Origin: Deltaproteobacteria bacterium
GTDB taxonomy: Bacteria > Desulfobacterota > BSN033 > UBA1163
Reading direction: 5' to 3'
Assembly (NCBI GenBank): GCA_037441765.1
Contig: JBBIRM010000006.1
Location: 1 to 51,824 of the forward strand
DNA length: 51,824 bases
Both the position numbers and the translations under genes were made by a program. Position 1 is the first letter of the stretch. Every line of letters starts with the position of its first letter. The notes beneath the pieces were generated by a model. That model searched no databases. It was not told the origin of the DNA and saw nothing but the letters and a program-made list of their open reading frames with translations. This document shows positions 1 through 51,824 of this stretch, piece after piece.

Positions 1-21
1 ATAAAACTCTTAATGAGGGTT

Positions 22-94
22 GGCAAGCCACAAGGGCTTGCCCTACGAGAAATGAAACGAATCTAAAAGGTAGGGCAAGGGCTTGTCCCTTGCC
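22..94. repeat. Pair of GTAG-family REP hairpins in opposite orientation
   Basis: GGCAAGCCACAAGGGCTTGCCCTAC (22-46; reverse complement begins GTAG) and GTAGGGCAAGGGCTTGTCCCTTGCC (70-94). Near-identical copies occur at 48841-48900 and 51476-51531. Confidence 0.85.
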
Positions 95-347
95 TCATTT
101 GGTTTTATTTCTTATATCGGATTACGACACTGTCTAAAGCAGGAGGAGGTTTAGGGCGCCCCTTTGACAATGGGGAAAAAGCTATCTCCTCCCTTTAACA
201 AAGGGAGGTTGGGAGGGATTTTACAAAGATTTTCAATCTACTAAGATGTTACATTTTAAATACTTTTTCATTGTTTTAGGGAAGAAGTTATGCTATTTTA
301 ATTTTATTCCAATCCGGTATTAAAATCATTATTAGAGAGAGGAACAA

Positions 348-1313
348 ATGCTTCCAATATATGGTAAAATTTATAAATTTGAACTTCCCATTCCTTTCCC
401 TCTAAATACCACCAATGTCTTCTTTATCGATGAGTCTCCAAGAACTCTTATTGATACAGGGATCAAAACAGAGGCTTCTTTCGAGACCTTAAAAAAAGGA
501 CTCGAAAAGATTGGTTTCGGCCTTGAATCTATCGAGCGTATCCTAATTACACATGGCCATATTGACCACTATGGCCAAGCAAAAAGACTGTTTTCAATCT
601 CAGGGGCCTCCATCTATATTCATCCAAAAGAATATGGAAGAATTAGGTCCATCATCCATTCCCTTGGTTATTTAAGGTCACTCCTGATAAGGAATGGAGC
701 CCCAGAAGTATTGGTGAAGGAGACAATCCAATATATCGAGTCTGCACAGAACCTGGCTGATCCTCTGGAGGATGCCTTTTTCCTAAATGATGGGGATTCT
801 ATCTCCTTTAAATCGATGACATTGAAAGCCATCCACTGTCCGGGTCATAGCCCAGGCCTTCTCTGTTTTTATTGGCCTGAGAAAAGGATTCTATTCACCG
901 GTGATCACCTCCTTAAGGAAATTACCCCTAACCCTGTCCTATATGTTCCAGAATATAGAGCACCTTTCCGCTACCCAAGTTTGAGAGATTATTTAGAGTC
1001 ATTGGGAAAAATAGACCAAATGGATATCTCACTTCTCCTTCCCGGCCATGGAGAGGAAATCTCCGATGTTAAAGGTTTGATAAAAAAAATATTATCCCAC
1101 CACAAAGAGAGAATGGAACGTGTTCTTTCTTGCCTATCCAAAAGTGAAAAGACTTCCTTTGAAATCGCTCTGGATCTATTCCCTGATGTTTCTCCTTTTG
1201 AAATCTTCTTAGGAATCTCTGAAGCGGTTGGCCACCTGGATATCCTGAGAGAGAAAGGATTGGTCAAGGTTACAGAAAAAGAGGGAAAGGACTATTATTC
1301 TCTGGAAACTTGA
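348..1313 (+). CDS. MBL-fold metallo-hydrolase with C-terminal winged-helix-like tail
   Basis: 321 aa with THGHIDH, PGHSPG, TGDH and PGHG metal motifs; GAGGA RBS upstream. Confidence 0.9.
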   Translation: MLPIYGKIYKFELPIPFPLNTTNVFFIDESPRTLIDTGIKTEASFETLKKGLEKIGFGLESIERILITHGHIDHYGQAKRLFSISGASIYIHPKEYGRIRSIIHSLGYLRSLLIRNGAPEVLVKETIQYIESAQNLADPLEDAFFLNDGDSISFKSMTLKAIHCPGHSPGLLCFYWPEKRILFTGDHLLKEITPNPVLYVPEYRAPFRYPSLRDYLESLGKIDQMDISLLLPGHGEEISDVKGLIKKILSHHKERMERVLSCLSKSEKTSFEIALDLFPDVSPFEIFLGISEAVGHLDILREKGLVKVTEKEGKDYYSLET

Positions 1314-1516
1314 TGGACTCCCAAAGTTGTTGTAAAAAGGTTATTTAAAAATCTTTTAAATTCTCGTTGATTGATTTATTCCAATTTAGTAAACTCATTT
1401 AGGAATTACACAATACGTATTTCGGTCGGAACTTGTTTCCCATAAATGTTAAAAGATGGACAAAAAACAGAGGGCTAAATTAGAAAAAGCTCTTACCATC
1501 TACTGATATCTCGATT

Positions 1517-1653
1517 GGACTTGCTAAAAAACTCGATTTCTTGAACATCTCCTACAAGAAGAGCTTTCGAGAGAAAACGAGGAGGTCACAAGATTCTATA
1601 GAGCCTTTCAAGAAGAACTTATTGAAACTCTGACAAAACAGAGATTTGCTGAC
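1517..1653 (+). pseudogene. Remnant of the N-terminal region of a type ISP-like/N-6 DNA methylase restriction-modification gene
   Basis: Reads GLAK, then a frameshift, then TRFLEHLLQEEL..FYRAFQEELIETLTKQRFAD, resembling the segment before the ADxYAQT motif of these enzymes. The matching C-terminal domain lies at 2212-3490. Confidence 0.5.
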
Positions 1654-1669
1654 AATATAATGAATCATC

Positions 1670-2191
1670 ATGGATAAATATAGAAAATCCATTCGATTGA
1701 GAAATTATGATTATTCCCAACCCGGAGGTTATTTTGTAACCATTTGTACGAATAATATAGAGTTTTAATTTGAAAAGTTGCCCGAATTAAAGCATATTGT
1801 CCAGAACCAATGGAAGGGATTGGGAAAGAGATATTTGGAAATTGAATTGGATGAATTTATCGTTATGCCAAACCATATACATGGAATAATATTCATTGTA
1901 GGGGTAATTCATGAATTACCCCTACAACAACGACGTAAGATGCTTTTACCCAAGGTAATCGGATATTTTAAAATGAATACTGCCAAACTGATTAACCAAA
2001 TGATAAACAGGTCAGGTCCCTTCTGGCAGCCTAATTATTATGAGCATATCATTCGTAACGAAAAGGAATTATCTCGAATTAGGGAATATATTCAGAATAA
2101 TCCCTTAAAATGGGATTTGGATAGGGAGAACCCAATGTCAAAAAATTTCAATTTAGACCACGATACCTATTGGAAAGAAGTTTATGGATAA
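1670..2191 (+). pseudogene. REP-associated tyrosine transposase (RAYT/TnpA-Y1, IS200/IS605 superfamily) with an in-frame stop
   Basis: ATG 1670 gives MDKYRKSIRLRNYDYSQPGGYFVTICT, TAA at 1766-1768, then the same frame continues with MPNHIHGII (HUH) and WQPNYYEHIIRN..IREYIQNNP. Confidence 0.85.
1896..1927. repeat. Perfect 32-bp GTAG palindrome inside the RAYT reading frame
   Basis: TTGTAGGGGTAATTCA|TGAATTACCCCTACAA, encoding VGVIHELPLQ. Confidence 0.9.
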
Positions 2192-2211
2192 TTGAAAGAG
2201 GTTATTGTGGC

Positions 2212-3490
2212 ATGAACCAAAAGAAACTTGCCAAAGTCTATTATGCTGACGTCTGGGGGCCAAGAGAGGAGAAATACAATTATCTCTTCGGAAATGATGT
2301 TCGAACAACCAAATGGCAAAAACTTGAACCCACTCCTCCTTATTACTTCTTTGTCCCAAAAGATTTTGCGTTACAAGTTGAATATGAAGAATTCTGGAAA
2401 GTAACGGAGATTTTTAAAGAGTGGTCCAGCGGAGTGAAAACCCATCGAGATCATTTCGCGGTCGGTTTTACAAAGGAAGAAGTTGTCTAGAGAATAAGGG
2501 TTTTTACAGGGAAATTGCCCGACGATTTAGTTGCTCGAAGTTTAGATCTCAAGGATACAGGAACTTGGAAATTGTCCGAGGTCAGACAAAAAATTAAAAC
2601 CCAAAAACCAGAAGGTAAAATTTATCCTTATGTATACCGACCTTTTGATACCCGGTGGATTTGCTATGAATCATTATTAATAGAGAGAGATAGATATCCA
2701 TTTATGGGACATTTACTTAAAGAAAACATATCTCTTGTTACAACAAGGATATTATCTGCGCCACCTTTCTTTCATACTTTCATTTCAAATTTCCTATCAG
2801 ATATTTGTCTAATTTCATTAAAAACTAAAGAAACTTCTTACTTTTTCCCTCTCTACCTCTATCCTGATGAACCTGTAGGGGCAATTCATGATTCCGTAGG
2901 GGTAATTCATGAATTACCCCTACAAACAAACCGAATCCCCAATTTCACCTCTGAATTTTTTCAGGCAATCAAAACATCACTTGGTTTGGAACAAACCCCA
3001 GAGGAGATTTTTTACTACATCTATGCTGTCCTTTATTCGCCAACCTACCGAAAGCGCTATGAGGAATTTCTCAAAATAGATTTTCCAAGAGTTCCGTTGC
3101 CGACAAATCAGGAGGCCTTCAGGAAATTAAGCAATCTCGGAAAGGAGCTTGTAGAACTTCATTTGCTTAAGCATCCTGATCTTGATAAGACCGAGGTTGG
3201 TTTCCCAAAAAGCGGTTCTAACATGGTTGAAAAGATTATACCTGTTGGGATAGATGATAATCTGTCCATCTATATAAACAAAGATCAGTATTTTGAAGGT
3301 CCCAAAAGAGGTTTGGGAATACAGAATTGGTGCCTACCAGGTGATGGAAAAATATCTGAAGGACAGAAAAGGTCGAAAACTTTCCCTCGACGAGATTAAC
3401 CATTACATGAAAGTAGCAAAAGCCATCCAATTAACAATTGAATTTCAGGAAAAGATTGACGATGTTTTCCAAAAAAGTCACCCAATTTAG
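2212..3490 (+). pseudogene. Type ISP-like restriction-modification C-terminal specificity region, disrupted
   Basis: SGVKTHRD, YRPFD.RWI.Y, PEEIFYYIYAVLYSPTYRKRYEEFLKIDFPRVP and VWEYRIGAYQV motifs. In-frame TAG at 2488-2490 and a frameshift near 3300; methylase core absent. Confidence 0.85.
2875..2923. repeat. One and a half copies of the RAYT-internal GTAG palindrome inserted in frame in the RM gene
   Basis: GTAGGGGCAATTCATGA (2875-2891) followed by GTAGGGGTAATTCATGAATTACCCCTAC (2896-2923), identical to 1898-1925. Confidence 0.9.
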
Positions 3491-3501
3491 TCACTGATTT
3501 T

Positions 3502-5097
3502 ATGCTGCCCGAATCCATGACCTATTACAGTATTGGGCCATTCTTTGGTTTTTCCACCAATTTGGTCATGGCCTTCCTCTGTCTTTTGGTTTTAATCCTA
3601 TATCGCCACTACCGACCTCTCCGTAGCCTCTTTCTCTTCTACCTCTTTTCAACTCTTTTCTTCCTTGGTGGGATGATCTATGGTCTTCAGAGGTCAACAG
3701 AAACGATCCTTATTGGATATCGAATCGACCTGTCAGCCTTAAGCCTGTTGCCCACATGCTGGGCCTGGTTTGTCTCGGCCCTCTTTAATAATAAGCCCGA
3801 CTGGAAGGTCTGGAGCATTACTCTATTGAGCCTCCTTTTTTCTATCTCTGCCCTTTTTGCTCAAGGACCTTGGTTTATAGGCCTCCCCCTTGAATCCCAT
3901 CTTGTCGATCCCAATATCCTGAGACCCCAATCCATACTACTTAAGCCCATTATCTACTCTTTCTGTTTCATCACAGGACTCTATTACTCTCTTATGACCA
4001 TCGTCAAATTGTTCCGGGCCAAAGAACAGAGACCCATTTATCTCCTTCCTCTTAGTTTCGGACTGTTGCTCTGGTTCTTTGGTGGGATCCATGATGCACT
4101 CCGCTCCATTGGGATCAGTTTCATCCTGAAACAGCAGGTCTTGTGGGCAACCTCCTATGGTCTCTCCATTTCCTTGACCCTTGCTGTTGTTCTCCATTTC
4201 CGCTCCCTTGAGATGGCCATTCGTCAGGCACGCGATACATTTGAGAAATTTGTCCCTCCAGCCTATCTCAATCGAATTGCTACTAAAGGAATTGGGTCAA
4301 TCCGTCTCGGGGAGGCTGATCAACAGGAGGTGGCCATTCTTTGTTGCGATATTCGAGGATTTACAACCCTCTCGGAGCGTGTGAGTCCTGGGGATCTAAT
4401 CGCACTGGTCAACCAATTCTATGAACGAATTGCAATGGGAGTCAAGGCAAAAGAGGGGATCATTGATAAGTTCCTTGGAGATGCCATTTTATGCCTTTTC
4501 GAGGGTAGGGATTCGGCCAATCGGGCAATGGCCTGTGGGGTAGAGATGCTCCGTCTCACCCGGGCATTTAACCACTTATCAAACAACCCTGACGATCGAT
4601 CGATCCAGATAGGCATTGGCCTTCATGCGGGGCCTGTCATTCTTGGCACCATTGGTTCTTCTGAAAGGATGGACTCTACGGTATTAGGTCTTACTGTTAA
4701 TGTGGCCAAACGCATTGAAGAGGCAACAAAATCTCTTAATGTTTCATTTCTCACTTCGGAGGAGGTAATAAAAAAACTTCCAGTGACCCACTCCCATCTG
4801 CTAAGGCCCCTCGGCCAGATCTGGTTCAAAGGTTGTTCCAAGGCATTAAGGATGTTTGAAGTCTATGATGGGGATCCACCTGAAATAAGAAGGCTCAAGG
4901 ACCAAATGCTTCCCCTCATCGCTGAAGGATTTCAATTGATCGAAAATGGCCAATTTCCTTCAGCCCTTCAAAAATTTCAGGAGGCCCACTACCTTTTCCC
5001 GAATGATACTCCCCTAAGGCTTCTGATCTCTTCCCTTAATCACATTTTGGATAGTGGGGAGGCTAAAAGCCCTCTTGCCCTACTCGATTTAAGATAA
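3502..5097 (+). CDS. Membrane-bound class III adenylate/guanylate cyclase (N-terminal ~7 TM domain)
   Basis: Hydrophobic first ~235 aa; cyclase motifs CDIRGFT, IDKFLGDA, GIGLHAG, TVNVAKR. Confidence 0.9.
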   Translation: MLPESMTYYSIGPFFGFSTNLVMAFLCLLVLILYRHYRPLRSLFLFYLFSTLFFLGGMIYGLQRSTETILIGYRIDLSALSLLPTCWAWFVSALFNNKPDWKVWSITLLSLLFSISALFAQGPWFIGLPLESHLVDPNILRPQSILLKPIIYSFCFITGLYYSLMTIVKLFRAKEQRPIYLLPLSFGLLLWFFGGIHDALRSIGISFILKQQVLWATSYGLSISLTLAVVLHFRSLEMAIRQARDTFEKFVPPAYLNRIATKGIGSIRLGEADQQEVAILCCDIRGFTTLSERVSPGDLIALVNQFYERIAMGVKAKEGIIDKFLGDAILCLFEGRDSANRAMACGVEMLRLTRAFNHLSNNPDDRSIQIGIGLHAGPVILGTIGSSERMDSTVLGLTVNVAKRIEEATKSLNVSFLTSEEVIKKLPVTHSHLLRPLGQIWFKGCSKALRMFEVYDGDPPEIRRLKDQMLPLIAEGFQLIENGQFPSALQKFQEAHYLFPNDTPLRLLISSLNHILDSGEAKSPLALLDLR

Positions 5098-5116
5098 GAG
5101 AGGAGAGGAAAAGGTT

Positions 5117-5902
5117 TTATTGAACCGTCTCCCCTGGTTTTAATATTAGGACTTTAGTCTGGGGGACGTCTTTCATCAATTTTAAAAATTCTTCCGAAGT
5201 CCCTGTCAGCACTGGAAATGTTCCGTAATGCATGGGGATTACAAACCTTGATCCAAGAAGTCTCGCTGCATAGGTGGCCTCTCTTGGATCCATTGTGTAA
5301 TGGCTTCCGATAGGTAAGAGCGAAAGTTCAGGTTTGTAGAGTTCGCCTATAATCTTCATATCAGCAAAGACACCTGTATCTCCAGCATGGTAGATGGTGA
5401 AGCCATTTTCAAACCTGACTACAAAACCTGCTGGATCCCCTAAATAAATGTCTCTGTCCCCTTCTGTAATACTTGAACTGTGAATGGCATGAACCATTGT
5501 GATGGCAATCCCATTAGAGGTATAGGTTCCTCCCTTGTTCATCCCGATGACATTCTTAACGCCTTTTCTTGAAAGGTATCTTCCCAACTCAGGCATCGCT
5601 ATCACCTTTGCATTCGTCTTCCCTGCAATGGTAATGGTGTCCCCTAAATGATCTGCGTGGCCATGGGTAACCAGAATTAGATCGGCCTTCTCAACCGTTT
5701 TCAATTCGGCTGGAGTTTTTGGATTTCCACTAAGAAAGGGATCAATGTAAAGGATGACTCCCTTGGGAGAAACCAGTTTGAATGCCGCATGGCCCAAGTA
5801 GGTTATCTTCACTCCCTTACCGATCTCTTGACCCCACACTGGGAATAAAGAAACAAAAAACAAAAATAAAATGGTGGAAAGATTCGTAAGGAAAGACTGC
5901 AT
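5117..5902 (-). CDS. Metal-dependent hydrolase, MBL fold (UPF0173/UlaG-like), with predicted signal peptide
   Basis: LGHA, THGHADH, YHAGDT and PMHYGTF motifs; hydrophobic N-terminus; ATG 5902 has the better RBS spacing. Confidence 0.9.
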   Translation of the reverse strand: MQSFLTNLSTILFLFFVSLFPVWGQEIGKGVKITYLGHAAFKLVSPKGVILYIDPFLSGNPKTPAELKTVEKADLILVTHGHADHLGDTITIAGKTNAKVIAMPELGRYLSRKGVKNVIGMNKGGTYTSNGIAITMVHAIHSSSITEGDRDIYLGDPAGFVVRFENGFTIYHAGDTGVFADMKIIGELYKPELSLLPIGSHYTMDPREATYAARLLGSRFVIPMHYGTFPVLTGTSEEFLKLMKDVPQTKVLILKPGETVQ

Positions 5903-5930
5903 GACCAATACCCCCTTTCTGCTCAGTTTT

Positions 5931-7508
5931 TTACCCCTTTTTTCCCATTAAATGTTTCGCCTTCCAAAAAAGGTTTGATAGGTCACAGAGCCTCCTCCCC
6001 CAGAAGGGTTTGGAGGATCGCCTCGCATTTGAATGAATGAAACAAAAGTGGTTACATCGAATCTTATGGATGGCCTTTTCAAAACCCTTCTCATCTTTTT
6101 CATCATTAAAATAATTTGGAATCCAGTATCCTAAGGAGGAGAAGGTGTTCTCCTCTCCAGAATGGTAATGGTAGAAATCCATAAAACTTCGAAGGGAAGT
6201 CTGAATACCAAATTTTTCTGTGTCAAGATACCATGGAGAGCCAGGCTCCATCTCGATGGTAAAGGTCCTTATCCCTTTCACGTTCGGGTACCTGGCACGG
6301 ATCTCCTTTTGCAATCTGATCGTCTCTTGAAGACCCTCCTCTCCTTCAAAAGGAACGCCGAGGGTAAAGAAGACATCCCCATAGACCTGATGTTCTTTCA
6401 TTTGATCAAGAGATGCCATCAAGGCTTGATTGGTATAAGCGTATCCTTTATGAATCTTTCTTACACGTTCGTCTCCCACATCCGGAGAAATGGAAATGAG
6501 TGACTTTGGTCCAGGAAAAGTTTCTTTAAAAGATCTGATAAACTCTGCAGTCGGCAATCCAAAGGATTCGAAGAAACATTCCATCTTGATCTTCTCTCTG
6601 CGAATCCGAGAAAAGAGATCGAGGTAATATTCAGGCTCTTGGGGAAAGGGATCGAAACAGATATGAAAGGTCTCATAACCATATGCAACCGCCTCTTGGA
6701 TGGACTGGAGGACCTCTTCCACTCCCCTGAAAGTGACCTCTTTTCTTCCTGTAATGGTTCTCTGAGAAGGGATATTTCCACTACACCAGGTACATTGGAC
6801 AGGGCAACCCCTGCCCACCGTGAGATGGTATATGGGGGATTTAAGAGAGAACATCCAGAAATTCTTCTCTTTAGAAACTCCTTTGACATAAAATGGCTGG
6901 CCAATGAAGCGGATGTAGATAGAGTAATTTTTTAATAATGGAAAGTTATTGAATGAAAGGTTGTTGAGATCCTTCTCCGAGGCCACATAGGAAAGGGGGT
7001 TTATGAAAACTCTTCCTTTTCTTCTCCAGGTGAGATTGGGAATAGAATAGAGGTCTTCTTTTCCAAAAAGGATGGCATTTGCCAACTCCAAAATGGGAAC
7101 CTCTGCTTCTCCTCGAATGATCCCATCTACCGTGTCAAAGTTTCGCATGATCTCTTCGTGGAAAAAACTGGCGGTGAACCCTCCTAAGAGAATGTAGATC
7201 TGGGGAAATGTAGTTTTAATCTGCTTAACCACCTCCATCACATCAAAACTCTGATGATGCCAGTGAAGATCAAGAGCAACGATCCTTGGGTTTATTTTCC
7301 GGATATAATCGATGATAGAAAATCTTGGGTCTTCGATCCATTCCAGACCAAGATGGACAACCTGGGTTGAGATTTGTTGGCGCTGGAGAAGGTCGGCCAA
7401 ACCAAGAAGTCCCATTGGTAGGAAGTTAATCCAGATGAATTGATCAATAGGCCGATAGTAGTTGTTAAATTTGGGGACGTGGAGGAACAAAAAATCCACT
7501 CTTTCCAT
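5931..7508 (-). CDS. Cobalamin-binding radical SAM protein
   Basis: N-terminal B12-binding-like domain (P.GL..LA, LGGFTAS, RGEAE..I..L) and GRGCPVQCTWC. Confidence 0.85.
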   Translation of the reverse strand: MERVDFLFLHVPKFNNYYRPIDQFIWINFLPMGLLGLADLLQRQQISTQVVHLGLEWIEDPRFSIIDYIRKINPRIVALDLHWHHQSFDVMEVVKQIKTTFPQIYILLGGFTASFFHEEIMRNFDTVDGIIRGEAEVPILELANAILFGKEDLYSIPNLTWRRKGRVFINPLSYVASEKDLNNLSFNNFPLLKNYSIYIRFIGQPFYVKGVSKEKNFWMFSLKSPIYHLTVGRGCPVQCTWCSGNIPSQRTITGRKEVTFRGVEEVLQSIQEAVAYGYETFHICFDPFPQEPEYYLDLFSRIRREKIKMECFFESFGLPTAEFIRSFKETFPGPKSLISISPDVGDERVRKIHKGYAYTNQALMASLDQMKEHQVYGDVFFTLGVPFEGEEGLQETIRLQKEIRARYPNVKGIRTFTIEMEPGSPWYLDTEKFGIQTSLRSFMDFYHYHSGEENTFSSLGYWIPNYFNDEKDEKGFEKAIHKIRCNHFCFIHSNARRSSKPFWGRRLCDLSNLFWKAKHLMGKKG

Positions 7509-7622
7509 TACCGAAATTGTAAAATGTCAATGTGAAGGATTTCAACCCCAGCCCCGATTTGCCAAGGTGCAGACTGCATAGAGAATAGCGTAATCTGTAT
7601 AATGAATAACTATCAAATGGCT

Positions 7623-9128
7623 CTACACTTTATGCAATTTTTGAAGGATGGTTCTTACAGCAAAGAGTCCAGAAAGGCTGGCCCCCACAATACTGTGAGA
7701 GGGTCTGCTGTAATGTCCGACCTGAAAGAGGCCTGGGATAGGTGTCTGATGGGGAGGCCTTGAAATTCCCATCTGCCTGGGGGTTGAGGCCAGGCCATAC
7801 ATCGCTCCCCTTTCATTTCCGGTATATCGTTCTAAGGTTAATGGAGTGGCCGCCTCATAAAAAAGAAGATGGTTACTCAGCCCTGGAAAAAGTCTCGATT
7901 CTAATTGTTTAAGCACCATCTGTGAGAATTCTTCTTTGAGATTTCGATAGGTTTCAGGATCGCCCTTACCCCACCGATCTCTATAGTGGTAAGGAGCCGT
8001 TACAATCACTTTCAGAAGGTGTTGACCTTCTGGTGCTAATGAAGGATCCAGGAGCGTTGGAATGGATAAAATCATAGTGGGGTTTTTTGGGATATCTCCC
8101 CTTCGAAGCATCCGGTCCTCTTCCTCCAGATCGGATAGAGCACGGAGATAGGTAAAATAAGGAATGCTCCCCTTCTTTAAATCTAAATCTGTTCCAAGGT
8201 AGAGAATGAAACAGGAATGAGAATATTCCCAGTCTCTCATCCTCTTTATCATAGTGTTTTTAAATTCACCAGGAAGCATTCTCATTAAATGGTTTGGGTT
8301 GATATTGGAGAGGATCAACGGGGACTGATAAAAATCTCCATCCAGAGTCTCGATCCCTTCGACCCTCCCATCCTTGATCAATATTTTACTGACTTCTTTC
8401 CGGAGAATAATCTCTCCGCCTGCATTTAAAAAGGAGTCCAAAAAGGCTTTAGAAATCCCTCCCATCCCTCCTTTCGGATAAAAGACCCCTTCCATCAAGG
8501 CCTTGCTTATCAAGATGGCAACGAATAGAAAAGAGGTTCTTGAAGGTGGTTCTGTAATGGGAAGGGTATGAAGGGCCATCTTGACTTCACCTCCCCTAAA
8601 AAGACCATTTAGAATGGTCTGGTGGGTGGTCCGATGGTAGCGAAGAAGATTTGGGCAATAGAATGGAAATAGAATACTTTTCACCAATCCCTTTTCAGAA
8701 TAATATTTTAATTCTTTGCCGATTTGTTGGACAAGTTTGAAATATCTCCTCAATCCCTTTTCCTCTTCGGGAAAGAGTTGAAGGAGACTATCTATATAAG
8801 GCTGAAACCCTCCCTGTCTTAGATGAACCTCAAAACCCGGATAGATATTCCGAATGTGATGGATTGGAATGAAGTCAACCTCATTTTGTATACCAACCTC
8901 CTTAAGGATCTCAGAAAACTCGCCACCTTCCTGGCATCCACCTATAAAGGCCCCTGTTGCATCGATGGTGAATCCATTCCTTTTAAAGGAGACTACATAG
9001 CCTCCTACCTGTTTCTCTTTTTCGAAGATAAGGACCCTAAACCCATTTCTTGCAAGAAGAGCTCCAGAAGTAAGTCCTCCCATCCCAGCACCAATGACGA
9101 GGGCATCGTATATTTTAGCCTTTGCCAT
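7623..9128 (-). CDS. Phytoene desaturase/retinol saturase-family FAD oxidoreductase
   Basis: IGAGMGG Rossmann motif, EK..VGG, YPKGG, DPSLAPEG, TPLTLERYT...GAMYG. Confidence 0.85.
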   Translation of the reverse strand: MAKAKIYDALVIGAGMGGLTSGALLARNGFRVLIFEKEKQVGGYVVSFKRNGFTIDATGAFIGGCQEGGEFSEILKEVGIQNEVDFIPIHHIRNIYPGFEVHLRQGGFQPYIDSLLQLFPEEEKGLRRYFKLVQQIGKELKYYSEKGLVKSILFPFYCPNLLRYHRTTHQTILNGLFRGGEVKMALHTLPITEPPSRTSFLFVAILISKALMEGVFYPKGGMGGISKAFLDSFLNAGGEIILRKEVSKILIKDGRVEGIETLDGDFYQSPLILSNINPNHLMRMLPGEFKNTMIKRMRDWEYSHSCFILYLGTDLDLKKGSIPYFTYLRALSDLEEEDRMLRRGDIPKNPTMILSIPTLLDPSLAPEGQHLLKVIVTAPYHYRDRWGKGDPETYRNLKEEFSQMVLKQLESRLFPGLSNHLLFYEAATPLTLERYTGNERGAMYGLASTPRQMGISRPPHQTPIPGLFQVGHYSRPSHSIVGASLSGLFAVRTILQKLHKV

Positions 9129-11628
9129 TTGTCCCTTTCAAGAGAATTAAGATTGTAGGTAGAAAAAAGAGGGCAGTGACCAGGCAGAATCCCATCCCAA
9201 ATATTGTCGCCCATCCCATTGTAGAGACGGCCTGATATCGTGCTGTGGCAAGGGAGCCGAACCCGAGCATCGTGGTTAAGGAACAAAGCACCATAGCCCT
9301 TCCCGTGGTGCGAAGGGCATTGCCTGGATCTTTTCTTCCTCCCTCCAAATATCGGTGCATCAAGTGGATACTGTTATCAATGCCCATTCCGATGATCATG
9401 GGGATGATGACTGCATTGATAAAGTTAATCTTTATCCCGAGGAGGGAAATCGTCCCGACCATCCACAAAAGACCCATGGTAAGGGGTGAAAGGATTAAAA
9501 GCGTTATCCTCCAATTTCGAAAATGGAGGGTGACAATCAAAAAAACTATAAAGAAGGCAACGGGGGTGAGAAGGTAGAGGTCTTCTCTCACAATCCTCAG
9601 GATCTCCAATTCTACCCTTTGGGGGCCTGTAATCGAAACTCCTGAAACTTCCTTCTCCAATTGGTCAAAAGATACTTCCCCTTTCCTATAATAAATATGT
9701 GAGATAAATCTGTAACTCCCATCCTTTTTAGTAACGAAAGGCTCGATCACCTTCTTAAAAGGTCCTTGTTGAAGAGAGGCAAATAGGATCTCAGGAGGGT
9801 AGAGCCTTTCATTACCTCTTCTTAATTCATCAATTCTCTGAATCACCGTTTGGAATTCACCCACCTCAAACCCATTCTCCCTTAGGGCCTTTATGAAATT
9901 CTTCTTTACTCCTTCAAGATCGATCAACTCTCGAATGGCCATGGCAACCCTTTTCTGCTTTTCGAGGGAAGGGATTAATTTTGAAAGGGAATGGTAGGAG
10001 TCGATCTTTCCTTCTCTCTGATATTTCTCCAAAACCCTGACCCATTCTTCCTCTTTCAGAAGGAGGTCTCGGAATTCTTTCCCCTCGTGAATCGAAATCC
10101 CCTCCAACTTCCTTCCTCCAAAAGCCTTTGCCATTTGATCAAAGACTTCAATGGGTGGAATATCCTTTGGCCTAAGGTTTCTGAAATCTTTTTCTACCTC
10201 AATGTCAAAGCAAAGAAGGCTGAATAAGACGGTTACCCCAATAAATCCTATAAAAATGGGGAGGGGGTGTTTTTCAATCAATGTGGAGGTATATTTGAAA
10301 CTTAAAATCTTGATGTATGAGTATGGATAGGGTTTCTTTCTTTGATCCATCAGGACAAGAAACGAAGGGAGGACGAAATAGATACAGAGGAGTGAGCATA
10401 ATAAACCGATGGCCACAAGAAAAGCCAGTTCTGTAATCCCCCTGACTCGTGAGAAGAAGAGGACGATAAAGGCGAAAATCGTTGTGAAGGCCCCCGTCCA
10501 TATTCCAGATCCAGTTTCTGTAAGGGCGATCTCAATGGCGCAGGAGATATTCTTCCCTGAAGCCCTTTCCTGGTGATATCGATCGTAGAGGTGGATAGCA
10601 AAGTCAATGCCAAGGCCTACCAGTATTGCAGCAAAAGCAATGGTTAGGATATTTAGGCTTCTCAGGGTAAGAGATGCAATTCCCATCGTTAACTGGATTC
10701 CTCCAAAGAGCGGAAGGCCAATGATAAGGAAGGTAATCCATCTTCTGAAAACATAAAAGAATAGGATTAGAACGAGGACAAGCGAGATCAAGAACGAACT
10801 CTGCATATCGAATCGGAGAACCTCTGCCTCGGCTGTAGCAATGGGATGCGCACCCGTCAGATAAATCTTTGTGGAACTTTCCTTTTGAGGCAAAATGGTT
10901 TTATCAAACTCCTCCATCAATGACTTTGAAAATCGAAGGTCAGTGGCAGGTTGGCTGGGCTCTGTGATGATGAGAAGGGATTTCTGGTCTTTGGAGAGAA
11001 AAAAGTTGCTTGTCTCATCAAATTCCATTCCCTTCATCCCTTCTTTCCATTTCTCTATGAAGAGCCATCGCAGTTCGAAGGGATCCGTTTGAATCAAGTC
11101 TTTCATCACAAAGGAGGCATGGCTAACCAGGATCTTCTTGTTTTTTTTAATTTGCCGGGATATCTCTTCCTCTGTCCATTTCTTTTTTAACTTTTCAATA
11201 TCCTCCTCGTTAAGAAAGAGATAGGGATGGGAGAGAAAGAGAGCAAATACGGGTTTGGCTTTTTCAAAATCCTCTTCCTCCACTTTTTGGAATCGGATGC
11301 TTCGAAATGCCTTCTCTCCATTTACCTCCATCCCCTTCAGTTTTTTGACAATGGTTTTACCCGAGTCGATCAACTTTTTAGGTTCGGCCCCTTCCTTATT
11401 CTCCAAAAGGATAAAGAGAAGGTCAAAGGCACCAGTCTCCTTAAGGTTCTCCATATAGAGTTTGATGGGTCCTTTTTCAGCAGGGAAAAGTTTTAGGAAG
11501 TCAGGATCAAATCTCAGCCTTCCAGTTACAAAAAAGGCCAACCCAAAGAAGATGAAAAAGATGAGAAGAACTTTTCTTTGATGATATAGACAGAGATAAG
11601 CAATCCCATGGAGCAATTGTTTTCGCAT
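9115..11628 (-). CDS. MMPL/RND-family lipid exporter (HpnN-like)
   Basis: 837 aa with two RND repeats carrying GLGIDFAIH and GMGIDNSIH. Confidence 0.9.
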   Translation of the reverse strand: MRKQLLHGIAYLCLYHQRKVLLIFFIFFGLAFFVTGRLRFDPDFLKLFPAEKGPIKLYMENLKETGAFDLLFILLENKEGAEPKKLIDSGKTIVKKLKGMEVNGEKAFRSIRFQKVEEEDFEKAKPVFALFLSHPYLFLNEEDIEKLKKKWTEEEISRQIKKNKKILVSHASFVMKDLIQTDPFELRWLFIEKWKEGMKGMEFDETSNFFLSKDQKSLLIITEPSQPATDLRFSKSLMEEFDKTILPQKESSTKIYLTGAHPIATAEAEVLRFDMQSSFLISLVLVLILFFYVFRRWITFLIIGLPLFGGIQLTMGIASLTLRSLNILTIAFAAILVGLGIDFAIHLYDRYHQERASGKNISCAIEIALTETGSGIWTGAFTTIFAFIVLFFSRVRGITELAFLVAIGLLCSLLCIYFVLPSFLVLMDQRKKPYPYSYIKILSFKYTSTLIEKHPLPIFIGFIGVTVLFSLLCFDIEVEKDFRNLRPKDIPPIEVFDQMAKAFGGRKLEGISIHEGKEFRDLLLKEEEWVRVLEKYQREGKIDSYHSLSKLIPSLEKQKRVAMAIRELIDLEGVKKNFIKALRENGFEVGEFQTVIQRIDELRRGNERLYPPEILFASLQQGPFKKVIEPFVTKKDGSYRFISHIYYRKGEVSFDQLEKEVSGVSITGPQRVELEILRIVREDLYLLTPVAFFIVFLIVTLHFRNWRITLLILSPLTMGLLWMVGTISLLGIKINFINAVIIPMIIGMGIDNSIHLMHRYLEGGRKDPGNALRTTGRAMVLCSLTTMLGFGSLATARYQAVSTMGWATIFGMGFCLVTALFFLPTILILLKGTNGKG

Positions 11629-11640
11629 AATTGAAACAGA

Positions 11641-12927
11641 TTATAACAGATTCCCCTTTCTCTTCCATGCCTTTTTAAATCCTAAATTCAAGGGGGCAAA
11701 GATCTGAAAGGAACGGTGAATTTTGGAAAGTCTTCTGAATATAGAACTCCATGATAGAAATGAGGAGTTGAGCCATTCAAAACCCTCCTGTAGCCTTTCA
11801 GGACTCATCCCTTTTGGAAGAAAGGTGACATGTTCCATATCATAGAGATCCCATTGATTTGTTAGAATTCTATTTTCTTTTCCCAGCCTTTCTCTAAGTG
11901 GGGTCCCTGGATAAGGTGTGAGAATTGGAAAGAGCGCACCATCTATCCTTGTCTGGTGGCAGAAATTGAGAATCTTTTCAAAAGACTCCGGTGTATCATG
12001 GTCATAACCTAAGATAAAAGAGGCAAAAATCCCAATCCCATTCTCATGGAACCTCTTTACTGCTTCCTGAGGAGATATTCTTAAATTTGTCTTTTTCCCC
12101 ATCAGGGTGAGGTTCTCATAGGTGAGGGATTCAAATCCAACAAATAGGGCTATACAGCCGCTTTTAGAAGCAAGGCTTAGTAACTCATCATCATTTGCAA
12201 GATCAATTGGGGCATGGCTTGCCCATTTGAATTTTAAGGATATCATCTCCTTAAATAGGGTTTTTGCATAGGAACGATTTCCAATAAGATTATCATCCAC
12301 GAGAAAGAGAAAGACGCTCTCCTTTCTCAATGCCTCCAACTCATCGATGACAAGTTGGATGGGCCTTGTCCGGTAACTTCTACCGAAGAAGGAGGAGATG
12401 GAGCAGAATTCGCATTGAAAAGGACAGCCCCGAGTTGTCTGAATTGTATTGGTAAAGAGGTAGCCTTTTCCTTTAACCAGATCCCTTCTTGGAGTTTTGA
12501 CTTCAGAAAGGGAAACGAGGCTATCGTCTTTATAAATTCTTTTTAACTTGGACTCCTTAAAATCTTTAACAACCTCTTTCCAGATAAGATCTCCTTCTCC
12601 AATGACAACAGAATCTGCGTGATCAAGGGTCTCATCAGGTAGATGGGAGACGTGGAACCCTCCAAGAACAACCTTTTTCCCTCTCCTCCTGAACCCATCG
12701 GCAATCTCATAGGCTCTTGGAGCCTGAGGGGTCATGACGGTTATTCCTACCAAATCCGCTTCGGTATCGAAATTAAGTTTTTCAATATTTTCATCAATGA
12801 TGGATACCTCAACATCCTCAGGGCTCTGTGAGGCTAAAGTAAGGAGGCTTAATGGTGGAAATTTAAATTGAATCTCCCCCCAGAGAGTTGATTGAGGCCA
12901 CCCAGGCACAATATAAACCACTTTCAT
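11641..12927 (-). CDS. Cobalamin-binding radical SAM protein
   Basis: PPLSLLTLA, VVLGGFH, IGEGD B12-domain features and TRGCPFQCEFC. Confidence 0.9.
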   Translation of the reverse strand: MKVVYIVPGWPQSTLWGEIQFKFPPLSLLTLASQSPEDVEVSIIDENIEKLNFDTEADLVGITVMTPQAPRAYEIADGFRRRGKKVVLGGFHVSHLPDETLDHADSVVIGEGDLIWKEVVKDFKESKLKRIYKDDSLVSLSEVKTPRRDLVKGKGYLFTNTIQTTRGCPFQCEFCSISSFFGRSYRTRPIQLVIDELEALRKESVFLFLVDDNLIGNRSYAKTLFKEMISLKFKWASHAPIDLANDDELLSLASKSGCIALFVGFESLTYENLTLMGKKTNLRISPQEAVKRFHENGIGIFASFILGYDHDTPESFEKILNFCHQTRIDGALFPILTPYPGTPLRERLGKENRILTNQWDLYDMEHVTFLPKGMSPERLQEGFEWLNSSFLSWSSIFRRLSKIHRSFQIFAPLNLGFKKAWKRKGNLL

Positions 12928-13442
12928 GAAGGTCTCTCTTCCAATAGGGATTTGAGGCGTTTGAGGGCGATCTCGGTTAGTTCGTTATGTTTTTTCTCTC
13001 CACCTAAGAGTGACCATCCGATTCTGTAAATCCATCGCCTTATCTGATAGATGAGGGTGTGAGTTACCTCTGTTCCGAGTTCATTCTTTTTTAGATCCCA
13101 GATTTCAATCCCCCCTTCAAAAAATCCGTTTAAAAACCGATAGACAATCCGATGGGGTCTCTCTAAGAGAATCACCTCTGAATCCCATTCCGGCCCAATT
13201 CTGAATTTAATGTTGAAATGGAATTTTGTTCCTATGCTGATCTCACCAGGCGTCATCTTCTCAATAATAATCTCCTCAAGAGGAACCCAGTGTTTAAATT
13301 GATTAAAATCTGTAAGAAAATCATATGTTGCCTCTGGTTCTTTCTGAATTAAAATTCGGTGTTGATTGATCTTGCCTTTGAAGAATTGGCCTGCAATCGT
13401 GATAAACCTTTCTTCCTTTTTCATTTTTGATAAAGGTATCAC
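12924..13442 (-). CDS. SRPBCC/START (polyketide cyclase-like) ligand-binding protein
   Basis: PE..YDFL.DF....W.P N-terminal pattern, beta-rich core and C-terminal helix (L.RLKSLLE). Confidence 0.7.
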   Translation of the reverse strand: MIPLSKMKKEERFITIAGQFFKGKINQHRILIQKEPEATYDFLTDFNQFKHWVPLEEIIIEKMTPGEISIGTKFHFNIKFRIGPEWDSEVILLERPHRIVYRFLNGFFEGGIEIWDLKKNELGTEVTHTLIYQIRRWIYRIGWSLLGGEKKHNELTEIALKRLKSLLEERPS

Positions 13443-13445
13443 TTT

Positions 13446-14345
13446 CTACTCTTTCAAACCTCCCCAGAAAGGGAAGAAGTTTAACCATTGGTCAGGATAT
13501 TGTCGAATGACGGCCTCAAATCTCTTTGCCATCTCCTGAACGCCTTGTCTCACCGCTTCATTCTTACTGATATCCCTTCTTATTGGGATAGGTTCATCGA
13601 TGATCCCCCAGTATTTCAACTTCTCGTTCTGGATAACAAAGACCGGTATCACCACTGCACCTGTCTCGAGGGCAAGATGAATTGCTCCTGTCGGGAATAT
13701 GGTAGATTGGCCAAAGAAATCAACCTCAACGGATTGACCATCGTAGGTTCGGTCTGCAACCATAGCAACGATCTCATTTCTCCTCAACCATTTTGCAATC
13801 TCAAGGATGGTAAGATTTGGTCTCTCCTTTGGGTCAATCATAATGGTATGAATCCCTGCTTTTTGGCGGAGCCTTTTCTCATAACGGGAAAGAAATTGGC
13901 TCTCCTCTTTGAGCGTGAGGATATGAATGGGATATCCCTTCTGAGCAAGCACATATCCTCCCAACTCCCAATTCCCGAGATGGGGGGTAACACAGATTAC
14001 TCCTCTCCCACCCTCAAGGGCCTTCTTTAAGTGTTCTTCTCCGATCTCCTTTTCTATCCATTTCGCTTTATTCCGAGAATCCAATCTCTCCATAGCCATG
14101 TAATCGAGAAGTTTGAGGGAATAGTTCTGAAAGCATCTTTTTGCGAGCCGTGAGATTTCTTTCTCTGTATAGGTTCCCTCCCCGATGATTCGAAGGTTCT
14201 CTTTTACTGCTTCCCTATACCTTTTTAAAATTAAGAAGACCAGATGATTCCCCAAGGAGGTAAAAAGTGGGTTCAGGGACCTCGGAACCGTCCTTGAGAA
14301 AAGATGAAAAAGGGTGATAAAGAAACTGACCTCTCTTGCGGTCAA
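13446..14345 (-). CDS. Lysophospholipid/lipid A-type acyltransferase (LpxL/PatA family)
   Basis: PHLGNWE, ADR, VDFFG, IRQYPDQW motifs. Confidence 0.9.
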   Translation of the reverse strand: MTAREVSFFITLFHLFSRTVPRSLNPLFTSLGNHLVFLILKRYREAVKENLRIIGEGTYTEKEISRLAKRCFQNYSLKLLDYMAMERLDSRNKAKWIEKEIGEEHLKKALEGGRGVICVTPHLGNWELGGYVLAQKGYPIHILTLKEESQFLSRYEKRLRQKAGIHTIMIDPKERPNLTILEIAKWLRRNEIVAMVADRTYDGQSVEVDFFGQSTIFPTGAIHLALETGAVVIPVFVIQNEKLKYWGIIDEPIPIRRDISKNEAVRQGVQEMAKRFEAVIRQYPDQWLNFFPFWGGLKE

Positions 14346-15421
14346 TTTCGTTTCCTCCTTCTTTCAAGAAGATCAATAAAAGCCTCGAGGCGTGTTTCCA
14401 CCCCTCCCCTCGCTGTATGCTCATCGATGATCAGGGTAAGAATAGGAATATGGAGGTCCTTCTGGACTTTTGAAAGGATGGTCTGGGCAACCAGTTCAGG
14501 CATGCATGTGAAGGGAAAGATGTGAATGATTCCATCAATTCCTTTCTTTGCATAGAAGACGGTCTTACCCACTGATTCAATGCTTTCACCACCCGCATGG
14601 AACTGGAGGTAAGGGCGGGCAAATCTTGATGATAATTTAAATTGGTTCCTCCTGAAAGGCTTGAACCGGAAACGGTCATTAGCATAATCACTCAACCAGA
14701 CGGACTTAATCACTTCAACCCCTCTCTCGGCCAACCACATGTCAATTCCCATGTTGGCCGATGGATCTAAAACAGTGAAGAGTTCCCCAACAATGGCTAC
14801 TCGAAGAGGATGGATCCCCTTTCTCTTTCTCAACTTTCTGAACCAAAAAGAGATAGTCAAAACCGATTTAATGAGTTGGGAGAGGGAAAGACTACTTTCT
14901 ACCAGGGAGAGAGATTTTTCCAATACCTGGTCGGTCTCGCAGGGAGACAATTCATATGGTTTCGTGTGGAAATATTTTTTCATAACCCAATCTAAAATGG
15001 ACAATCTGAGGAGGATCGAAAAGAAGATCTTGTAAAGGGTTAATCTTGAGCGTGCCCCCGAGATCCTCTGCATCAGGTCGAGCATGTCCTTGAGGGCATC
15101 AGGGTTATTTGCGCTTCCCATCTTAAAAGAGTAACCCAAATCCTTCAAAATCTGTTCTTGAATCACATCATAATAGCCGAACCGGCATGGGCCCCATCCT
15201 CCAATCATAAAAATAGTATCCGCTCCTAATTCAAGGGCTTCAATCATGCTTCCAAGGGTTACTTTAAAAGGGAAACAAGCAAATTCAGGGGCATGCTTGG
15301 TTCCAAGATCGAGTGTCCTCTTAGTTGGGGTGGGAGGAAAGATGATTTCTACTCCTGCTTTTTTGAGGACAGGGCCATAGGCCTTATGAAGGTGACCAAG
15401 GTAAGGAGTTGTCATTTTCAT
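14342..15421 (-). CDS. 2-hydroxyacyl-CoA dehydratase-like Fe-S subunit (PlsR-like), copy 2
   Basis: ACFPFK, GPCRFGYY, PFTCMPE and DEHT...TRLEAF motifs. Confidence 0.8.
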   Translation of the reverse strand: MKMTTPYLGHLHKAYGPVLKKAGVEIIFPPTPTKRTLDLGTKHAPEFACFPFKVTLGSMIEALELGADTIFMIGGWGPCRFGYYDVIQEQILKDLGYSFKMGSANNPDALKDMLDLMQRISGARSRLTLYKIFFSILLRLSILDWVMKKYFHTKPYELSPCETDQVLEKSLSLVESSLSLSQLIKSVLTISFWFRKLRKRKGIHPLRVAIVGELFTVLDPSANMGIDMWLAERGVEVIKSVWLSDYANDRFRFKPFRRNQFKLSSRFARPYLQFHAGGESIESVGKTVFYAKKGIDGIIHIFPFTCMPELVAQTILSKVQKDLHIPILTLIIDEHTARGGVETRLEAFIDLLERRRKRN

Positions 15422-16389
15422 TTTTGATTTTTCCTTCTCAGAATCATCTCGAGAAAGGCCTCTATTCTTGTAGAAAACCCAACGTTCGAAAGATGTTCAT
15501 CGAAGACGATGGAAAGAGTAGAAATCTTATCTTTGACACAGTGTTGGATGAGTTCAAAATTGAAGGAATCCTGTCCGCATCCAAATGATGCAAGATTTAT
15601 GATCCCCTGAACCAGCCCACTTCTCGCAAAATGAATCGCAGAGCCTACCATCTCTTTTCCATAGGACCAATAAATTCTTTTACGGAGTGTCTCAATTCCC
15701 TTTTCAATCTCCTGGTCACTCAAGGCCTCCGGAGTGATAGGAGAATATCTACTCAACTCGATCTGTTCGACGACATATCGCCTAAGAAAAGGATCATGAA
15801 CATAATATGGCCTACCAATTACTCCTATCCTCCCTTTTCCATCTTCCAAGGGTTTTTCTATCCTATTTGAAGATCGACTTAGATGGAGGGCCTGGTCAAA
15901 AGAGAACCTATGCCTGAGGAGTAACCGGAAGCGATTCTGCCTCTCTATGGCCATCAAATAAGATGCTGACACCTTGCCCTTATCCTTTAAAAAGATATTT
16001 CCCACTTTTAGATAAAAATTCTCCTCTGCTTTGACCCCTTGTGCTTTACAGTGAATGGGGTAATCAATGAGTGGAGGAAGGGAATCAATAGAAGCCCTGA
16101 GCATGTCTGGAAGGCCCATCAACTTTGGACACATATACGCATCTGGTTCAACGCTGATGAATCGAGGGATGAAAAGATAATCAACCTTCTGCCGAATGGA
16201 TTCGACATGGCCAAAGAATATTTTAACAGGTAGGCAGAGGTCACTCGGCACAAACTTTGATCCTTCTCGAACTGTGTCCTCAGTGGTTGGATCAGAGACG
16301 ACTACTTCTATCCCCAACGTCTCAAAAAATTTCTCCCAGAGAGGAAAGTAGCGGTAGAAAAGAAGCCCACGTGGAATTCCAATCTTCAT
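15418..16389 (-). CDS. DUF2229 acyl-CoA dehydratase activase-related Fe-S subunit (PlsA reduction-domain-like), copy 2
   Basis: KIGIPRGL, CLPVK..FGH, CPKLMGLP, FGCGQD motifs. Confidence 0.8.
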   Translation of the reverse strand: MKIGIPRGLLFYRYFPLWEKFFETLGIEVVVSDPTTEDTVREGSKFVPSDLCLPVKIFFGHVESIRQKVDYLFIPRFISVEPDAYMCPKLMGLPDMLRASIDSLPPLIDYPIHCKAQGVKAEENFYLKVGNIFLKDKGKVSASYLMAIERQNRFRLLLRHRFSFDQALHLSRSSNRIEKPLEDGKGRIGVIGRPYYVHDPFLRRYVVEQIELSRYSPITPEALSDQEIEKGIETLRKRIYWSYGKEMVGSAIHFARSGLVQGIINLASFGCGQDSFNFELIQHCVKDKISTLSIVFDEHLSNVGFSTRIEAFLEMILRRKNQK

Positions 16390-17369
16390 CTCTGCGTCCT
16401 ATGAAATCTCTTTCTCCTTTCAATCGTCTCCAAAAAGGCCTCCAGTCGGGTTGTCATTCCACCTGCACCTGTGTGTTCGTCAACCATTATGCAAAGATAG
16501 AGTGTGGTTCCCCCCTCTTTTACCTTATGACTTAAGAGGGGTTCGATCATGGAGTCCACCCCGCATGAAAAACAGGTCAGATAGATGAGACCATCGATTT
16601 GACCGGAATGGAGGTAGTGAAGGCCTGCGCCAAGAATTTCTCTACCAAAGGTCCAGTAAATATCCTTTCCCAGTCTTTCAATCTCAAGATCAATTTTTTC
16701 AGGGCTGACCATCTCCTGGGTTAAAAGAATGGCCTTAGAGTCCTCAATCAACCTTAAAGCATTAAAGTTGAAAAACGGGTCATAGAGACAGTAGGGATGT
16801 CCAACTACAGCGATTTTCTTTTCCAAAACATCTTGAGAAAATCTCTCTTTTCTTCTAACGGAAATAAGTTCAGGATTGAGATCGCCTCTCCTGCTCTTTT
16901 CTCGAAATTCCTGATAGGCGTTGATTGCTTTTTTTAAGGACCCCTTAGCCTCTATTGATCTAATTCCCAATCTCTTAGCCATTTCCAAAAAAGAAGAAGA
17001 AAGGCTTGACCCCCGGTGTCGTTCATCCACATAGGGGTCTAAAATAGGAGGAAGATTTGGGATCGAATACCTGAGCATTTCTGGAAGCCCCCCGGTTCTT
17101 GGACAGAAACAGGACTTTCTCTCAAGGCTTAGAAGTCTTGGAACAAAAAGGAAATCCACTTGATCTCGAAGGGTAAGGGCATGGCCAAAAGCCATCTTGA
17201 TGGGAATGCAGTTATCATCGTCCGCATACCTGAACCCCTCCTCTACCAACTCCCGATGGCTTGGGTTTGAGACAAGCACATCAAATCCCAATTCTTTAAA
17301 GAAGGTCAGCCAGAGGGGAAAATAGCGATAGTATAGGAGAGCTCTTGGAATGCCGATTCTGATCGTCAA
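16386..17369 (-). CDS. DUF2229 acyl-CoA dehydratase activase-related Fe-S subunit, copy 1
   Basis: RIGIPRAL, CIPIK..GH, CPRTGGLP, FSCGVD, DEHTG..G..TRLEAF; TTG start overlaps the upstream TGA. Confidence 0.8.
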   Translation of the reverse strand: MTIRIGIPRALLYYRYFPLWLTFFKELGFDVLVSNPSHRELVEEGFRYADDDNCIPIKMAFGHALTLRDQVDFLFVPRLLSLERKSCFCPRTGGLPEMLRYSIPNLPPILDPYVDERHRGSSLSSSFLEMAKRLGIRSIEAKGSLKKAINAYQEFREKSRRGDLNPELISVRRKERFSQDVLEKKIAVVGHPYCLYDPFFNFNALRLIEDSKAILLTQEMVSPEKIDLEIERLGKDIYWTFGREILGAGLHYLHSGQIDGLIYLTCFSCGVDSMIEPLLSHKVKEGGTTLYLCIMVDEHTGAGGMTTRLEAFLETIERRKRFHRTQR

Positions 17370-18472
17370 GATTCTCTTCTCCCTATCTTCTTTCTTTCTC
17401 TTCGTTTCTGCAATAGGTCAACGAAGGCACCCAATCGGGTCATCACCATGGTCTCTGAGAGGTTCTCGTCGAGAGAGAAAGTCAGTATCGGGATATCATG
17501 CTCCCTGCTCACCTTGACAAGTATATTCTTTGCCACAGCCTCAAGCATACATCCGAGAGGCAGAAGTTGAATGGCTGCTTCATAGCCATCTTTTTTAAAG
17601 AGGATTGGATAACCAATGGAGGAATTACATTCTCCTCCGAGATTATATCTCAGATAGGGTTTTGATGCTTTGATTGCACTCCGTTTTGACCTTGGATGAA
17701 AAAGATCTAAGCCGAGGGCATGGCTGATCTTTTGGGTAATCCAGACCGTTCGGGTCACCTCCACTCCCATCTCGCCAAGTTTTCGCTCAATCTCCTGGTT
17801 GGCATGGGGATTAATAACCATATAGCCTTCTCCTGTGATCAGCACCTTGATAGGCCTTCTTTTGGAATCCTTCTTGATCCGGTCAAAGAGATAAACCGAC
17901 TCATCACATGCCTTCTGCAACTGCTTCAGGTTTTCAGCCTCGTCGATCAGCCTAAGACATTGGAGTTCAACCCTTGTGGTCTCCCCCCTTTCTATTTCTA
18001 AGGGTCTGACCCTGTGGGCCAAACGTTCAACCTTCTCACAGAGCCTTAGCTTCCTCCAGCCAAGGTGCAGGGCCCTTAGCGTCTTCAAGAGGGAGACGTC
18101 CCATTTCTTTCGTTCCTTGTTGAATCGTTGAACGTAATGGCTCCAGAGCCTGGTGTCATCCATCGAAATCCAGGTGAAGTTAAACCCGAGGTCCCTTAGG
18201 ATCTGCTGCATCACCACATCGTACATCCCAACCCGACATGGGCCATGATCGCTAACCATGGCAATCGTATCGGCGCCTTTCTCAAGGGCCTCGATGAAAT
18301 TCCCGAGGATGAATTTGAATGGAAGACAGGTTGAGGAAGGAGAATATTTAATCCCGAGAGAAAGAGTCCTTTGGCTGGTCTTGGGTGGAAATACAAACTC
18401 TGGACCGACCAGCCTCCCAATGGCACCGAGCATAATATTTAGGTTGCCAATATGGGGAACCGCAAGTTTCAT
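17366..18472 (-). CDS. 2-hydroxyacyl-CoA dehydratase-like Fe-S subunit (PlsR-like), copy 1
   Basis: TCLPFK, GPCRVGMY, PLGCMLE motifs; paralogous to 14342-15421. Confidence 0.8.
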   Translation of the reverse strand: MKLAVPHIGNLNIMLGAIGRLVGPEFVFPPKTSQRTLSLGIKYSPSSTCLPFKFILGNFIEALEKGADTIAMVSDHGPCRVGMYDVVMQQILRDLGFNFTWISMDDTRLWSHYVQRFNKERKKWDVSLLKTLRALHLGWRKLRLCEKVERLAHRVRPLEIERGETTRVELQCLRLIDEAENLKQLQKACDESVYLFDRIKKDSKRRPIKVLITGEGYMVINPHANQEIERKLGEMGVEVTRTVWITQKISHALGLDLFHPRSKRSAIKASKPYLRYNLGGECNSSIGYPILFKKDGYEAAIQLLPLGCMLEAVAKNILVKVSREHDIPILTFSLDENLSETMVMTRLGAFVDLLQKRRERKKIGRRES

Positions 18473-18475
18473 GGT

Positions 18476-19468
18476 TCAAAGGGAAATTCCTTTCTTTATT
18501 TCAGATTCCCATTTCCCGCACCGATCCCCCCAATAGGAGATAGGCTTCTCTTCCACAATAAATTCTACAACCTCACAATGGTTTTCACAGTCTTTACAGA
18601 TAAAATTGAGAGTTCTGCATTTTATCTCTGAAACAACAAACCCCTTGAATTGGGTTTCAGCCCCATCCATCTTTTCTTTTGTTAAAAGGGCAGCCCCGAT
18701 TGCTCCCATGACATGATAGTATTGGGGAACCAATATCTCCTCCCCTAATTCTCTTTCAAAAGCCTTCCTGATCCCTTGATTGGCAGCAACTCCTCCTTGA
18801 AAGATGATGGGGCTCCGAATCTCTTTACCCTTCGCCACATTATTGAGGTAATTCCGTACAAGGGCGTCACAGAGGCCAGCGATGATATCATTCAGATGAC
18901 AGCCCATCTGTTGTTTGTGGATCATGTCTGATTCAGCAAAGACAGTACATCGGCCAGCGATCCTTACAGGTGATTCTGATCGAAGGGCATACTCCCCAAA
19001 GGCTTCAATAGGGACATTAAGGCGCAAGGCCTGTTGGTCTAGGAATGAACCTGTCCCTGCTGCACAAACAGTATTCATTCCAAAGTCGATGACCAATCCA
19101 TCCCGGATAATAATAATCTTTGAATCCTGTCCTCCAATCTCAAGCACCGTCCTCACCTCAGGATAGAAATGGATAGAGGCTACAGCGTGGGCGGTGATTT
19201 CATTCTTCACCACATCTGCTCCAACCAGAATACCAGTCAACTGCCTTGCACTTCCTGTTGTCCCTACTCCACAAATCTCCACTCCCTCTGGCAGACGTGC
19301 TTGAATCTCCTTTAACCCTTTTTGGACTGCCAATATGGGTTGGCCATGGGTGAGAAGGTACTGGTGACAAAGGACTCTCCCCTCCTGATCGATAACTGCA
19401 AGGTCGGTGCTGACAGACCCCACATCAATCCCAAGATAGCCTTTAACCTGATGCCCTCTCTTTTCCAT
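18476..19468 (-). CDS. ATP-dependent activase (HgdC/BadFG, ASKHA family) with C-terminal Cys motif
   Basis: GIDVGSVST, EIGGQDSK, MNTVCAAGTG, RCTVFAESD and C-terminal FICKDCENHC...DRCGKW. Confidence 0.9.
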   Translation of the reverse strand: MEKRGHQVKGYLGIDVGSVSTDLAVIDQEGRVLCHQYLLTHGQPILAVQKGLKEIQARLPEGVEICGVGTTGSARQLTGILVGADVVKNEITAHAVASIHFYPEVRTVLEIGGQDSKIIIIRDGLVIDFGMNTVCAAGTGSFLDQQALRLNVPIEAFGEYALRSESPVRIAGRCTVFAESDMIHKQQMGCHLNDIIAGLCDALVRNYLNNVAKGKEIRSPIIFQGGVAANQGIRKAFERELGEEILVPQYYHVMGAIGAALLTKEKMDGAETQFKGFVVSEIKCRTLNFICKDCENHCEVVEFIVEEKPISYWGDRCGKWESEIKKGISL

Positions 19469-20819
19469 AAATATTGCGTTTTAACTTCTCCCACTCTCGA
19501 TCGGCGATGACCCCATATTCTTTAGAATATTGGTCGATAGAACTCGAAAGGTGGCTAAAGAAAATTTCAGCACCCGGGTGGGTGAAATAGACCCCTGGTT
19601 GGCTGGCCATCTCTCTTCCAATTTGTGGAACATCAATCAACATACAGGGCCTGAGAAGGTTTTGAAGATAGGGCTGACGAGAACGAATCTTTCTGAAGAA
19701 TGGGGAATCGAGCACTTCAAGAAGGGTCTTTCCTTTGATATTGTCAGATGCAAAATGGCAAAAGACGCAGGGTTCAACATCCCCTCTTGCATTGATATGA
19801 AAATACATCTTTCCCCCAGCCATGCAACCATTGGTCAGCCTCCCATCGTTCCAGAAATCGACAAAGAGAACAGGTTTGGTTGCTCGGAAATGGACAAGGG
19901 CTTGTCTCAATTGGTCTCTCTGGGCCGGGGTTGGCATCCAGCGAAGATCTGGATTCCTTCCCACCGGAATGCACATGAAATACCAGATGAGAATAAGTCC
20001 TTGATCAATTAAGAAGTCGATAAAGGAATCACTGGTGAGGATATCTGTATTCTGCCGGGTTTGGGTTAGGGAACATGCAAAAAGGATTTTCGCCGCTCGT
20101 AGGAGTTCCATCCCCTTCATCAATTTCTTAAAATGTCCTTTACCCCTTCTCAGGTCTGTTTCCTCCTCGTAGCCTTCCATACTGATTGCAGGAGAGACAT
20201 TTCCGAGAGATGCCATTGTCTCCACAGTCTTCTCATCAAGAAGGCCTCCATGAGTAAAGACGTGGAAAAGCATACGAGGGTGCTCCCTGTAAATCTCAAT
20301 AAGATCTTCCCTCAGAAATGGTTCTCCTCCAAGGACGACCACCAGATGAATTCCCATCTCCTCAGCCTCTCTGAGAACCCGGTTGATCTCCTCTTTTTCT
20401 AATTCTTTTTCCTTCGAATAACTTCCTGCATAACAACCGTAACAGTTGAGATTACATCTCATCGTGGGACTGATAAGCATAGCCCGTGGAGGATAGTATC
20501 CTGTGCGGGCTTCAAATGCCCTTCTTCGATTGGTCCCCTCTAAGAATTGGTCGATTAAAAAGTGAACGATTCTTTGGCGTTGTTTCGGATTGGCCTCTTT
20601 GATGACCCTTCGGGCAATGTCAAGTGAAGGATGACCTTGCTTGAATAGTTCTCGAATCCAGCCGATCTTCACACGATAGGAATCCTTTTGAGGGATCTTT
20701 TCAGCGAGATAGGTTAGACGGATGAGATTCGCCTTAGAACTATTGGATAGGAGTGATAGGCCAATGGTTGTAAATTTGATTAAGGAGATTCTCTTCAAGT
20801 GAAAGATAGGATTTGCCAT
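19443..20819 (-). CDS. Radical SAM protein with SPASM/twitch domain
   Basis: SPTMRCNLNCYGC; GCMAGG..YFHINARGDVEPC; PC near the C-terminus. Confidence 0.9.
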   Translation of the reverse strand: MANPIFHLKRISLIKFTTIGLSLLSNSSKANLIRLTYLAEKIPQKDSYRVKIGWIRELFKQGHPSLDIARRVIKEANPKQRQRIVHFLIDQFLEGTNRRRAFEARTGYYPPRAMLISPTMRCNLNCYGCYAGSYSKEKELEKEEINRVLREAEEMGIHLVVVLGGEPFLREDLIEIYREHPRMLFHVFTHGGLLDEKTVETMASLGNVSPAISMEGYEEETDLRRGKGHFKKLMKGMELLRAAKILFACSLTQTRQNTDILTSDSFIDFLIDQGLILIWYFMCIPVGRNPDLRWMPTPAQRDQLRQALVHFRATKPVLFVDFWNDGRLTNGCMAGGKMYFHINARGDVEPCVFCHFASDNIKGKTLLEVLDSPFFRKIRSRQPYLQNLLRPCMLIDVPQIGREMASQPGVYFTHPGAEIFFSHLSSSIDQYSKEYGVIADREWEKLKRNIYGKERASG

Positions 20820-20891
20820 TTTTCATCACAATTTATTGAAAAGATTATCCTAAAAGAAAATGATTTTCAATCCCGCTATTTCCAAATCTAT

Positions 20892-21395
20892 TTAGGGAAG
20901 GTCATGTCCTGTGATCCTTTTGTACCCCTCTCTCGCCCTTAACCTAACTTTTCGGTTCGGGTCTTGATTTGCCACTTCTCTTAGGGCCTCCAGAGATGTA
21001 TGATCACCTAAAAAACCAAGAGCCCTTGCCGTAAATGCACGGATATATGGATCATTATCCTTTAGGAGATCGATTAAAATCGGTGTGGCTGATTTGTCTT
21101 TAGTATAACATAAGGGTTTATAATCCTCTTGCACCTTCTTACCGTATTCTTTTTTATTTGAGATTAAATATGCCTTTAAATTTGCAAAGTTTTCAATTAC
21201 TCTAACCCTAAAGTCCGATCTCTTTTCTGGAGTAAGATCTTTAATTAGATTAAAAACCTTTTCAATCTCATTTTCCCTGATCATCCTTGAACCATTTTCA
21301 ATCAGTAAAGAGAATTTCTCCGAGGTTTCTTGTGCAAAAACAATAGGGTAGTTTAATAGTAGAAGAAGAATGAAAAATGTAAACTTCCTGATCAT
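20892..21395 (-). CDS. Secreted HEAT-repeat protein
   Basis: AAGGAGG RBS before ATG 21395; signal peptide ending VFA-Q; LIDLLKDNDPYIRAFTARALG HEAT repeat. Confidence 0.75.
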   Translation of the reverse strand: MIRKFTFFILLLLLNYPIVFAQETSEKFSLLIENGSRMIRENEIEKVFNLIKDLTPEKRSDFRVRVIENFANLKAYLISNKKEYGKKVQEDYKPLCYTKDKSATPILIDLLKDNDPYIRAFTARALGFLGDHTSLEALREVANQDPNRKVRLRAREGYKRITGHDLP

Positions 21396-21466
21396 TCCCC
21401 AATCCTCCTTTCTATTGAGCCTAATAGTAAATACGCACCCAAATTTTAAACTCTTAACAGAATTTT

Positions 21467-21535
21467 GTAGGGCAAGGCTTAAGCCTTGCATTTGAAATGA
21501 AAGAATGATTTGCAGGCCTAAAAGCCTGCCTCTAT
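21467..21535. repeat. Degenerate GTAG REP pair
   Basis: GTAGGGCAAGGCTTAAGCCTTGC (21467-21489) and an inverted degenerate copy GCAGGCCTAAAAGCCTGCCTCTAT. Confidence 0.65.
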
Positions 21536-21573
21536 AAGACTTGTTAGAATGAAATTCTCAAATTTAATTTCTT

Positions 21574-23313
21574 TTACCAGCTTCCCCCACCACCTCCTCC
21601 GAAGCCTCCTCCAGAAAATCCACCCCCTCTAAAGCCACCACCTCCTCCACTACCACTTCCCCTCGGTGCGGAAAACATATTGGAGGATAGGTTTGAAGTC
21701 ATCGAATTGATGGAATGGGTAAAGGCGTAGGGGCTGAATGTTCTAAATCCTGATGGAGCAATATACCAGGTGGGGGGCTCCTGATAGATCCCCTCAAATG
21801 CCTCCGCCCAATTATCCACCACATCGAGGGCCATGGCATAGGGCAAGAATTTAGAAAAGAGATTTTTGTCTCCCATCCTCTCGATTCTGTCTTTTTCTGC
21901 TCGTTTCATAAATTCCTGAAATCCAAGGGTCTCCATATAGGCTAATGCCCCTGCCCTCGTCTTTGCAGGCATGAAATTCCCGATGACAAAAACCGGAAGC
22001 CCTGTCAATATGCAAGCAACCACGTTTTTCCCCGTGAAGTTAGAAGTAAGAAAGGCAAGCGCAAAAATCCCAAAGACCACAATAATGATTCCTGCAATTC
22101 GATAGGAATTTCTTACCTTTTCAGGATCGCTAAGAAAATATTTCTTTCTGATAAGTTCCCCATAGAGCGTTTTTTTCAATGCAGGCAGGTTGGTGTAGAA
22201 TTTATTTTTCAAACTCGAAACAGAAAGACGGGATGGAGAGAATGAGAAGAGGCATCTCATCAATTCATCTTCAAAAGCGCTGAGATGGGTATCTGGATCT
22301 TTTACTTTTATAAGATTATAATCAGTTCGGTTAAAAATTAATCCTTCTTTTTTCATCTCTTCAATCTGTAGATATCCCTTGACAGCGAGTCCAACTATAG
22401 TTGACGTGATATCTCTCGGATCTATCTTCTCGTCTATTAGTGTTCCGACCTCTGCTGGGTTGAGGGGAACATTGTTAAATTTAGGGGGACCATACATCAC
22501 GGTTACAGATTCTCTTACCCTCGGGTCTCTTCCCTTCCGATACCAGCGGTTAATCATATAGAGGAAAGAAAAAACAGGAAGTAAGAATACCCAGTTCTCT
22601 TCGATATGGATAGCCCACAGAAATCTCTTCCAGGAAGGAGGAGGGTGGACCAGCCCTTTATCCCATCCAAAGACAATGGTTAATCCCTCACCCATCCGAA
22701 GGCTTCTTTTAGTGAAAAACTTTCCAGTATTATCATAGGATTCATAAACACATTCCTCTGTGGAACCATGGACTCCCTCAAAACCGGTAACCATTAATTT
22801 CTGGCTCCTATTTTTTGTGGCCAAATATACCGTTGCTGAGGCTTCTTTGATAGGGGCCCTCCAGAAGTGGCCAGTCACATTCCAATATAATTCATCGTGA
22901 TCATCGAAAAAAAGAATTACATTTTCGACTTTATAGGTAATCACATAGCTCTGTTTACCTCTAACGTATCTTTTAGGATCACCGATTCTGATATGAATTG
23001 TTGTCCCTTCCTTCTTAACCTTGTACTTCAAGGGCTTTCCCGAATGATCAACTACGGATAACACTTTTGTAGGGGTTGAAATAACTTTTCCAAATTCGTC
23101 TCGATATTTGAAAGGGATCTCTCGATAAATCCCATGCCTCAATTGATGGAATTCCACATCGATGGTCTCAGTGACAGAGATAGAGGAATCTTCATAGATC
23201 ATAATACTGGAGTGAAATCTATTGATGGTGAAGTACTGAGCAAAGGCAGAGGCTGGGAATAATAGATTAAGGCTGAGGAAAGCAAAAAGAAGAAATTTGT
23301 GAAATATTTTCAT
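21574..23313 (-). CDS. DUF2207 (YciQ-like) membrane protein
   Basis: Signal peptide, GIYREIP, DELYWNVTG, LPYAMAL and C-terminal GGGFSGGGFGGGGGGSW; typical partner of lemA. Confidence 0.9.
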   Translation of the reverse strand: MKIFHKFLLFAFLSLNLLFPASAFAQYFTINRFHSSIMIYEDSSISVTETIDVEFHQLRHGIYREIPFKYRDEFGKVISTPTKVLSVVDHSGKPLKYKVKKEGTTIHIRIGDPKRYVRGKQSYVITYKVENVILFFDDHDELYWNVTGHFWRAPIKEASATVYLATKNRSQKLMVTGFEGVHGSTEECVYESYDNTGKFFTKRSLRMGEGLTIVFGWDKGLVHPPPSWKRFLWAIHIEENWVFLLPVFSFLYMINRWYRKGRDPRVRESVTVMYGPPKFNNVPLNPAEVGTLIDEKIDPRDITSTIVGLAVKGYLQIEEMKKEGLIFNRTDYNLIKVKDPDTHLSAFEDELMRCLFSFSPSRLSVSSLKNKFYTNLPALKKTLYGELIRKKYFLSDPEKVRNSYRIAGIIIVVFGIFALAFLTSNFTGKNVVACILTGLPVFVIGNFMPAKTRAGALAYMETLGFQEFMKRAEKDRIERMGDKNLFSKFLPYAMALDVVDNWAEAFEGIYQEPPTWYIAPSGFRTFSPYAFTHSINSMTSNLSSNMFSAPRGSGSGGGGGFRGGGFSGGGFGGGGGGSW

Positions 23314-23400
23314 TTTTTGTTTATCTCCGTATTCATCCCACTCTCCCCTCTTATAGAATAGAGAGGGGTACAAAATTAAGCGTTTGACAGACCGAATTGG

Positions 23401-23955
23401 TCAAAAGCTCACTTTCACGGGTCTTCTCTCCATCTCGGGCGACTCGAGTTGAAATAGTTCTGCCTGCTTAAAATTGAAAATTGATGCAACGAGATTGGAT
23501 GGAAAAGACTCGATTAGAATATTAAAATCCCTAACCACAGCATTGTAATAACGCCTTGCATACTCAATGTTGTTCTCCAGTTCCTGGAGCTGGGTTTGGA
23601 GTTGAATAAAATTTTGATTTGCCTTCAGTTCTGGATAGGCCTCAGCCACTGCGAAGAGACTCTTTAATGTATCCCTGATCATATTCTCTGCCTTTGCCAT
23701 CTCTGCAGGAGTGGCTGCTTTTAGGGCAAGGGTTCTTGCCTCGGTCACTTTTTCAAAAACCGTCTTCTCGTGTGAGGCATATCCCTTAACCGTCTCTACC
23801 AGATTGGGCACAAGGTCAAAACGCTTCTTACACTGGACATCGATATCTGACCAGGAGGACCTGACCGTGTTTCTGAGCCGGATCAGTTTATTGTAAATAG
23901 TAATCACCCCAATGATCAGAATAGCAATAATTATTAGAATAATCCAGATAGCCAT
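23401..23955 (-). CDS. lemA: LemA family protein
   Basis: N-terminal TM, IDVQ..RFDLVPNLVETVKGYA.HE, AEAYPELKAN.NF. Confidence 0.95.
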   Translation of the reverse strand: MAIWIILIIIAILIIGVITIYNKLIRLRNTVRSSWSDIDVQCKKRFDLVPNLVETVKGYASHEKTVFEKVTEARTLALKAATPAEMAKAENMIRDTLKSLFAVAEAYPELKANQNFIQLQTQLQELENNIEYARRYYNAVVRDFNILIESFPSNLVASIFNFKQAELFQLESPEMERRPVKVSF

Positions 23956-24135
23956 CTCTCCCCTCCTGAATTTGATTTATATTAAGATTACAGAATTTAT
24001 GAAATTTATTCAAGTTTTACTTTTTGAGGGGCCTACTTGTTTTATCCTCATAAAATGTGATAATAATCATTCATCTACAATATTGTTTAAAGATTTCTAA
24101 GGCTTCCTTTTTGGAAGGAATAGGAAAGGAGAACT

Positions 24136-25629
24136 ATGGAATTCAAAGTTGATAAAGGAAAGTCAGAAGAGTATCCATGCGAACTTCTACTTCTCTTCTC
24201 TTTTGAATCCCCCGAGACTTTGGAAGGTCCTCTTTTGAATGTAGATCGACGATGGAAAGGGTTCGTATCCGATTTGTTGAAGGAAGGGGACTTCCGTGGA
24301 GAGTTATTCCAGTGCAGGCTTCTATATACCCACGGTTCTATCCCTGCCAAAAGGGTTCTCCTTACCGGGCTGGGGAAGAGGGATGAATTTAACTTAGAGA
24401 CATGGAGGGGAGCTTCTTCAAAGGCTGGACAGTTTGTTCGCGACTTAGGATTTAAGCAACTCGTCTTCCAAATAAGTAGAATTGAGAGTTATTCTGAGGG
24501 AGAGCTAACAGAATCATTTGTGACCGGTCTCGTGCTCGGAACCTACCAATATAGAGAATTTAAGACTGTTGAGGGAGAAAAAAATAGAGAGATAAAAGAG
24601 GTTATTCTTCTTGGAGAAACAGAAAAGGAATTGGAATTTATCCATGAAGGATTAAGATTGGGCAGTGTCATTTCAGAAGCAGTTTGTCAGGCAAGAGATT
24701 GGGTCAATGCACCCAGCAATCAGGTAACCCCCACCTTTTTGGCCCAGAAAGCTCAAGAGATTGCAAAAGAGCATGGGATGGAGATCCAGGTATTAAACTT
24801 GGATCAGGCAGAGGCGCTCGGCATGGGAGCATTTGTTGCAGTGGCCAAGGGAAGCAGAGAACCCAGCAAGTTTATCATCATGGAGTATAATAAGGGAAAA
24901 GATCTGGATAGGATTTTACTAGTGGGGAAAGGTATTACCTTTGATAGTGGTGGGATTTCAATAAAACCTTCTGAGAAGATGGAGAGGATGAAAGATGATA
25001 TGTCAGGAGCGGCTGCAGTACTTGCAACCCTGAAAGCAGCCTCCGAGCTTCAAATCCCCCTTCATCTTATTGGCATACTTCCCCTAACAGAAAATCTACC
25101 AAGTGGAAAGGCTTATAAACCAGGAGATATCTTGAAAACCCTTTCTGGCCAGACAGTAGAGGTGATCAGCACTGATGCGGAGGGAAGACTTATCCTCTCC
25201 GATGCTCTAACCTATGGGTTGAAGTATCAGCCAAAGGCGATCATTGATCTGGCTACACTGACAGGCGCCTGCGTCATCGCTCTCGGAGATTACGTGATCG
25301 GTCTCTTTGGAAATGACGAGGCTCTTTTAAGGCGCATCCAGGAGGCTTCTGCCAAGACTGGGGAGAAGGTCTGGCAATTACCCCTCTGGGAGGAGTATTT
25401 TGAAAATCTGAAGAGTGATGTAGCAGATTTTAGAAATGTTGGGACAAGGTCTGCAGGAGCCATCAATGGGGCAATCTTCTTGAGCAAATTTGTAGGGAAG
25501 ACACCCTGGGTTCACCTCGATATCGCCGGGCCTGCCTATATCGAAAAAGATAGACCTTATATTCCAAAGGGGGGAACAGGGGTAGGAGTGAGGTTATTGA
25601 TCCAATTGCTTAGAGATTGGAGCAGTTAA
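24136..25629 (+). CDS. pepA: Leucyl aminopeptidase (M17)
   Basis: VGKGITFDSGG, MKDDMSGAA, STDAEGRL, HLDIAG. Confidence 0.95.
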   Translation: MEFKVDKGKSEEYPCELLLLFSFESPETLEGPLLNVDRRWKGFVSDLLKEGDFRGELFQCRLLYTHGSIPAKRVLLTGLGKRDEFNLETWRGASSKAGQFVRDLGFKQLVFQISRIESYSEGELTESFVTGLVLGTYQYREFKTVEGEKNREIKEVILLGETEKELEFIHEGLRLGSVISEAVCQARDWVNAPSNQVTPTFLAQKAQEIAKEHGMEIQVLNLDQAEALGMGAFVAVAKGSREPSKFIIMEYNKGKDLDRILLVGKGITFDSGGISIKPSEKMERMKDDMSGAAAVLATLKAASELQIPLHLIGILPLTENLPSGKAYKPGDILKTLSGQTVEVISTDAEGRLILSDALTYGLKYQPKAIIDLATLTGACVIALGDYVIGLFGNDEALLRRIQEASAKTGEKVWQLPLWEEYFENLKSDVADFRNVGTRSAGAINGAIFLSKFVGKTPWVHLDIAGPAYIEKDRPYIPKGGTGVGVRLLIQLLRDWSS

Positions 25630-25779
25630 AATCTCAATAACTAAATTCCTTCGTTCAGAAAGGTCAAAATAAATCCCATATTAGATAATCAAACTAGGCT
25701 TTAGTTTAGCAAATTGGATATGGCTATTATTCCATTGTTGGTGGTTGATCATTGGTGATCGATTATAGAAAATTGAATT

Positions 25780-26838
25780 ATGAAAAATACTGATGTTCAA
25801 TATCCATTCCTAAGGGCTTGCAGAAGGGAACCAACATCCTATACACCCATCTGGTTGATGAGGCAGGCAGGACGATACTTGAAGGAGTATCGAGCGCTAC
25901 GTAGGAGGTATTCGTTTCTGGAGATGTGTAGAAACCCAGAGATTGCTGCTGAAGTTACACTCCTTCCTATTAAAAAATTTAATCTTGATGCGGCAATAGT
26001 TTTCTCCGATATCCTTATTCCATTAGAACCAATGGGGATTGAATTAGAATTTACGAAAGGGGAGGGTCCCATTATACCCCATCCCATCCGAGAGATGAAC
26101 CAAATTGAGAGACTCCGGACCATTGAGCCTGAAGAGGATATTCCCTTTCTTTTAAAGACAATTAGAATAGTTCGGCATGAGTTGGAGGGGAAGGTCCCTT
26201 TGATAGGGTTTTCGGGAGCTCCATTTACTCTCGCAAGTTACATCATCGAAGGTGGTCATTCCAAAAGCTACCTGATCACCAAAGGGATGATGTATCGAAA
26301 TCCATCGGCATGGTCTTCCTTGATGGAAAAACTCTCAGAGGTCTTAATCTCTCACCTCAATGCGCAGATTCGTTCAGGGGTTCAGGCCCTTCAGATCTTT
26401 GACTCCTGGGTAGGGTGTCTGAGCCCAAGGGATTATGAAGATTATGTCCTTCCATTTTCGAAAAAAGTGATCGCAGGCCTGGACAAAGGCGTTCCTCTCA
26501 TTCACTTTGCTACCTGCTGTTCAACCTTGCTTGAGAGGATGAAGGAAGCAGGAGGAGACATCATCGGTGTGGATTGGCGGATCGATCTTCAAGAGGCGTG
26601 GAAACGCATAGGCTATGATGTAGGGATTCAGGGTAACCTTGATCCAGCGGTTTTATTGGGGCCCATTGATTTAATCAGGAAAGAAGTGAAACGAATACTA
26701 AATCAAGCCAAAGGAAGGCCAGGACATATTTTTAATTTGGGTCACGGCATTTTACCCAAAACCCCTGTCGATCATGTGGAGGCTTTAATCGATATAGTCC
26801 ATGAATATAGTTCACAGGTCATAAAGGAAAGAGGGTAA
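25780..26838 (+). CDS. hemE: Uroporphyrinogen decarboxylase
   Basis: PIWLMRQAGRY, FSDIL, GFSGAPFTL, QGNLDP, FNLGHGI. Confidence 0.97.
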   Translation: MKNTDVQYPFLRACRREPTSYTPIWLMRQAGRYLKEYRALRRRYSFLEMCRNPEIAAEVTLLPIKKFNLDAAIVFSDILIPLEPMGIELEFTKGEGPIIPHPIREMNQIERLRTIEPEEDIPFLLKTIRIVRHELEGKVPLIGFSGAPFTLASYIIEGGHSKSYLITKGMMYRNPSAWSSLMEKLSEVLISHLNAQIRSGVQALQIFDSWVGCLSPRDYEDYVLPFSKKVIAGLDKGVPLIHFATCCSTLLERMKEAGGDIIGVDWRIDLQEAWKRIGYDVGIQGNLDPAVLLGPIDLIRKEVKRILNQAKGRPGHIFNLGHGILPKTPVDHVEALIDIVHEYSSQVIKERG

Positions 26839-26889
26839 AGGTTTAAAACTCCATTTTGATAAGTAGTTCCTTTTTTTTCAAAAGAAATT

Positions 26890-27804
26890 ATGAAAGCTCT
26901 ACTCCTTTTAGCCTTTGGAGGTCCAGGTTCTCTAAGTGAGGTTGAATCCTTTTTAACGCACCTCTTTAAAAAAAAACCATCTCAAGAACAAATAGAGAGA
27001 GTAAAAGAACGTTATCGTTTCATAGGGGGTTCTTCTCCTCTACCCGAGATTACACGACGTCAGGCTATGGCCTTAGAAAAAAAACTGAATTTGAAGGGAT
27101 ATTCATTCAAATCTTACGTTGGTTTTCGGTATGGAAAACCACTTATTGAAGAGACATTAAGAGAGATCATTCAAAATGGGATCAGGGAAGTTTTTGCAAT
27201 TCCAATGGTGCCTCTTCGTTCACGATATAGCACAGGGGTCTATCGAGAAGAGTTAAATCGGTCAAACAAGGTGCTTGGGACTCAATTAGAAATTCATTTC
27301 ATTGAGGGGTGGCATTGCCATCCGCTATTCTTAGGAGCAGTGGTAGAGAGGATTGAAGAGGGGTTAAAACAATTTTCTCAGGAAGAAAGAAGGAAAATAC
27401 ACCTCATCTTCACCGCCCATAGCCTTCCTGAATCAGTCGTGAAGAATGATCCTTATCTCGGAGAGATGAAAGAAACGGTCAAGGAAGTTCTGAAAAAGAT
27501 TGAACCATTTCACTGGCATGTGGCCTTCCAAAGCCAAGGTGGTGGACCCGAGAGATGGATTTGTCCCGATGTGGAATCTCTCTTAGAAGAGTTAAGAGAA
27601 GTTCGTGTTGAGAAAGTTCTGGTTGTTCCCATTGGATTTGTGTCAGATCATATCGAGGTTCTCTATGACATCGATATTCTTTATCGGGAAAAGGCTCAAT
27701 CCTTGGGAATAGTTTTGAAAAGGGCCCCTTCTCTTAATGATTCTGAGCCTTTTATTGAGGCTTTGGCAAGCGTTGTGGAAGAACAAATCCAAAAATTCAA
27801 ATGA
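26890..27804 (+). CDS. hemH: Ferrochelatase
   Basis: LLAFGGP, Y..IGG.SP, FTAHSLP, GFVSDHIEVLYDID. Confidence 0.95.
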   Translation: MKALLLLAFGGPGSLSEVESFLTHLFKKKPSQEQIERVKERYRFIGGSSPLPEITRRQAMALEKKLNLKGYSFKSYVGFRYGKPLIEETLREIIQNGIREVFAIPMVPLRSRYSTGVYREELNRSNKVLGTQLEIHFIEGWHCHPLFLGAVVERIEEGLKQFSQEERRKIHLIFTAHSLPESVVKNDPYLGEMKETVKEVLKKIEPFHWHVAFQSQGGGPERWICPDVESLLEELREVRVEKVLVVPIGFVSDHIEVLYDIDILYREKAQSLGIVLKRAPSLNDSEPFIEALASVVEEQIQKFK

Positions 27805-27863
27805 AAGGATATTAGAGGGCCTGGATATCAGGTTAAAGAATTATTTCTGGTGTTGGAGAATTC

Positions 27864-29366
27864 GTGAAACGAATCATCATCATTGGAGGTGGTGTGGCTG
27901 GTCTGGGGGCTGCTTACAAAATCCATCGCGCAGCCTCTGAAGGGCATGACTTGGATTTCCTCCTTTTTGAGAGGGACAATAGATTGGGAGGTAAGATCCA
28001 GACAGAGATCGTTCCAGATCCCTCAGGTGAAGGGGTATTCATCGTAGATGGTGGACCTGACTGTTTCTTGACAGAGAAACCTGCCTGTCACAGGATCGCA
28101 AAACTTTTAGGAATTTTTGAGGATGAACTACCTACAGACGACTCAAAGAGGAGAATATGGATCCTCTCTCGAGGGAGACTTCATGCCCTTCCTGATGGGG
28201 TTATGATGTTTGCTCCAACCAAACTACTTCCTTTTATCACAACTGGACTCTTTTCATGGCCAGGGAAGATTAGGATGGCCATCGATCTTTTTATCCCGCC
28301 TAAAAAAGTTAACCCAGGTGAATTAAATGATGAGACCCTTGAGAGTTTCGTCGTCCGCAGAATGGGCAGGGAATGCCTCGATCGTCTTGCCGAGCCTCTG
28401 GTTGGAGGGGTTCATGCCTCTGATCCTAAACAGATGTCCCTTGCGGCAACTTTTCCAAGGCTCCTTGAGATGGAGCAGAACTATGGGTCTCTGATAAAGG
28501 GTTTCCTCATAGCCAGAAGAAGAGTTGAAAGGATGAGGAAGAAATATCCTCCCAAGCCAGGCCAGAGGCCAAGAACCTTCTTCACCTCATTTGCAAAAGG
28601 GATGCAGCAACTGACCGACCGAATGGCCGAGGCAGTAGGCTTAGATAAGATAAGGCTTGGTGTAGAAGTCACTTTTATTCAAAGACATGATCAAAACAAA
28701 TGGAGGGTTAAACTTTCTGATGAATCGATCGTGGATGGGGATGCGGTCATCCTTGCTACAGAGTCCTGGTCTGCAGAACCTCTCATCAGGTCCATTGATC
28801 AAACCATCGCCGATGCCTTAGCGGGCATTCCTTGTTCTTCTTCGGCCACAATATCCTATGCCTTTAATGAAGAAGAGGTTGGCTTTGATTTGAATGCATT
28901 TGGTGTTCTGTGTCCTATTGTTGAGAGGCGTGCGCTTATGGCCGCAACCTATTCTTCCTCAAAATGGCCAGGAAGAGCACCTCCTAAAAAAGTTCTTCTT
29001 CGGGGCTTCGTGGGAGGCCCCCACAATCAGGATATTATCGAACGTTCTGATGAGGAACTGGTTCAGATTGTAAAGAATGAGTTTCATGAGATTTTAGGCT
29101 TAAATCCAAAGGCAAAGCCCCTTTTTGTCCGTGTCTTTCGATGGCCTCGGGGTATGCCACAATATACCCTTGGTCATTTGGATCGCATTGCCTTAATTGA
29201 AGAGCGAAGTAGCCAGATCCCTGGTCTTGCCTTTGCTGGAGGATGTTATCGGGGAGTTGGGATTCCGAATTGCATTGAGAGCGGAGAAAGGGCGGTTTCA
29301 AAGATCCTTAATGAATGGGGCATTGACCTTGCCGAAGATCATCTTGAGGAGAGACCTTATTACTAA
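27864..29366 (+). CDS. hemY: HemY-type proto/coproporphyrinogen oxidase
   Basis: GGGVAGL, GGKIQT, GPDCFL, MPQY.LGH, GVGIPNCI. Confidence 0.92.
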   Translation: MKRIIIIGGGVAGLGAAYKIHRAASEGHDLDFLLFERDNRLGGKIQTEIVPDPSGEGVFIVDGGPDCFLTEKPACHRIAKLLGIFEDELPTDDSKRRIWILSRGRLHALPDGVMMFAPTKLLPFITTGLFSWPGKIRMAIDLFIPPKKVNPGELNDETLESFVVRRMGRECLDRLAEPLVGGVHASDPKQMSLAATFPRLLEMEQNYGSLIKGFLIARRRVERMRKKYPPKPGQRPRTFFTSFAKGMQQLTDRMAEAVGLDKIRLGVEVTFIQRHDQNKWRVKLSDESIVDGDAVILATESWSAEPLIRSIDQTIADALAGIPCSSSATISYAFNEEEVGFDLNAFGVLCPIVERRALMAATYSSSKWPGRAPPKKVLLRGFVGGPHNQDIIERSDEELVQIVKNEFHEILGLNPKAKPLFVRVFRWPRGMPQYTLGHLDRIALIEERSSQIPGLAFAGGCYRGVGIPNCIESGERAVSKILNEWGIDLAEDHLEERPYY

Positions 29367-29430
29367 GATGAAAATCTAATTAGAAAATCTATGACTCTCC
29401 AAGAGGTTAAAAGAGTTGGCCAACATTTTA

Positions 29431-30570
29431 TTAGGCATAAGGAAGGAAATCTTTTCCCAGGAGACCCTGGCCGATTTCAATTTTTAGGGTTGCATTGGCG
29501 ATTTGAATGGCTTTGACATCCCTTAGATATCGTTCGAGAGGGAGTTCTTTAGAGTATCCCATTCCTCCGAAGACATCCATTGCGTTGTTGACGATTCGAT
29601 AGGCTGTCTCCCCTCCAATTAGGTTTGCCATGGCTGCCCAGATCGTAGCCTCTTTTTCATTCTTCTCAATCAGAGATAACGCTCGATAGCAAAGGAGTCT
29701 TGCAGCCTCAAGCGACGTATAATCCTCAACCAACCTGAACTGGATGGCTTCGAATTTTCCGAGGGATTTCCCAAAGACATTCCTGATCTTGGCATACTCA
29801 ATGGCCTCCTGAAGCGCCTGTTTTGCTGTCCCTAAGGCGATAAGACCTGTCAAGGCCCTCTGTTCCTGCACAGTCCCCTTTAACATGGAGAGGGCCTTCC
29901 CTTTTTCTCCAATAAGATTTTCCTCTGGAATTTTAACGTCCTCAAAGATTACATTTCCCCATTTTGTAGCCTTCCAACCAAAACCTTGGAGTCGGTAAAC
30001 TTCGATTTTAGGTCTATTGGCTTCCACAAAAAAGCAACTGATTGCCTCCCTTGATTCTGGATCTGTCTTCGCCAGCACGACAAAGGCCTGAGCCACTTCG
30101 GCGAAGGTGATCATCGATTTTTCGCCATTTATGAGGTAATAATCTCCATGGTCTTTTGCTGTAGTCTTGATTGCCCGGATGTCTGACCCAGCCTCTGATT
30201 CCATTGCAGCAAATGCTAAGATTGTTTTTCCTCCGATGATATCTGGGAGATAGGCGTTTTTAATTTTCTCAGAAGCAAAAAGCAAAACCCTGCCAGTGAT
30301 ATTGGTACCACAGAGGATAATCGCACAATTATGGTCATAGCGAGCTACCTCTTCAAATGCAATTCCACATGATATGAGGTCAGCTCCTGATCCGCCATAT
30401 TGAGTAGGTAAACGTAACCCCAAAAGTCCAACTTCGGCCATCCTCTTCAGATTCTCCCATGGAAACTCTTGTTGTTCATCCCAATAGGAGGCCTTGGGGG
30501 CAAGCTCCTTTTTGGCAAAATCGTGGATACTTTTCTGAATCAACTTCTGTTCTTCGTTAAATTCAAACAT
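29431..30570 (-). CDS. Acyl-CoA dehydrogenase family protein
   Basis: YGG, E.EAGSD, INGEKSMIT, R.VFG..L..FEAIQF, FGGMGY..E.PLERYLRD. Confidence 0.9.
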   Translation of the reverse strand: MFEFNEEQKLIQKSIHDFAKKELAPKASYWDEQQEFPWENLKRMAEVGLLGLRLPTQYGGSGADLISCGIAFEEVARYDHNCAIILCGTNITGRVLLFASEKIKNAYLPDIIGGKTILAFAAMESEAGSDIRAIKTTAKDHGDYYLINGEKSMITFAEVAQAFVVLAKTDPESREAISCFFVEANRPKIEVYRLQGFGWKATKWGNVIFEDVKIPEENLIGEKGKALSMLKGTVQEQRALTGLIALGTAKQALQEAIEYAKIRNVFGKSLGKFEAIQFRLVEDYTSLEAARLLCYRALSLIEKNEKEATIWAAMANLIGGETAYRIVNNAMDVFGGMGYSKELPLERYLRDVKAIQIANATLKIEIGQGLLGKDFLPYA

Positions 30571-30571
30571 C

Positions 30572-30877
30572 CTATCTCCCATGAGTGAAATCATTAGGTG
30601 AGGAAGGAAGATTCTTCACCATCACTTTCAGTTTTTTAATCACCTCATGATCCTCACCTAAGAGAGGGATAAGAGACCGAATCGCCCGCCCTAATGTCCC
30701 GTCGCAGAGGGGTTGAAAGTCCTCTCGGACTTCAGGCGGAAGTTGAAGGTATTGTTCTACCAGATGTTCAACCCATCCTGGTAGGTAACTTGGCTCTACT
30801 TTATCTTTATGGTAGACATATCCCTCAAGCGCCCCTGCCTTTGATGCAAAGTCATAGAGTTCACGGTAAATTCCCAT
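30572..30877 (-). CDS. Hypothetical protein (101 aa) within the ior operon
   Basis: AAGGAG RBS; abuts the acyl-CoA dehydrogenase start; no family recognised. Confidence 0.7.
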   Translation of the reverse strand: MGIYRELYDFASKAGALEGYVYHKDKVEPSYLPGWVEHLVEQYLQLPPEVREDFQPLCDGTLGRAIRSLIPLLGEDHEVIKKLKVMVKNLPSSPNDFTHGR

Positions 30878-30937
30878 ACTTGCTCCTTTAATTTCTTATC
30901 TAACATCGTTTAAAAATAAACCTTAAATGGTCGGTGC

Positions 30938-31528
30938 TTAGGGTTTTATAATTTTTTGACCTTCACGAAAACTTTTTTCAAATATCTTTAAGTTTGTTTC
31001 CCGAAACCTTGGATGGGTGATCCTTTCAATGGCTAATTTGAGTTTACCAAAGGGGAAAGGAAATCTCGGATGGGCGGTTGCAAAACCGATGAGGGCGATA
31101 TTGGCGGATTGAACCATTCCCATTTCCATGGCTAACTGGCTTGCTCCAAATACAAAGGTTTCTATCCCTTTCTCCTTAAGGTATGCTTTAATTTCCGGGT
31201 TCATAAACTCCGGATCTGGATCGTTAATAAAACAGAGACCACCCTCACTGCCATGGATGGAGGGTTTGAGATAGGGTAGGGTTTTATAGGCTTCATTTTT
31301 TTCAAGTGATAAAAGGATATCTGCACTTCCTCTTTTTACGAGAGGGCTATCGAATTGGCCCATTTTAAGATGGGTCATCACAGAGCCTCCCCTTTGGCTC
31401 ATCCCATGGTCCTCGGAGCCAATGATGGGGAGTCCCTCTTTAAGGGCAAATTCAGCAAAGATCTTCGTTATCAGGAGAACTCCCTGGCCACCCACACCTG
31501 AAATGATCATCTGAACGTTCATAAGCAT
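30938..31528 (-). CDS. iorB: Indolepyruvate:ferredoxin oxidoreductase beta subunit
   Basis: SGVGGQG and HGMSQRGGSV motifs. Confidence 0.92.
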   Translation of the reverse strand: MLMNVQMIISGVGGQGVLLITKIFAEFALKEGLPIIGSEDHGMSQRGGSVMTHLKMGQFDSPLVKRGSADILLSLEKNEAYKTLPYLKPSIHGSEGGLCFINDPDPEFMNPEIKAYLKEKGIETFVFGASQLAMEMGMVQSANIALIGFATAHPRFPFPFGKLKLAIERITHPRFRETNLKIFEKSFREGQKIIKP

Positions 31529-31553
31529 TTTCTTATTGGTGATTTAACAATCT

Positions 31554-34500
31554 CTAATTGGCTATTTGATAGATGGCTTCCTGGCAGCAGACCTGTTGGC
31601 AGAGACCACAGTCCACACAGGTTAACCGATCAATCATCACACGACCATCCTCTCCTCGAATCATTGAGGGACATTCAAACCGTTTTAGACAGAAACCACA
31701 AGCAATGCAGGCTCCCACTGCGGGCATTTCAATGGCAGATGTGGGGCATTCCTGAACACAGACTCTACAGCCAGTACATTTTTTAAAATCAATCTGATAG
31801 CCTAACTCTGTCCTTGAGATAGCTCCCTCAGGACATTCCATCATACAGGTATCACAAAAAGTGCAGGCTCCGCAATGGAGACATCGTTTTGCCTCTTCAA
31901 TGATGGCCTCCTCGTCAGGCAGGAGGTTCACCTCTTTAAAATTTTTAGAACGCTCCGCAACTGGAAGCGTTACCATCCCTACCCTTGGTGAGGGTTCGAC
32001 CTTATCCAATTTTACCGAAATAAGTGGTGTAGAGATTCTTTCTGATTCTCTGTTCTTTTTCATATCCTCCCCACAGAGGTAACGATGGATGGAGAGGGCA
32101 ACCTTTCTTCCCGCTGCAAGGGCTTCAATGAAGTTCTTTGGGCCTGTCACAGCATCCCCTCCAGCAAATATGCCTTCCACAGGAGTTGACAGGGTGATTG
32201 GGTCGACATAAACTGTATTCCAGGAGGTCTTAGCAATGGTATCTCCGAAAGGAGAAAGTTCTGGAACATACGTGGGAGAAGTGATGATGAGGTCTGCCCT
32301 GATCATTCTTTCAGGACCTTCTGTGGAAACTACACGTATCCTTTTAGAACTGCTGGGTTGACCAAGCACCGCCTTTTTATAATAGAGTCCCGAGGCCTTA
32401 CCATTCGTAACCGAAATCCTGGTGGGTACTGAAAGAAATTTGAAGGCCACTCCTTCCCTTTCCGCCTCCTCGATTTCGAAGGGATCCACTGGCATCTCCC
32501 TTTGTGTCCGGTTAAATAGGATAGTTACCTCCTTTGCCCCAAGCCTGAGGGCTGTGCGGGCTGAATCTAAGGCGCGCTCATTTGCTCCGAGGACGACAAC
32601 CCTTGAGTAGGAAGGGGTCTTTTTATTGAGAGCAATCTTTTTCAGATAGGTCAAGCAATCTATCACTCCTCTGGCATTGGAGCCAGAAAGATTTACTCTA
32701 TTGGCCTTATGTGCACCAATGGCTAAAAGAATAGCCTGATAACCCATAACCTTGAGTTGATGGAGTGGATATTTCCCCCCGATAGGTGTATTTAATTTGA
32801 ATTCTACACCCAATTTTTTAATATTCTCAATCTCCCGATTTAATACCTCTTCAGGAAGTCGAAAACGGCTCGTTCCGACGGCCATCGTCCCACCTAAGAG
32901 AGGAAGGGATTCAAAGATGGTGACCTTGTAACCCAGTCGTCTCAAATCATGGGCTGCCATTAACCCTGTTGGCCCAGACCCTATAATGGCAACCCTCTCT
33001 TTCCTTTCGGGTTCTGTTATAGGATCAAACGGGAGCGTCTCTGTCCTGTCGGCAAGAAACCTTTTTAATAGGTCTATGGCAATGGGTTGATCCAGATCCC
33101 CTCTTCTACAGATCCTTTCACAGGGGCGAGCACATAACCTTCCTGTAATTCCAGGGAAGGGATTCTTTTGAAGAACGAGTTTTAATGCTTCGTCAAACTT
33201 TCCCTTTGCGATAAGTTCAATGTATCCTCGTGCATCTACCTGAATGGGACAGGCCCCGGTACAGGGTGCAATCTTATCTCGATAGGTGGGCAGATAGGAT
33301 TGGGGCATTGCCCCGCTTCTAATTGGGGGGATGTCTTTCTCAGGAGGGGGACTATGGCGGATATCCACCTTTATGGGATTTGATTTTAGAACCTCTTTTT
33401 CATAGGTGATACAGGGATAGCGCGAAATGATCACTGCCATCCCCCCGTCTGGCTTTTTGGTGTAGGCATAGGCCTTTTTCACTTCGCGAATCATTCCGCG
33501 GATATCGTAAGGGTTGACGACTCGAATATATTTCACACCACATCCTTTTGCCAGTTCTTCAATGGATAGGGCCTTCCCAGGATGTCCATCGGCGGTAATT
33601 CCAGATTCTGGAGTGGGTTGCATGCCTGTCATGGCGGTAATGGAATTGTCTAAGATGACAAGAACAAATTTTGCACCGTTGTAAACCGCATTTAGAAGCC
33701 CCTGGGGACCGGAGTGGTAAAAGGTTGAGTCCCCAATGGTAGCAATGATTGGAACCTCTTTCCCATCTTGATGGTAGGCCTGATAGAGACCGCTTCCAAA
33801 GGTGATGGCAGCTCCCATATCGTGACAGGTATCCACCGTATCCATATTCATTCCGAGGGTATAGCATCCGATATCACTGGGGAAGATTCCATTTGGGAAG
33901 GCCTGCTTCAGTGCAAAAAAGGAGGCCCGATGAGGACAACCCGAGCATAGAGAAGGTCGGCGAATTGGCAACCCGAGGGTTGAAACCATCTTTTCAAGTT
34001 GGGTCGTTAAGGTCTCTTCCCTCACAGGGATGGAGAATCTTTTACATAGGTCCGTAAGAATATGGGTAATTGTTTCAGGCAGCATTTCCCCCACATTGGG
34101 AATGGTCCCATCCAACCGACCGATGACCTTCGATTTATCCCTGATCTGAAGTTCGATCACAGGCTCTGTCTCTTCAAGAATTAGGACATGATCGCATTTC
34201 TGGATGAAGGAATCAACGATTTCGTTTGGGAAGGGGAAAGGGGTTCCTATCTTGAGAACAGGGATGTCTCCCCATAGACCCATTTCAGTGAGGCAGTCGC
34301 GAGCAATCGAATAACCAATTCCACCTGAGATGATTCCAAATATGGCTTTATCCTGGCCGTGCTCTATGAAATTGAGAGAGGTCATGGAATTAAACTCTTC
34401 TGAAATTTTTTGGAGTTTTTCGTTAAGTTGTTTATGGAGGATGAATCGAAAACGTGGGGTTGCGCTCCATCGTTGAGGGTTTCTCGGAAAGTGGGCCTTC

Positions 34501-35063
34501 CTTTCAAGTCGGACAATAGGGTTGAAGGTGATGGTCTGCTGGGAATGGGAAACCCTCAGCACCGGACGGAGGATGACAGGGATCTGATATTTTTCAGAGA
34601 GTTCAAAGGCTATTGGACACATCTGCTGAGCCTCTTTGGCACTTGAAGGGTCAAAGACAGGAATCTTTGCAAACATTGCCATAAATCGGGTATCCTGTTC
34701 GGTCTGAGAGGAGTGAGGCCCTGGATCATCGCAACTGATAATAACAAAACCTCCAATCGTCCCGATATAGGCAGAGCTCATCAATGGGTCGGTGGCGACA
34801 TTGAGCCCCACCTGTTTCATGGCCACAGCAGATCGCTTGCCCGTGTAAGAGGCGACCAGAGCATTTTCAAAGGCCACCTTTTCGTTGGTGGACCATTCCA
34901 CATAAATGTCAAGGTTGTTCTCCTTTTTAAATCGGACCACAGCAGGAAGGATCTCAGAGCTCGGGGTTCCTGGATAGGCAGCAAAGAACTGACATCCGCT
35001 CTCTACCAATCCCCTGGCGATCGCTTCATTTCCGAGAAGGACTCTTTCCTCTTTCTCTGTCAT
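31554..35063 (-). CDS. iorA: IorA (TPP) with inserted GltD/NfnB-like FAD/Fe-S module and extra ferredoxin domains
   Basis: LGNEAIARG, YPGTPSSE, MKQVGLNVA, LCSGCPH, DIGCYTL, IGDSTFYHSG; then APC..ACP, IIGSGPTG, FAGGD; then four CxxCxxC-type motifs. Confidence 0.9.
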   Translation of the reverse strand: MTEKEERVLLGNEAIARGLVESGCQFFAAYPGTPSSEILPAVVRFKKENNLDIYVEWSTNEKVAFENALVASYTGKRSAVAMKQVGLNVATDPLMSSAYIGTIGGFVIISCDDPGPHSSQTEQDTRFMAMFAKIPVFDPSSAKEAQQMCPIAFELSEKYQIPVILRPVLRVSHSQQTITFNPIVRLERKAHFPRNPQRWSATPRFRFILHKQLNEKLQKISEEFNSMTSLNFIEHGQDKAIFGIISGGIGYSIARDCLTEMGLWGDIPVLKIGTPFPFPNEIVDSFIQKCDHVLILEETEPVIELQIRDKSKVIGRLDGTIPNVGEMLPETITHILTDLCKRFSIPVREETLTTQLEKMVSTLGLPIRRPSLCSGCPHRASFFALKQAFPNGIFPSDIGCYTLGMNMDTVDTCHDMGAAITFGSGLYQAYHQDGKEVPIIATIGDSTFYHSGPQGLLNAVYNGAKFVLVILDNSITAMTGMQPTPESGITADGHPGKALSIEELAKGCGVKYIRVVNPYDIRGMIREVKKAYAYTKKPDGGMAVIISRYPCITYEKEVLKSNPIKVDIRHSPPPEKDIPPIRSGAMPQSYLPTYRDKIAPCTGACPIQVDARGYIELIAKGKFDEALKLVLQKNPFPGITGRLCARPCERICRRGDLDQPIAIDLLKRFLADRTETLPFDPITEPERKERVAIIGSGPTGLMAAHDLRRLGYKVTIFESLPLLGGTMAVGTSRFRLPEEVLNREIENIKKLGVEFKLNTPIGGKYPLHQLKVMGYQAILLAIGAHKANRVNLSGSNARGVIDCLTYLKKIALNKKTPSYSRVVVLGANERALDSARTALRLGAKEVTILFNRTQREMPVDPFEIEEAEREGVAFKFLSVPTRISVTNGKASGLYYKKAVLGQPSSSKRIRVVSTEGPERMIRADLIITSPTYVPELSPFGDTIAKTSWNTVYVDPITLSTPVEGIFAGGDAVTGPKNFIEALAAGRKVALSIHRYLCGEDMKKNRESERISTPLISVKLDKVEPSPRVGMVTLPVAERSKNFKEVNLLPDEEAIIEEAKRCLHCGACTFCDTCMMECPEGAISRTELGYQIDFKKCTGCRVCVQECPTSAIEMPAVGACIACGFCLKRFECPSMIRGEDGRVMIDRLTCVDCGLCQQVCCQEAIYQIAN

Positions 35064-35096
35064 CTCTCACCATTAGTTTATTGCAAATGGATATAA

Positions 35097-36413
35097 TTAG
35101 TTTTTTCTTCTCCTTAGGAGTAAGGATTTATCTTTCTTCCATAAAATCTCTTTGAGTTGATTGAACTTGTTTTGGAAAATTTCTTTAAGGAATTGAGGAT
35201 CAAGGGATTCTTCATTTTTGGGAAGGCTGGATAATCCTTTTGATAAGAAACGACTCAAATTCTCAGCCTGTTCGTTAAACCAAATTCTTGCCTTTTCTTC
35301 CTGATGGAGTTCAAAGAGTTCCTTTGGATCATCTGGTTTAAGCATGAGTAACCAGCCCCGATTGTAAGGGTCCCTCCAGACAAGATTTGGAGAGCCCTCC
35401 ACCTCTCGGTTTATCGCAGAGACTGTTCCAGAAATTGGAGATGGAATTTTAACTCTTCTCCCATTTGATATCACCTCAGCAATTGGTTGATTCTTCTGAA
35501 TGGTAGTTCCCACAGGAGAAAGTCTTATGGAGTCTGCTTTGATGGTGATGAGGGAAGCCATCTCATTAAGACCTATGCGGATAAACTGATCCATGGGCTT
35601 CGCCCAGGTATGCCCTTCGCTATAATATAGTTTAGGATAAAAATGGAATCCTTTTATAAGAACAGGATTCTTCCTCTTTCCAGGTTTGAGGGCAAAGACA
35701 GGATGGGTTCCAAACTGGTCTTCCATCCTCTGATCAACCTCACAGCGCCAGCATTCAAAACCATTGGAGCAGAGCATAAAATCAACCAGCCCCAGGCGCA
35801 TATATCGGCAATAGCGTTTTGTTCCTGTGTCTGAGAGTTTAATCTTTCGGATATGGTCCATTTCCATTTTGATTGCGCCTGTTGGGCAGATATATTCACA
35901 GGCCCCACAGGCCAGGCATTGCTCGGAGTCGACCTCAAATGGGGTGGAGACCTTTTTCAATGTCCCTCTTTTTGAGAAACTGATGGCATTGGCCCCTACC
36001 AATTCTTTGCAGGTTCGGACACAGAGGCCACAAAGGATACAATCGTTCCCCTGTGGGTAGGTTTTAAACCTTGACTTTTCAACCCTGAGTTCTTTGGCCA
36101 GATTCTGGATGTAGGGAACATTTGGCGAGCGCGCAAGTAGGAGTTCAACCAATATTCTACGTAACTGGACCACCCTTTCCGAATGGGTTTTAACCTCCAT
36201 CCCTTCTCGGACAGGATAATTACATGCAGTGACCATTCTGTTCTTCCCACCCTGAAAGATCTCTACTGTACAGAGTCTACAGGAACCCTGAGGTGTTAAG
36301 TCCGGGTGATAGCATAGGGTTGGGATCGAGACAGATTGCCTTTGTAAGATTTCAAGAAGCGTCGAATTCTCTTTTGCCCTGATCTTTTTGCCATTAATCG
36401 TAAGAGTTACCAT
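35097..36413 (-). CDS. NuoG/HydA N-terminal-like Fe-S protein fused to a Cys-rich linker and a GcvH-like domain
   Basis: IPTLCY..GSCRLC..TAC, CILCGLC, CLACGAC; C..M..G......C.....C..C..D; Y...HTW, IRIG, SPISG.V..IN, DPY..GWL. Confidence 0.85.
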   Translation of the reverse strand: MVTLTINGKKIRAKENSTLLEILQRQSVSIPTLCYHPDLTPQGSCRLCTVEIFQGGKNRMVTACNYPVREGMEVKTHSERVVQLRRILVELLLARSPNVPYIQNLAKELRVEKSRFKTYPQGNDCILCGLCVRTCKELVGANAISFSKRGTLKKVSTPFEVDSEQCLACGACEYICPTGAIKMEMDHIRKIKLSDTGTKRYCRYMRLGLVDFMLCSNGFECWRCEVDQRMEDQFGTHPVFALKPGKRKNPVLIKGFHFYPKLYYSEGHTWAKPMDQFIRIGLNEMASLITIKADSIRLSPVGTTIQKNQPIAEVISNGRRVKIPSPISGTVSAINREVEGSPNLVWRDPYNRGWLLMLKPDDPKELFELHQEEKARIWFNEQAENLSRFLSKGLSSLPKNEESLDPQFLKEIFQNKFNQLKEILWKKDKSLLLRRRKN

Positions 36414-36453
36414 CCCAATCCGCTTTGCTCATAGCGCTTAGCGCTAAGCCCTG

Positions 36454-38310
36454 TTATTGAACAATGATTGCTTCAAATTTGCAGGCCTCATAGCAGGCCC
36501 TGCACTTTATACATTTCTCCATATCGAGGCTGTGGGTTTTCTTTCTCTCACCTGTGATCGCCTCCACAGGACAGGCCTTGAGACATGCCCCACAGCCTGT
36601 GCATTTTTCGGAATCGATTGAAAACGTAATAAGGTCTTTGCAAAATTTTGCTGGGCACCTTTTTTCTTTAATATGTGCATCGTACTCATCCTTGAAATAT
36701 CGAAGGGTTGAAAGGACAGGGTTGGGCGCTGTCATCCCAAGGCCACAGAGGGAGGTATCGACCATGGCCCAGGAGAGGTCTTGGAGAAGTTCGATATCTT
36801 TTTCTTTCCCCCCTCCTTCACAGATTCGGTTGAGGATTTCACCCATCTGTTGAAGGCCTTCCCGGCATGGGGTACACTTTCCGCAGGACTCCTCCTGAAG
36901 AAATTTTACAAAGTACCTGGCCATATCAACCATACAGTTTTCCTCATCCATCACAATCATGCCACCCGAACCCATCATGGAGCCTGCCTCCTGAAGCCGA
37001 TGGAAATCAACCGGGAGATCGAGAAGGCCTTCCGGAATACAGCCTCCTGAAGGCCCTCCTGTCTGTATGGCCTTAAAACGTTTGCCTCCAGGGATTCCTC
37101 CGCCAATCTGATAGACGATCTCACGAAGTGTGATGCCCATGGGGACTTCGACCAGCCCTGTATGATTGATCTTTCCTACGAGTGAGAAGATTTTGGTGCC
37201 TTTTGAGGTTTCTGTTCCAATTGTGTTATACCAGTCTGCCCCTCGATTTATAATGATCGGGACGTTGGCCCATGTCTCCACGTTATTAAGATTGGAGGGT
37301 TGATCCCAGAGACCATGTTCAACCGTATGAATATACTTTGCCCTGGGCTCCCCAACCCTTCCTTCAAGGGAGGCCATCAGAGCGGTCGATTCTCCACAAA
37401 CGAATGCCCCGCCTCCACGGTTGATCTTAATGTTAAAGTTAAATTTAGAGCCCAAAATATTTTTCCCGAGAAGGCAATATTGTTTTGCCTGTTCTATTGC
37501 GGTCCCAAGATGGGTGACCGCAAGTGGGTATTCATTTCGAACATAGACATACCCTTCTTCGGAGCCAATCGCATAGGCACCGATGAGCATCCCTTCTATC
37601 ACGCTATGAGGATTCCCTTCCAAGAGAGAACGATCCATATAGGCCCCAGGATCTCCCTCATCAGCGTTGCAGATGACAAACTTCTCTTTTCCTTTGGCTT
37701 TTCGACAGGCCTCCCATTTTACTCCAGTTGGAAACCCCCCACCTCCTCTTCCCCTTAGGCCAGACCTTTTGATGGTTTCAATCACATCCTCAGGTTTCAT
37801 CTCAGTTAAAACCTTTTCAAGGGCCTGATAACCACCCGTTGCAATATAGTCATCGATGGAGGTGGGATCGATCTCCCCATTCGCTCCAAAGACTAACCTC
37901 TGCTGAAATTTATAGAAAGGAATATCATATTCATGAATAATCCTTTCCTTTGTCTCCGGGTTTTGATAGAGAAGTTCCTCGATGACCTTCCCACCAAGAA
38001 CAGTATCTGTTATGATTTTGTAAACATCCTTTTTTTCAACATTGGTATAGCAGATCATTTCGGGTCGAATGACCACCAAAGGACCTCGCTCACAAAAACC
38101 ATGACACCCGGTTGCTCGAACCTCAACCTCTTCTCCGAGATGTTGATTGAGGATCTCCTTTCTAAACTCTTCAACCACTTCTGAGGCCCCTGTTGCCTGA
38201 CAACCTGTTCCTGAACATATGGTAATGCAGGGTTTATTCTTTTCTCTCGATTTTTGCAGGGATTCGCGGAGAGTCCGAAGATCTGAAATCTTTTTTAGAA
38301 GATAACTCAT
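36454..38310 (-). CDS. nuoF: NuoF/HydB-type FMN/NADH-binding subunit with N-terminal 2Fe-2S and C-terminal 2x4Fe-4S domains
   Basis: GRGGGGFPTG, NADEGDPGAYMDR, GAFVCGE, GGPSGG, ESCGKCTPCREG, CTGCGAC, CIKCRAC. Confidence 0.9.
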   Translation of the reverse strand: MSYLLKKISDLRTLRESLQKSREKNKPCITICSGTGCQATGASEVVEEFRKEILNQHLGEEVEVRATGCHGFCERGPLVVIRPEMICYTNVEKKDVYKIITDTVLGGKVIEELLYQNPETKERIIHEYDIPFYKFQQRLVFGANGEIDPTSIDDYIATGGYQALEKVLTEMKPEDVIETIKRSGLRGRGGGGFPTGVKWEACRKAKGKEKFVICNADEGDPGAYMDRSLLEGNPHSVIEGMLIGAYAIGSEEGYVYVRNEYPLAVTHLGTAIEQAKQYCLLGKNILGSKFNFNIKINRGGGAFVCGESTALMASLEGRVGEPRAKYIHTVEHGLWDQPSNLNNVETWANVPIIINRGADWYNTIGTETSKGTKIFSLVGKINHTGLVEVPMGITLREIVYQIGGGIPGGKRFKAIQTGGPSGGCIPEGLLDLPVDFHRLQEAGSMMGSGGMIVMDEENCMVDMARYFVKFLQEESCGKCTPCREGLQQMGEILNRICEGGGKEKDIELLQDLSWAMVDTSLCGLGMTAPNPVLSTLRYFKDEYDAHIKEKRCPAKFCKDLITFSIDSEKCTGCGACLKACPVEAITGERKKTHSLDMEKCIKCRACYEACKFEAIIVQ

Positions 38311-38331
38311 GGCTCCATTGCTTTAGGTTCT

Positions 38332-38826
38332 TCAAATGCCCGATTCCATAGAATCGCTCAATTTAGAATTTTTACATTTCCTTAGGATGGGATCAATCTT
38401 ACTGGTATTTATTTTTCCATAATATTTTTTGTCAACCACCAGAATTGGTCCTAAGGCACATGCTCCAAGACAGTTGACGCTTTCAAGGGAAAAGGCGAGG
38501 TCCTTAGTTGTCCCTCCACACTTTATGCCCAATCGATTTTCAAGATAGTTAAGAATTCTTCCTCCTCCCCTTACATGACAGGCTGTTCCCAAACAGACCT
38601 GGATCGTGTGCTTTCCCTTTGGTTCGAGAGTGAAGGCCTTATAAAAAGTAGCCACCTCATAGATAGTCGTAATAGGGATATCAAGACTTTTTGAGACCTG
38701 ATCAAGGGCCTTTCGAGGGAGGTAGTTCATCCTCGATTGGATGTCCTGGAGGATTCCAATCAGAGAGGCCTTCTGATAACCATGTCTTTCAATAATCTCA
38801 CAAACCGCCTCTAAGTCCACTGGCAT
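38332..38826 (-). CDS. nuoE: NuoE/HydC-type 2Fe-2S subunit
   Basis: VATFY, VCLGTACH, NCLGAC. Confidence 0.9.
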   Translation of the reverse strand: MPVDLEAVCEIIERHGYQKASLIGILQDIQSRMNYLPRKALDQVSKSLDIPITTIYEVATFYKAFTLEPKGKHTIQVCLGTACHVRGGGRILNYLENRLGIKCGGTTKDLAFSLESVNCLGACALGPILVVDKKYYGKINTSKIDPILRKCKNSKLSDSMESGI

Positions 38827-38859
38827 CTTTGCCTTTATCTTTTCTCCTTTAATTTAATT

Positions 38860-39954
38860 TTAACTGATTCGATTCAGCACCTCAATTCCCTTAAGAAGGG
38901 TCTCTTCGGGAGCAGCAAAGGAGATCCTCACATGGCTTTTCCTTTTAGAAAAGACGCTTCCTGGCACAATGAAGAGATTGTTCTGGATTGCCTTTTCGAC
39001 AAAGAGATCGCCATCTCCCCCTGGGGCCTCTGGGAAGATGTAAAAAGCCCCTTGTGGCTTTTGAACCTGAAATTTCTCTTTTAAGCCTTCATAGATTAGG
39101 TCCCTCTTCTTTCGGTATTCGAGGATGTAATCATCCATAGGATAATCCAGGGCCTTAACCCCAGCCTTTTGAGCAAAGGAACAGACACTGGAGAAAGTGT
39201 ATTGCTGGAGAGTAATCATCTGCTGGATGATCTCCCGGGGACCTGCGACATAACCCAACCTCCATCCTGTCATCGCCCAGGCCTTAGAAAACCCCCCGAA
39301 GGTAATCGTCTTCTCATAGAGTTGACCGATCGTGGGACAAGAAGGGGCATCATAGACGAAGTGGTCATAGATATCATCAGATAGAATGAGAAGATCCCTC
39401 TCGCGTGCAATTCTAATAACCATCTTCAAGTCCTCTAATGGGTAGATTGCACCTGTTGGGTTATTGGGACTATTGATAATAATCAATTTCGTCTTCTTTG
39501 AAATCTTCTGGATCAACTCCTCTTCTCTTAGGCGAAACTCGGGGTAGGTGTCTAAGAAGACAGGAATCCCTCCCATGAGAAGGACCTGATATTCATACAT
39601 CACAAAAAATGGGTCAGGGATTATGACCTCATCCCCAGGATTGATCAGGGCAAGGCTTGCAAGGAGGAGGCCACCTGTCACTCCAGCCGTGACCATCACT
39701 TCCTCAAACTGTATCCCCTTCTTTTTTAGATGTTGTGCAATCTTATCCCTCAATTGAGGGATCCCCTGGGTGGGGGTATATTTGTTAAACCCCTTTCTTA
39801 TCCATTCAATCCCTTCCTCTTTAAGAGGGGAAGGGATGTCAAAATCAGGTTCTCCGATGCTCAGGTTGATAGGGTTTTTCATCTGACGGGCTAAATCGAA
39901 GATACGTCTCACCCCTGAGGGTTTAATGTTCAACAAACGATCAGAAATGATCAT
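38860..39954 (-). CDS. Class I/II PLP-dependent aminotransferase (AspC-like)
   Basis: LSIGEPDF, NSPNNPTG, SDDIY, FSKAWAMTGWRLG. Confidence 0.92.
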   Translation of the reverse strand: MIISDRLLNIKPSGVRRIFDLARQMKNPINLSIGEPDFDIPSPLKEEGIEWIRKGFNKYTPTQGIPQLRDKIAQHLKKKGIQFEEVMVTAGVTGGLLLASLALINPGDEVIIPDPFFVMYEYQVLLMGGIPVFLDTYPEFRLREEELIQKISKKTKLIIINSPNNPTGAIYPLEDLKMVIRIARERDLLILSDDIYDHFVYDAPSCPTIGQLYEKTITFGGFSKAWAMTGWRLGYVAGPREIIQQMITLQQYTFSSVCSFAQKAGVKALDYPMDDYILEYRKKRDLIYEGLKEKFQVQKPQGAFYIFPEAPGGDGDLFVEKAIQNNLFIVPGSVFSKRKSHVRISFAAPEETLLKGIEVLNRIS

Positions 39955-39955
39955 C

Positions 39956-40228
39956 CTATCCCTCCCCTTCTTCTTTACCCTTTTTTGCTTTTTCGATCAG
40001 TTCGAGAATGGTTTCGAGCCTTGTCTTGGTTGGAGGGGCAAGGGCCTTCTCGATTTGATCGATGGAATAATGTTCACCAAGAAATTTTGAAATCTCAATC
40101 CTAAATTCCCAGCAGATAATAATTTTTCTACAGGGAAGTTCATCATTGAGGGTTCGGCAGTAGCGAAAGGGAACCTCGCCTCCTAACATTGGACAGCGGA
40201 TGATATGCTCATCATATTCTTCAATCAT
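39956..40228 (-). CDS. Small Cys-containing hypothetical protein
   Basis: 90 aa with CPMLG..V.F.YCR....LPC..I..CW; adjacent to the aminotransferase start. Confidence 0.7.
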   Translation of the reverse strand: MIEEYDEHIIRCPMLGGEVPFRYCRTLNDELPCRKIIICWEFRIEISKFLGEHYSIDQIEKALAPPTKTRLETILELIEKAKKGKEEGEG

Positions 40229-40256
40229 TTGAGTATTTTGTCACAATTAAGATCAG

Positions 40257-40290
40257 AAAAAAATCCTACGGGCCTTTTGGGCCCGTAGGA
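40257..40290 (-). terminator. Intrinsic terminator after trpB2
   Basis: Minus strand TCCTACGGGCC-CAAAA-GGCCCGTAGGA followed by T7, 10 bp after the stop codon. Confidence 0.85.
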
Positions 40291-40300
40291 CGAGGAGAGT

Positions 40301-41692
40301 TTAAATGGGTTTTCCCTTTTTTACCATCTTGGGTTTTGGCAATCTTTCAATCGCCTGAAGTGATTTCTTCATTTCATCCTCTGGCAGTGGGTAGTTGACC
40401 AGTTTTCCAGTAAAGTAGGAGTCATACCCGCCTAAGTCCATCAAACCATGTCCACTCCAGTTAAGAAGGATGACCTTCTCTTTGCCCTCCTCCTTAGCTT
40501 TTTTGGCCTCCTCAATCACTGTACAAATGGCATGACTTGTTTCTGGTGCAGAGATTTGTCCTTCTGTCCTTGCCCAGAGAACCGCTGCCTCATAGCACTC
40601 TAATTGATTATAGGCCCGAGGTGTGATCAACCCTTCAATGATGAGTTGGCTCAGGAGAGGTGCAATTCCATGGTAGCGGAGTCCTCCAGCGTGGATTGGA
40701 GGTGGAATAAAGGCGTGGCCAAGGCTATGCATTGGAAGGAGAGGGGTTGTTGCAGCGGTATCTCCGAAGTCATAGACAAAGGGTGCACGAGTCATGGTCG
40801 GGCAAGATGTAGGTTCAGCAGGGATAATAGTAATATCCGCTCCGTTGATCTTATCAAGAACAAACGGGAATGCAAGGCCTGCAAAGTTACTTCCACCACC
40901 TGCACACCCGGTTACCACATCGACCTTCTTTTCTCCAAATTTCTCTAACTGTTTCTTCGCCTCCAAACCAATAATGGTCTGATGCATGAGCACATGGTTC
41001 AATACGCTTCCAAGAGAGTATCGGGTGTCTTTGGAGGTGACTGCATCCTCAATGGCTTCACTGATGGCGATACCCAGACTTCCAGGAGAATCAGGGGTTT
41101 GCTCAAGGATCTTTCTGCCTGCATTTGTGTCTTTACTCGGGCTTGGGACACAGTTAGCTCCCCAGACGTTCATCATCAACCGCCTATAGGGTTTTTGGTC
41201 ATAACTTATTCGAACCATATAGACCTTGCATTCTAAGCCAAATAGACAGCAAGCAAAACTGAGAGCACTTCCCCATTGACCTGCACCTGTCTCGGTAGTT
41301 ATCCTTTTTATACCGAAGGCCTTGTTATAGTAGGCCTGAGCCACAGCGGTATTTGGTTTGTGACTTCCTGGAGGGCTTACTCCTTCATTCTTATAATATA
41401 TTCGTGCAGGCGTTCCTAAGGCCTTCTCGAGGGCATGGGCACGATGAAGGGGTGTTGGCCTCCAGATGAGGTATTTTTCCATTACCTCTTGGGGGATATC
41501 GATCCAACGTTGTTGGCTTACCTCCTGTTCAATGAGGTTCATCGGAAAGACAGGGGCAAGATCTTGTGGACCAATGGGCTGGCCTGTTGCAGGATGAATG
41601 GGTGGTTGGAGTGGAGTGGGTAAGTCTGCCTGAATATTATACCACTGCTTTGGAATCTCATCCTCTCTTAAAAAAACTTTATACTCCTTCAT
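40301..41692 (-). CDS. trpB2: Tryptophan synthase beta-like protein, type 2
   Basis: [34 protein letters not shown]; no trpA nearby. Confidence 0.95.
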
Positions 41693-41855
41693 AATCGCCT
41701 CCTTTTTTTGGGATAATTTTACTTAAGGTGTGGAACTTTTTTATTCACCACCTCCTTTTTTAAAAGAATTTTTTATTATGAATCCCCCCACCTTTGGAAA
41801 AGTAGAATTTCAAATATCAATAATTTTTAGGGTTGTCAAGAGTTAAGTTGGAGAA

Positions 41856-42284
41856 TTACGGTTTCTTTCCTTCGAACTCTTTCCATTTATAGTCAATCAG
41901 TTCGAGTAATACCCCATTCATCTTCTTGGGATGGATGAAGGCAAATTCAGAGTCCCGAAATGGCCTCGCCCCCCCGATAAAGGGGTATCCCTTTGCTTTC
42001 AGTTCCTCTATCGCGGAACGTGTATTGTCCACATTTAGGCTTAGGACCATTATCCCTTCGCCCCTTTTTTCGATAAATTTTGCCACCTCTCCATCCTGGG
42101 TGGTGGACTCCATCAGTTCAAATCCCACCTCTCCCAACCAGTACCTGACAACCTTAATCTTTTCAAGTTCATCCACATAGGTATCATCCGGTTCAATTTT
42201 CCCTAAAACAGGTTCCCAGACCTTTCTTGCCTCCTCAATGTTCTTTACTGCGATACAGATATGATCAATCTTATTCACCTTCAT
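41856..42284 (-). CDS. VOC-family protein, methylmalonyl-CoA epimerase-like
   Basis: IDHICIAV, ELME, KFIEKRGEG, FIHPK..NGVLLEL. Confidence 0.85.
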   Translation of the reverse strand: MKVNKIDHICIAVKNIEEARKVWEPVLGKIEPDDTYVDELEKIKVVRYWLGEVGFELMESTTQDGEVAKFIEKRGEGIMVLSLNVDNTRSAIEELKAKGYPFIGGARPFRDSEFAFIHPKKMNGVLLELIDYKWKEFEGKKP

Positions 42285-42297
42285 CCTGTTCTCCCAT

Positions 42298-43560
42298 TTA
42301 AAGGTTGGTCTGATATTTTTCGTTTAAATAGGCAAAGGCCTCATCGATCGCCCTGGCTGCTATTTCGAGATCCTGATCCGTATGTCTGTAACAAATATAT
42401 CCATGATGGTGAGGGGCGAAGAAGATACCCCTGCGAATCAGTTGAGTGTAAAACTCATCGCGTCTGGCCCGATGAGTTCCGGCTTCATCTCGCTTGAAGG
42501 TAATAAAGAACATGGGTGCAACACCACTTAACTCAGCCCCGACATTATACTTACCCATGATCTCTTGAATTTTTTTTAAGAAACGTCCACCTTTTTCCCA
42601 AATCTTATCAAGGACGTTATCCCGTTTGAGGATTTCAATGGTTTTGAGGGCAGCAATAAAACTGTCACTGTTGGGGAAGAAGGTAGAGGAGATAAAGAGT
42701 TTCTGAGCGGCTGACATCATTACCTCTGCCTTCCCTGTAACAACACTGATCGCATACCCATTGGCCATTCCTTTCCCGAGGACGGTCAGGTCAGGGATGA
42801 CCCCATAAAGTTCCTGCGCCCCACCCATTCTGAGCCTGAAACATGTTCGGACTTCATCAAATATCAATACAGCACCATACTGATGAGCAATCTCTCTTAC
42901 ACCCTCAAGGAACCCAGGCTTAGGCTCCTCCATTTTTTGATGGAGCGGATGACCAAATGGAGTCATAATAATCGCTGCGGTCTGATCGCCATACCGTTTC
43001 ATCAGGTCTCTAAGATGATCCAGGTCATTATAACGGAATTCATAGACGTCTTCGTAGAGTTTTTCAGGAATGCCTCCTTTCATCTCCACACACCAGTCAT
43101 GCCAGCCGTGATAGCCACATCTCATCACCTTGATACGGTTAGTATAGGCCCTTGCAATCCTAATGCTTGCGGTGGTGGCGTCGGAGCCTGTCTTTAAAAA
43201 AATACTCATCTCAGAACTCGGGACAATCTCACGGAGTGTTTTAGCAAGTTCATTCTGATACCTCTGGGTGAGGGTAAAACAGAAACCTTTGTCCCTGATC
43301 TGCCGAATGACCGCTTCATCCACCTCTTCTTCTCGATAGCCGAGGATGATCGGTCCATAGCCACACATAAAATCGATATACTCATTTCCATCCACATCGG
43401 TTAACCTGCAACCCTTTCCATGTTCAAGAAAGATAGGATACTCGCCTTCAATAAAATCGCTCGGTTTTCTTGCTCCCAGAACTCCTCCTGGAACCAATTT
43501 TTTTGCCTCTTCAAAAAGTTCCATGCTCTTTGAGAGGTTCAGCTTTTCAATGTTTCTCAT
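42298..43560 (-). CDS. kat: Class III aminotransferase, closely resembling 3-aminobutyryl-CoA aminotransferase (HemL-like Kat)
   Basis: FDEVRT, GKGMANG; distinctive GYHGWHDWCVE.KGGIP.KLYED, SSTFFPNSD and HHGYICYRHTD segments recalled from Cloacimonas Kat. Confidence 0.75.
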   Translation of the reverse strand: MRNIEKLNLSKSMELFEEAKKLVPGGVLGARKPSDFIEGEYPIFLEHGKGCRLTDVDGNEYIDFMCGYGPIILGYREEEVDEAVIRQIRDKGFCFTLTQRYQNELAKTLREIVPSSEMSIFLKTGSDATTASIRIARAYTNRIKVMRCGYHGWHDWCVEMKGGIPEKLYEDVYEFRYNDLDHLRDLMKRYGDQTAAIIMTPFGHPLHQKMEEPKPGFLEGVREIAHQYGAVLIFDEVRTCFRLRMGGAQELYGVIPDLTVLGKGMANGYAISVVTGKAEVMMSAAQKLFISSTFFPNSDSFIAALKTIEILKRDNVLDKIWEKGGRFLKKIQEIMGKYNVGAELSGVAPMFFITFKRDEAGTHRARRDEFYTQLIRRGIFFAPHHHGYICYRHTDQDLEIAARAIDEAFAYLNEKYQTNL

Positions 43561-43627
43561 AGAGGTTCTCCTAAGTGTTGAGTTGAAATAAGAATTGGAA
43601 ATCTCTTCCCCTCATATCGGGTTCAAA

Positions 43628-44770
43628 CTAAATTGAAAGAATCGATTGGACTGTTTCTGTTTGGTATATTTTGGCTCCTCTTTGTATCAAGGCTGAAAGG
43701 AATTTTCTGGGATTGATACAACCTTCCGGAGCAACGACCCCCTTAACTGTCACCTCGCCTTCATCAAACATCAGTGCTGCAATAGAGGCAGGAAGCCCTG
43801 TACCTGGGGCCATTCTCCCCACGATGTCTGCCGTGTAGGTCACATTGTTTCCTTTTCTCTCACCCCTTACAATCACTTTTAAACCTGATGCAAAAGGTCC
43901 CTTATCCCTATTATTGGGAATAGATTCCCAGAGTTTTAAAGTAAGATCATATGGTACTATTTTGCTCCCTTTTATCTCCACCGGCTCCTTGCTGAGAAAA
44001 CCTGTCTCCTTTTGTTCTTTAATAAGCTGGTCTACCCACGACGGGATGAGTGCCCCCTTGACCACAACCTTTTTCACGTCCTTGATATAACGTGGAATGG
44101 TTAAGGGTTGAGGATGCCCGACGTAGCGAACTACACAGGTACCAAGGGGTTCGAGGAACTGAGCAACCTCTTCTCCAGTCCCACCTTCAACATATTCTAA
44201 CTTCCCATCCAGATATTGGGGGATTTTCCCCAAGGTCATATGAAGGCTGTGATCCCAGGCCGCTCCAGAAAGTTCAGCAATACTGACGACCCAGAATAGA
44301 TCGATCTCATGCACACGGTCCAGTTGGTCAGCATACCACCTCACAATCACATTGTTTGTACCTGGGTCTGATCCCATTCCTGTGAGAACCGTAATTCCTG
44401 ATTCCTTTGCCAATCGATCAATTTCAGAAGTAAAAAGAATCTCCGTGGCCTCATAGTCATCACAAATATCAATATAATTAACCTTCGCTTCAACCGCTGC
44501 CTTGGCCACAGGGACCGCAGTCTTGTAAAATGGACCAGCGCAATTGATGACTATATCAACCTCTTTGAAGGCTTTAATCAGACCCATGTGGTCATATACA
44601 TCAATTCGGCTGAGAGAGATTTTTTCGCTTGCCCGTAACTTCTCCTGCACCCTATTGGGGTCTATATTGATGTCACCAAGAATCACCTTCTTAATTTTTT
44701 CCTGTTTGATCAGATCCCGGGCCACTCCCTGACCCATCCCCCCGGTTCCACCAATTACTATTGCCTGCAT
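43628..44770 (-). CDS. Saccharopine dehydrogenase-family NAD(P)-binding oxidoreductase
   Basis: GGTGGMG, INCAGPF, NYIDICDD, GMGSDPG, GV.APE. Confidence 0.88.
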   Translation of the reverse strand: MQAIVIGGTGGMGQGVARDLIKQEKIKKVILGDINIDPNRVQEKLRASEKISLSRIDVYDHMGLIKAFKEVDIVINCAGPFYKTAVPVAKAAVEAKVNYIDICDDYEATEILFTSEIDRLAKESGITVLTGMGSDPGTNNVIVRWYADQLDRVHEIDLFWVVSIAELSGAAWDHSLHMTLGKIPQYLDGKLEYVEGGTGEEVAQFLEPLGTCVVRYVGHPQPLTIPRYIKDVKKVVVKGALIPSWVDQLIKEQKETGFLSKEPVEIKGSKIVPYDLTLKLWESIPNNRDKGPFASGLKVIVRGERKGNNVTYTADIVGRMAPGTGLPASIAALMFDEGEVTVKGVVAPEGCINPRKFLSALIQRGAKIYQTETVQSILSI

Positions 44771-44816
44771 TGGATTCCTCCTCTGGATAGATAATTTTTT
44801 CTCCTCCCACTCTTAA

Positions 44817-47585
44817 TCATTTTGACTTCTTTTCCTCGAGCATTCTTAACACCACTTCTGGTGTTACGGGTAGTTCTTTTGGCATAAGGCCAATGGCATT
44901 TCGCACTGCATTGGCCATTGCCCCGACCATAGCAACCGATATGGATAGACCTCCCTCCTTAGCACCAAATGGTCCAAAGGGATCGTTTGAGGTTACGATG
45001 ATGGGATCGATATTGGGGACATCTGTGGAAAGAGGGAACCAGTAGTCAACGAAGTTGGCATTAAGGTTCTGCCCTTTTTTTGTCCACAAGTGCTTCTCCA
45101 TTAGAACTCCTTGTGGGCCTCCTTCCATGGCGGAACGTTGGATCTGTTGCTCCACGGCCATGGGGTTAATTGGATAGCCACAGTCATGGGCTGCCACCAT
45201 GTTCAATACCTTCACCCTTCCTGTCTCGGGATCTACTTCGACCTCAGCAACAGCGGTTCCGAAGGAGAAAGCAGAGGCGATCTGGCCGCGAGGGTTTTTA
45301 ATCCATTCACGCTTGGGATCAGCATCAGGCCAGCGGTCGCCACGGCCCAAGATGGCCCGATTCTGAGCAAGTGCCGTTCGAGCCACCTTGGCTATATCTA
45401 TTGACCTCTCTGGTTCTCCCTTAACAAAGATTCGGCCATCACGAGCAACCAGTTCCTCTTTTTTAGCCTCTAACATTTGGGCTGCAACCTCTAAAAGTTG
45501 GTCTTTTGCATCGGCGGCTGCAGCCTTGACAGCCCCTCCAGAGATTAGCGTAGAGGCTTGAGAATAAGCCCCTTGGTCAGATGGGGTCACACTGGTATCG
45601 CCCGTAATGACCTTAATCCTCTCCAGTGGTATCCCTAACTCCTCTGCTGCAATCTGGGCAATCATACTATCATTGCCTTGTCCATTATCCATAACTCCAG
45701 AGATCACAGTGACATCTCCATCTTCATTAAAACGCACAAAGGCAGCAGATCCTCCCCGAATGCCCATTGGAAATCCACTGATCATCGAACTACACCCCAT
45801 TCCTATACCCCGATAGGGTGGGAGATGGCCCCGTTTCTCTTTCCAGCCAGCCCTTTCCGCAGCCAGACGCATGGTTTCAACTTCAGCGCAAGAGGTAATC
45901 ACTGTCCTTGTCGGAGTGATATAACCTTCTTGAACTGCATTCTTAATTCTAAACTCGAGAGGATCCATCCCGATCTTCTCTGCAAGGGAATCCAGCAGTA
46001 ATTCCAATCCCGCATATGTGGTTCGAGGGTGATGGGGATACATTCCACGAGGGGGCTTGTTGGTATAGGCTCGGATAGCCTCATAGCGGAGATTTGGAAA
46101 TTTGTAAGCCTCTTCAATCATTATGTAGGCGACAGAGGAAGCAATGGGTCCAGTGCTGGCATAGGCGCCCCCATCCATAATCACTTTCATATCCACAGCA
46201 GTAATCCTTCCCTCAGAGTCGACACCCACTCTGCAGTTTGTAATACTGCTGTGAACTTGTCGCACACAATTGAAATTCTCCTCTCGTGTATAGACCAATT
46301 TAACAGGCCGACGGGCTTTTTTCGAAAGGAGGGCAGCCATAAAATCTGCAGGAGAGATTTCAGATCTACCTCCGAAATGTCCACCCACCGCAACCTTACG
46401 AACGCGAACGTCTGAAGTAGGAATTCCCAGCGCGTTGCTAAGAGGCCTTGCCTTCATATGAGGCCCTGCATTTGGGCACCAGATATCCAGACCGGTGCTG
46501 TCAAAGTTTGCCAACACTGCATAATTTTCCAATTGGCAATAACTCTCTTCTGGGGAAGAGAATCGGCCTTCCTCAACGAGGGAAGACTCTGAAAGGGCCT
46601 TTTCCACATTGCCTTCGTTCACAAAGATTCGGACGCTGACATTTCCTGGTTTGTCATCATGAAGCTGGGGAGCACCTTCAAGCAGAGCCTCTTCAGGATC
46701 GAGAACATAGGGTAGTGGTTCCCACTCCACTTTAATAAGGTCTACCGCTTCTTGAGCAATCTCTTCGTCAATGGCAGCCACTGCAGCCACTTCTTGACCA
46801 AAGAAACGGGCCTTGTCCGCTGGAAGAAGTTGCATGTCCCTTGTGTAAGCAAAAACACCCCATTTGTAGGGTAAGGCATCTTTGCCTGTGATAATGGCCC
46901 TTACTCCAGGAAGCCTTTCCGCTCGACTCGTATCGATGTTCAGGATTCGAGCGTGGGCATAGGGGCTACGAAGGACCTTAGCGTAAAGCATCCCTGGTAA
47001 ATAGAGATCCGCAGAATATTTCATATCCCCTTTAACCTTGGGAACAGAATCAATTCGAGGAACTCTCTTTCCAACAACAGAATAGTCTGAAATGGGGAGG
47101 TCCTTTTCCGGGGATGGGGTATGCTGGCTGGCAACCATCTTCACCGATTCAACAATCTTCGTATATCCCGTGCATCGGCAGAGATTACCAGAAATCGCCT
47201 GACGAATCTCTTGCTCGGTTGGTGAGGGATTTTTATCCAATAGGGCCTTGGCTGTGAGGATCATCCCAGGGGTACAGAACCCACATTGGGTACCTCCAAA
47301 TTTGACAAACGCTTCTTGTACAGGGTGTAGTTTCTCTCCCTCAGCGAGTCCTTCGATTGTGACAATCTCTTGTCCCTGGACTTCTCCTGCAAGAAGGAGA
47401 CAGGAGCGGACAGGTACCCCATTTAGTAAAACCGTGCATGCTCCGCAGGTCCCATCCTCACATCCTGACTTCGTTCCGGTAAGTTTTAAATCTTCCCTGA
47501 TGACTTCTAAGAGGGTTCTGTTAGGAGAAATTTCAAGGGCCTCTATTCGGCCATTTATATTTAGTGAAACATGGATCTTTCTCAT
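44817..47585 (-). CDS. Xanthine dehydrogenase-family molybdopterin subunit fused to its 2x[2Fe-2S] subunit (HcrC-HcrA-like)
   Basis: GC..G.CGACTV, QCGFCTPG, NLCRCTGY; RSPYAHA, GGHFGGR, NGQG, AEVEVDPETG, PFGAK. Confidence 0.9.
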   Translation of the reverse strand: MRKIHVSLNINGRIEALEISPNRTLLEVIREDLKLTGTKSGCEDGTCGACTVLLNGVPVRSCLLLAGEVQGQEIVTIEGLAEGEKLHPVQEAFVKFGGTQCGFCTPGMILTAKALLDKNPSPTEQEIRQAISGNLCRCTGYTKIVESVKMVASQHTPSPEKDLPISDYSVVGKRVPRIDSVPKVKGDMKYSADLYLPGMLYAKVLRSPYAHARILNIDTSRAERLPGVRAIITGKDALPYKWGVFAYTRDMQLLPADKARFFGQEVAAVAAIDEEIAQEAVDLIKVEWEPLPYVLDPEEALLEGAPQLHDDKPGNVSVRIFVNEGNVEKALSESSLVEEGRFSSPEESYCQLENYAVLANFDSTGLDIWCPNAGPHMKARPLSNALGIPTSDVRVRKVAVGGHFGGRSEISPADFMAALLSKKARRPVKLVYTREENFNCVRQVHSSITNCRVGVDSEGRITAVDMKVIMDGGAYASTGPIASSVAYIMIEEAYKFPNLRYEAIRAYTNKPPRGMYPHHPRTTYAGLELLLDSLAEKIGMDPLEFRIKNAVQEGYITPTRTVITSCAEVETMRLAAERAGWKEKRGHLPPYRGIGMGCSSMISGFPMGIRGGSAAFVRFNEDGDVTVISGVMDNGQGNDSMIAQIAAEELGIPLERIKVITGDTSVTPSDQGAYSQASTLISGGAVKAAAADAKDQLLEVAAQMLEAKKEELVARDGRIFVKGEPERSIDIAKVARTALAQNRAILGRGDRWPDADPKREWIKNPRGQIASAFSFGTAVAEVEVDPETGRVKVLNMVAAHDCGYPINPMAVEQQIQRSAMEGGPQGVLMEKHLWTKKGQNLNANFVDYWFPLSTDVPNIDPIIVTSNDPFGPFGAKEGGLSISVAMVGAMANAVRNAIGLMPKELPVTPEVVLRMLEEKKSK

Positions 47586-47640
47586 AAGTCTCCCTTATCT
47601 GTTTCGTTTAAAAGAGAATCTCCTTTCACAGGGATGAGGA

Positions 47641-48627
47641 TTAAGTTGCCAGTGCCTTTCTCAATGCCCGCCTTACAAGCACTCCAACCATTTTCCTCCG
47701 ATAAACCGCATTCATAATGAGGTTGGGTACTGGTCGGGCTTCATTCATGGCCTCTTCGGATACACGTTGAAGGAGCTCCTCTGAAGGTTTTTGTCCATCG
47801 AGGATGTCAAAAGCCTTAGGCACCTCTATGGGAGAAGACCCTACTGCTCCGAGCACCATTTTTAACTGTTCGATGGTTCCATTATGGCCTTTCTTCACCA
47901 TCAAGGCTACTCCTGCTACTGGAAAATCCATACCTTCGCGAATGCGAAGTTTTTCGTAGGTTGAAACCACTCCATCCCCAGGAGGTGGGATTCTCACTTC
48001 CACAAGGATTTCTTCAGGCCCAAGGCAGTTTGGTTTCTCTCCCCTTCCCGTGAAGAACTCACTTAAGGGAATGGTCTTTTCTTCCTTTGAGGAGACGATT
48101 TTCACTTCTGCTCCCAAAGCGATCAAGAGCGGACTGAGATCACCTTGATAAACCGCCTGACAATGCTTTCCCTTCTCAACCGCATGACAGATGCCTCCTC
48201 CTAATTTGAAGCAGGCCTTTTGGCTGCTTCTCCAGAATTCAGACTGATTGTAATAGATACAGCGGGTATCGAGGCAGAGATTCCCCCCAATAGTGGCTTT
48301 ATTTCGAATGGGAGGGATGGCGACCATTCGAATGGCCTGAACCAGTGAAGGATATTTGTTCATGATAAAAAGGGATTTCTCTAAATTCTCCAAGGTGGTC
48401 ATGGAGCCAATTGCAAGCCCACCGCTTTCGGTTTGGGATAGATAATTTAGGGCGCTCAGTTCTTTAAGGCCAATCACAACGGCTGGTTTGATAAGCCTGT
48501 AACGAAGGCCAACGATAAGTGCAGTGCCTCCTGCTAAGAGGGCGGCCTTCCCCAGATGCTCTTGAAGGAGGGAGCAGGCCTCTTTAATAGAGTTAGGTTG
48601 AATCAATTCAAATTTAGGAAGGTTCAT
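47641..48627 (-). CDS. FAD-binding subunit with [4Fe-4S] insertion (4-hydroxybenzoyl-CoA reductase beta-like)
   Basis: LAGGTAL, IRNKATIGGNLCLDTRC.YYNQS.FWR....C.K..G..CH......C. Confidence 0.9.
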   Translation of the reverse strand: MNLPKFELIQPNSIKEACSLLQEHLGKAALLAGGTALIVGLRYRLIKPAVVIGLKELSALNYLSQTESGGLAIGSMTTLENLEKSLFIMNKYPSLVQAIRMVAIPPIRNKATIGGNLCLDTRCIYYNQSEFWRSSQKACFKLGGGICHAVEKGKHCQAVYQGDLSPLLIALGAEVKIVSSKEEKTIPLSEFFTGRGEKPNCLGPEEILVEVRIPPPGDGVVSTYEKLRIREGMDFPVAGVALMVKKGHNGTIEQLKMVLGAVGSSPIEVPKAFDILDGQKPSEELLQRVSEEAMNEARPVPNLIMNAVYRRKMVGVLVRRALRKALAT

Positions 48628-48698
48628 CTAATAATCTTACTCCAATTTTAATAAGAGATTCGTTGATTTTAAGTATTATAAAATGAAAAGAATTTTAA

Positions 48699-48731
48699 TG
48701 TATACTGTATACAAAAAAATTTTTTTGTCAA
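48699..48731 (-). promoter_or_regulatory. Sigma70-like promoter of the Mo-enzyme operon overlapped by a GntR-type palindrome
   Basis: Minus strand TTGACA (48731-48726), 16 bp, TACAGT; palindrome TGTATAC-T-GTATACA at 48699-48713. Confidence 0.6.
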
Positions 48732-48742
48732 GTAGAAAATTG

Positions 48743-48900
48743 GAGATCTCTGAAAAAGTATTTAAAACGAGTTTTATAGACTGGGGAGGTGGGGTGGAAA
48801 AGCCTGTGTCGTAATTTGAAATAAGAAATGAAAACAATGCGGCAAGGGACAGGCCCTTGCCCTACGATTCATAACGGTAAGGGATGAACCCTTACCCTAC
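48743..48900. repeat. Composite MITE-end plus REP repeat cluster
   Basis: 48743-48805 matches the reverse complement of 51375-51436; 48804-48865 matches the reverse complement of 70-132; second REP at 48876-48900. Confidence 0.8.
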
Positions 48901-48968
48901 AATTTATAACTCATTTATTTTTCTTGACAAATGGGGAGGCTTTGTTTAATTCATAAAAAGGGTGGAAT

Positions 48969-49415
48969 ATGCGTCTTTTAGAGAATTTATTAATCCGTCC
49001 TTTGAAGAGAGAGGATCTGGATGCCATTGTAGAAATAGACGAGAAGGTACTTGGGGAGCGTCGAAGGGACTATTGGGAAAGAAAGTTGGAGAAGATGAAG
49101 CATCAACCCACACCCACATCCTTGGTAGTTGAGGTCGAAGGGAAGGTAGTAGGGTTTATTCTCGGGGATGTCAGCGGTTGGGAGTTTGGGGTACCTGAAA
49201 CCATCGCCTGGATAGATACGATTGGTATTGATCCAGATTTTCAGAAAAAGGGATTGGCAAGGGCCCTAACTTTCGAAATGATAAAAAATTTAAAGGCAAT
49301 CGGAGTCAAAACCATTTACACCTTGGTCAATTGGAACGATTGGGATCTACTTCAATTCTTCCACGCCATGGGGTTTACAAGAGGGGATATGATCAATTTG
49401 GAGTTGAAGATTTAG
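48969..49415 (+). CDS. GNAT N-acetyltransferase (BadL-like)
   Basis: IRPL...DLDAIVEID, VVGFILG, IDTIGIDPDFQKKGLA, FF..MGF. Confidence 0.88.
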   Translation: MRLLENLLIRPLKREDLDAIVEIDEKVLGERRRDYWERKLEKMKHQPTPTSLVVEVEGKVVGFILGDVSGWEFGVPETIAWIDTIGIDPDFQKKGLARALTFEMIKNLKAIGVKTIYTLVNWNDWDLLQFFHAMGFTRGDMINLELKI

Positions 49416-51120
49416 TCTCTTTCACCCTAATTTTTAACTTTTCTTCGGGATAGATCACGTCTGACCCCTCAAGATGATTCCAGGTTTTAATTTCTGAAAC
49501 CGTCACATTATATCGTTGAGCAATGCTCCACAGGGTATCTCCCTTTTTTACGATGTAAATGACTTCTTTTTCTCCTTTCGCTCTGGAGGCATTTTCTGCT
49601 GAAGAGTCCATTCTGATTTTGAGTTTATCCCCAGGGACAAGCTTTTTTTCAGGATGGAGGTTATTCCATCTGCTAAGGGCACCTATGTTTACCCCCATTT
49701 CGTTTGCGATGCTCCACAGGGTATCTCCTTTTTTAATAGTGTAGATGATCTCTTCAGGAGTTCGATAAGGGCTGTTTCCATTTTTCTTTTTTTGAGCAAC
49801 CGCCATGGGTTTGACCTTCTCATCCATCGAAAGGGGAATCAGGAGGGTCATCCCTCTATGGATTCGACCTGTCCCATCAAGCCGATTCATCTCGACAATG
49901 GGTTCTACCTCCACTCGATATAATCTTGCAATTTTAGGAAGGGTTTCTCCCCTCTTTACAAGATGGGTTTTAAACTGAAACTTCCTTAGAGGTTGGAGCA
50001 TCTCAAAGTTCCTGAGGAATCGTTCTTTTTTCCCATAAGGAATTTTAATTTCATACCCTGACTCATCAGGAGGAGTCACCCCTCTGCGGAGTTCCGGGTT
50101 TAAGTCTTTAATCTCTTCGAGAGAGACTTCACAGGCTTCAGAGATGAGCGAAAGTGGGGTTAGACCTGGGACCTTCACTTTTTCGTAACGGAGTGGTTCC
50201 TCATATTCAATGTTTGTAAACCCATATTTTTCTGGGTCCTTTGCAATGAGGGCCGCGGCGATCATCTGAGGGACATAATCTTTGGTCTCCTTTTTCAAAT
50301 ATCGATATTTCGTAAGTTCCCAGAAGTCTTCTGTTCGGTAGCGTTTCATTGCACTGGCGATTTTATTCTCCCCTGCATTATAGCCGGCTGCGGCGAGGTA
50401 CCAACATTCAAACATATCATAAAGGTCTTTCAGATATTTTGCTGCAGCAATGGTTGACTTCTCTGGATCTCTCCTCTCATCTACCCACCAATTGACCTTC
50501 AACCCATACTTTTTTCCGGTGAGATAGATAAATTGCCATGGCCCGGAGGCCTTGCTCCTGGAGTAGGCATATGGGTTAAACCCACTTTCAATAAGAGACA
50601 TATAGACGAGATCTTCTGGAAGACCATTCTCTTTTAATAAATTCTTCATAAATGGGATATACTTTTCAGAACGGGCAAGCCAATTGGAGAATTTATTTCG
50701 GGCAGTGGTTTGAAAATATTGGATAAAGTGTTCCACCTTCTCATTGATCACTATAGGGATATCAAACTCAAGGCCTTCCCTCGTTTTATCTCTTGGAAGC
50801 ACCTCTAAATAGAAATCATCACTCGATTCATCGCTGATGGGAGGCTCAAACCTAAGGGTAGAAGGGAGGTCTGCAGGAGGTTTAGGAGGAAGGCTTGAGA
50901 TTGTTAAGGTTGATGGAGGTGGTTGAGCGGGTTGCTTTTCATCCAATTCAATTGGGGGAGATGATGGAGGAGAAGATTCTGCAGAAGGAGGTTCTACAAT
51001 AGTAGATTCCATGACGGTAAGAGGGATCGCATCCTTTTTCTCTTGAGATTTTGCACGGAGAGAAATACAACCCGAAGCCAAAAGTAAAAGCATCATACCT
51101 ATTAGAATCTTACTGATCAT
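49393..51120 (-). CDS. mltD: Membrane-bound lytic murein transglycosylase D-like lipoprotein (SLT domain + 3 LysM)
   Basis: Lipobox LASGC; IESGF, A.GPWQF, DERRDP, AAGYNAG, ETKDYV; three LysM repeats. Confidence 0.88.
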   Translation of the reverse strand: MISKILIGMMLLLLASGCISLRAKSQEKKDAIPLTVMESTIVEPPSAESSPPSSPPIELDEKQPAQPPPSTLTISSLPPKPPADLPSTLRFEPPISDESSDDFYLEVLPRDKTREGLEFDIPIVINEKVEHFIQYFQTTARNKFSNWLARSEKYIPFMKNLLKENGLPEDLVYMSLIESGFNPYAYSRSKASGPWQFIYLTGKKYGLKVNWWVDERRDPEKSTIAAAKYLKDLYDMFECWYLAAAGYNAGENKIASAMKRYRTEDFWELTKYRYLKKETKDYVPQMIAAALIAKDPEKYGFTNIEYEEPLRYEKVKVPGLTPLSLISEACEVSLEEIKDLNPELRRGVTPPDESGYEIKIPYGKKERFLRNFEMLQPLRKFQFKTHLVKRGETLPKIARLYRVEVEPIVEMNRLDGTGRIHRGMTLLIPLSMDEKVKPMAVAQKKKNGNSPYRTPEEIIYTIKKGDTLWSIANEMGVNIGALSRWNNLHPEKKLVPGDKLKIRMDSSAENASRAKGEKEVIYIVKKGDTLWSIAQRYNVTVSEIKTWNHLEGSDVIYPEEKLKIRVKETKSSTPN

Positions 51121-51214
51121 TTGGCTTCCCTCCCAATGTCCAGAAGTATTCCACATGATTAAAAATTGTTAAAAAAATGACATAGATGATACAATCTTGT
51201 CAAGAAAATTTGTT

Positions 51215-51436
51215 GAGCCCTCTGAAAAAGTCCCTCAAAGACTGGGGAGGTAGAGTTCCAAACTCTTCGAATGCGGGCACCAAGAAGTTAATTTGCTAAC
51301 AATCGTTTAAGAGAAAAAGAAACATTTTCAGGGAATTAATTAGTAGTGCCAAACTATTAAATGTATCCGCTCGAAGGCTTTTCCACCCCACCTCCCAAGT
51401 CTAAAAATCTTTTTAAAATCCTTTTTCAGAAATCTC
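51215..51436. mobile_element. Putative 222-bp non-autonomous MITE
   Basis: Ends GAGCCCTCTGAAAAAG and CTTTTTCAGAAATCTC (imperfect inverted repeats), flanked by TTGTT on both sides; a further end GAGGCCTCTGAAAAA starts at 51442. Confidence 0.6.
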
Positions 51437-51475
51437 TTGTTGAGGCCTCTGAAAAATTCTTTAAAGATTGGGGAG

Positions 51476-51531
51476 GTAGGGTAAGCCCTTGTGGCTTTCC
51501 GTCTTCGGTAAGGGACAAGCCCTTACCCTAC
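51476..51531. repeat. Inverted GTAG REP doublet (REPIN-like)
   Basis: GTAGGGTAAGCCCTTGTGGCTTTCC-gtcttc-GGTAAGGGACAAGCCCTTACCCTAC. Confidence 0.85.
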
Positions 51532-51555
51532 GGATTAAATTATTAATATTTTAAA

Positions 51556-51571
51556 AGCAATATTTATGCCA
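51556..51571 (-). promoter_or_regulatory. Sigma54 (-24/-12) promoter motif
   Basis: Minus strand TGGCATAAATATTGCT, with exact GG-N10-GC spacing. Confidence 0.55.
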
Positions 51572-51613
51572 AATTTTAGAGGATATTGATATCTGAAATT
51601 AAATAAAATTGGT

Positions 51614-51824
51614 TTAGGGATCAAATCCTATTTTGACAGGGAGGGTTTTGTCGGCAGACCATTCTACCCATGATCCCCGATAGAGACGGACGTGGGGGAA
51701 TCCGATAATATGCTTCAGGGTAAAATAGAGATGGCTCGCTTCTCTTCCAGTTCGGCAATGGACGATGATTTCTTTATCCTTCGATAATCCTAATTCTGCA
51801 AAAAGTCTTTCCAGGATTTCTTTC
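51614..51824 (-). CDS. 3' end of a rhodanese/SseA-type sulfurtransferase (runs off the window)
   Basis: Manual translation KEIIVHCRTGREAS..VRLYRGSWVEWSAD..IGFDP*; stop at 51614-51616; not in the ORF track. Confidence 0.85.
   Translation of the reverse strand, partial: KEILERLFAELGLSKDKEIIVHCRTGREASHLYFTLKHIIGFPHVRLYRGSWVEWSADKTLPVKIGFDP

What the first reader, a model, noticed from the sequence alone, without database searches (positions are those of the whole stretch)
5931..20819. Candidate undescribed biosynthetic operon for an ether / membrane-spanning, radical-modified lipid
Seen: 11 minus-strand genes from 20819 to 7623 are joined by overlaps (five 4-bp ATGA/TTGA overlaps) or gaps of at most 12 bp, and a second B12-radical SAM gene follows 114 bp later. 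The operon combines a SPASM radical SAM, an ATP-driven activase, four HgdAB-like Fe-S subunits, an LpxL-type acyltransferase, an SRPBCC protein, a B12-radical SAM, an MMPL exporter and a CrtI/RetSat-like flavoprotein. Known: activase plus DUF2229 plus dehydratase-like domains make up anaerobic plasmalogen synthase (PlsA/PlsR) and glycerol ester reductase (Ger). B12-radical SAM enzymes methylate or cyclise lipid chains, and MMPL proteins export lipids. Inference: a complete acylate, reduce to ether, cross-link/methylate and export line for a special lipid (dialkyl ether, diabolic-acid or brGDGT-like, or an ether glycolipid). I know of no described cluster with this full combination.
Basis: partly seen in the sequence, partly recalled or inferred. 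Interest (0 to 1): 0.88.

Follow-up and report, generated by a model that had tools for sequence, protein, structure and literature searches.

The report
Split PlsA/Ger-like lipid-tailoring operon
An uncultured anaerobic bacterium carries a tightly packed, conserved and so far undescribed operon that joins two split copies of the enzyme type that turns lipid ester bonds into ether bonds with radical SAM enzymes, an acyltransferase and a lipid exporter; its product is unknown.

Summary
Eleven minus-strand genes (20819-7623) are joined by five 4-bp overlaps, two longer overlaps and gaps of at most 12 bp. A second B12-radical SAM gene follows after 114 bp. All domain calls hold.

The Fe-S module is PlsA/Ger-like, not HgdAB-like. 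One activase (B) plus two small/large pairs (D/C, E/F) are collinear with the genome's own fused 1395-aa Act-Act-Red1-Red2 protein.

The gene set is co-conserved in related MAGs but rare: 10 of 41 relatives and 9 of 401 genomes of the phylum.

It is a mosaic. J-K-L also occurs alone in relatives. The C/D and E/F pairs belong to different old clades. More distant relatives and a second cluster in the same genome sit inside FASII/LolA/B12-rSAM "ladderane-type" lipid clusters.

Cross-linking is not supported: rSAM A resembles SkfB/SuiB/anSME, not the tetraether synthase. No squalene or hopene genes were found.

Best reading: an accessory lipid acylation, ester-reduction, tailoring and export operon. 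The product is unknown and no paper describing it was found.

The parts
19443..20819 (-). A: radical SAM enzyme with one auxiliary-cluster (twitch / partial SPASM) domain and a ~105-aa helical N-terminal extension
   Evidence: Pfam Radical_SAM 80 bits and SPASM 26.9 bits, above the 21.5 cut-off. CX3CX2C at residues 122-129. Seven Cys invariant in 19 homologues: 122, 126, 129, 332, 351, 354, 392. Model pLDDT 87.6; nearest folds SkfB, SuiB, anSME, PqqE. No NCBIfam cut-off reached.
18476..19468 (-). B: ATP-dependent activase (HgdC/BcrAD type), the only one in the operon
   Evidence: PF01869 at 166 bits. TIGR00241 at 189.2 bits, above the 125.4 cut-off. 49-51% identical to each of the two activation domains of the genome's own fused 1395-aa protein.
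17366..18472 (-). C: PlsA 'Red2'-type large subunit, C-clade
   Evidence: DUF2229 at 40.8 bits, above 29.4. Aligns to residues 1000-1390 of the fused protein. Three invariant Cys (49, 79, 308) in 73 of 73 homologues. Groups with the own C13 large subunit, support 99*.
16386..17369 (-). D: PlsA 'Red1'-type small subunit, partner of C
   Evidence: DUF2229 at 161.7 bits. Aligns to 671-981 of the fused protein. Cys 54, 89, 269 invariant in 68 of 68. Own clade of 7 loci, support 100.
15418..16389 (-). E: PlsA 'Red1'-type small subunit, partner of F
   Evidence: DUF2229 at 152.5 bits. Aligns to 670-984 of the fused protein. Cys 52, 87, 271 invariant. Fused to the F-type subunit as one ~740-aa ORF in 7 distant loci.
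14342..15421 (-). F: PlsA 'Red2'-type large subunit, F-clade
   Evidence: DUF2229 at 42.2 bits. Aligns to 1000-1391 of the fused protein. Cys 49, 79, 306 invariant. Model pLDDT 85.3. All Foldseek hits with E below 1e-3 are DCCP, 2-hydroxyisocaproyl-CoA dehydratase or class I benzoyl-CoA reductase subunits.
13446..14345 (-). G: LpxL/PatA-family acyltransferase
   Evidence: PF03279 at 136.6 bits. Best NCBIfam match is PIM acyltransferase at 128.5 bits, below the 209 cut-off. Nearest solved structures are PatA (1.2e-22) and LpxM (2.9e-7). An H-x4-E motif lies at 122-127.
12924..13442 (-). H: probable SRPBCC/START-like lipid-binding protein
   Evidence: PF10604, E 1.7e-5, 25.6 bits, just under the 27.4 cut-off. 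Conserved with the cluster: in 6 of 10 near loci and 9 of 35 distant loci.
11641..12927 (-). I: B12-binding radical SAM enzyme 1
   Evidence: B12-binding plus Radical_SAM. CX3CX2C at 168-175. Best NCBIfam matches are BchE, HpnR and TIGR04072 (82.8 against a 360 cut-off), all below cut-off.
9115..11628 (-). J: MMPL / HAE3-type RND transporter (HpnN-like)
   Evidence: PF03176 at 148.6 bits plus a sterol-sensing domain. HAE3 223.6 against 351.9 and HpnN 216.5 against 751.9, both below cut-off. Travels with K-L in G022, G009 and G024.
7623..9128 (-). K: CrtI / carotenoid-isomerase-like flavoprotein
   Evidence: Amino_oxidase plus NAD_binding_8. crtI_fam 147.9 against a 238 cut-off. Full-length match to CrtI 4dgk and to 4rep. 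GxGxxG at residue 13.
5931..7508 (-). L: B12-binding radical SAM enzyme 2, after a 114-bp gap
   Evidence: B12-binding plus Radical_SAM. TIGR04190 at 202.9 against a 500 cut-off. Orthologues in 27 of 41 relatives, next to K in all 7 fetched loci.
5117..5908 (-). M: MBL-fold metal-dependent hydrolase, 22 bp after L; membership of the operon is uncertain
   Evidence: NF001911 at 286 bits, above the 144 cut-off. Follows L in G003, G019 and G022. A 70% paralogue lies on contig C3.
20892..21491 (-). HEAT-repeat protein 72 bp upstream of A; probably not part of the unit
   Evidence: HEAT_2. Found upstream of A only in G005; in the other relatives DUF2207 directly precedes A.

Best explanation
This is an accessory operon for tailoring and exporting a lipid. 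It was assembled from two modules.

Module 1 (A-I). Inferred steps:
- A PatA/LpxL-type acyltransferase (G) puts an acyl chain on a lipid or glycolipid acceptor.
- One ATP-driven activase (B, acting as a homodimer) feeds low-potential electrons to two different PlsA/Ger-like Fe-S heterodimers (D+C and E+F).
- By analogy with PlsA and Ger, these reduce lipid ester carbonyls through ketyl-radical chemistry to alk-1-enyl or alkyl ethers.
- The twitch-type radical SAM enzyme A is an obligate helper of this reductase type. Its reaction is unknown.
- The B12-radical SAM enzyme I modifies the unactivated chain, most likely by C-methylation.
- H carries the hydrophobic intermediate.

Module 2 (J-K-L, perhaps M). 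This is a more widespread trio that also occurs on its own. An MMPL transporter exports the lipid from the inner membrane. A CrtI-like flavoenzyme and a second B12-radical SAM enzyme tailor alkyl chains (desaturation, saturation or hydration, plus methylation).

Shown here: gene order, domains, collinearity with a fused Act-Act-Red1-Red2 protein, the conserved Cys triads, the fold, co-conservation and the mosaic history. Inferred: every chemical step, the substrate and the product.
For: 1. Tight packing and conserved order in related MAGs.
2. B, D/E and C/F map in order onto the genome's own 1395-aa protein: Act 5-270, Act 318-633, small-type 670-985, large-type 1000-1391. This PF01869 x2 plus PF09989 layout is the one described for the validated Ger enzymes (passages of PMC13159169) and as Act1/Act2/Red1/Red2 for PlsA (passages of PMC12838417).
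3. Three Cys are invariant in 73 of 73 large and 68 of 68 small subunits and align with the fused protein.
4. The model of F matches only the ATP-dependent radical-enzyme superfamily.
5. E and F occur fused as one ~740-aa ORF in 7 loci.
6. A-family rSAMs (56-86% identity) lie directly beside a PlsA-like large subunit in at least 12 relatives' second-type loci, and inside the cluster in 6 more (compare). The own genome repeats the set SPASM-rSAM + large + small + activase + B12-rSAM + LpxL-AT on contig C13.
7. In 35 distant F-clade loci the partners are lipid genes: B12-rSAM 20, LolA-like 17, SAM-MT 15, SPASM-rSAM 13, SDR 13, KS 12, MMPL 11, LpxL-AT 9, SRPBCC 9, MCAT-like 8.
8. The own C13 cluster and locus L043 each hold a true TIGR04072 'lipid biosynthesis B12/rSAM' member (401.6 and 370.9 bits, cut-off 360).
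9. No SQS_PSY or squalene-hopene cyclase match in the 94%-complete genome, so J and K are not hopanoid or carotenoid genes.
Against: - No chemistry was tested.
- C-F are only 25-28% identical to the genome's own fused Ger-like protein. They could not be compared with the validated PlsA or Ger sequences.
- The genome already has that fused protein for ordinary ether lipids.
- The window cluster has no ACP, KS or glycerolipid gene, so the acceptor and acyl donor are unknown.
- The nearest solved relatives of A are peptide-modifying enzymes.
- Modules 1 and 2 have different distributions (10, 18 and 27 of 41 relatives), and G009 keeps them on different contigs. A shared product is therefore not assured.
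- In Firmicutes-type loci the same split module lies among sporulation genes with no lipid partners.
- All F-clade carriers found are MAGs, so no lipid data can be linked.
- Several domain hits are below curated cut-offs (H; all equivalog models).
Confidence: 0.5

Rival explanations
1. The lipid context is the same, but the PlsA-like pairs do not make ethers. As in other members of the ATP-dependent radical-enzyme superfamily, they would carry out a difficult reduction or dehydration on the acyl chain itself. The substrate could be a hydroxyacyl, conjugated or cyclic intermediate of a 'ladderane-type' special fatty-acid pathway. The product would be an ester-linked lipid with an unusual chain, attached by G and exported by J.
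For: - The superfamily catalyses dehydration, dearomatisation and small-molecule reduction, and F's fold matches all of these about equally (TM 0.5-0.59).
- Distant relatives and the own C13 cluster sit inside KS/SDR/MCAT/thioesterase/B12-rSAM clusters that include TIGR04072 members.
- No FabZ-type dehydratase appeared among the frequent partners annotated.
- Identity to the fused Ger-like protein is low, 25-28%.
Against: - DUF2229 is so far tied experimentally only to PlsA and Ger (passages of PMC13159169).
- The window operon has no chain-building genes.
- The full Act/Red1/Red2 collinearity with the fused protein is met.
- The anammox cluster lists I read do not mention an activase or hydroxyglutaryl-type gene (0 occurrences in PMC2649909 and PMC4790861).
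Confidence: 0.25
2. These are two unrelated functions that merely became neighbours. A-I is one system (lipid ester reduction). J-K-L-M is a separate, vertically inherited lipid-tailoring and export trio with its own substrate. The close spacing reflects an insertion next to J, not a shared pathway.
For: - L is in 27 of 41, K in 18 of 41 and the F orthologue in 10 of 41 relatives.
- K-L or J-K-L stands alone in G014, G006, G012, G021, G022, G024 and G009.
- G009 has A-H and J-K-L on different contigs.
- G005 has A-I without J-L adjacent.
- A promoter-like site lies in the K/L gap, though the scan overall found no more sites than in shuffled sequence.
Against: - The I/J gap is 12 bp and J/K overlap by 14 bp.
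- The joined order recurs in G019, G010, G001, G034 and G036, and the minimal B-E-F variant of G003 also lies beside J-K-L-M.
- Distant F-clade clusters carry their own MMPL in 11 of 35 loci, so an RND exporter fits module 1.
Confidence: 0.15
3. The operon matures a peptide or lipopeptide (RiPP-like). The SPASM/twitch rSAM and the B12-rSAMs would modify a peptide, which is then acylated and exported.
For: - The nearest solved relatives of A are the RiPP maturases SkfB and SuiB.
- I and L give weak hits to RiPP rSAM models such as ApyD.
- An ATP-grasp and a peptidase occur in distant clusters.
Against: - The intergenic gaps of 72 bp or less (one of 114 bp) leave no room for a precursor ORF.
- All RiPP models score far below cut-off.
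- The partners are lipid-type genes.
- The N-terminal domain of A is all-helical in the model. I recall RRE domains as winged-helix folds; this was not tested.
Confidence: 0.04
4. The operon encodes catabolic ATP-dependent reductase or dehydratase activity (benzoyl-CoA reductase or 2-hydroxyacyl-CoA dehydratase type), used in syntrophic degradation of aromatics or amino acids.
For: - One activase plus four Fe-S subunits loosely recalls BcrABCD.
- The fold matches Bzd/Mbd reductase and HadBC subunits.
- The related MAGs carry syntroph-type labels.
Against: - The Bcr NCBIfam models score far below cut-off for B (108 against 578), and C-F give no NCBIfam hit at all.
- HGD-D matches only the last 60-75 residues, and below cut-off.
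- There are no CoA ligase, CoA transferase or ring-pathway genes around; the neighbours are an acyltransferase, MMPL, rSAMs and haem genes.
Confidence: 0.03

Closest known systems
Anaerobic plasmalogen synthase PlsA/PlsR and glycerol ester reductase Ger
   Same: - An HgdC-type activation domain plus DUF2229 'reduction' units.
- The order Act / Red1 / Red2 is collinear with the genome's own fused 1395-aa protein.
- Conserved Cys triads in both subunit types.
- An anaerobe host and a lipid gene context.
   Different: - Split into separate genes, with a single activase serving two non-orthologous small/large pairs. The validated Ger enzymes are single polypeptides with two activation domains (passages of PMC13159169).
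- Only 25-28% identity to the fused paralogue.
- Always accompanied here by a twitch-type rSAM, a B12-rSAM and an acyltransferase.
- Activity is untested.
- The AEM 2026 paper notes extra PlsA homologues without an activation domain whose role is unclear (passages of PMC13274423). Its Table S7 could not be seen.
'Ladderane-type' FASII / radical SAM lipid clusters (TIGR04072 class; K. stuttgartiensis kuste3335-3352 and the syntenic Desulfotalea cluster)
   Same: - B12-radical SAM enzymes plus a phytoene-desaturase-like flavoprotein in a lipid context.
- The own C13 cluster and distant F-clade clusters add KS pairs, SDR, MCAT-like, GT2, a polysaccharide-deacetylase-like gene and a true TIGR04072 member. 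Passages of PMC2649909, PMC4790861 and PMC13459092 were read.
   Different: - The window operon has no KS, ACP, FabZ or TIGR04072 member: I scores 82.8 and L 40.7 against a cut-off of 360.
- The anammox gene lists I read mention no activase or PlsA-like genes.
- The product of such clusters outside anammox bacteria is itself unknown.
2-hydroxyacyl-CoA dehydratases (HgdAB/HadBC), class I benzoyl-CoA reductases and the double-cubane cluster protein DCCP
   Same: - Superfamily fold of F (TM 0.5-0.59, E 6e-8 to 1e-4).
- Dependence on an ATP-driven activase.
- The profile of F homologues touches DCCP and HadC only at the C-terminus.
   Different: - No full-length sequence match: HGD-D covers the last 60-75 residues and stays below cut-off, and E has no PDB hit.
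- No CoA-substrate pathway genes nearby.
Hopanoid genes HpnN, HpnR, HpnH and HpnE
   Same: J, I, A and K give their partial NCBIfam hits to these models.
   Different: All scores are far below cut-off. No squalene/phytoene synthase or squalene-hopene cyclase match was found in the 94%-complete genome.
Tetraether synthase Tes (GDGT-MAS) and bacterial Mss
   Same: These are radical SAM enzymes that act on lipids.
   Different: A gives no phmmer hit to GDGT-MAS. In the fold search GDGT-MAS is only at ranks 49-50 (TMq 0.38-0.39), behind SkfB, SuiB, anSME, MoaA, PqqE and viperin. No Mss sequence was available for comparison.

Membership tests
PlsA/PlsR-Ger ether-lipid synthases | BcrAD/HgdC-type activation domain (PF01869) | tested here: met
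   B: PF01869 at 166 bits; TIGR00241 at 189.2 bits, above the 125.4 cut-off.
PlsA/PlsR-Ger ether-lipid synthases | DUF2229 (PF09989) reduction domain(s), arranged as Red1 then Red2 | tested here: met
   C 40.8, D 161.7, E 152.5 and F 42.2 bits against a 29.4 cut-off. D/E align to 670-985 and C/F to 1000-1391 of the own fused Act-Act-Red1-Red2 protein.
PlsA/PlsR-Ger ether-lipid synthases | Two activation domains in one polypeptide with the reductase part (the layout of the validated Ger enzymes) | tested here: not met
   Six separate genes with one activase. The fused form exists elsewhere in the genome, on contig C51.
PlsA/PlsR-Ger ether-lipid synthases | Groups with validated PlsA (C. perfringens) or Ger (T. 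maritima, D. alkenivorans) in a phylogeny | not tested
   Those sequences could not be obtained with the tools. Only the genome's own fused paralogue served as outgroup.
PlsA/PlsR-Ger ether-lipid synthases | Converts a glycerolipid ester into an alk-1-enyl or alkyl ether under anoxic conditions | not testable with these tools
   Needs anaerobic expression and GC-MS or LC-MS.
2-hydroxyacyl-CoA dehydratase (HgdAB/HadBC) | Full-length HGD-D (PF06050) match above cut-off | tested here: not met
   Only profile positions ~269-342 of 342 match, at 21-27 bits against a 28.4 cut-off. There are no NCBIfam hits for C-F.
ATP-dependent radical enzyme superfamily (HAD/BCR/DCCP) | Catalytic-subunit fold, with Cys ligands for an Fe-S cluster | tested here: met
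   In the Foldseek list for the F model, ranks 1-13 (E up to 1.1e-4) are DCCP, HadC and Mbd/Bzd reductase subunits. Three Cys per subunit are invariant.
Class I benzoyl-CoA reductase | Bcr/Bzd subunit equivalog models reached | tested here: not met
   B: 108 against 578, 76 against 380 and 58 against 313. C-F: no hit.
'Ladderane-type' lipid cluster (TIGR04072 class) | A TIGR04072 B12/rSAM member in the cluster | tested here: not met
   I 82.8 and L 40.7 bits against a 360 cut-off. The feature is met in the own C13 cluster (401.6) and in L043 (370.9).
'Ladderane-type' lipid cluster (TIGR04072 class) | Dedicated FASII genes (KS pair, ACP, KR and others) in the cluster | tested here: not met
   None among the 13 window genes. 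They are present on C13 and in distant F-clade loci.
Tes/Mss membrane-spanning lipid synthases | Specific sequence or fold likeness to GDGT-MAS | tested here: not met
   No phmmer hit at E up to 0.001. Foldseek ranks 49-50, TMq 0.38-0.39.
SPASM radical SAM enzymes | CX3CX2C motif plus the full seven-Cys SPASM motif for two auxiliary clusters | tested here: inconclusive
   CX3CX2C is present, and the SPASM Pfam hit is above cut-off. Only four further Cys are invariant (332, 351, 354, 392), which is enough for one auxiliary cluster (twitch-like). The seven-Cys rule is recalled, not taken from a call.
LpxL/PatA acyltransferases (PF03279) | Family domain and the catalytic His motif | tested here: met
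   PF03279 at 136.6 bits against a 22.3 cut-off. An H-x4-E motif at 122-127. PatA is the nearest solved structure. No equivalog cut-off is reached, so the substrate is open.
Hopanoid or carotenoid pathway | Squalene/phytoene synthase and squalene-hopene cyclase in the genome; HpnN or CrtI equivalog scores reached | tested here: not met
   PF00494 and PF13243 give 0 matches in the own genome (94% complete). HpnN scores 216 against 752 and crtI_fam 148 against 238.

The most novel reading that the evidence does not exclude
The two non-orthologous PlsA/Ger-like heterodimers, driven by one activase and helped by a dedicated twitch-type radical SAM enzyme, each reduce a different ester position of a lipid built by the PatA/LpxL-type acyltransferase. 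The operon would then make fully ether-linked, B12-rSAM-methylated lipids (dialkyl ether or branched-ether type) that the MMPL exports to the envelope. This would be a previously unrecognised anaerobic route to non-isoprenoid di- or poly-ether biomarker lipids in uncultured Thermodesulfobacteriota and Nitrospirota. It would also give the first function for the 'orphan' PlsA homologues that lack an activation domain.
Probability: 0.12. Interest if true: 0.85.

Novelty: new variant of a known kind. Interest (0 to 1): 0.62.

Why it matters
Bacterial ether lipids and branched tetraethers are widely used as environmental and palaeoclimate markers. Their anaerobic producers, and the enzymes for steps beyond the first ether bond, are still debated (passages of PMC13159169 and PMC13274423).

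This operon shows that the PlsA/Ger enzyme type also exists as split heterodimers, embedded in dedicated clusters for lipid tailoring and export in uncultured sediment and subsurface anaerobes. A radical SAM partner always accompanies them.

If ether formation is confirmed, this would:
- widen the list of possible sources of ether-lipid biomarkers;
- give a role to the orphan PlsA homologues;
- tie the long-unexplained 'ladderane-type' lipid clusters of Desulfobacterota and Nitrospirota to a testable chemistry.

If the pairs do something else, they would be a new reaction class for the ATP-dependent radical enzyme superfamily acting on lipids.

Tried and rejected
- **Carotenoid or hopanoid reading of J, K, I:** rejected. 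No SQS_PSY or SHC match in the own genome, and all Hpn and Crt models are below cut-off.
- **Tes/Mss-like cross-linker reading of A:** not supported.
- **HgdABC or benzoyl-CoA reductase reading:** rejected.
- **PDB sequence searches:** L, I and E gave nothing informative.
- **ESM Atlas for L:** returned only generic B12-rSAM clusters.
- **Public runs:** no RNA holder listed, only three small-share DNA rows from one study. Read laying was therefore not used, and nothing is concluded about expression or habitat.
- **Promoter and terminator scan:** not above shuffles.
- **Literature searches that found no description of the cluster:** (0 papers). Supplements are closed. Table S21 of PMC13159169 and Table S7 of PMC13274423 may list split PlsA homologues that I could not see.
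- **Complex prediction:** not used. The E-F pairing rests on the gene fusion seen in 7 loci and on collinearity.
- **Trees:** FastTree only. The tool flagged several long branches, and the place of the own C13 small subunit is unresolved. Large ORFs over 460 aa (the fused E-F forms) and small ORFs outside 280-420 aa were left out of the trees.
- **Truncated loci:** many loci are cut by contig ends, so partner counts are lower bounds.
- **Sampling bias:** the loci were chosen through F, so they cannot show how often the partners occur without F.

Full report
**Observation.** Eleven minus-strand genes, A to K (20819 to 7623), are joined by five 4-bp overlaps (TTGA, ATGA, ATGA, TTGA, ATGA), two longer overlaps (A/B 26 bp, J/K 14 bp) and gaps of 3, 3 and 12 bp. 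L follows after 114 bp, and an MBL-fold hydrolase M after a further 22 bp.

Only B (TIGR00241) and M (NF001911) reach a curated NCBIfam cut-off. All the other genes belong to unnamed subfamilies. The flanks are housekeeping or unrelated genes: LemA, DUF2207 and a HEAT-repeat protein upstream; an adenylate cyclase downstream; pepA, hemE, hemH and a hemY-like gene further on.

**Whose genome.** The window is contig C6 of a 2.97-Mb, 278-contig, 94%-complete assembly. The nearest public records with the cluster are MAGs labelled Syntrophorhabdus sp., Syntrophaceae, Syntrophobacterales or Thermodesulfobacteriota.

**The Fe-S module is PlsA/Ger-like.** C-F all carry DUF2229 above cut-off. They match only the last 60-75 positions of the HGD-D model, and below cut-off.

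The same genome encodes a fused 1395-aa protein on contig C51 with two BcrAD domains and DUF2229. B aligns to both of its activation domains at 49-51% identity. D and E align to residues 670-985, and C and F to residues 1000-1391, at 25-28% identity. That layout is the one given for the experimentally validated Ger enzymes (passages of PMC13159169) and for PlsA as Act1/Act2/Red1/Red2 (passages of PMC12838417).

Each subunit type keeps three invariant Cys, in 73 of 73 large and 68 of 68 small sequences, aligned with the fused protein. An AlphaFold model of F (pLDDT 85.3) matches only DCCP, 2-hydroxyisocaproyl-CoA dehydratase and class I benzoyl-CoA reductase subunits at E below 1e-3. E and F are fused into one ~740-aa ORF in seven distant loci, which supports E/F being a functional pair.

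A tree with the validated enzymes could not be made.

**Co-conservation and rarity.** An F orthologue (62% identity or more) occurs in 10 of 41 close relatives, counting the window's genome. It occurs in 9 of 401 evenly sampled genomes of the phylum, in 5 of 255 genera.

Around these orthologues the order is kept:
- A to M in G019.
- A to L in G010, with C broken and an insertion between I and J.
- A to J or A to K up to contig ends in G036 and G034.
- E to K in G001, cut at both contig ends.
- HEAT plus A to I in G005.
- A to H in G009.
- Only B, E, F, then three opposite-strand genes, then J-K-L-M in G003. The three genes are a 5'-nucleotidase-like gene, a YegS/DAG-kinase-like lipid kinase and an MFS transporter.

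**Mosaic origin.**
- L orthologues are in 27 of 41 relatives and K orthologues in 18 of 41.
- In seven fetched loci K-L (G014, G006, G012, G021) or J-K-L (G022, G009, G024) stands without any PlsA-like gene beside it. It often lies next to the same cyclase N or hydrolase M as in the window. J-K-L(-M) is thus an older local module, and A-I is a variable block next to it.
- FastTree trees rooted on the fused protein's halves put F in one clade with Nitrospirota and 'delta' MAG sequences.
- C falls in another clade, together with the large subunit of a second cluster of the same genome (support 99*). D and E also fall in separate clades. The two pairs are therefore old paralogues brought together, not a recent duplication.

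**The wider family.**
- The own contig C13 carries, in one run: KS (divergent), polysaccharide deacetylase/DUF3473, GT2, SPASM-rSAM (59% identical to A), large subunit, small subunit, activase, B12-rSAM, LpxL-type acyltransferase, MCAT-like, 4HBT thioesterase, three more B12-rSAMs and an SDR. One of these B12-rSAMs is a true TIGR04072 'lipid biosynthesis B12-binding/radical SAM' member, at 401.6 bits against a 360 cut-off.
- In 35 loci whose F homologue is 43-54% identical (Nitrospirota and 'delta' MAGs), the frequent partners are B12-rSAM (20), LolA-like (17), SAM methyltransferase (15), SPASM-rSAM (13), SDR (13), KS (12), MMPL (11), ATP-grasp (10), LpxL-AT (9), SRPBCC (9), MCAT-like (8) and CsgG-NHL (8). 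Locus L043 again has a TIGR04072 member.
- These are the 'ladderane-type' FASII/rSAM clusters, first noted for their synteny between an anammox bacterium and a deltaproteobacterium (passages of PMC2649909; section 5 of the review PMC13459092). The anammox gene lists I read do not mention activase or PlsA-like genes.
- By contrast, in 35 Firmicutes-type loci (F about 40% identical) only the activase and one pair are shared. They lie among spoVA, sigF, gerA and lysA-type genes.

**The radical SAM partner.** A is very conserved: 57% identity or more to the 16 family members aligned (51-52% to two more distant sequences), including its N-terminal helical extension. A-family genes lie directly beside a PlsA-like large subunit in at least 12 relatives' C13-type loci, and within the cluster in six more (compare coordinates). 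A has the CX3CX2C motif plus only four further invariant Cys. Its model (pLDDT 87.6) is nearest SkfB, SuiB, anSME and PqqE, and GDGT-MAS ranks only 49-50. A Tes/Mss-like cross-linking role is therefore not supported. A tight functional tie to the PlsA-like reductase is.

**Other parts.**
- G is nearer to the PIM acyltransferase PatA than to LpxM among solved structures.
- K is a full-length relative of CrtI. No squalene/phytoene synthase or hopene cyclase match was found in the genome, so K and J probably act on non-isoprenoid chains.
- A phytoene-desaturase-family enzyme that hydrates archaeal lipids is cited in a 2025 preprint (passages of 10.1101/2025.10.20.683597). This shows how wide the chemistry of this family is.
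- CrtI-like plus B12-rSAM pairs recur: K-L in the window, and a second pair on own contig C100 and beside LemA in G009.

**Most likely working.** The acyltransferase G makes a lipid ester. B, as an ATP-driven electron injector, serves both D/C and E/F. These reduce ester carbonyls to ethers as PlsA and Ger do. A and I carry out radical chain chemistry, H carries the intermediate, J exports it, and K and L add further tailoring. Only the anatomy, homology, co-conservation and history are shown; all the chemistry is inferred. I give this reading 0.5.

The main rival (0.25) keeps the lipid context but has the pairs act on the acyl chain rather than on the ester bond. A further 0.15 goes to A-I and J-L being functionally separate neighbours.

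**Novelty.** No paper describing this combination was found. The AEM 2026 paper states that extra PlsA homologues lacking an activation domain have an unclear role. Both parent kinds are known: PlsA/Ger, and the ladderane-type lipid clusters. I therefore rate it a new variant of a known kind, of real interest but with the product unknown and no cultured carrier found.

Noticed in passing
own genome contig C13:7296-24226 (locus L107): A second, larger lipid cluster in the same genome. It holds a divergent KS, polysaccharide deacetylase/DUF3473, GT2, SPASM-rSAM (59% identical to A), a PlsA-like large and small subunit, an activase, a B12-rSAM, an LpxL-type acyltransferase, an MCAT-like gene, a 4HBT thioesterase, three more B12-rSAMs (one a true TIGR04072 member, 401.6 against 360) and an SDR.
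   Followed up: partly
loci L072-L106 (Firmicutes-type records, e.g. L073, L074, L082, L088): In spore-forming Firmicutes the split module (activase plus small and large subunits, about 40% identical to F) lies among sporulation genes: spoVAD/AE, a sigma-F-like sigma factor, an anti-sigma kinase, GerA and a lysA-type decarboxylase. It has no lipid partners there, and its role is unknown.
   Followed up: partly
own contig C100:5993-9355; G009:C436 14461-17829 (L018): A second pair of a CrtI-like gene (about 30% identical to K) and a B12-rSAM (47-48% identical to I) recurs, like K-L. This suggests that these two enzyme types work together.
   Followed up: no
L039, L042, L047, L051, L052, L059, L062: In 'delta' MAG loci the small and large PlsA-like subunits are fused into one ~740-aa ORF. 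It sits in a very conserved cluster with LolA-like, LpxL-AT, B12-rSAM, SRPBCC, SAM-MT, MMPL, CsgG-NHL, SPASM-rSAM, ATP-grasp and SDR genes.
   Followed up: partly
own contig C17:22508-28964: A third A-like radical SAM gene (43% identical) lies about 4 kb from another LpxL-type acyltransferase (30% identical). A-like genes of this 41-47% class occur in most relatives, including families without the split module.
   Followed up: no
window 2515-3399: A 294-aa ORF consists only of a Type ISP restriction-enzyme C-terminal specificity domain. It may be a gene fragment.
   Followed up: no
G010:C50 5073-6118 and G010:C20 2072-3175; G033:C1 475-481 kb: Some relatives carry decayed copies. C is split in two in G010, an A-like gene there has two in-frame TGA codons, and G033 has truncated B and F.
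   Followed up: no
L019 7317-11417 (G003): In the minimal B-E-F variant, a 5'-nucleotidase-like phosphoesterase, a YegS/DAG-kinase-like lipid kinase and an MFS transporter lie on the opposite strand between F and J.
   Followed up: no
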